A stretch of 64,000 nt of DNA from Chiloscyllium plagiosum (taxonomy: Eukaryota): NCBI RefSeq assembly GCF_004010195.1, contig NC_057718.1, positions 41,685,803 through 41,749,802 on the forward strand, in the 5' to 3' direction. The notes below the pieces were generated by a model. The model saw only the letters and a list, made by a program, of their open reading frames with translations. It did not search any database and was not told the DNA's origin. Shown here piece by piece: positions 1-64,000 of the stretch. The translations under genes were made by a program, and so were the position numbers. Every line of letters starts with the position of its first letter. Positions within the stretch are counted from its first letter, which is position 1.

Positions 1-249
1 AGTTCCGAGATTCATGAACTTGTGAAGTATTGCGTGAATACTTGAGAATCTCCTGAACAGCGAGAGAGTGAAAAGAAATCAAACATGCCAAGACCAAACT
101 TTTCAGCCAGAAGGTAACATATTGTACTCCTACCAATCCTTAAATGTCCAGTTCAGGGCAGCCAACCAGATGTTTGAGAATTCAAATAATGAAAGACAAA
201 GGCTCTGTAATAAAATGGCAAATCATGAGATTCTTGGATTATACCAGAC

Positions 250-748
250 GTTTGTCCTAAACTCCAGAACAGTTACGACACTTTTGATAGACATGCATCA
301 GTGAAAAATAACAATAGTATGGATTGAGAAATGCTAAAACCCACTTGAAAAACTGAAGGCCTTTTGAACAAGCAAGCCTGTTTTGACCAAACACTCAATG
401 TAGTCATTGATGAAACTGACAGCAGGAAACCAAGTTGAGATTGGTGAAACCAATCAGATACTTCTCCAAAAATGAAGCAAGCATCAGAAATTATACTCCA
501 CTGTGGCAAAGGAAACCCTCAGTTTATTACTGGTTCTCTAAAGCTTTGAGATACATATTCAATCTGGGTACAGAGAGGAGACCACATTTTCTGGACCGCA
601 GCCCGTTAATCTTAGAGGCAAGGTACAAGTCCAAAAACACCAGATTATTCTATTAGAGCTTGTTCCTTCAGTCATATAACCTAAAAACCACCTACATTGC
701 TGGGAAATTGAATGTAATTGCGGATACCAGGTCCAGAAATTAAGAGTC
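250..748 (+). mobile_element. Decayed Gypsy-type pol C-terminus (RT connection/RNase H)
   Basis: Frameshifted translation gives KPIRYFSK..., ...RSPLILEARYKSKNTRLFY and LFLQSYNLKTTYIAGKLNVIADTRSRN*. These match the Ty3/Gypsy RNase H motifs P(I)GYFSKK, TDHNPL and RWSL.LQ.Y...I.HI.G..NV.ADALSR. The ORF ends directly after RNase H. Confidence 0.75.
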
Positions 749-1901
749 TAGATTAGAGTGGTGCTGGAAAAGCACAGCAGGTTAGACAGCATCCGAGGAG
801 CAGGAAAATCGATGTTTCGGGCAAACACCTTTCATCAGGACTGAAGGCAGGGAGCCTCCAGGGTGGAGAGGTAAATGGGAGGGGGGTGGGGCTGGGGAGA
901 AGGTAGCTCAGAGTGTGATAGGATGAAGGTGGGGGTGAAGGTGATAGGTTGGAGAGGTGGGTGGAGCGGGTAGCTGGGAAGGAAGATCGACAGGTCAAGA
1001 GGATGGTGCCAAGTTGGAAGGTTTTGCACCTCTTTGCACCACAGGGGAAAGTGCCTGGAGAAGAGAGTGGTTGGTGGGGGGGCATGGACCCAGCATCTAT
1101 AGTCCAACTCTGATCTACAGCACCTGCAGTTCTCACTTTCTCCTAGTTGACTATACTCTCCGCAAATCCAAGATGTAAAATCCAGGATTGTGGTGCACTC
1201 CTTCCTGCCATGCTCTGTATCTGGAGACCAAACCAACCAGGATTCAGCTTCAAACCCCACCTTGCTATGGAAATTACTGAGAAGTCAAAATGACACATTA
1301 ACCATAAAGCCTCATCAACATATTGTTGGTTTCTATTGAGCCACTAACATGGGGATGTAATTTATCTGGTGGGACAACAATAGCCATTGGACACTATGTC
1401 TCTATAAAAGCTGTGTCCACAACTTCCACATCACAGTGACCACTGGAGTGGGTTTTACACAAAATAATCCAACATTTCAACTCCTTCCTCACAAAAATAT
1501 TCCTGTAATTAGTGTTAAAATGGTTTATCTTGAGACGGTTATATCTCCAATAGAAGATCAGATATCAACAGTTATCAGGTCTGACCGAAAATATTGTGAA
1601 AACCCAACATCTTCACAAATATCTCGGACATTGCAGCAAAAACTCACAATTGCTGAGAAAATGTTGGAGACATCCTCTCTGGCAGTGCCTTCCTGAGTTT
1701 GACGGAGGGAGGGACAGACCATCTCCTCAAACATGACTGAAGGTCGTCATTGATGGTGATGGAGAGGTCCAGGAAGGGGAGGGAGGTGTCAGAGATGGTC
1801 CAGGTAAATTTAAGGTCAAGGTGGAATGTGTTGGTGAAGTTGATGAACTGCTCAACTTCTCACGAGGTGGCACCGATGCAGTTATCAGTGTAGCTTTTGC
1901 T
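749..1901 (-). mobile_element. Penelope-like element remnant (pLTR with hammerhead motif plus RT fragment) inserted at the end of Gypsy pol
   Basis: The minus strand at ~1745-1893 translates to YTDNCIGATS/EVEQFINFTNTFHLDLKFTWTISDTSLPFLDLSITI, the PLE RT YIDD region and FLD motif. Positions 749-845 are the pLTR end containing CTGATGA...GAAA. The flanks form a 14-bp direct repeat with 1 mismatch: AGAAATTAAGAGTC (735-748) and AGAAATTAATAGTC (1902-1915). The middle (~1150-1700) is unassigned. Confidence 0.8.
807..842 (-). ncRNA. Minimal hammerhead ribozyme motif (degenerate)
   Basis: The minus strand reads AGUC CUGAUGA AAGGUGUUUGCCC GAAA CA UC GAUU. The core boxes are intact and stem I is AGUC/GAUU. 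Stem II is weakened and the ACGU palindrome has become ACAU. Confidence 0.6.
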
Positions 1902-2049
1902 AGAAATTAATAGTCCCAGTTAGAACTGAAATGATAATACTGACCGAGGCTCGGGAAATGAATGTGTGTGAGTTCTTGTGTATTTGATTTTTAAAAACAA
2001 TTTCCTTTGTAATGATATGCGAATGAATCTAGTTTCATTTACCTTGTGG

Positions 2050-3215
2050 GGGAAGTGAAACCCCCTAAATAATCATAGTTAAAAATCACACAACACCAGG
2101 TTATAGTCCAACAGGTTTAATTGGAAGCACACTAGCTTTCGGAGCGACGCTCCTTTATCAGGTGATTGATGAAGGAGCGTCGCTCCGAAAGCTAGTGTGC
2201 TTCCAATTAAACCTGTTGGACTATAACCTGGTGTTGTGTGATTTTTAACTTTGTACACCCCAGTCCAACACCGGCATCTCCAAATCATAAATAATCATAG
2301 ATATATTTAAACTTTGCTTCAACATGTGTTTTTTTTTAATTAAGCGAGGTCTGTTACAACTGAGAGAGGAAGGTAGATGTAAATTCACTTGCTGTCTGCT
2401 AAAGTCCTGTATGGGACTGATGGAATGTTGCACCTGTAGAGGTGTGTCAGTGAAATTTCAAAGAAAGAAAGAGAAGCGTAACAAGGTGACATAATGAGGA
2501 AGCTGTCTATCTCCCCACTTACAGCATAAAGCTATCTCTTGCAGAAGTTGTGTGTTTTGGCCTCCCATGAAAATATGAGAAAAAGGGTTTAAAACCAACT
2601 ACAACTCTAATCTGTTGGTGGCCTGATGTTCCAGAGTGATGTGAAGGTTATAACTCTGAGAATAGTCATTTAAGTACTCTGTACTGCAGCTAAAATGAAT
2701 AGTAAGTATTCTCACTACTCTGATTGCTGCCAGCAAATCACATTTGAAAGGAATCAGAAAAGAAGAGTTTCAATCAATATAAAAAGGCAAGAATCTTGAA
2801 ATTGATTGTTGAACGATCAACATCAACTCTACCAGTAACATCCAGTTCAACAATTGCAATGTTCAAATAATCATGCCTCGTGGGAAAAATTAAAACTGAT
2901 CTTTATATATTTTTGTTAAACCTTTTCTCTTTGGATTCATTTCTTATTTCTAATCTATGTGCATATTTGTTGTGTTACTATTTCTTCTCAAGTTTTGTAA
3001 CTCATAAATTTACAACAAACTGATTAAGTTGCCTCCCTTTTAAAACATAAATTCATTTGGGTCTGAGGAAAAGGTATCCACAAGGGAAGGGATCCTTTCA
3101 AATTAACTTTGTTGTGATCAATTGGAGGGCAGATGAACAACTAGGGGGAGTCAGTTTACCCCTCCTCACCAAGAAGCTGAATAGTTTCAAGTATCCCACA
3201 TGGAACCATAAGAAA
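2050..3215 (+). mobile_element. Probable 3' LTR of the Gypsy-type element (interrupted by a PLE mini-insertion)
   Basis: It follows the pol remnant and a purine tract (GTGGGGGAAG, ~2046-2055). It is non-coding and ends near CCCCTCCTCACC...CCATAA. Boundaries are approximate. Confidence 0.45.
2077..2287. mobile_element. Palindromic PLE pLTR mini-insertion with two hammerhead motifs
   Basis: Inverted arms at 2077-2160 and 2167-2250 (84 bp each, 1 mismatch, 6-nt loop GGTGAT) are followed by a 37-nt tail at 2251-2287. The exact 13-bp TSD TAAATAATCATAG lies at 2066-2078 and 2288-2300. Confidence 0.9.
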
Positions 3216-3451
3216 AGTGGGGAATCTCATTGGGGGACTGAAAGTGATGTCACACTGTTCAGATCTTGTCTGCTTCCAGCCTTGACTGCAGCATGGGAAC
3301 AGCTTATATGACTCCACCTTGAATCCTCAATGAAGAACACAGTGAGCAGTAACATTAGCAGCAGCAAAAGCAACACATACACCAACTATTTCTCCTCAGC
3401 CATGTCGACAGAATAATGGATGCTCTGTCCCCAGCACAGATTCTGCAATGG

Positions 3452-3565
3452 AGAATCAGCTGTCTTGATAAGTCTAAGTACTGGTGCCATATTAGGCTTA
3501 GACTTTCATGTCCAGTCATTGCAGAGATCAGCAACCTCCTGAAACAAGACTTCTATCCCAGTGGA
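3452..3565 (+). mobile_element. PIF/Harbinger transposase N-terminal remnant
   Basis: It translates to RISCLDKSKYWCHIRLRLSCPVIAEISNLLKQDFYPSG, which resembles the HARBI1-like N-terminal segment S.LD.SE..C.RRLRLSR..I.EIC.LL..DL. Confidence 0.55.
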
Positions 3566-6500
3566 CAAAGAGGTTGCGTCCATTAAGGTGTTTTCCACTA
3601 AAGGGGCCATCTTTGTTTTCTGCCTCTTCATGGACTTTTGTGTCAGTCCCACTATGAGGACAGAAAGTAGAGTTATGTGCCTGATTAATAGAATATTTGA
3701 ACAAGAGAGAATGGTACTTGTGTAGGGAGACTGCAGGTTTGGGTGCAAGATGACAGAAAACTGAAGGTTGGCTGTTTACATGGGAAGTGGTTGGAGAAAG
3801 AGGAAGGAGTGGGACTGCAAAGTGTGTTGGTTAGAGCTGCAATCTGGAAAAGAATCAAAGTGTAGCTGTTAGCACCTGATAATGTTATGTCACTCAACCT
3901 TCCAGTCCTTATTCGGTCTTTGAAACCTTGGGGAACTGTATCTGGGTACAAGTGACCACATTCCAGCTACTCACTTTCTTGATCACATCTATCTATGTCT
4001 ACCTTATCTAAGAGTCTTGTCATTTCCTCCCGTCCAGGGAAGCAATACTTTATGTCAAGCTCTTGGATCCTGCAGCAGGATGTTCCAGAGACCTAGGGAC
4101 CAGCCTTCCCATAATTCCTTTTCATTCCTGTGGTTGCTGAAGCCTCAGAAAGAAATGATAGGCTCTCCCTTTGCTCCCTTCAACTAGAAAATGCTATATT
4201 TGACAGAGTATGGATTCCCTAACCCACTGCCCAACAGCCCTAATGCAACAGGGTCAATTTCAATAAATTTTGACCTTTAGTATTTAGTGGATCAGTGAAG
4301 TCCTTCAACACATTTGTACCTGGAGAGTAACTTTGCACCTACTCCACTGTAAAATTTTTGGAAATTGCTGAATTGAAATGCAATGATTGCAAAGTTTACA
4401 TTTTCTTCTTGATTAGTAAAAGGAACTACAAAAGCTGGTAATTCACATTTACACATGTATATAATTGGCATTTGTAGAATAAAATGAGATGTTATTGTTT
4501 TGACTAGTATTAAGAATTGAATGATAACTAAACATTTAAATAGGATCTTGCATCTTTTCTTTTGATTTCACTAAAATGTACGATTATCTACCTAAGTTTC
4601 TAGTTACATTATATATTTCATAAAAATGTTGCTATTACTTATCTGAATTCACCATTTGCAAAACTGATCCACAGACTTCAGTGGATAGTTGTTTCTTACA
4701 GACATATCATTGTTCTATAATTAAATAACTTCATCTGGTGTACAGTTGCATTTCATTATGCAATACTGAAGCTAAAAATTGTACACCACAAGACAAGTTT
4801 GCCCTATTCTGAAGTATCCTATTATATGTAAGAATAAGAGTTTGCCATGTGTATTCTTAGAAATGTTGCAAGCTACAATATGGACAGAGACCTGATTAGT
4901 CTCCCTCAGTGTTTATCCTCCATACTGTGAGAAAATAAATTCTAGTCAAAATGATCTACTCTGTTTCTTTTAACACCTTTGCCCTTATCCGTGCACCAGT
5001 TATGATCTTGAATGTTGACAGAGTTTCTACTCCAAGCACCTTTTCCCTATGTTCAACAAATGTGAAAGATGCCTGTGATTTCCACATGGCTTCACTCATC
5101 CTACACCCTACACCATTAGTATTAATGTGGAAATCAATTAATGAACACTAAAAGTTTGAGTAAACAGAGGGTTTGAATCCTATAAATGATTGAATGCTGG
5201 AACCAAATGCTGAGCTTCTGCAGCCACTGCACTGTTACAGTATGTGTATGACAAAAATGGTTAATAGATCAAACTCAGTCAATACACGTTTTTGAATGCA
5301 ATTGACCAGAATTACAAATACATTTTGTGAAATCGGTTACACAACCCAAGTCTTCATAGCATAACAACATATATAAGTACTTAGTGTGACAGTAAAAACA
5401 GATTTGGCTGTTTAAGATGAAATACTGATGCTTTGGTCATTTCAGCTGGTAGTCTACATGAAGATTGCCATTGCAGTAGTTTTCTATATGTACAATATTA
5501 ATCTATAGTCAATGCAGAAGAAAACAAAGCTCTGAATGAAATTTGCATTAGTAAGTTATTATTGTCATGGGCAGAATATATGTGTTCCCTTTACTGCTCA
5601 TGTTTCAAAGTCTTTTTTACTAATCAAAGGGGTGGTGATGTTAATTCCATACCCAATGTTGTGGGTTTAGTACCTTGAGTGTTTGAGACAGCTAGCATTT
5701 GTTTGACCAATTCAATTTAATCATACATTTTTGAATAGTTTCAAAAAAGGATATTGATTCAACATCAGACTGAAATATTTCTTATATTTCCTCTTAATTA
5801 GGAGCGTGGCTTCGCATCTACAAATGGAGGCAAGTGACCTTTAGGTAACCATCTTTTGAAGCTTTTTGTGTTTGTTTACAAATATAAAGGTCTGACTGAA
5901 AGTTCATACCATACTGTGGCATGACTTTCTTTTATTTACCAAAGTGGCTCAATTTCTCGTATAATTTAAATGTGATTAAATATTTCCCTTACAGATTCTG
6001 CTTAATTTCCCAGCTGTCTTCACTCTTCTTGAACCATCACTATCAACCATGTAGTAGAGGCACCAATGCTGATCTGTAATCATGTCATAAGAAAGGTGAT
6101 AAAGCTCAAAAGCTTCTATTTCTATCCTTCACTGTTTCAAAAGTACTTTTAAGCTCCATCATTCAATGACTCCATGCCATCATATGTTCAACACAAATAT
6201 AACAATGAAACCTTTTTCAAGTTTATATTCCTGAAGTCACCAGAGTAGTGTTTGCTCAAGAACTTTTGAGGTGGCCCCAATGGGATCTTGAGCTACATTG
6301 CTGGTTTATCCTTCAGTTATGAAAAACATGTCATCTTGGTCAATGCAACACCAGGAGTAGCTGTCCAAAGACTTACTGAACAATCAGTTGTCATCTAAAA
6401 TATATGGTGGTATACATTTACAAGTTTATGTGGCATTTGGTGGCTAGACCTTCAACTATATCAACAAATTATTTGGGAATAACCACAGCATTGATCTTGA

Positions 6501-6739
6501 TTTAAAATGTTACTTAAAGGAATGCTAACTATTTCAGCTTCCCTGTTTGTTGGCCACTGTGAAAAGGACCTCTGAAACATATGACGAGGACATTCCGGGA
6601 TTTTAATCAAGGTTTTGTCAACACTAAAGCAACATTTATTCCGAAAGTTCCCTGAGGATTGAACCGAAAAATGTGGTTAGCATGTTATTTACGCCATCAG
6701 CCCATAACTTAAGAGTATGCACGGACAGGGGAAATGAAT

Positions 6740-7105
6740 GACCAGCAGGCAGTCAATACGATATAGGCAAGATATAGGCCCGTGAGTACCTGTCATTCTG
6801 TAACCTGCGCTCTGTTCTAAATACTGATGAAAGCGATGGTCCACCTGGAACATGCAGCCAAAGCAAAATCTACAGCACATCAACCACAAACAAAGAAGAC
6901 TGCAAAAGCAATGTCCATTGTAGATTTAACTGTTGTGAGAACAGACAAGCATTCCTGCAACTTCTGCTGTGGACCCAGGCTGCTATGTTGCTTCCCTGAT
7001 GCTAGGGTCTAGGATGTCACTGGACAGCAGCAGAGCACCCTGAGGTGGGAAGCTGAGCAGCTAACAGTATCCATGCCAGCATCAATGATTGGTAGCAAGA
7101 GATCA
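6740..7105 (+). mobile_element. CR1 LINE ORF1 (SGNH esterase) remnant
   Basis: KKTAKAMSIVDLTVVRTDKHSCNFCCGPRLLCCFPDARV*DVT...LRWEAEQ is a decayed form of the CR1 ORF1 motif AIVIGDSIVRGTDRRFC...MVCCLPGARVKDV. Confidence 0.7.
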
Positions 7106-7322
7106 CTGAAGCTTTGTGCCTTCCCTCAACAGGACAAACTGATGACAAGGATGAAAAATTTCAAATGATCGCAATGTAGGTTTGTTGGCAAGTAAACTCT
7201 GATTGGCCAAGGCATTGCCATGGAAAAAGCAATGGGGAACTACAGGCTCCTAAGACTCCACGTGATCTCTGGATTGATCCCCATGCCACATGCTAGTGAG
7301 TCCAGAAATAGAAGGGTTGAAT

Positions 7323-10010
7323 TATAGAGTCTTCAAGATGCCCAGCACGAAACAGACCCTTCAGTCCAACTCATCCATGCCATCCAGATATCCCAACCTA
7401 ATCTAGTCCCATTTGCCAGCACTTGGCCCATATAGATCTAAACCCTTCCTCTTCATATACCAATTCAGATGCCTTTTAAATGTTGTAATTGTACCAGCCT
7501 CCATCACTTCCTGTGGTATCTCATTCTACACACACACCACCCTCTGCGTGAAAACGTTGCCCCTTAGATCTCTTTTAAATCTTTCCCCTTTCATCCTAAA
7601 CCAGTGCTCTTTAGTTCTGGACTCCCCTAATTCAGTGAAAAGACTTTGTCTATTTCACATATCCACACCCATCATGATTTTATTAACTTCGATAAGGTCA
7701 CCCCTCAGCCTCAGATGTTCCAGGGAAAATAACCCCAGCCTATTCAGCTTTCCCTATTGCTCAAACCCTCCAACCCTGGCAACATCCTTGTAAATCCTTT
7801 CTGAACCCATTCAAGTTTTGCAAACATCCTTCCTAAAGGAGGGAGACCAGAATTGCATGCAGTATTCCAAAAATGGCCTGTACAGCTGCAACATGATTTC
7901 CCAACTCCATGCTCAATGTTCTGACCAACATTGAACGCATACCAAATACCTTTTTCACTATCCTATCTACCTGAGACTCTACTTTCAAAGAAATATGAAC
8001 CTACACTCCAGGGTCTCTTTGTTCAGCAACAGTCTCTAGGATCTTCCCATTAAGCGTATAAATTCTATTATGGTTTGCCTTTCTAAATGTCTGCATTTCA
8101 CATTTGTCTAAATTAAATTTCATCTGCCACTCCATGGCCCATTTGCCCATCCATCAAGATCCCATTGTACTCTAAGGTAACCTTCTTCGCTGTCCATTAT
8201 ACCTCCAATTTTGGTGTCATGTATAAAACTTACTAACCATACCACCTATGTTCATATCCAAATCATTTATATAAATTATAAAAGGCAGTAGACCCAGCAC
8301 CGGTCCTTGTGGCATTCCATTGGTCACAGGCAACACTCCACCACCACCTTCGAGGTCTTCTACCTTCAAACCAATTCTATATCCAAATGGCTAGTTAGCC
8401 CTTTATTCCATTTGATCTAACCTTGCTAACCAGTCTACCATGAGGAACCTTGTCAAACTGAAGCCTGACTGAAGTCTATTTAGATCACATCAACCACTCT
8501 GCCCTCTTCAGTCCTCTTCATTACTTCTTCAAAAAACTGAATCAAGTTAGTGAGACATGATGTCCCATGCATAAAACCATGTTGATTATCTCTAATCAGT
8601 CCTTGCTTTTCCAAATACATGTATATCCTGTCCTTCGGAATCTTTTAATCTTTTCTGAACCCTTTCAAGTTTCACAACATATTTCCAATAGGAAGGAGAC
8701 CAGAATTACACGAGGCCTAACCAATGTCCTGTACAGCTGCAACATGACCTCCCAACTCCTGTACTCAATACTCTGACCAATAAAGGAAAACATACCAAAT
8801 GCCTTCTTCACTATCCTATCTACCTACAATTCTACTTTCATGGAGCTATGAACTTGTACTCAAAGGTCTCTTTGTTCAGTAACATTCCCCAGGACCTTAC
8901 CATTAAGTGTAAAAGTCCTGCTAAGATTTGCTTTCACAAAATGCTGCTCCTCACATCTATTTAAATTAAACTCTAACTGCCACTCCTCAGCCCATTGGCC
9001 CATCTGATCAAGATCCCATTGTAATCTGAGTAACCTACTTGCTGTCCACTACACCTCCAATGTTGGTGTCATCTGCAAACCTACTAACTGTACCTCTTAT
9101 GCTCACATCCAAACCATTTATATAAATGATGAAAAGTAGTGGACCCCACCGATCCTTGCGGCACTCCACTGGTCACAGTCTCCAGTCTGAAAGACAACCC
9201 TCCATCACCTCCCTCTGTCTTCTACCTTTGAGCCAGTTCTGTATCCAAATGGCTAGTTCTCCCTGTATTCCATGAGATCTAACCTTGCTAATCAGTCTCC
9301 CGTGGGGAATATTGTCGAATGTCTTACTGAAGTCCACAAAGATCACATCCACCGCTATGCCCTCATCAATCCTCTTTGTTACTTCTTCAAAAAATTCAAT
9401 CAAGTTTTTGAGACATGATTTCCCATGCACAAAGCCATGTTGACTATCCCTAATCAGTCCTTGCCTTTCCAAATACATGTACATCCTGTCCCTCAGGATT
9501 CTCTCCAACAACTTGCCCACCACCGACGTCAGGCTCACTGGTCTATAGTTCCCTGGCTTGTCCTTACCACCTTTCTTAAACAGTGGCACCACGTTAGCCA
9601 ACCTCCAGTCTTCCGGCACCTCACCTGTGACTATCGATGATACAAATATCTCAGCAAGAGGCCCAGCAATCACTTCCCTAGCTGCGCAAAGAATTCTAAA
9701 GTACACCTGATCAGGTCCTGGGGATTTATCCACTTGTGTGTATTTCAAGATATCCAGCACTTCCTCTTTTGTAATATGGACATTTTTCAAGATGTCACCA
9801 ACTATTTCCCTACATTCTATATCTTCCATATCTTTTCCACAATAAATACTGATGCAAAACACTCATTTAGTATCTCCCCATCTCCTGCGACTCCACACAA
9901 AGACTGCCTTGCTGATGCTTGAGGGACCCTATTCTCTCCCTAGTTACCGTTTTGTCCTTATTGTGTTTGTAAAAACCCTTTGAATTCTATCTGCCAAAGC
10001 TATCTCATAT
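7323..10010 (-). mobile_element. CR1/HER1-type LINE, 5'-truncated, with internal ~855-bp duplication
   Basis: ORF 9173-9862 has DKSPGPDQ, VPEDWRLANVVPLFKKG, NYRPVSLTSVVGK, QHGF..GKSC and DFSKTFD. GVPQGS lies at ~9150-9170 and FADD at ~9066-9080. The CR1 3' UTR is at 7323-7450. Confidence 0.93.
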
Positions 10011-10029
10011 TAAGAAAATTAAGAAAAAT

Positions 10030-12510
10030 CACTATAGATTTATTAAGGAAAAATCCTGTTTCGCTAACTTATCAGTGTAGTTTTTTGAGAGAGTAGTGAA
10101 GATTAATGAGGATAATACCGTTAATGTGACATAAATGGACTTCAAATGATATCCGATATACGAACATGGAACAGGAGTAGGCCATTCAACCTGCCACTCT
10201 TTTCAATAAGATCATTTGATCGAATAATAATCTCAAATCCACATTTCTGTCAGATTTTGATAACCTTTCACCCCCATTGCTTAAAAATAATCTATTCCCC
10301 TCTGCTTTAAAAGTATTGAAGAAAACTGCTTTGAAGCAAGAAACTTCCAAAGGTCCTTAACTCTCCAAGAGAAGAATAAAATCCAATTAATCTCTGTTTT
10401 AAATGGGTGGCTTCTGAGTTTTAAATCATAACTCATCATTCTTGATTCTCCTATAAGCGAAACTGTCCTCTTGACACTTAACCCTGTCAAGACCTTGTAG
10501 AATTTTGTATGTTTCATTGAAGTCTCTTCTATTCTTCTAAAGTCCAGTAGATACAAGGCTAGCCTGTGGAACATTTCCTCATGAGACCCAAGCTCATTTC
10601 AGCTATTAGGTTGCTAAACCTCCTCTGAAGTCTTTTGAAACATTATGAAGAATGTATGTTTCATAACATGACCAAGAATGTAAAGAGTATTCCAAATGTA
10701 GTCTCACCAGTGTCCTTATAATTGAAGCAAAACCTTCTTACCTTGGTATTCCACTCTCATAGAGTCATTGAATCATAGAGTCATAGAGTTATACAGCATG
10801 GAAACAGACCATTTGGACCAACTTGTCCGTACCAACTAGATATCCAATTTCCCAACACTTGGCCCATATCCCTCTAATCCCTTCCTATTCCTGTACCCAT
10901 TCAGATGTCTTTTAAATGTTGTAATTGCACCCGCCTCTACCACCTCCTCTAGTAGCTTATTCCATATATGCACTACCCTCTGTAGGAAAATGTTATCCCT
11001 CAGGTCCCTTTTAAGTCTTACCTCCCTCACCCTAAACCTATGCCCTCAAGTTTGGGACTCACCTACCCTCAACAAAAGACCTTGGCTATTCACCATATCC
11101 ATGCCTCTCATGACCTTCCATTAAATGATACTGTTCTATTTGTATTCCTCATTACTTACATCTTAACCTTCTGTAATTCATGCACTTAGACCCCAGGTCA
11201 ATTTGCATCTTGTAAAGTACATCCTGCATGAATACAGAGAGAGTTCATGGAATAAAAGGATAATAGCAACATGGATACAAAGTTGGCTTGAGTGATAGAA
11301 AATAAAAAGTAGTTGTGAACAGTTGTGTCCTGACTTGAGGGATATTTGTCGTGGAATTCCACAATGCTTCGTGTTAGGATTGCTGTTCTTCCTGATATTT
11401 ATTAATGACCAGACCTTGGTGTACAGGCACACTTTGAAAATTCACATCTAATTCAAAATTTGGATATGGTGACTCATGAGGAGGATGGTGTAGAAATTTA
11501 AAATGACACAGACGGAGTGGCAGAATGAGCCGACAATAATATGAAATTTTAACAGAGAAATGTGAAATGAAATGTTGGTAGAAAAAACACAGAAAGACAA
11601 TATAAAAGTCAGCATGCAATGATAAAAGCAGCAGCGGATCAGAGGGACTTAGTTATATACCTAAGGAGAAGTTTGATTAGCTGAGAATTCTTTCACTGGA
11701 TTGTAGGAGATTGCGGGGTGACCTTATAGAGAATTATGAGGTGAATAGCAAAGGTATTTTCCCTAGTGTTGGGGAGTTCAAAACTAGAGGGCATAATTTT
11801 ATGGTGAGAAGAGAAAGATTTAATAGGGACATAAGGAACAAATTTTTCACACAGAGGGTGGTTCTTAAATGGAATGAACTGAAGCGGTAGGTGCAGGTAC
11901 ATTTGGACAGGTACATGAATAGGAGTTAGAAAGGATGCAGAAAAGATTCCCAAGCATGGTTCCTGGGATAGAGGATTTAAGTTACATAGAAAGATTGGTG
12001 AACATAAGTAATAAGAGCAGGAATAGGCCAGTCAGCTGCTCAACACTGCCTTCCATTCTATAAGATCATGGATGATCTACATAAGGCCTTAACTCCTCTT
12101 TCAGAGTTACTTATACCCCTCAATTCCTCAAACTGTCAGAAATCTATCTACCTCCTCTAAATATTTTCAGTGATCAAACCTCCACAAATCTTTGGGGTAG
12201 AGATTTCTAGATATTCATTACACCCCAGAAGAAGACATCCCTTTGTATCTCAGTTTAAATGAATGTCCCCTTATTCTGTAACTCTGTCCCTTAGTTTGAG
12301 ATTCTCCAAATAGTGTAAACATTTTCTCAACAGCTAAACTATCAAGCCCTCTCAGAATACAGTATGTTTAAAAAAGGTCACCAGTCATACTTTGAATCTC
12401 TAATGAATAATGGCCTAACCTGTTTAGCCTGACTTGATAAATCAACTATTTCATCATAGGAATTGGCCTCATGAATCTGTTTTGAACTGCCTCCAATCTC
12501 AGTTTCTATG
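10030..12510. mobile_element. Cluster of older CR1 fragments in both orientations
   Basis: It contains repeated CR1 ORF2 C-terminal and 3' UTR motifs. Examples are ORF 10836-11030 (FLQRVVHIWNKLLEEVVEAGAITTFKRHL) with a (CATAGAGT)n tail at ~10758-10790, and ORF 10281-10574 (FFSWRVKDLW). Confidence 0.8.
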
Positions 12511-12519
12511 TTTCATCTT

Positions 12520-13400
12520 TCTGTGTCCATCACATCCTTTCTTTGCCTGCACAAGTTGCACAGGGTACAGCATCTAGGATTATGCAGCACAATTTGCCTT
12601 ATGCAAGACACGTCCAAACTGATCCAAGCATTGGGACATCACCTTCAGGGCACCAATATCATGTTCCACCATTGCCCTTGTTGAAAAATTAACTACATTG
12701 TAGTGTGCTCCACCTTAGGGGCAAGGGGATACAAAAGAGAGTTATCTGCCATTGTTACAGAAGGTATCCCTTGTCGCCCACTAACCATCCCTGTAAGGCA
12801 TCCACTTTTGAAATGAAGCAATAACCAGAGAGATTTTCAGTGATATTAGCATAATGGCAGTTTCCAGAGTACCTGGCACAAGCTTCTAATAGTAGGTACC
12901 AATGATTGCTCATGACTTGTACATTGATGGAAAGGAACCCTTTCTGTTCATGGAGTCAGTGCATTATGATTTGACGTGTACAGACCATAGTGCTGTGCAC
13001 CTGGGAGAAACCTAATACCCAGGCTGCAGCTCCAAAGTCATCACAGAAAAATGACATGACGTGATGGGATCTACATTGGCAATAGCTTTGACACATTTGT
13101 AGGTTGAGGATTAATAGAACACACACAAGTCTCAAGTGGAGTCTTGGAAGCAGAGTCTGTTGCATAAATATTTAGCACAGCTGTTAACTTGATGGCCAGA
13201 GTGATAGGATGGCCATTTACCCATTCAGTCAGAGGTCCCAATCCAGCAGTTACCATAGTTCAGTGACCTTGGACATCTTCTGGTTGAGTGACACTACACC
13301 TTGCTCATCTGGACAAAATGCCAATCTGCTGGTAGATGCGGGACCTCTTGTACATCCTGTGAATCCTGAGGGACCTTCTGCAGCAGCGTTTTCACATTGA
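12520..13400 (-). mobile_element. PIF/Harbinger (HARBI1-like) DDE transposase pseudogene
   Basis: Minus-strand pieces occur in the expected order: GHPITLAIKLTAVLNIYATDS (LPVA.K...L.FYATGS), LGFSQVHSTMVCT (GFP.V.G.IDCTH), NRKG..SINVQV, CARYSGNCH (ARFPGS.HD), GWLVGDKGY and STRAMVEHDIGALK (TR..VE..IG.LK). There are multiple stops and frameshifts. Confidence 0.85.
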
Positions 13401-14634
13401 TGCCATTCAGAAGCAACAGGATGTTAATGGTCCTGAGCTTGCTGGAACATCTATTCCTTCTCAACCTCTCTGTAACTTTATATCACCTTGACCACAGAGA
13501 CAATGACCCCCACTGTTCAACCCCCATTAGTGATGGTTCCAAGGAATCTGTGTTGGAAATTTCAGAAACACCAGGTCCTTACTAATGTGAGTAGTCAACA
13601 GTAACAGCACACACAAATGGTGGATTGGCTTTGTTCCCCCATATAGTGGGACATGGAGGACTTGAAATGGAGGGCCATTGATTCACTCTACACAGAGATC
13701 TTATTCAGATGAATGCACTACAATCCACGAGGTGCAAACTCAGAACGAGTTTGTAAGTGCTATAGGATTACTGATATGTTGTTCTCCCACACCCATTCCC
13801 TCACGTCACCCAAGAAAGGTTGCATTGCATGTCAGAGATCTTGGTGAATACTTACAGTTCAAGGTGCAAGGAAATCAGTTCAGTAGCTCTGTACAATCTA
13901 TGAGACCTCAGATTATTTTTGTGAATTATTGCCCTCGGGTATCTCCTTTAATGTTGCCTGTGATCAAGCCCTCTTCACAAAGCTGCCTGTGATCAACTTG
14001 TAACGACCAATGACATGGTGAAAATTACTTCTGACCAGGATTTGTATTCCACATATTAGAAACTGCATGAATTTCACATGCAGGATATTATAATTACAGA
14101 GGTCTTTAACCTGTACTGTGTAAGTGCCTGATTGGTACAATTGCCCCTTGAAGGGCTTCACATCTCTCACAAATAGAACTTGCATACTCAGTGAGAAAAT
14201 AAAATACTTGCTCTGTTCACTTTGGATGTGGTCATAGCCATTTTCCATTTACAACGTGCCTTTACAATTTGCATGAGTATGCAAGATAATACAGATTGCA
14301 CTGTGTACAGGAAGTTGAAGGGCAGCCTGTCAATCAAGGTGTCCCACCCATGAAAAACTTCCATTTTCCTTTCTTCCAGACATTTCCTCTCACGTCCATT
14401 AGAACTGAGCTTGCAAACATTTCTACACACCTTTTGATTTATGACTTCATTAAATTGAGCCCTGGTCCTACAGCTTGTGTTTGTGCTGTCCACCTGTTGA
14501 GGTCAGGCTGCTTGTGGTCCTCGATAACACCCTTCCTGTGGTAACCCATGTCCTCCAATACATGCTAGTCTCATCCCTTTATATGTTGAGTTGCCCCTTC
14601 ACAATTATTCTCCTCTCTGCATCTAAGAATTTTA

Positions 14635-14972
14635 TTCATTTTTTTCATTCACAGGATGTGGCAGTCACTGGCTCGGCCAGCATTTATTGTCCAAATAGAG
14701 TCAAGCACATTGCTGTGGGTCTGAAGTCACATGTAGACCAGATGAAGTAAAGAAGGCAGTTTCCCTTCCTAAAAGATGTTAGTGAATGAGGTGGTTGTTT
14801 CCCAATAATCAGCAATGGTTTTATGGTCATTGTCAGATTCTTAATTCCAGATTTTTATGAAATTCAATTTTCACTGTCTGCCACAGCAGGATTCAAACCC
14901 AGGTCCCCAGAACATTACCGGATCTCTGGATGAATAGTCTAGCATTAATATCACGAGGCCATCACCTCCCTT
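14635..14972 (-). mobile_element. tRNA-derived SINE with LINE-derived 3' tail
   Basis: The minus strand starts GGGAGGTGATGGCCTCGTG (A-box-like), contains GGGTTTGAATCC (B-box-like), and ends AATAAATGCTGGCCGAGCCAGTGACTGCCACATCCTGTGAATGAAAAAA. This end resembles the LINE end at ~33990-34045. Confidence 0.7.
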
Positions 14973-17030
14973 GAAAGCATTGGAATTGACTTCCCCAACC
15001 TCCCAATCACAACAACCTCCTCTGATAAATCCCTTTGACCTTCATTAAGTTGACCAATACAATTGACTGTTGACCACCCACCTAAGTGATGGGTGACCAG
15101 ATCTCTGAATAATCTCTGTGCAGACTGACTCATTCATCCCCAGACAGGTTACATTGTAGTTGCAGGACTGACCATGGCTTGCTTCATGAACTGTCGTAAA
15201 TGGATCCTGACCTTGTCTGGCCTAAGTAGCTGAGTGACTGCGTCAAGGTCTGGACTCTGTTATAACCCAGATGCTGACCGTGAGTTACTGTGCCAGGACC
15301 ACATGAGTGAAAGCGGTTTCACTTGACTTGTCCGAGGACTACTCACCTTAGGCTCTGAGGCCTGGCCATTTGTTGAAACACATGCAGCTTATTTGCCACG
15401 TAACCACCTGGCACTTACTGCAGGTATAAATTGGGCATTGCATGGTGTCATAGCACAACATGTCTAACCACTACAAGGAGGTACATATTAAACTGTAAAG
15501 GGCTGGACACTTTTCAAGGATGATAAGTGAGAAACAAGGCTTACCCTCTCCAACCATGGCTGATTACTGAGCCTAGATACAATGCTAATCATTCTTCAAC
15601 CAGGGTGTCATGGAATGGACCATAGAGCTCTGCATGACTGGAACAGGCAGAGAATGGATGTCATGGACCCCAGAGAGGTGAGAGAGTGATAAGTGTCCTC
15701 CATAGATGAAGATGACCAGGAAGACTATCACCTTCAACATGATAGAGTGCTGCAGCATCAGGAACATCAAGTCAAGCAGGTCTTGATTGACACCAGGTTC
15801 TAGGAAATGTGAGCTGGGTGCAGTGACCACTCATTAATTGTAAATTTGTTCCTGCTCCAAAGGTAACTAGTCCCTGTTGTTTGGAGAAGTGAATCCTGCT
15901 GTTATTTGTTTTATTCTTTGCTGTTGATGGACCATATTGATTTTTCAATACTTTTTAAACATTTTCAATACTTCCCAGCTTGCAATGGTCCCACATTAAG
16001 TTCAGCAAACTTTATTTTAAGTGGTACCTTATGAATCAGCACCCTTGATAAACTAGCAAAAATTACAAATACCTCAAATACCACAAAATTTACTGTATTA
16101 TTCTGTCCCAATGATCATAGTTTTTAATTTATTTACCTCAATGTAAATATACTTGTTTAATCGAATGGACACACGAAATATCAACAGTTGATTCAATTTC
16201 GAATCAATTTCTCGTCAAATACTGTGATCTCATGAGTAGTCAGTTGAGGATGCAGGTGAGAAGACTCTCTGCCAGTAAGTTTTATTTAAGTCAAAGTTGC
16301 ATTACTATTTAAGTGAATTATGCTGTAAGTAAAGTCTAACAGTGTTGTGTATCTCCCCTGCCTTATGTTTCTGTCACTCAGTGTGTGGTTTTACATTGAT
16401 TATGTTGACTTCTTGATCAACCAGAATACTTGATCATTTGGCATGCCCCTGGTCCCATAGATAACAGAGAATAAAATCTTTGTTGTAATAAAAACGACGT
16501 TAGGCTACATTGAGCATTGGGCAAAGCACTTGCTTACACTGAGGTCTGAGGTGGGATGCCACAAAGCAGCGTAATCTGTGTGGCTTGGTAGGTAAATAGC
16601 AACAGAGTTATGAACCTGCACTTGTATTTGCTCTGAAGTGTCAATCCTGTCGTCTATGTGCCTTGAGAAGCATTTCTTTTTTGGCTCATCTCATATTCTG
16701 TGAAGGGCAATTCTTGGCTCGCAGCTCTTGACTTGGTACACAGCTAGGCTTTAAAAATGTCTCTAGCACTGGGAATTCTGGGATGTCCTGGCAATGGCAA
16801 GTATCTCTATCTCTGGTGACAGGGAGGATATGACATGCAGGGCACCATAGAAGTGTGCTTCATGGTTAATGAGATATATTTCAGGAGATAGCATGAGAAA
16901 TCTCGGTAGGCCTCACTGAGAGAGACCCTCAAAAAAACCCACCAAAATTAACACAGCCAGTTTCTGATAAAATTCAGCCAAATATTTCTAAATTTGTATC
17001 AGATTGTATTCAATCAAGTTTGACAAATTT

Positions 17031-17165
17031 ATTCACAACCACCTGATGAAGGAGCGGTGCTCTGAAAGCTAGTGTGCTTCCAATTAAACCTGTTGATCTA
17101 TAGTCTAGTGTTGTGTGATTTTTAACTTTGTACACCCGAATCCAACACCGGCATCTCTAAATTAT
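17031..17165 (+). mobile_element. Solo PLE pLTR end, same family as 2077-2287
   Basis: It is collinear with 2164-2287: CTGATGAAGGAGC..GCTC.GAAAGCTAGTGTGCTTCCAATTAAACCTGTTG...TTTGTACACCC...TCCAACACCGGCATCTC. Confidence 0.88.
17040..17074 (+). ncRNA. Minimal hammerhead ribozyme, intact core
   Basis: The sequence is CAC CUGAUGA A GGAGC GGU GCUCU GAAA GC UA^ GUG. Stem I is CAC/GUG, stem II is GGAGC/GCUCU, and a palindromic AGCU replaces helix III. The predicted cleavage site is after 17071. Confidence 0.75.
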
Positions 17166-17449
17166 CCTTATATAGTGGCCCCTTGTATCCCACAACAATT
17201 TATGTGGTTTTCAAATAACTTTTTTTTTCTAAAATATGTGGGTTACATCAAGTAAAAATTGTTTTGAGGTGAAATACGGACCATTTCAATCCAGTATCCT
17301 TGGGGGTGTAAGCTGACATTTAAAAACTATGCTCAATTTTGCACTAAATAAAACAAATTTCAACTTTCTTTCAGAGAGAAAATAAGTATGGTTGGCATGG
17401 ATAATGGAAAATTCACAGTGGGCAACATGAAGGTCTGTGCAGCATGGAT

Positions 17450-17678
17450 TTCTACTGGCTACTCCAGTTTCGTCTCACAGTCCTAAGATGTGCAGGTTAG
17501 ATGGGCTGGCTATGCTAAATTGCCCATAGTGTCCAGGAATATTCAGGTTAGGTGGATTAGTCATGGTAAATGCAGGATATGGTGGGGGTCTGGGTCTGGG
17601 TGGGCTGCTCTTTGGATGTTCAGTCCACACTTGATTTGCCAAATGAACTCTTTCTGCACTGTCGGGATTCTATGATGT
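17450..17678 (+). mobile_element. Old HE1-like V-SINE (5'-degraded)
   Basis: CTCCAGTTTCGTCTCACAGTCCTAAGATGTGCAGGTTAG...GCTAAATTGCCCATAGTG matches the central domain of the other HE1 copies. The 3' end is CR1-like (...CTGCACTGTCGGGATTCTATGAT). Confidence 0.75.
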
Positions 17679-18112
17679 GCATAGGAAAAATTAATGTGAT
17701 TAAATTGAATGTCCATGCTTCAACTGAAATTGCTCTGGATACGACGTTAGTATATTTGAAATTACCTGTAATATAGTTGAAGATTTCTTCACACAATAAA
17801 AATAATGTCAACTGGTTATTGGAATAATCAGACATAACTATTTCCTAATCAGAAATGGTGAAAATAATATGTACTTGATATCTTCTCAAATTCCTATGAA
17901 GGAAAATATGGCAGAGAGCATAATGACACATGTATCCTTTGACTAATTGGCCTGTCAAAATTGTATTTCCCACTTTTATAACAGATTGATCCTCCATTGC
18001 CACAACGTTGGAATAATGGATAACTTAGCCCTAACCTCTTTACCTTTGTTTTAATACCACCATGTAATCATCAGTTTGTATATTTCTCCAAGCTGAGACA
18101 AATCCTGATTGT

Positions 18113-20060
18113 TGTGACAATGCTGTCACTTGAAAAAGGTTATTTTGTCCTGGTTTTTTTTAAGAGAGGTTGTAAAGACAGAGGTGCCGAAGAGTCTAGA
18201 GGGCTTTTAGGTTGTTTTTAACAGTGTAACAATGGAAGTGGCCAGTTCTCCCAATTCAGGTTTTTCTAAGAATTTTTAGCTGTAGCAGTCACAAGATGTG
18301 TGAGTCCAGAAGGTTTGCAAGTTTCAGTAAATGATTCCTAACTGACTTTCTCTGAAATCTCTCTGGATGTCGTTCCCTCCTATCTATAAGAATCTGGTTT
18401 TGAATTTACCTTTTTGCCAAGAGGTGTGTTTATGGGATATTACTGGATTGAAACAGTTAATTAGTTAAGTTGCTGTATCGGGTCAATTAAGTTTTCAAAC
18501 AGTTAAGATATTCTAAATTCCACTTTCTTTTGTTTGTTCTTTTTCTTGTTTCAACTGTAGTGTTTAAATAAATTCCATTTTGCATAAAGCTGAGTGTTTT
18601 GACCAGTTGCATCATACCTGGAACACTCACTTCATATTTATCTTCAAAATAAGAAAAAGTTAGGGTCTAGACTACCTATATTTTGAGGGGGTCTGGCCTG
18701 GCTCACAACAGACTGGGGTCTCTTCTGGGATTATTCTATAATTTGGGTTTAGGTTTGTTGGACTCAAAAACGGCGAGTTGTATAAGTGTTTCTAGTTCCG
18801 GGTGTTGAAATCACCTTTCTGAGGTAGTGAGAACTCATGTGAAAGAGCAGAGAGTTAAAACTGCACGATTAGCAGCTGAAATGGCTGATGATTATGAGTT
18901 ACTTCATAAATCAAAGCTTGGGTTTTGACATCAATTTCAATCGGTGAGGAGTAGAAATTGGGTAAAAGAGAAATCCTCAGGTGGTGAGGGAAAAGTAGAT
19001 CTCAGTGAAGCTCATAAAGATAGTTTACCGCAGGGTAAAAAGGAAACCCAGGAAGGGGAAAGAGAGGTTAAAGAGCTCAGGTGATCTTATTACAATAAAG
19101 TAGGCCATATGAAGTCACAGTATTGGTGGGTTAGAAAAAGGATTGGGAAAATGGATGTAGGAAAACAGGATAAGCCATTGAATTTTGTTAGAGTGGTAAA
19201 GGAGAGTGCAGTGGAAGCTAAAATGCTGTCCCAGATTATGCAACCTGGTCGGAGGTTGATTGAGAAGGAAGTGCCAGAACTTCATAAAGCATTTACTTGT
19301 GAACATAAAGTTTACTCACATAAGCCAGGAGCAGCAGGTAAAGAAGTTACAGTATTAAAAGATATCGATCAATATTTGATGTTGAGAGATGAGGAGATAT
19401 GTAACTCAGAAGGACTATTGCCGAAAAAAGTGCTAGTACATTGAATTCATGGTGAGATGACAAGTGCTCCATTATATGGAGTTAAGGTTGGACTGTCTGG
19501 TAAAAAGTGGAGAAGTGTTGGTAGGAGTACGAGAGACAACCTCAGCTCCAGAAATACAATTTATCCTTGGTAATAATGAAGCTGGATCACAGGTAGGAAT
19601 GCTGCCTACTGTAGTTGAAAAGCCAGTGGAAAATCAGGCTACTCAGGTAATGCAGAAAGTATATCCTGGGACTTTTCCTGACTGTGTGATTAACAAGGTC
19701 ATAAAACCCACTGGCTGAAATAGGAGGAGAAATCAAAGAATACTGATAAGGAGGTTGAAATGGAATTATCAGAGACCATGTTTGATCAAATGTTTGAGAA
19801 AAAAAAAGAACGGATGGAAGACAAAGTGGATATTTTTAGTTTGGAGAAATTAACTGAGTTACAACAGAAAGATGAAAAACTGAAGGAATTACATCGAAAA
19901 GTGTATACAGAAGAGAAATCTAAGTGTATTCCCAAATGTTACTATCTAAAAAATGATGTCTTGATGAGGGAATAGAGACCATCACATATTCAAGCGGATA
20001 AGAAATGGGCAGAAGTTCACCAAGTCGTATTGCCAGTGGGTTATAGAAAGGGTAGCATAT
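18113..20060 (+). mobile_element. Gmr1-like (Gypsy) LTR retrotransposon: 5' LTR plus decayed gag-protease-integrase start
   Basis: The LTR runs TGTGAC...CACAACA (18113-18710) and is followed by a PBS-like TGGGGTCTC. Gag motifs are VKTARLAAEMADDYELLHK and a decayed CCHC knuckle (YNKVGHMKSQY). The protease region is GKEVTVLKD...FILGNNEAG. It then reads CYYLKNDVLMRE*RP...WAEVHQVVLPVGYRK, the segment that precedes the integrase zinc finger. Confidence 0.82.
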
Positions 20061-20124
20061 GAATGACCATACATCAATGTATCGGATGAGTCAGAAGAAT
20101 TGGAGATAATACTCTTGCCTCTGA

Positions 20125-20350
20125 ACTACAGGGTTGCAGATTCAAGCTTGTATAAAGGATTCAAGCTCACACCTAAGTCTGATTCATCAGTGCAGTATAA
20201 AGGGGACACTGCACTGCTGTAGGCATTCTGCTTCAGATAAGATTTTAAACCAAGGTTCTGTCTGTCCTGGTTGAATGATAAAGATCCCATGGCTCTACTT
20301 ACAAAGCGCAGGCTGTAACTTTGTTCTGGTCAATACTCTCTCAAGAAAAC
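20125..20350 (+). mobile_element. Deu-domain SINE remnant (SacSINE1/AmnSINE-like)
   Basis: CAGTGCAGTATAAAGGGGACACTGCACTG...TTCAGATAAGATTTTAAACCAAGG...AAAGATCCCATGGC resembles the DeuSINE central domain. Confidence 0.6.
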
Positions 20351-20789
20351 CCTTCTAAGTTGAGTTCAAATGACTGCTACCCCCAAGGCTCAATGTAAAT
20401 GAGATGTGCAATCGCATTGGGCTCCATTGGTTAAATATCTTCAAATAAGTAAATCTCCCATCTGACTTCATTTGCACTGCTTGTAAGATGAAGCAGAATA
20501 AAAATGACAATGCTGAAGAAACAAAATTGCTTGGATTCAATCATTGAATTTTGAATTACCTTTTCAGTTTGTGAATTACATGTTACTCTGCAGCAGGTAA
20601 TATCTAAATTTGATTATTCTGTTGATTATCGAAATGATGTTGTTGACTTAGAGAAATATAAATGGTTAGTGAACACTTTTTCTGAGCTCATCTGCTGATG
20701 CAACTCTCAGCCTTTGTCAGACTCTGTCATGTCCTGGCTGGTCTTCCACATTTCGCCTTCTGTTATTCTGCATTTATCCAAAACTTTAT

Positions 20790-21255
20790 TGACTGTATCT
20801 CAGCTCAACCCAGTACTGTTTCCCTATCACCCCTGTGACCTGTGACGGCTTCCAGTCAAGTAACATGTTAATTTTAAAATTCTCATCCTTGTTTTCAAAT
20901 TCTTTCTTGGCTTTGCCTCCCTGTACATGTATAAACAGCAGCAACTTTACAATCTTCTGAGATGTTATTATTCCTCTAATTTCTCTCACTTTTGCTTTCC
21001 CAATCATAATTATGGTGCCATTGGTGCCGTCAGGTGCCTGGACATTAAGCTCTAGATTTCCTTCCATACTCTCCTCCTGCTTTCTACCTCTCTCTTCCCT
21101 TTTAAAGCACTTGCTAAAACAAACTGCTCTGGATCAAGTGATTTCATATTTTCTTATGTAACTGAGTGTTAGATTTTATTTAAGAATGTCCTGTGAAATA
21201 TGTTGGGATGTCTCACTCCATTAAATTCCCTGTATAAGTACAAGTTGTTGTTATT
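20790..21255 (+). mobile_element. L2-type LINE 3' end remnant
   Basis: ATCACCCCTGTG...GGCTTCCAGT...TTTTAAAATTCTCATCCTTGTTTTCAAAT (the HITP.L..LHWLP...FKIL.L.FK region) ends in ...TATAAGTACAAGTTGTTGTT. Confidence 0.6.
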
Positions 21256-21584
21256 CTGAATTGTTTTGTATCTATGGTAAGGTTTGACCTGTCTGCTCAT
21301 GAAGCTTTCTGGATACTACTTTTCATTGAGAGCATCAGTGGAGAAAAAGGTCATAAATATCCCTTTCGAACTTGAAGTAAGATTACGATGTATTATTTTC
21401 TTCAAGTACTATAATATGTAAGAGATGGTTCATTTGGAGCACTTTGAAATAAATATGAAAATGTGTTTCAATTTAATTAATTTAGTTCATAAATCATACC
21501 CAAGAATTACTTCCTCCAAGGGAAGACGTGTGAGTTGGTCTTCCTGAACTGAGGTAGCCAAAGTCGAATAAACTTTGAAGTATC

Positions 21585-21681
21585 AAAAACAGAAATTGCT
21601 GGAAAAGCTCAGCAGGTCAGGCAGCATCTGTGGAGAGAAATCAGAGTTAACATGTCAAGTCCAGTGATGTTTCCCCAGAAC
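21585..21681 (-). mobile_element. Old PLE pLTR fragment with a dead hammerhead
   Basis: The minus strand reads GTT CTGGGGA AACATCACTGGACTT GACA TGTT AAC TCTGATTTCTCTCCACAGATGCTGCCTGACCTGCTGAGCTTTTCCAGC. It has the same downstream block as the copies at 749-845 and 47040-47132. Confidence 0.65.
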
Positions 21682-21684
21682 TTC

Positions 21685-22553
21685 GATGTATATCAGATGG
21701 AAGTTTTAGACAAGCTAACTCGGCTGAAAATAAACAAGTTGCTCAGAATGGTACCAACGCAGAAAATTGACCAAAAAGAAAACATGGGTGGCACTGACAA
21801 CCATTATGTAGGAGTTGTATATATTTGTGGAGGTAAACTGGAATTTACTAATGTGGTCCCCAGTTTCGAAATGGGAGATAAAAGACAAAGATGACCAAAG
21901 AATCTATTAGTCTTCCATCCATTGCACATAAAATAATGGATTTGATTATTAGGAGTAAACATAAACAATTATATAAGCAATTTGGTAATAATTTTGATTC
22001 CATCCGATGAACCTCTTGAAAATCTTTCAGGAAATAACATCCAAAGTCCCAAAGTTTGTGGAGTTAGAGACAAGATATGTGCATTAGTAAATTAGTGTTT
22101 GATTTAATTTATTGCATAGGGAAAGACAGGGAGGAAAATTAAGCAACAGATGTGCTCTATGAACAGTGTTGAAATATCAAAGGATAAAATTGAAAGAGAA
22201 TCAGAGGTCTTAAGAGGCCAAATGTGGGACCAAAGCAGAACAACAATTAATAAAGCCAAATGAAATGTTAAATCATAATCAGAATGTTATTGTGAGACTA
22301 CGATCAATTCTGTCACCAAAAAATACAGGAGACATTCAAACATCAGAAGAATTGCAGAGAAAGAGCTGTGGGAGACTGGTCCACATGTTAGATGTCTAAG
22401 TTATAAAGAAAGACATGAACAATTTGAAATTTTCACTCTAGAAAGGTCATAACTATGAGGAGATCCCATAAAGCTGTATGATATAGATAAGGGCATGCAG
22501 AGTAGTATTGAAAGTCAATTGTAGAAGTAGAATAAGGGGACACAACTTTGAAC
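21685..22553 (+). mobile_element. Highly decayed CR1 ORF2 remnant
   Basis: It contains EVLDKLTRLKINK, TNVVPSFEMGDK, and later CR1 C-terminal-like sequence. It is interrupted by the HE1 copy at 22554. Confidence 0.55.
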
Positions 22554-22834
22554 TAGATTAGATTAGATTCCCTCCAATGTGGAAACAAGTCCACACCGAC
22601 CGTCCGAAGAGTAACCCACCAGGATCCATTTCCCTTTGACTAATGCACCTAACACTATGCAATTTAGCATGGCCAATTCACCTAACCTGCACATTTTTGA
22701 ACTGTGGGAGGAAACCCACACAGACACGGGGAGAATGTGCAAACTCCACACAGACAGTCACCTGAGGCTAGAATCAAACCTGGGTCCCTGGTGCTGTGAG
22801 GCTGCAGTGCTAACTACTGAGCCACCGTGCCGCC
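22554..22834 (-). mobile_element. HE1-type V-SINE
   Basis: The minus strand starts GGCGGCACGGTGGCTCAGTAGTTAGCACTGCAGCCTCACAGCACCAGGGACCCAGGTTTGATTC (tRNA-like A and B boxes). It has the V-domain GTGTGGAGTTTGCACATTCTCCCCGTGTCTGTGTGGGTTTCCTCC and an (AATCT)n tail. Confidence 0.92.
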
Positions 22835-50230: not shown

Positions 50231-53200
50231 TTGCATTCATTCAGTGACACACATGAACTTGGAAGCAGGAAATTTACTTACCATTGCAGAATCATACTTG
50301 CAGCCACAGAAATGCCGATCTTTTCCCTGTCAAATCTCCTATCAGTATTGCTTTCCCAATCTTCCTCTTGCTTCCAACAGCCCATCTGATCCTGTCTCTC
50401 AGCTTTTGAACCACCAGATTACATGCTAGTTCTGGCACTGCACCATTTGTACCATTCCATTCTGATCCTCCTGATTGTTCTCTGCTGACAGTTTGAAACA
50501 CAGCCCAGTGGTAGGTGCTGCTACCTCTGGCTGTGTGCAACCTTAGCCTGCAAGAAAAGTGCACAATGGCAGTGCATAGTTGTTTAGCTGGAGGTATGTG
50601 CAAGCTGTGAATTGTGGCAAGCACACAAACTTGTACAAGCTTGTGTCTGAAGCTGTGAATGTAAATTGGAGGATCTGATTGATTGATTGGTGGTACATTT
50701 AGATGTACATTGCAGCTAGGTTGCAATGGTTAGCTGCTTTCACAATGTCTACTTGGTGGAGTTCCTGCTTTGCAATGGATAGAGGATTTCTTTTCTCCTT
50801 TCCATGTCCTTCATCAAGGGCCTTTGTGCTGTATCTAATTGTTTGTCAGCATGCTGATGCCACTATTATACACTATTATTCTGGTTTAGGATTTCTTTTA
50901 CAACCAGTTTTAGAGTCTGTTGGAGCCAAAAATAATCTTCCCTTTTGGAAGTGCAAGCTGAAGTTCAATAGGGCTGCTAAATTTGAGAGGTGCTCAGCTT
51001 GCACAAAGTCAAGCCCATGCTAAGGTGCACAACTGCTCAACAATGCACCACGATGCAAATTACTATCCTTTAAATCAGCAGTCAGCGTGGAGTTTATTTT
51101 TTGGCTGCATCAGAACGAATCAGCACACATTAGTCGCCCTCCAAGTTTGTCAGCAGCAGAAGCAACCAAGGGCTAAGAAGAGATGAAAGGTACTATCAAG
51201 CCATTGGCTAGCCAAAGCTTCAAATATTTACCTTCACCTGCTGAACCTGTGAGGACTCAAAACTTTCTACTAAAGGACTTCTTGACGCAAGTATCTTTGA
51301 CAGTTGGTGCCATCTCTCTCAATCTCCAAGATTGCTTCAGTGCTAAAAGGAGTTTAATAACTTGTCAAAGAGTGAAGTCTTGTGATTCAGTTGGGAACAC
51401 TTCTGCCTTTGACCTAGAAGTTCTGGATCCAGGTCCAGGTCCTGCCTGCTGTGGGCATATTTTTTAATCATCTGCTTCAGGGATGTTATTACATACCTCT
51501 GGAGCAAGTGGGACTTGAACTCAGGTCTTGTGGTTTAGAGATAGGGGCACTACCACTGCACCATAACAGCTTCTATTTGCCTGTTATAAATGATTTGTTT
51601 TTGATGTGATTCAACATGTTGACAATCAACCTACTAACATAATGTTATTAGCAGATGTAAGTGAGCACGAAGGCACGAAACAGGCCTGAGAAGGGAATCC
51701 AATGTAACAGAAAATGTCCTGTTTTTTTCAGAACTTTCAGCCTTGACTCCTGTGTGCAATCAACTAAGGTTGTAAGTATCATGGTTAAGATGGACTCTGA
51801 CATCTTCATACCATCAGGTCACGTGTTATGATAAAGTGGTGATATCATGAGCATGTCTCTTAAAGGTACACTGACCATAAGACTTAACGCAACAGTAACT
51901 ACACCCGGAAATTGTGAGCATGTGCAGTTTGCAGAAGTTCGTAATATGATTTGAAGCAGCAGAATCTCATTCCCATTCTGTGAGGGCATGAGAGTTATAT
52001 TTGCTGATTGATATTCAAACCCTCAAGACTTTAATTCAAGCATGTTTCATATTCACAGTATTAAGAAATGCACAGCTTTTAATATGAATTGCTTCAGTTC
52101 ACCTCAGCGATAGTGAGACAAAACCTGTGATTAACAGCACCTGTCTTTCCCTTTGTTGATATTTTGAAAGGAATATAAAGGTTTCTTTCCACAGTGGAAT
52201 AGTCGAAGAGGATTTTAGTTTTCCCATATGATTGAAACCTGGCTGGAAGATAAATTCATTTTATTGGTTTCCTCTAGCTTGGCTGCTGTCCACGTTATCA
52301 CAGCAAGTATCCCAGCCTTTTCCTGTTGGTTCCAAATTTAATTAAACAACTTTCTTCTCTGAGAGAGGCAAGTCACCTTTGGGATGTAAAGATAATTTTT
52401 CTTTGTATGGAACATGTAGGCTACATTAAACAATGAGGTTTTGAGCATTTCATAAGGTAACCTATTCCCCAGTGGCCTGTGGAATGCTCTACCAGAATTA
52501 ATGACTGAAGCAGAAACCACATCAAAATGTAAAGAGGAAGTTTAGATTTGAGGTGAATACGAGAGGATACAAGGAATTTGAGAATCCGGCATATGGAATT
52601 AAGATTAGTATTCATGTGGGGATAAACAGCAACACCAATGGAATTGCCTAATTTTTGAATTGTAATATCCATGCAAATTTATGTTAGGAACTCAAAAGAA
52701 ATGAATTTCTTTGCTATTTCTGGCATACATACCATGCAGACACAGCACAGGTAACCTTTTTGATGAAGAAATTTGTGTGAAAGCGATTTCCATTCAATCT
52801 TTTCAGTGAATAATTTCCTCCCCTACAACTCCTCACGTCTCTGCATCTGCACTATGATCTGCTTGCTGGTCCATCACTAACTTCATTTTAATGCATTGAA
52901 GTGACAGTCAATGGTGAAGCACATCTGAACTTCCTAGATTTGGACAGCTCAGGAAAACATGTACTTCAATGAGGAGCAGCCACTGTCAGAAAATATGATC
53001 TTTGAAAGCTTTTCCTTTTGCCCAAAGTAAGCCCCATTGAATAACTTACTTTGTAATACAACAGTTCTGCAGCTTGGCTTATTTTTCTTCAGACTTTTAT
53101 GTTTATTATGACTCCCTGAGCTAGAAAAGTGCCATCTCCCATCAATACTCACCCCTTAATCTACCTCAGAAGACACATCTTTCTGGACTGTTGTAATCAA

Positions 53201-53349
53201 AAGCTACAATATATAACAGCCTCTGAAAATAGGTGTGGAGATCACATTGCATCATGAGCTTGTTCCACCATTCTACAATAAGCAAGCCTACACTTCTGAA
53301 AGGGAGGAAGAAACTGAAAGCCATTCCACAATTACGCCAGAGCTGGGAA

Positions 53350-53540
53350 AGACACAAGAATGGCACATGGACGCCAAAATTTGATGAAATACCACTAGAG
53401 GCCTTGCTGAAGGAGGTGGAGAGAAGGTGAGATGTCACCAATCTGACGGAGGTCTTCTAAACAAAACCTGTGAAGCCATTGGGACCAGGTTACTGTAGTG
53501 ATCAATGACAGAAGTCAATCACCAAGGATATAGATCATAG
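53350..53540 (+). mobile_element. Harbinger Myb/SANT-like DNA-binding gene remnant
   Basis: WTPKFDEIPLEALLKEVERR*DV...WDQVTVVINDRSQSPR matches the trihelix Myb/SANT-like pattern R.P.F....LE.L..EV..R......W..VA..VN....PRT of Harbinger ORF2 proteins. Confidence 0.65.
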
Positions 53541-53549
53541 CAAAATATC

Positions 53550-53669
53550 GCAGGTGCTAGAAATTGGAAGTAAAAGCAGAAAGTGCTGAAACAACTCAGC
53601 AGATCTGACAACATTTGTGGAGAAAGAAAGAGAGTTAACATTTCAAGTTAAATATGACTTCTTCAGAAC
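53550..53669 (-). mobile_element. Old PLE pLTR fragment with a degenerate hammerhead
   Basis: The minus strand reads GUU CUGAAGA AGUCAUAUUUAACUU GAAA UG UU AAC, followed by the CTCCACAAATGTTGTCAGATCTGCTGAG block related to 21585-21681. Confidence 0.6.
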
Positions 53670-53694
53670 TCCACATTTTCCCCTCATCATTCAA

Positions 53695-54335
53695 TTGGCG
53701 GCAAATGGTATGTTGGCCTTCATAGTGAGAAACTTTGAGTACATGGGCAGGGATGTCTTGCTGCAATTGTATAGGGCTTTGGTGAGACCATGTCTGGAAT
53801 ATTGTATGCATTTTTGGTCTCTTTATCTGAGGAAGGATGTTCTGGCTACAGAAGGAGCATCACATAGATTTGCCAGACAGGTTCTGTAATAGCAGAACTG
53901 ACATATGAAGAGAGATTGGATTGGTTAAGACTGTAATTGCTGACGTTTAGAAAGAAAAAGGGTAGGATGGGGTCGTGGGGGTCTCATATAAATCCATGAA
54001 ATTCTAACGATTAGACACGGTAAATGCATGAAGGATGTTCCAGAAGACCAAGGAATCTAGAACCAGAAATCACAGTCTAAGGATATGAAAAGATCAGTTA
54101 GGGTCGAGATGAGGAGTGATTTCTTCACCCAGAGAGTGATGAGCATGTGAAATTCACTGCCACAGAAAACAGTTGAGGCTACAATATTGAATGTTTTCAA
54201 GGAGGACTTAGATATCGTCATTAGGGCTAAAGGAATTAAGGAGCATGGGGAGAAAGTGGGAAGAATTGGATGATCAGCTATGAACATATTTAATGGTCAG
54301 GCAGACTCGAGGGGTTGAATGGCTTCCTCCAATCT
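53695..54335 (+). mobile_element. CR1 LINE 3' end
   Basis: It has ANGMLAFIVRNFEYMGRDVLLQLYRALVRPCLEYCMHFWS, FFTQRV and a CR1-like 3' UTR. Confidence 0.88.
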
Positions 54336-55499
54336 GACCCCCAATCTAGTGCAGTGCCCAAACAACTAATGTCTCAGATTCCATTGCAACACAACAGGAG
54401 CTACACAATGCCCGAGTGCACATTTGCACAGACTGTTCTCATGCAAGCTTACTGTGCTGCCTTGCATGCTCAGACTATGGCTGTCATGGCTGCAGGTTAT
54501 AGTGTTTGATGAGGTTTGTAGAGTATCACACAAGTCCAGCAAATTGTCCTCCACTATATTACTAGGAATGTTGAGATTGCAGTGGGTAAGAGCAATAGGA
54601 GAGACAAAGGCACAGAGCCTAAAGGATTGCACAGGAGTGATTATTGATGTATGTATGCATTATGGCATGGTTTGATTTATAAGTATGTTTTGAAGGTGAT
54701 GGCATTCATTTTAGCCTTTAGGGTAAGTGGATGTTTTGCTGGTCAGTAACTATAACTGTAAAGGTAAAGAACGGGACAATTGGTGAGTGGAAAATACCAT
54801 TTACTGCATCTGCATTCAATGTGTTGATGATGACAACATTGCCATCTTCCTTCTTCATGTTCTGCCAACTGGCGTGGGAGAATAACTTCAAACAGCTTTG
54901 TCCACGGGAGCCTGGCTGATGGCTGTACCATCTCATCATGGGCAGCATTGGTCTGGACTGTCTCATTGACGAGTGAGGATGAACATGTTGGTACTTACAG
55001 AACCACTGCCACTCACTCACACTGGCAACTCAACAATCCCAGCAAAATATTTCCTCATCTCTTCCTTCCCACTATTTCTGCCTGCTACTCCTCCTCAGCT
55101 TGTCTGTTCCCTCATATTAGAAAGGTCAGCATGCAACAAACTACCACAACTCTCAATATTTACTCTGGCTCTTTCAGAGCATTTAAGTTTTTAAGAACTG
55201 GTCTATTCTACCAAATTCTATGTTTTAATTTACACATGCTATCCAAATGTTTCATTGTGAATTGGAGTCCAAAGCCATGTTGTCAAAGGGTAGTCCAATT
55301 CAGTGTTTGTCAAGGTGGTTCAGGTTTGTGCTTACGAGATAGCATTAACTGGATCGCTGAGCTCCAAAATAAGAGTGAAAACATCAAATCAACATTGTAT
55401 GTTGGTTGGCATCACAATCTGTCTACTCTGCATAGTTTTGGCAGACTCTCCCTGTGCTCCATTGCCAAAATGTTGCCTGAGGCGCCCAATACCATAAGT

Positions 55500-56520
55500 G
55501 TCATTTTAGCTGAAAATAATTCTTGTAGTTCCTAAAGTCTGTTGAATATACATGTGAATTCCATGGCTTATATCTTTACTTATAAACCTCAATATCCTTT
55601 GTATTTATTAACTATTTGGTTAAGCTGTTCTGTATCCTTCAAAGATTTGTGTACAAGACTCCTAAGTCTCTGTCTTGATCCATTTTTGTATCCCATTAAG
55701 TATGGTGTCACTCCAATTTTCCTTTACATTTTTGTGTGCTGAATTTCATCTGCCATTATTTCATCAGTCTATGTTCTGTTGAAGTCGATAATTAGTTTCC
55801 TCACTGTTTTCCAAGCTGTGTGTCAGTTGCAAATTTAAGAATGTTGTCTTTTGTTCCAAGTCCAATTTATGAACGTGTAACAAAAACAGCAGTAGTCCTA
55901 GTAACAAACAGTCTCGAACTTTGAGGAACTCTGCTGTATATCTGGCTGTAGTCAGAAGAGCAACTATTGGTACAAATGTGTTTTCTATTCCCTAACCCAT
56001 CTTTATACCAATGTTGCTGTTGCTTCTTTTAACCCATCTACAGGTAGTTCTTCTGTAGCACGATGGTTACCCCACATTATAGAAAAACTACACTTTAGAA
56101 ACAGTGTTTAAAGTGTGACGATGTAATCACATTACAGCCAACACAGGTTCTAAAAGTTTGCCCTTTGGAAACAGTGTCCCCAGTTCATCAATTGCATTAC
56201 ACCGAATTCATGTTTACCAAATGCGCATTGTAGCAGGATGACTTGTACTTAAACTTTGCTAACAGGCCTAACATATAGTATTTTATCAAAAGCATTTTTG
56301 AAGTCTACATATACAACATCAACTGCAGTGCTGTATTCACCCTCTCTGTTACCTCATCAAAAAAAACTCAATGAAGTTGGTTAAACATGATTAGTCCTTA
56401 ACAAATCTTTGCTGGTCCTCCAATATTAGTCCATACGTGTTCAAATAATTATTTATTTTCTCCAGGGGCATTTTCCTGGATGTTCTGATCACCAGGTAGT
56501 TGTGTTTCCAGATAGATGAG
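55500..56520 (-). mobile_element. Decayed CR1 RT fragments
   Basis: It contains NNYLNTYGLILEDQQRFVKD, SCLTNFIEFF-like and VVYVDFKNAFDK motifs on the minus strand. Confidence 0.65.
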
Positions 56521-57246
56521 AGTTTAGCATAGCGTTTTTGCAGGATTCCCATCATAGCACACTCTGAAGGACCTGGCCATGAAATAGAGGATTCTACTGG
56601 GTAATTCCTCCATGCTTGGAAACCTTGTGTAATATCCACTTAACTTGGAGAATTTGGAGGGTTTTGGTGAAATTAAGTACACCAGCTACTGGGAAAAGTT
56701 AGACTATTAAATACGTAGTCTGACTGCTAAGTACACATACTACCCCCAGAGCACTTACACCCCTCAGTTCCTGACCTGATTATCCCCTTCTCTCCTCAGG
56801 ACACAAAACTCTACATCCCACTTAAGACATGATAACCCCCCACGACCCCACCCACCCCCAATCTGCAACTGCTGCTCACATGCCCTCCCCCTTCCCCTTC
56901 TCCAGACATCAGCCTCCTCTCCTGTGACCTGCCTCCCAATCCATTTCTACCACTTGGGACCCCAACATCCCCTTCTTTACCCACTCCTGGCCTGCCGCCC
57001 CCTTTCCTTGATTTCAACCTGTTTCCCCTTATTTCCTTCCAGTCTGCACCTACTGCCCCATCCTTTCCATCTAGACCCAATTTGCCTGTGCCCCCACCAG
57101 GGACTCAGTCTCCTTTGCCATTTACATTCCAGCACCCTAACTACCTGGCACCGTACCCCCAATGATCTACTTATTGCCCAATTGACATCCTACCCATTTG
57201 GCACCTTATCGCATCTGACACCCCATCTCCTATGTGTTTCTATACC

Positions 57247-58017
57247 TACAGTGATATTAGAGAGTTCAGAACTTTAATAACTGTGCAAGGATTGAATGAA
57301 TCAACAAAGGATAGACTATTATACACAGAAAGGAGCAGCAATGACTCTATCTGGAATAAGCTGTTAAGGGACAAAGACAAGCTGTTACACAGAGACTGAA
57401 AACAATTAGCCATGTCTTGGTGAGATTACATAAACAAAACTGCTTTAATAACAACTTGATAATCTGCTGCCTTATGACAAATGGGCAATTAAGATTGCCT
57501 GAAGAACTAATGTTTTGAAATAAAAGGGTTAATTGCAGAAAAAGCTGCATTTTAAAGAGATAGGCAAATCCAATGTAACAAGGAACAGGGGAGATATTTC
57601 TGCTAATAAGGCAAGCCACAGACTTGAGGTCTCCAGGAGAATAATCAATGTTGGGGATGAGAGAATCTATTGAACCATCAATAATGTCACACCACCAACC
57701 TGAAAAAGACAAAACTGTATAAAAAGCCAACAGCAGAACAAGTCAGTAGCAGAACTTCAAAGAACAATGATGCATAAGGATTGAACCCTGGACACTACTA
57801 GAGATAGACAATGTTGGTTGGATTCAAAGCTAAATTCCACCATTTATTTGGTAATAGCTAAGTTGAGTTGTGAGGCTTAACTTGCTTACTTGAGGAGGCT
57901 CGGTTTGGTTGCTACATGCAATAAAGTTCAAATCATTGTTTCAGAAATTTGCTTGTCTGTGAGATTTTTTAATAAGTAGCTGAATGAAAGGTAACTTGTG
58001 GTGATTTACCCACAACA
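57247..58017 (+). mobile_element. Solo LTR (second family) inserted into a C-rich repeat
   Basis: It is ~770 bp and ends CACAACA. It has a TATA-like TATAAAA at ~57718 and AATAAA at ~57920. The flanks ATACC (57242-57246) and GTACC (58018-58022) form a 5-bp TSD with 1 mismatch. The C-rich host (GGCACC repeats) resumes on both sides. Confidence 0.65.
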
Positions 58018-59211
58018 GTACCCTCGTGGCACCCTTACCACCTGGCACCCAAATCTCCTAGCAACCTACCTCCCACCTGTTTGGCACCTGATTTCACCTG
58101 ACATTCAGTTTAACTGGCACCCCTCCATGCCCTCTGTAACTTTGCACATAGTATATGTATTTACACTTTGAAAGTGGCTGTCTCTGAAAGCGGACCTTAC
58201 AATTCCAGATCACAGCGGCTACTGTGAAAGGGGACATGGCTTTTTCTTCCTCTGACAGTTCTGCATGATGAAAGAACTGCCAAAGAGGAAGTAAGGCATT
58301 GCATTTCCAAAGGAATCCTGATTGGAATAGCATCTTGTAACTGTGGAGCTTTGTCCTTTTGTAATTAAGAAGAGGCAGAGTTGCAATCTGCACGGATTGC
58401 CTCTTCCCAAAGTCCAGCATTTGTTTCTAAAAGCTTCGCCACTATTGTTAAACAGTCTGATCCAAAACTGTTGGGTTTGACCTTTCCCTTTCTAAAACAA
58501 TATTGTAAAACCTCAAAACCTCCATATCTTCGGCACCATCCCTGTATCTAAACAGAATTGCAGGGTGGTGGCCAGCAGTTGTGAACTAGGTGATGTTTCC
58601 ACTTTAATTCCTGTGAGTCTTTCATATAAATTATCTTTATCTATTTTTAGATCATCCATTATCCCAGCAATCTCCTCATTTAACATAAATTGTTCTCTTC
58701 CTTGATAGGTGTTTATTTCGTACCTCAGCCATGCATTCTGCCTCTACTGATAGTCCTTCACTTCAGTCTCTAATCAGCTGTACCATTGCTCTGACAGACC
58801 TTTTATTATTAATATCTTCAAAGAAGACCTTCAAAGTCTGTTGCATGTCAGCTGCCAATCTATTTGTCTACTGTGTCTTTGCTCCTCTTATTTCCTGGCT
58901 CACTTCACCTCTTAAAAGAAAGGTCTCCGTTGTATTATCAAGCTAACATCTATCATACTCAACATTTTTATGCTTTATTGTGCTTCCTAATAACTTTCAT
59001 ACAAAGAAAGGCCTAGATTGCCTTTCCATTCTCTTTTTTGGAATGTACTTACGCTGTACTCAAATCAGCTTCTTTTTAAAGGCTGCCCAAGTTCTGTTAT
59101 ATTTTTGCCTGCCAGTCTTTGCACCTAACTTATTCAGGCTAGATTGTTCCTCCATTTAGTGGATGTGGCCCTCATCCAACTACTCTTCTAAAAAAATTTT
59201 AGATTTCTATA

Positions 59212-60353
59212 CAGAAAACAACCTCTGTTATCCGAACATCAACTATCTGAATTTCGGATTTTCCGAACAAGCTCTCAGGATTCAGTAAACTGGTATGAAC
59301 TCTACATAAAAACACAATATGCGAGAGGTGCTTACCCATAATCACACACAGGACATCCACCAGGATGAAACTTTCTCTTTTTGAACATTCTGACACGGAA
59401 AGGGAGTAGGAACAAACGACAGTGTATTTAAGATCATGCATTAACAATAACAGCAAAAAAATACACAAAAAACACTGAGCTGCAACCTGAATTTCCAATT
59501 CTTCAGGAATCTTAAGTACCTGTCCCGATCTGCAATACCACACGGATTAATAATGGATTTTATCCCCCGGTTGCTTGTGCTTTTCTCCCCCTCCCTCTCC
59601 TTTTCCCCCTCACCCTCCCTCGTCTCCCTCTCCCTCTCTCCCCCCTCCTCCTCTCCCTCTCTCTCTGCTTTGTGGGCGGCACGGTGGCACAGTGGTTAGC
59701 ACTGCTGCCTCACAGCGCCAGAGACCCGGGTTCAATTCCCGACTCAGACGACTGACTGTGTGGAGTTTGCACATTTTCCCCGTGTCTGCGTGGGTTTCCT
59801 CCGGGTGCTCCGGTTTCCTCCCACACTCCAAAAATGTGCAGGTTAGGTGAATTGGCCACACTAAATTGCCTGTAGTGTTAGGTGCAGGGGTAAATGTAGG
59901 GGTATGGGTGGGTTGCACTTCGGCGGGTCGGTGTGGACTTGTTGGGCCGAAGGGCCTGTTTCCACACTGTAATGTAATGTAATGTAATGTAATGTTGTCA
60001 TTTTCACCAGGAGAGAGTTGCAACTGAGCAGGATTTGCTTTATCCTCGGTAGCAGAACCCACTTGCTTTGCCCTCTACCTCTGCACACACATACATACAA
60101 CTGCATGAATGAGTTCGCTCACCTTTAGTTCTCTCTCGTCCCAATCCAAAATGTTGAGGGGCTGAAAGACATCTGACTTCAGTCGCTGCTCAGGGGTTGG
60201 CACAAACACAGGATGCTCCTGAGTGGACGGAAAAGTCAGTTTGACTGTTCAGTATGGCTTCCCTTGTTTATGATCAGATCAGTTATCCGAACAATCAGTT
60301 TTCTGAACAAAATACTCCCTGCCCATCTTGTTTGGATAATCGAGGTTGTTCTG
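59212..60353. mobile_element. Non-autonomous Tigger/pogo-like (Tc1-mariner) TIR element
   Basis: The ends are TA|CAGAAAACAACCTCTGTTATCCGAACA and TGTTTGGATAATCGAGGTTGTTCTG|TA, giving ~26-bp TIRs and a TA TSD. Subterminal TTATCCGAACA-like repeats are present. There is no transposase ORF. Confidence 0.85.
59674..59995 (+). mobile_element. HE1-type V-SINE, young full-length copy nested in the TIR element
   Basis: It has an A box (TGGCACAGTGG), a B box (GGTTCAATTCC), the V-domain, retained CpGs and a (TGTAA)5 tail. Confidence 0.95.
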
Positions 60354-62667
60354 TACTGAACATACACTTGAACTACAACACTCTCAATTCCACCCGTTTC
60401 ATTCCTCAGCAATGCCACATTTCTCATTGGTCAGGAAGCATATTCGAAAAGAAAATTCTTCTGATTGCACTTTATTGGCCGGTGAGTACACTAGTCTAAT
60501 AACAGCTATCCACTCTGGAGCAGCAAACTGCATCTGGACCACTATGGTATGGAAGCTGACACCTGAGAACTGTCTATTGATACTTTGTGCAGTCACTGAG
60601 GAGAAAACAGTAATGACTGGACTCTGTCCACTTCTTCGTCGGGGATGCAGTGAAGTGCTATGACAAAAAAACATTTTTGATGTTTGCAATAAGGTCATAT
60701 ATTCCTTGAAAATACTTTTCAGGTGGATATCCTTAAATCCTCTGGATTCCAAAACTCCTTGGGCATTGCTGGGAGACTGGCACAGTCTCAGTATCTCTAC
60801 CTTTTCAGTTTCCTTGTCCTCTGCCAATGCCATATCTGCACCAACATTTTACTGCATAAGAATATAGGAATTTGTATATGAAAATTAAAAAATGATTGAT
60901 AGGTTGGTAAAGATTGAAGTTGTTTTGAGAGATGAACTTAAATATGGATATTAGTCCAAGGCTAATAGATGGTTTCACAATGAATCCATCTTTTCATTGT
61001 AATCCTTACCTTCCCTTGCCTTGAGAAAAAAAAACATTCGAGTGCTTACCTGTCACCTATTTTATCTTTAATAAATTATAATGTTAAATAGCATTAAATC
61101 TGTGTTTAACAACCATTTTGGTGAAAGATGCAACCCACAATTCAGTCATTCATTGACTCATGGCATAAAATATGCTAAATACATTAGATTTTCACTCTAC
61201 ATATGTGACTTTTTGATGATTTAATATTATAACTACCAATGGTATGTTGGTCTTGATGAAATCACCCCTGAGCATCCCATGTTAAAAGTGCTACATAAAT
61301 GCAAGTTTTTGTATTGTTGTTTTCCTGATGATTGCTGTATCATGTGAGCAATATATCTCTGAATGCTAATAGAACAATTTGCTCTAAAAGTGCTACTCCA
61401 TGTGAATGGCAGCTCTTCTAAACAGCAGTGTGCACACTTACTATTTAATTAAGCAATAATGTATGAGTGAGTGTATATTATGACAGATTGGGTGGTAGTT
61501 GATAGGACTGTAGATAAGCTGTCAGTGTCATTCTTGTTATTCAGTCATTTCCCTTCCACTTTCTTTTTGTAAAGTCATATTCTTAACTGTCAGTTGCTGC
61601 TGAGTAAATGGTTGCCCTAATTGAGCATCGTTCATTTGCATTTTATGAACTGTGTACTGAAACAATATGGGTCTTAAATGTGCTGCTAGCAAATATGTAA
61701 ACAGGGCAATTCATATGCTGTTGTTGATGACTATTATTATTGTGCTGTTACTTAGAAACCCAATAAAAGAAAGGCTCCCCAATCTATTATCACTTATGCA
61801 CTGAAACGGAATGAATTAATTTGAATCTAATGTGTTAACATAGATGTATCTAGTGCACATAAATGATAAGAGGAAGACAGAAAAATAAAGCAATACATTC
61901 CTTGAAATTTTATTCACAGTAGCTGCATTTATATAATTGAAATAAATTGTAGTAGAGTTGTGATTCATTTATAAAATTAAATTGATGATTAACTTCCACA
62001 AATGTACAACTGTACAGTGATGAGTATCAAGTACTTCTGAGAGGTTCTTTTTCATGTATCTTTAATTACATTGAACAATCCCAGCTTTCATTTACTCCAA
62101 CATCCTAACATTTAATTCAAAGTTTAGAAAGGAATAAACAGTTATCAGCATGGCTGGATTGTGGAATTCGTTCCTATTTTCCTCTTTTTCATTCTACTGC
62201 AACAAGCATAAAATAAAGAAAATTAATCTGATGCCCCTGTTCAGTTAATATCTGATTCATCCTGCATTTAGCAGTGACAACTTCTATTCTTAAAACATGG
62301 AGTCTTGAAGTTTAATATTTCTTCTTGCCAGCCTTGTAAAAATATAAAATTATTTTGATCAGTCCATTTTTCAGAATATTGTTAACCAATTGTAAATGTA
62401 ATCTTGGAAAAATACATCATGCTGGATTTATCGTGATGCCTTGCAATCAGAAAACAGACAACCAAATCTGAAATGAAAGTGAACGCAAAGCAAACTGTGA
62501 ACACAGGATTGTTTTGAGTTAAGTGAACACAGAAATTCTTAGGATTGGGAATTCAAAGTGATTGAGACATTTAAGTTATATCTTTTATACAAATGGCAAA
62601 TTGACAGGCTCCTATGCATTCGGTTCACTCGATAATGGAATGGGGGCACCTGGTGTTCCATTTAGTG

Positions 62668-62681
62668 CCAGTAGGTGGCGG
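62668..62681 (+). promoter_or_regulatory. Candidate CTCF binding site
   Basis: CCAGTAGGTGGCGG fits the CTCF core consensus CCASYAGRKGGCRS at every position and lies in non-repetitive sequence. Confidence 0.45.
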
Positions 62682-64000
62682 ATTTGTGACACATGTTAAG
62701 TAAAAGCCAAGTGCTGGTATAAAACCATTGATCAAATCCATACGATGAAAGGTAGATCAATCTGCATTTTAGAGAGCGATGAGAAAGTCCCATCCAACCC
62801 ATCTAGTTCACTTTCTCATTTTGGTCCATGTTCAGGATCTGCAGAGATAGAAACAATGGTAGATGTAAAACCTGTGGCTGGCACCTGAGCTGGCTTCTTT
62901 TGAGGAAACTGAACACACCATTTTGACTTCTGAAATTATTGTCTGAAACTTAGACTTTGATCATTCTGAGTTATAGTCTGGATAGCCCAATGTCTTTTTA
63001 AATATGACACTTGAGAAATATTCAAGTGTACGTTCAGTAAACTCACTACCATTCATTCTGTCATTCTTCTGATTGATGCAAGGTGGAACAGGGCAAAGAA
63101 AGGGAACTTGTTTATCCTCTGCCCCTGAGCAACAGACCAAATCTCTCTGTTACATCCTCTGACCATACAGTAACCTGAATCAAAGTGATTGATGAAATAT
63201 TCAATCGGGTTTGAGCAGTTACCAATGTCAGCACACAAAACAAAACACATCCAAGACAATCTGTGATTCAGGCCATCTCAGTATGTTAAAATGGAGGCAC
63301 TCATCTTCCTGGTCTTGTATTCTGAAAATTCCTTGAACGTTCCTTTAACTAGTATAAGGTAAAATAATATTCAGAGCTGCTCTCAAAATTTGAAGGAAGA
63401 ATGAAAGTCGTCCAAAATACCTCAAAGAATTAGATGAGAATAATAGGTTCCCTTTATATTGTTCAAAGACCAAAGAAAAAATGCGAACAGAACAATTGCT
63501 GTAAAGAATGTGAAATGCATGTTTATTCTTTGTATTTTTAATTATTCTTTTTTAAACTTAAGTAGTGAATGCGAAGTGAGCGTTGCACAAACGGTTTCAA
63601 CTAGCTTGTGAGTTTTCCTCAGTCGGCAGGTGTGTGTATGGGAGTGACATTTTTGAAGGCAAGAAGAGGAGGGGAGCTAATTGCTGAGTGGACGGTTCCA
63701 GTTGTGATACGCATTATTGCATTCAACTGAGGGTCAACAAGGTGTGCCTGTGGTCACGTATGCCAGACCTGTGCACAGTACTCAGCAGTGGGGCATGAAA
63801 GGGCAAAGGTTGAAATCCAGAGTGTTGTGGATCAGTGCCTCATAGATCCAGCAAGTTTGGGCAATAGATTGCATTTTGGTTTGACCTTGGCTCCTCTTTC
63901 TTCAAATGCTCCCAGAAGGACACAGATTTATCTTGAGTCAAGCCCAACTGGATCTTCCTTCAGATCATGGGGATGATAGTTACTCTTTAAACCAACAGCT

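What the first reader, a model, noticed from the sequence alone, without database searches (positions are those of the whole stretch)
749..53669. At least four PLE terminal-repeat variants, each built around a minimal hammerhead ribozyme, in one 64-kb window
Seen in sequence: eight HHR-like motifs in four sequence contexts. These are 807-842(-) and 47043-47074(+) with a GGGC/GCCC-type stem II; two at 2131-2197 plus 17040-17074 with GGAGC/GCUCC; 48923-48962(-) and 50118-50157(+) with GUUACC/GGUGAU; and 53634-53669(-) with GUU/AAC stem I, plus a dead relative at 21646-21681. Stems I and II differ completely between variants, while CUGANGA, GAAA and a 4-nt palindrome (ACGU or AGCU) before the UH site are kept. 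Established: Penelope-like elements carry minimal type I HHRs that lack helix III and are proposed to cleave as dimers. Inference: this genome holds a very large and diverse ribozyme-bearing PLE population, at a density of roughly one motif per 8 kb here, which standard annotation would miss.
Basis: partly seen in the sequence, partly recalled or inferred. Interest (0 to 1): 0.75.

Follow-up and report, generated by a model that had tools for sequence, protein, structure and literature searches.

The report
Shark Penelope stubs carrying minimal hammerheads
These motifs are mostly decayed self-cutting-RNA sequences at the ends of four families of a known jumping gene that has left over 100,000 intact-looking copies in this shark-like genome, and the copies' end points likely record where the element's RNA starts and how it is copied, not where the ribozyme cuts.

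Summary
All nine motifs lie where stated. Only 2 of 9 pass a strict minimal-hammerhead descriptor, and they come from seven insertions (two are head-to-head pairs). Each of the four families is joined elsewhere in the genome to Penelope-like RT or GIY-YIG remnants: three Neptune-type, one Poseidon-type. Whole-genome patterns give 116,583 exact-core copies (controls 0); a random 1.15 Mb sample gives 214 motifs per Mb, so the density claim holds and is conservative. Minimal hammerheads in PLE ends, their abundance and their variability within one genome are published (PMC4209133); the count here is over tenfold above the figures given there. Two footprints bear on mechanism. In Neptune-type families, 5' ends pile up at -6..+3 of the core, on an initiator-like hexamer, not at the cleavage site. 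In 69 of 75 random head-to-head pairs one arm has the roughly 35-nt tail and the other lacks it. Best reading: run-off copies from the two RT start sites on an uncleaved RNA. Cleavage and transcription start were not shown. The scan noted both footprints before on other DNA, this genome included.

The parts
750..1110 (-). Family A (Neptune-type) 3' end: Cys-linker remnant, pLTR, hammerhead, short tail form (ends +96)
   Evidence: (peptide hit 890-1048)
807..842 (-). Family A hammerhead, decayed (stem II damaged, ACAU)
1743..1892 (-). Family A-type RT fragment upstream of the 807-842 motif on the same strand; whether it is the same insertion was not resolved
   Evidence: tblastn E 2e-18
2066..2300 (.). 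Family B head-to-head insertion with a 13-bp target duplication (2066 and 2288). Minus arm -7..+88, plus arm +1..+123. Both hammerheads broken and predicted to be locked in one long hairpin
17035..17165 (+). Family B solo stub (-9..+123); hammerhead at 17040-17074 passes the strict descriptor with a G-U closing pair
21583..21683 (-). Family D solo stub (-4..+95), core lost
47028..47144 (+). Family A solo stub (about -6..+90) with a 12-bp target duplication (47028 and 47133) that overlaps the initiator-like hexamer; hammerhead has G12>A
48874..49675 (-). Family C (Poseidon-type) arm: GIY-YIG remnant, pLTR, hammerhead 48923-48962 passing the strict descriptor, short end (+80)
49676..50225 (+). 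Family C inverted partner arm: GIY-YIG remnant, broken hammerhead 50118-50157, long end (+111)
53533..53670 (-). Family D solo stub (-4..+134), core boxes present but stem II unpaired

Best explanation
The nine motifs are mostly decayed minimal type I hammerheads in short terminal stubs of four endonuclease-bearing Penelope-like retrotransposon families, and the stubs are likely run-off DNA copies of an uncleaved element RNA that would start a few bases before the ribozyme core. Shown: family membership, copy number, decay, 5' ends piling up at -6..+3 of C3 in families A, B and D, two preferred 3' ends about 35 nt apart, and head-to-head pairs with one long and one short arm. Inferred steps: (1) a master element is transcribed from an initiator that overlaps the 5' strand of hammerhead stem I (TCATTC in A, TCAGTT in D; A at -4). 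(2) The RT-endonuclease, probably a dimer as predicted for the anole element, nicks both target strands and primes at two internal start sites, about +90 and +125. (3) Priming at the pLTR copy near the RNA's 5' end runs off after 95-130 nt and leaves a stub; priming at the 3' pLTR copy gives longer, 5'-truncated elements. (4) When both strands prime, each uses a different start site, giving the asymmetric inverted pair. (5) The ribozyme is selected in master elements but seldom cuts the RNA that is copied; cutting about 32 nt from the cap would more likely switch the transcript off or process it later. Inserted copies then decay neutrally.
For: ORF links: C in the window (E 5e-51 and 1e-56); A in one insertion running RT, pLTR, hammerhead, with an inverted stub at its 5' end (L376); B (L040); D (5 of 12 long copies carry a GIY-YIG remnant 34-44% identical to A's). 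5' ends in the random sample: A 75 of 183 at -6..+3 against 18 in the 40 nt upstream and 50 in the 40 nt downstream (p 5e-36 and 2e-22); D 35 of 88 (p 4e-19); B 12 of 57 (p 5e-5); C 1 of 26 (none). The pile-up holds for solo copies of subfamilies with their own upstream consensus (A 27 of 81, D 20 of 42, B 6 of 28). Exact-core loci agree (A 36 of 52 at -6..0, D 24 of 30 at -6..-1, C 0 of 28 within -9..0). No pile-up at the cut: 14 ends in a 6-nt window against 49 in 24 flanking nt, p 0.38. Pairs: 69 of 75 long/short in the random sample with no identity filter, 0 tail-to-tail; 142 of 151 over all loci; both window pairs fit. Where a break falls just before ATTC and the next base is a purine, it is G in 15 of 21 (p 0.005), as a copied cap would give. 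Two adjacent RT start sites, nicking and extension of both strands, a predicted dimer and uncleaved RNA as the main template are reported for the anole element (PMC11167929).
Against: No transcription start was observed: one single-cell RNA run gave no place where many reads begin or end, and 93% of laid reads ran on into unlike sequence. The initiator match is a recalled consensus and was not scored against background; family B fits it poorly and C shows no pile-up in the 150 nt examined. Local alignment and junction microhomology blur breakpoints by several bases. Some of the 15 G's belong to target duplications or to the partner arm. Young family A copies show a small bump just after the cut site (10 of 34 ends within -15..+15 fall at 0..+4, p 0.04), so a minor cleaved-template class is not excluded. 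The in vitro work is on a Poseidon-type element, while the pile-up is in Neptune-type families; that paper saw no difference in start site between strands. No complete pLTR-ORF-pLTR element was recovered.
Confidence: 0.62

Rival explanations
1. The 95-130-nt stubs are a self-standing non-autonomous class, SINE-like: each carries its own initiator and internal promoter, is transcribed, and is copied in trans by the PLE protein.
For: 40 of 52 family D copies and 51 of 133 family A copies in the random sample have under 30 nt of shared upstream sequence. The stubs begin on the initiator-like hexamer and hold both start sites. The Drosophila Penelope promoter is internal (PMC2377424, passages), and pLTR sequence alone sufficed for integration in trans in a rotifer (PMC3846280, passages).
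Against: All four families have long members joined to ORF remnants. 5' ends are ragged and many cut into the hexamer or the core. Junctions and flanks differ from copy to copy. No promoter test was possible.
Confidence: 0.13
2. The inverted pairs and the 5' edge come from self-priming on an antisense template, or from RT stalling at a protein or structural block just upstream of the hammerhead, with no link to the transcription start.
For: Self-priming on an antisense template was proposed for head-to-head PLE junctions (PMC3846280, discussion passage). Pair junctions often overlap by a few palindromic bases (gaps -12..0). RT-region reads occur on both strands (passive transcription not excluded).
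Against: The edge also holds in solo copies with target duplications. A structure would be expected to stop RT on its 3' side, not after it. Self-priming does not by itself explain one long and one short arm in 69 of 75 pairs.
Confidence: 0.15
3. The hammerhead cuts tandem or read-through transcripts as a dimer, and the cut or circularised RNA is the template (model of PMC4209133); the genome holds a large active ribozyme population.
For: Cores are invariant across subfamily majority sequences while stems change on both sides. 116,583 copies keep an exact core. Weak excess of young A ends at 0..+4 after the cut (p 0.04). Two earlier scan notes on other shark genomes report arms starting at the cut (unchecked there).
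Against: Ends pile up about 30 nt upstream of the cut, not at it. Only 1 same-strand adjacent pair among 366 sampled copies, against 75 head-to-head pairs, whose RNA would fold into one long hairpin. Published minimal motifs are inactive as monomers and weak as dimers (PMC4209133); the anole motif needs protein (PMC11167929).
Confidence: 0.1

Closest known systems
Minimal type I hammerheads of metazoan PLEs (Cervera and de la Pena 2014, PMC4209133)
   Same: CUGANGA, one extra base before stem II, G10.1-C11.1, GAAA, palindromic positions 15.2/16.2, UH, short stem I, no helix III; many families per genome; mostly single motifs from truncated copies; some opposite-strand pairs.
   Different: That paper gives about 4,000 (coelacanth) and 9,000 (Xenopus) motifs and names no shark in the parts read; here 116,583 exact-core matches, by different descriptors. 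Stem II here is 4-6 bp. It proposes cut RNA as template; ends here do not fit that.
PAc, Poseidon element of Anolis carolinensis (Frangieh et al. 2024, PMC11167929)
   Same: Hammerhead in the pLTR, two adjacent internal RT start sites bounding a 30-40-nt tail, both strands nicked and extended, uncleaved RNA as the main template.
   Different: That paper saw no strand difference in start site and does not report a 5' run-off class or one-long-one-short pairs in the parts read. Three of the four families here are Neptune-type.
Complex insertions of EN+ PLEs: inverted 5'-truncated pLTR and one-sided tail (Craig et al. 2021, PMC8557442; Arkhipova et al. 2013, PMC3846280)
   Same: Head-to-head inverted copy, tail at one end only, target duplication of about 9-14 bp, an Inr-like motif noted in the pLTR.
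   Different: Those papers describe the layout qualitatively and ascribe it to endonuclease resolution or antisense self-priming; here it is counted (69 of 75) and tied to a sharp 5' edge.
Animal non-LTR retrozymes (Li et al. 2026, bioRxiv 10.64898/2026.07.22.740005)
   Same: Short, non-coding, hammerhead-bearing, PLE-derived; one chondrichthyan genome was positive in that survey.
   Different: Retrozymes are head-to-tail tandem arrays; these stubs are solo or head-to-head.

Membership tests
Minimal type I hammerhead | Core boxes CUGANGA, GAAA and UH in order | tested here: met
   Subfamily majority sequences (allowing for CpG decay in old subfamilies) and whole-genome exact counts; intact with stems in only 2 of 9 window copies
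Minimal type I hammerhead | Stems I and II pair, with compensatory changes | tested here: met
   D: 92% of cells paired, 3 of 9 pairs change on both sides, 0 of 500 shuffles reach the cell count. C: 91% paired, 1 of 9 pairs changes on both sides, one stem II position unpaired in 13 of 19 distinct rows. Stem II columns were partly fixed by the search pattern; few independent events. Stem I is only 2 bp plus a mismatch in the commonest A subfamilies
Minimal type I hammerhead | No helix III; palindromic ACGU or AGCU allowing a dimer helix | tested here: met
   5 of 9 window copies keep the exact palindrome
Minimal type I hammerhead | Self-cleavage | not testable with these tools
   No assay possible; RNA reads showed no defined ends
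EN+ Penelope-like element | RT followed by C-terminal GIY-YIG upstream of the pLTR | tested here: met
   Translations. Pfam hits are weak and below gathering scores: RVT_1 E 1.6e-5 and 8.4e-4, GIY-YIG E 0.006, none for 1 of 4 peptides
EN+ Penelope-like element | 5' truncation, inverted adjacent copy, one-sided 30-40-nt tail, target duplication | tested here: met
EN+ Penelope-like element | Complete pLTR-ORF-pLTR tandem | tested here: inconclusive
   Two candidates fetched from 150 RT matches; both incomplete and partly unread
Neptune (or Nematis) clade, families A, B, D | CX2-5CxxC linker between RT and EN (PMC8557442) | tested here: met
   A: L024/L025; B: L049 peptide, near-identical to the B-linked L040 ORF; D: L131, 1 of 12 long copies at the expected place
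Neptune (or Nematis) clade, families A, B, D | RT phylogeny with reference elements | not tested
   No reference PLE proteins were fetched; Neptune over Nematis rests on the vertebrate survey in the 2026 preprint
Penelope/Poseidon clade, family C | C-terminal GIY-YIG without the Cys linker | tested here: met
   L075 peptide runs from RT motifs to GIY-YIG with no linker motif; phylogeny not tested
Non-LTR retrozyme | Head-to-tail tandem array with a hammerhead in each unit | tested here: not met
   No such array in the window; 1 same-strand adjacent pair among 366 sampled copies

The most novel reading that the evidence does not exclude
In Neptune-type PLEs the transcription initiator is built into hammerhead stem I, so the ribozyme sits at the very cap end as a decapping off-switch, and a dimeric RT-endonuclease primes the two target strands at two different start sites in one coupled event; several hundred thousand shark stubs would be a genome-scale record of both steps.
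Probability: 0.4. Interest if true: 0.65.

Novelty: new member of a known kind. Interest (0 to 1): 0.38.

Why it matters
The class is known, so the finding as written is ordinary apart from scale: more than 116,000 exact-core motifs, an estimated 0.6-0.85 million with decayed copies, and about 3.8% of sampled bases in these terminal stubs. Its use is as a test bed for an open question. The role of the PLE hammerhead and the origin of inverted pLTRs are unresolved, and only one element has been reconstituted in vitro. The breakpoints here make sharp predictions: an RNA start about 4 nt before the core, a template that is mostly uncleaved, and one start site per strand.

Tried and rejected
Rfam scan: no hammerhead hit, only a below-threshold microRNA match to the hairpin. 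Tandem repeat scan: no retrozyme-like array. An apparent excess of 5' ends at the cleavage site in coarse bins was not significant at base resolution (p 0.38); a weak bump remains in young A copies. A relaxed descriptor (helix III allowed, U3-A8 core) found 0 hits outside families A-D in the 120 random stretches, so a fifth common family was not seen. Sequencing runs: no RNA holder listed. Laying one single-cell poly(A) run on a pLTR and on an RT region gave reads on both strands, mostly from embedded copies, and no defined ends; a second run of the same sample and one contig set laid nothing; uninformative. Search for an intact master: 150 RT matches listed, 2 fetched, both incomplete. Lower mismatch in core than in tail positions among copies (5.5% against 9.9%, non-CpG) was not used as evidence of selection after insertion, because copies were picked by a profile covering the core and subfamilies are mixed. 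A splice-acceptor reading of the 5' edge was dropped: family D has CAG at -2, but subfamily A5 has no AG there. No protein database search or fold was run.
Full report
Setting. The window is G000:C9:41685803-41749802 of a 3.56-Gb genome. I infer a shark from its repeats: CR1/L2-like remnants and a tRNA-headed SINE that I recall as HE1; earlier scan notes also call it a shark. Positions below are counted from C3 of the CUGANGA box (0).

Observation. All nine stretches are present, and profiles built from genomic relatives find these nine and no more in the window. Most are damaged. A strict descriptor (both boxes, UH, Watson-Crick 15.2/16.2, stem II of 4 or more pairs, stem I of 2 or more) passes 2 of 9, at 17043(+) and 48959(-). 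The others carry G12>A, G8>A, G5>A, loss of C3 at a junction, or an unpaired stem II. Two pairs are single head-to-head insertions, so there are seven events. The pair at 2066-2300 has a 13-bp target duplication and folds as RNA into one hairpin at -161 kcal/mol. The solo copy at 47037 has a 12-bp duplication.

Abundance. I drew 120 random 10-kb stretches (1,154,509 non-N bases), from 43 large contigs and only below length bounds known at the time (2,317 Mb). They hold 41 strict motifs, all of families A-D, against 0 in each of 10 shuffles. They hold 247 copies covering the hammerhead (A 133, B 35, C 27, D 52) and 122 partial ones: 214 per Mb, bootstrap 183-247. Scaled to the genome that is roughly 0.6-0.85 million, an extrapolation. 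Whole-genome exact patterns give A 86,254, B 16,625, C 12,442 and D 1,262, in all 116,583, with reversed controls 0; this matches the roughly 120,000 expected from the strict sample count. One 29-base variant alone occurs 12,280 times. The C and D patterns allow some unpaired positions. Stubs cover 3.8% of sampled bases.

Identity. Family C runs straight into a GIY-YIG remnant in the window on both arms, and a relative spans RT to GIY-YIG with no Cys linker (L075): Poseidon-type. Family A joins RT, a CX4CxxC linker and GIY-YIG; L376 shows an inverted stub, RT, an unread stretch, then pLTR and hammerhead. Family B joins a distinct RT and GIY-YIG (L040), with the linker seen in a near-identical peptide (L049). 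Family D is old (median 86-89% to its majority) and mostly short, but 5 of 12 long copies carry a GIY-YIG remnant and one shows the linker. A and D share their tail. The linker marks Neptune and Nematis (PMC8557442); I ran no tree. Pfam hits for these fragments are below gathering scores. Clustering gave 16 groups, some split only by CpG decay or by the search query.

Structure. Between subfamilies the stems change on both sides: in D, stem I U-A to C-G and stem II G-C to A-U (3 cells each, 29 of 30 loci aligned, one with a longer loop left out); in C, stem I G-C to C-G or U-A (5 of 19 distinct rows). These are few independent events, and the search patterns fixed part of stem II. Against: one stem II position is unpaired in the commonest C subfamily, and stem I is 2 bp plus a mismatch in the commonest A subfamilies.

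Footprint 1, the 5' edge. In the random sample (354 copies after dropping those at an edge or an N) 5' ends crowd at -6..+3: A 75 of 183, D 35 of 88, B 12 of 57, C 1 of 26. Per base in A that is 7.5, against 0.45 upstream and 1.25 downstream. It holds for solo copies of subfamilies with their own upstream majority and in loci chosen by exact core. The upstream limit falls on TCATTC in A and TCAGTT in D, which resemble the initiator consensus (recalled) and also form the 5' strand of stem I. The cut site, at +28 to +34, shows no pooled excess (p 0.38). Young A copies show a small bump there (10 of 34, p 0.04), at most a few per cent of 247 copies. G precedes ATTC in 15 of 21 purine cases (p 0.005), weakly fitting a copied cap; some of these G's belong to duplications or partner arms.

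Footprint 2, asymmetric pairs. 3' ends have two modes about 35 nt apart in all four families (A about +92 and +126). Of 75 adjacent head-to-head pairs in the random sample, 69 have one long and one short arm (p 6e-15); none is tail to tail. Over all loci with identity of 85% or more it is 142 of 151. Both window pairs fit (+88/+123 and +80/+111). Pairs hold a large share of copies (104 of 192 A copies, counting partners within 1.5 kb).

Mechanism. PMC11167929 shows for an anole element two internal RT start sites bounding the tail, nicking and extension of both strands, a predicted dimer, protein-assisted hammerhead cleavage, and uncleaved RNA as the main template. Set against that, the simplest reading is that the RNA starts at about -4, that priming at the pLTR near its 5' end runs off after 95-130 nt, and that the two target strands use the two start sites, one each. 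The transcription start, the cap, the coupling and any cleavage are inferred. RNA data did not test them. Rivals: SINE-like autonomy of the stubs (0.13), antisense self-priming or stalling (0.15), cleaved template (0.10). That these are PLE terminal stubs I hold at about 0.95; the 0.62 is for the whole mechanism.

Literature seen. PMC4209133: text parts 1-2 of 4, supplements not read. PMC11167929: parts 1-2 of 4. bioRxiv 10.64898/2026.07.22.740005: parts 1-3 of 5 and a term search, supplements closed. PMC8557442, PMC3846280, PMC2377424, PMC6155905, PMC8455134: passages only. Seven searches turned up no paper giving hammerhead counts for a shark, a 5' pile-up before the core, or a count of long/short pairs; the library lacks most subscription journals, and Repbase was not seen. 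The one-sided tail and the inverted pLTR are in print qualitatively. The scan's own notes report both footprints on other DNA of this and other shark genomes. I had measured both before looking, and those notes are not independent support. Two notes place arm starts at the cut site in other genomes; in this genome I found little of that.

Verdict. A real, correctly recognised, mostly decayed set of a published motif class; new members at unusual scale, with useful mechanistic footprints. Interest 0.38.

Noticed in passing
window 21612-21646 and 53600-53634 (- strand), family D tail: Just after the cut site, family D reads a branch-point-like stretch, a pyrimidine tract and CAG followed by ATG, like a 3' splice site; families A and D keep an ATG at the same place in the tail. 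Role unknown.
   Followed up: no
families A and D, +45..+125 of the core: The shared tail holds complementary segments that could form a hairpin and a longer-range stem around the first RT start site; a conserved protein-binding fold is possible. Not folded or tested.
   Followed up: no
L317-L345 (subfamily C3): A young Poseidon-type subfamily not present in the window has an A-G mismatch or bulged A in stem II and a different stem I; it makes up most of the 12,442 family C matches listed.
   Followed up: partly
family C loci: 6 of 28 family C copies end at -145, close to the edge of the 150-nt reference; a more distant 5' edge for the Poseidon-type family is possible but may be an alignment effect.
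   Followed up: no
window 7317-11877, 26093-26527, 37832-40111: Several decayed CR1/L2-type LINE fragments with RT and endonuclease remnants.
   Followed up: no
window 17442-17664, 22584-22834, 40059-40110, 47855-48163, 59664-59978: Five copies or parts of a tRNA-headed SINE, recalled as shark HE1; the one at 59664-59995 ends in a TGTAA repeat.
   Followed up: no
L225 and L153 (random sample): Open frames that look like retroviral envelope and integrase C-terminal fragments; seen only in passing.
   Followed up: no
window 27831-28132 and 39949-40166: Short local duplications (about 143-159-nt spacing, 93-99% identical); the second spans the 50-N gap at 40009-40058 and may be an assembly effect.
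   Followed up: no

Follow-up and report, generated by a model that had tools for sequence, protein, structure and literature searches.

We found that the short palindrome at positions 2066 to 2300 of a 64-kb stretch of DNA (the whole stretch analyzed, hereafter the window) is best read as a single, heavily 5'-truncated insertion from an abundant family of hammerhead-bearing Penelope-like elements (PLEs), now an inert fossil, and not as a propagating element. We put the probability of this reading at roughly 0.87. A preliminary description had proposed an insertion by PLE machinery consisting only of pLTR ends, and the layout, the TSD, and the preferred 3' ends of the family support it; of the two options it offered for the unit, the second, a reproducible truncation product, is the one that gained support.

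In the window sequence, two arms of 84 nt each (2077-2160 and 2167-2250) differ at a single mismatch, T2156 versus G2171, and enclose a 6-nt loop (2161-2166), with a 37-nt tail (2251-2287) on the right side only. Identical 13-mers at 2066-2078 and 2288-2300 flank 209 bp; the match has no exact extension and is unique in the 64 kb, and the chance of such a repeated 13-mer is 7e-8 for a fixed site or 3e-5 when 10 nt of slack is allowed at both ends. The arms, mismatch, loop, one-sided tail, and exact 13-bp TSD reported previously were thus all found again. The two left-arm bases at 2077-2078 fall inside the TSD, leaving an element-derived arm of 82 nt plus the loop. The arms are opposed head to head, with the inverted copy on the left and the direct copy on the right; the loop is element sequence found in the inverted copy only, and positions 2167-2168 belong to both copies. 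The target is AT-rich (11 of the 13 TSD bases are A or T), and the insert, 209 bp in total, has neither a poly(A) tract nor an ORF between the repeats.

We aligned four public sequencing runs, of 24 listed, to positions 1800-2700. Two of these, X1 and X4, are contig sets from organism A from two studies, X12 is a contig set from organism B, and X21 is a set of raw RNA reads from organism A, of which about 2% was used. The window itself may derive from the X1 sample. The features of the palindrome, with the evidence for each, are as follows.

2066 to 2078, plus strand: left TSD copy, AT-rich, 13 bp (sequence; X1 contig 1861-2096); its last 2 nt match the element end too, a possible priming microhomology.
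2079 to 2168, minus strand: inverted pLTR copy, from 7 nt before hammerhead C3 to the first of the two preferred 3' ends of the family (the counterpart of 2249-2252; loose ends peak at 2078, 2251, and 2252).
2130 to 2164, minus strand: minimal type I hammerhead motif whose core is altered by G8A at position 2156; its helices I and II are able to form when the motif is folded alone, and the intact base is present in 95-97% of family depth.
2161 to 2168, no strand: inversion centre, made up of the 6-nt loop and a 2-nt overlap (2167-2168) common to both copies (comparison with the copy at 17036).
2167 to 2250, plus strand: direct pLTR copy from hammerhead U4, without C3 and the 5' strand of helix I; it covers the would-be cleavage site 2194/2195.
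2206 to 2246, plus strand: family poly(A) signal, ATTAAA at 2206-2211 with AATAAA in one subfamily; poly(A) addition at 2223 and 2226, followed by a GU-rich stretch; mirrored at 2081-2121 on the minus strand (family-level evidence).
2251 to 2287, plus strand: PLE "tail," 37 nt, up to the family's second preferred 3' end at 2287-2288 (loose-end peaks at 2287 and 2288).
2288 to 2300, plus strand: right TSD copy, whose first base matches the element too (junction contigs in X1, X4, and X12).

Both outer junctions are present in X1, the left in a contig covering 1861-2096 with 0 differences at a depth of 17.3 and the right in a contig covering 2265-2700 with 1 difference at a depth of 19.3. These contigs show that the inverted arm on the left and the direct tail on the right, each beside a TSD copy, are real. 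The exact centre of the palindrome was in none of the 24 contig pieces listed, from a set with 209,715 further pieces, and rests on the assembly. We consider it very improbable that the palindrome or its centre is an artefact of assembly or library making, or that a longer true insert has been collapsed. Besides the missing centre, such a reading could draw on the detection of the left junction in only one of the three DNA runs (the X4 contig ends at 2069, and X12 has zero depth at 2017-2047) and on the trouble that insertions of this type are reported to cause in short-read assemblies (PMC8557442). However, the two X1 junctions have equal, single-copy depth and opposite element orientation, the TSD is exact, the loop carries element sequence that the other arm lacks, and there is a one-base difference between the arms; a copying artefact would give neither of the last two. 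Separately, we noted that depth beside the left arm (1865-2069) is low or zero in X4 and X12 and normal on the right flank, which may reflect loss of hairpin fragments during library making.

The arms correspond to the end of a repeat present in very many copies; 64,609 to 75,748 contigs aligned to it per DNA run. A non-inverted, direct copy lies at 17033-17162 (plus strand), is 89-91% alike, has its core and tail intact, and starts 9 nt before C3; no clean TSD was found around it, and no longer copy of the family was found within the 64-kb window. The best-supported loose ends of the family, where flanks are unrelated and AT-rich (consensus agreement about 0.35), fall at two sites about 36 nt apart. 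Counted from the best 24 of 1,272 rows, so that all figures are lower bounds, X1 has at least 1,590 contigs ending at 2287-2288, at least 1,013 at 2251-2252, and at least 209 at the mirror position 2078; X12 has at least 1,611, at least 1,037, and at least 212 at the same three places, and X4 has at least 606 at 2287-2288 and at least 298 at 2251-2252. The outer ends of the palindrome lie one at each of these two best-supported 3' ends. A 9-bp stem encloses the first of them (site 1), and a stem-loop around the start sites scored no better than shuffles (z = -0.63).

By analogy, the two 3' ends of the family would match the two internal reverse-transcription starts known for PLEs. The study of PAc, a Poseidon element from the green anole (Frangieh et al. 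2024, PMC11167929), describes a protein that cuts AT-rich DNA on both strands and begins reverse transcription at two internal positions whose spacing equals the genomic tail, and reverse transcription there needs no ribozyme cleavage. PAc and the palindrome family have in common two preferred 3' ends a tail apart, AT-rich targets, and an uncut template. In PAc, the ORF begins inside the hammerhead and the starts lie more than 100 nt into the ORF (PMC11167929), whereas in the palindrome family the reading frame that opens at the core ATG runs for 8 codons before a stop, and, judging from the loose-end letters, an ATG may lie beyond the end of the tail. On every testable feature, all of them non-coding, the family appears from its sequence to be an endonuclease-bearing PLE. 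An arm 27-mer had 0 matches in viral contigs and 0 in prokaryote genomes. The one match of a junction 20-mer in metagenome contigs (n = 1, L001) was set aside as chance; it lies between two bacterial genes and has no wider likeness to the palindrome.

The palindrome layout has already been published for PLEs, and only the size is extreme here. PLEs typically have a 5'-truncated copy beside them in inverted orientation, together with a tail of 30-40 bp (PMC8557442). Inverted pLTRs with TSDs of 8-10 bp and a tail of 31 bp have been described and self-priming proposed for them (PMC3846280), and new PLE insertions are reported to have a median length of 128 bp (PMC9977147). The complex PLE insertions in these studies (Arkhipova et al. 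2013, PMC3846280; Craig et al. 2021, PMC8557442) share with the palindrome the head-to-head pLTRs, the palindrome at the junction, the 30-40-nt tail at one end, and a short, variable TSD. The palindrome differs from them in having no ORF, in being 209 bp as a whole, and in its 13-bp TSD compared to 8-10 bp in the rotifer cases described (PMC3846280). In the literature searched, with the older Penelope papers outside its range, we found no description of palindromes of this kind in sharks.

Several other classes of element were considered. L1 twin priming also leaves an inverted, truncated insert between TSDs, with both target nicks used as primers, and the twin-primed pieces derive from different regions of a single RNA and carry a terminal poly(A). 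In contrast, both pieces of the palindrome derive from the same region, and there is no poly(A) tract. A MITE or foldback DNA transposon was rejected because the 37-nt tail separates the right arm from the TSD and because a lone, direct copy of the arm sequence exists at 17033-17162. A microRNA precursor was rejected as well; the Rfam scores for MIR860 (72.8 of 89 bits) and MIR845_1 (51.4 of 81 bits) are below the gathering thresholds and come from pairing alone. Non-LTR retrozymes (Li et al. 2026, 10.64898/2026.07.22.740005) are likewise short, non-coding, pLTR derived, and hammerhead bearing. By definition, they need at least two head-to-tail units with complete hammerheads, and this class was rejected for the palindrome, which is head to head with neither hammerhead intact.

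A minimal type I hammerhead is present in the family repeat, recognizable by its core, a single additional base ahead of helix II, a G10.1-C11.1 pair, and a palindromic helix III; an Rfam search did not report it. These are the features listed for minimal hammerheads of metazoan PLEs (Cervera and de la Pena 2014, PMC4209133), where the core is the same, an extra base lies between positions 9 and 10.1, and opposite-strand pairs 100-700 bp apart were noted. Unlike those motifs, both copies in the palindrome are broken (U3 with G8 in one, C3 with A8 in the other), and neither equals the natural U3-A8 variant. The minus-strand core carries G8A, a change private to few copies, as the intact base is found in 95-97% of DNA depth (three DNA runs) and in 819 of 841 RNA reads. 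The plus-strand core has lost C3 (C3U) together with the 5' strand of helix I. A hammerhead on each strand with one core defect apiece had been described earlier; the core letters were recovered, with the additional loss in helix I of the plus-strand copy as a correction.

Read-through RNA of the palindrome has a predicted folding energy of -162 or -168 kcal/mol, with a penalty of 25 kcal/mol when only helix II is forced to form. With G8A in one copy, C3 and helix I lost in the other, and both inside the -162-kcal/mol hairpin, the idea of working hammerheads had to be given up, and neither palindrome ribozyme is predicted to work. Such motifs need a same-strand partner to cut (PMC4209133), and a same-strand dimer cannot form from the palindrome cores. 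Cross-complementation of the two cores (U3 of one with A8 of the other) was rejected, since both bases must share one strand. Ribozyme cleavage was also rejected as the cause of the breakpoint; both arms span 2194/2195, so the template was uncut, and no pile-up of ends is listed there.

We also found family RNA in X21. There were 387 and 291 reads (678 in total) with poly(T) before 2101 and 2104, respectively, which corresponds to poly(A) after 2226 and 2223. These poly(A) sites lie 12-15 nt past ATTAAA and ahead of the GU-rich stretch, so poly(A) addition occurs inside the pLTR, 23-29 nt before the first start site and before both preferred genomic 3' ends. The polyadenylated reads may be element transcripts or host transcripts ending in family copies. 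No pile-up of RNA starts was listed for X21, and in the roughly 2% of this run that was aligned no locus-specific transcription was seen, with zero RNA depth at 1924-2047 and 2358-2700 and about one read between. A hairpin RNA and a cruciform from the palindrome are possible on paper.

For the origin of the palindrome, we lean moderately toward a fold-back route. In this route, a top-strand nick would prime at site 1 and a bottom-strand nick at site 2, and the site-1 cDNA would halt after about 90 nt, 7 nt past C3. The end of that cDNA would fold back on 2 complementary bases, closing the 6-nt loop, and would prime synthesis of the mirror arm, and the site-1 cDNA would anneal to the site-2 cDNA; G8A would be a later point change. 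The alternative to fold-back is end-joining of two cDNAs via the same 2 nt. The halt itself may have been the 5' end of the RNA, in which case stubs and palindromes would be complete run-off copies of that end, a suggestion we hold tentatively and at somewhat less than even odds. Poly(A) addition in the downstream pLTR would remove both start sites there, and a monomer transcript would consequently have start sites only 90-130 nt from its 5' end; the Penelope pLTR contains a transcription start (PMC8557442). Carried further, the palindrome could be a stereotyped run-off product, with transcription from 5-12 nt before the core giving 90-130-nt stubs, fold-back giving palindromes of about 210 bp, and full-length moves needing tandem read-through; this extended model is again a tentative one, to which we give a little less credence than to its negation. 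No statement of a run-off model for PLE inverted repeats was found in the literature searched, a search with the older Penelope-promoter papers outside its range.

We then considered the first option of the preliminary description, an independently amplifying unit, in which the 209-bp palindrome would be a non-autonomous element that is transcribed, primed in its single-stranded tail, and re-inserted whole. A table of joints between arms has 691 rows, and all 15 joints listed differ from one another, with 5 of the 15 present in all three DNA runs; most of those listed have less than 30 nt on one side and are flagged unreliable, some may be library or alignment artefacts, and some deep joints are confined to one run and are possible library fold-backs. 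The arm-start offsets of these 15 joints range from -78 to +36, values that do not separate fold-back from end-joining. Another single-copy X1 contig (2114-2220) can be aligned over the centre, although with 8 differences and 4 gap positions, and in three joint rows (2166 to 2239, 2121 to 2170, and 2117 to 2198) one arm starts a few bases before C3. Together, this contig and the three rows show that similar centres recur. RNA reads that reach the centre depart into other sequence (144, 319, 278, and 134 reads), and in three of these four groups that sequence is mutually similar and also like the part of the 17033 copy that lies upstream. Within the window, short copies from two families start 7, 9, and about 6 nt before C3, and three longer copies continue upstream. 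The starts of the short copies fit a preferred stop at the 5' edge of the hammerhead, which would give look-alike palindromes without amplification.

The other contig across a similar centre speaks for a mini-element, as do some joints of other copies at 20-100 times single-copy depth and the existence of non-autonomous PLEs such as MRC1 (PMC8557442) and the retrozymes (10.64898/2026.07.22.740005). However, joints vary between copies, the RNA reads at the centre continue into other sequence, and transcription of the locus was not seen in the roughly 2% of X21 aligned. Read-through RNA would, moreover, reach the family poly(A) site before either start site, the hairpin would bury site 1, and copying from the tail alone would probably not rebuild a left end exactly at site 1. 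We therefore kept this reading only as an unlikely one and retain that of a single insertion product.

The insertion is shared between the two organisms. The right junction is present in X4 (contig 2264-2700, 6 differences, 2 gaps) and in organism B (X12; contig 2265-2696, 17 differences, 2 gaps). Of the 17 differences in organism B, 14 are listed at 2323-2569, and an empty allele would differ at 17 of 23 tail positions alone; this pattern shows that the site is filled in organism B. No empty allele was seen in contigs, which cannot prove its absence. The insertion predates a flank divergence of about 4%, and with the right junction common to organism B the earlier word "recent" no longer fits. 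A repeated "host LTR" around the palindrome was not borne out either, since the flanks are at single-copy depth at 88% likeness and have no second copy in the window; an old, diverged host LTR may be present.

For its age, the palindrome looks young, with 1 arm mismatch where 3.6 would be expected (P 0.12), a single position that departs from the family majority (P about 0.06, from 40 of 247 rows listed), and 7 intact CpGs in 2079-2287 in a window with a CpG observed/expected ratio of 0.22. The contrast between look and age is not significant, and conversion between the arms is possible. The near-identical arms and intact CpGs, the sharing of the insertion by two organisms, and the presence in each arm of a poly(A) signal used by the family could be taken to indicate that the insertion has been kept for host use, as a two-way poly(A) signal or a source of hairpin RNA. 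We regard this as the least probable reading, as arm identity is within chance and arm conversion would yield the same, the zero RNA depth in both flanks with about one read between (2% of one run) gives no sign of use, and no host gene was found nearby among the 16 of 68 long frames searched with Pfam. That search found pieces of LINE-type reverse transcriptase and endonuclease and one weak match below the cut-off.

The palindrome locus itself matters little, being one dead insertion among very many. As a class, minimal inserts keep the inversion centre and the two primer junctions together in 210 bp, and the formation of PLE inverted repeats and second-strand synthesis are still described as open (PMC8557442; PMC11167929). 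Tabulated across the genome alongside the two ends of the RNA, such centres could discriminate between fold-back priming and end-joining and show whether full-length transposition is limited by the poly(A) site in the pLTR. If true, the run-off reading would expose how PLEs make inverted repeats, and thousands of natural junctions in the genome could test it.

Other elements in the window were also recorded. At 48875-50238 is an older and larger head-to-head insertion of a second hammerhead-bearing family, with the layout of the palindrome, arms of about 520 bp that are 84% alike, cores at 48959 (minus strand) and 50121 (plus strand), a one-sided tail, and a 10-bp duplication with one mismatch. 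A broken frame within it resembles GIY-YIG nucleases, which is a lead only (score 0.92, family on 23% of the cluster), and Pfam searches of four pieces and one read-through of neighbouring PLE-like fragments gave no informative match. The fragment at 1670-1870 belongs to a high-copy repeat with very high contig depth and no Pfam match, and it looks like a piece of a retroelement reverse transcriptase. A 50-N assembly gap lies at 40009-40058, and the match of 26096-26527 (minus strand) to Pfam GCFC (E 0.006) is weak, below the cut-off, and may be chance. LINE-type fragments are present on the minus strand at 9176-9862 (RVT_1, E 8e-16) and 39554-40111 (Exo_endo_phos_2, E 6e-9). A third repeat family with a hammerhead-like core is found at 753-1140 (minus strand), 47037-47123 (plus strand), and 21597-21635; the core is intact at 838, and the copy at 47037 starts about 6 nt before the core.
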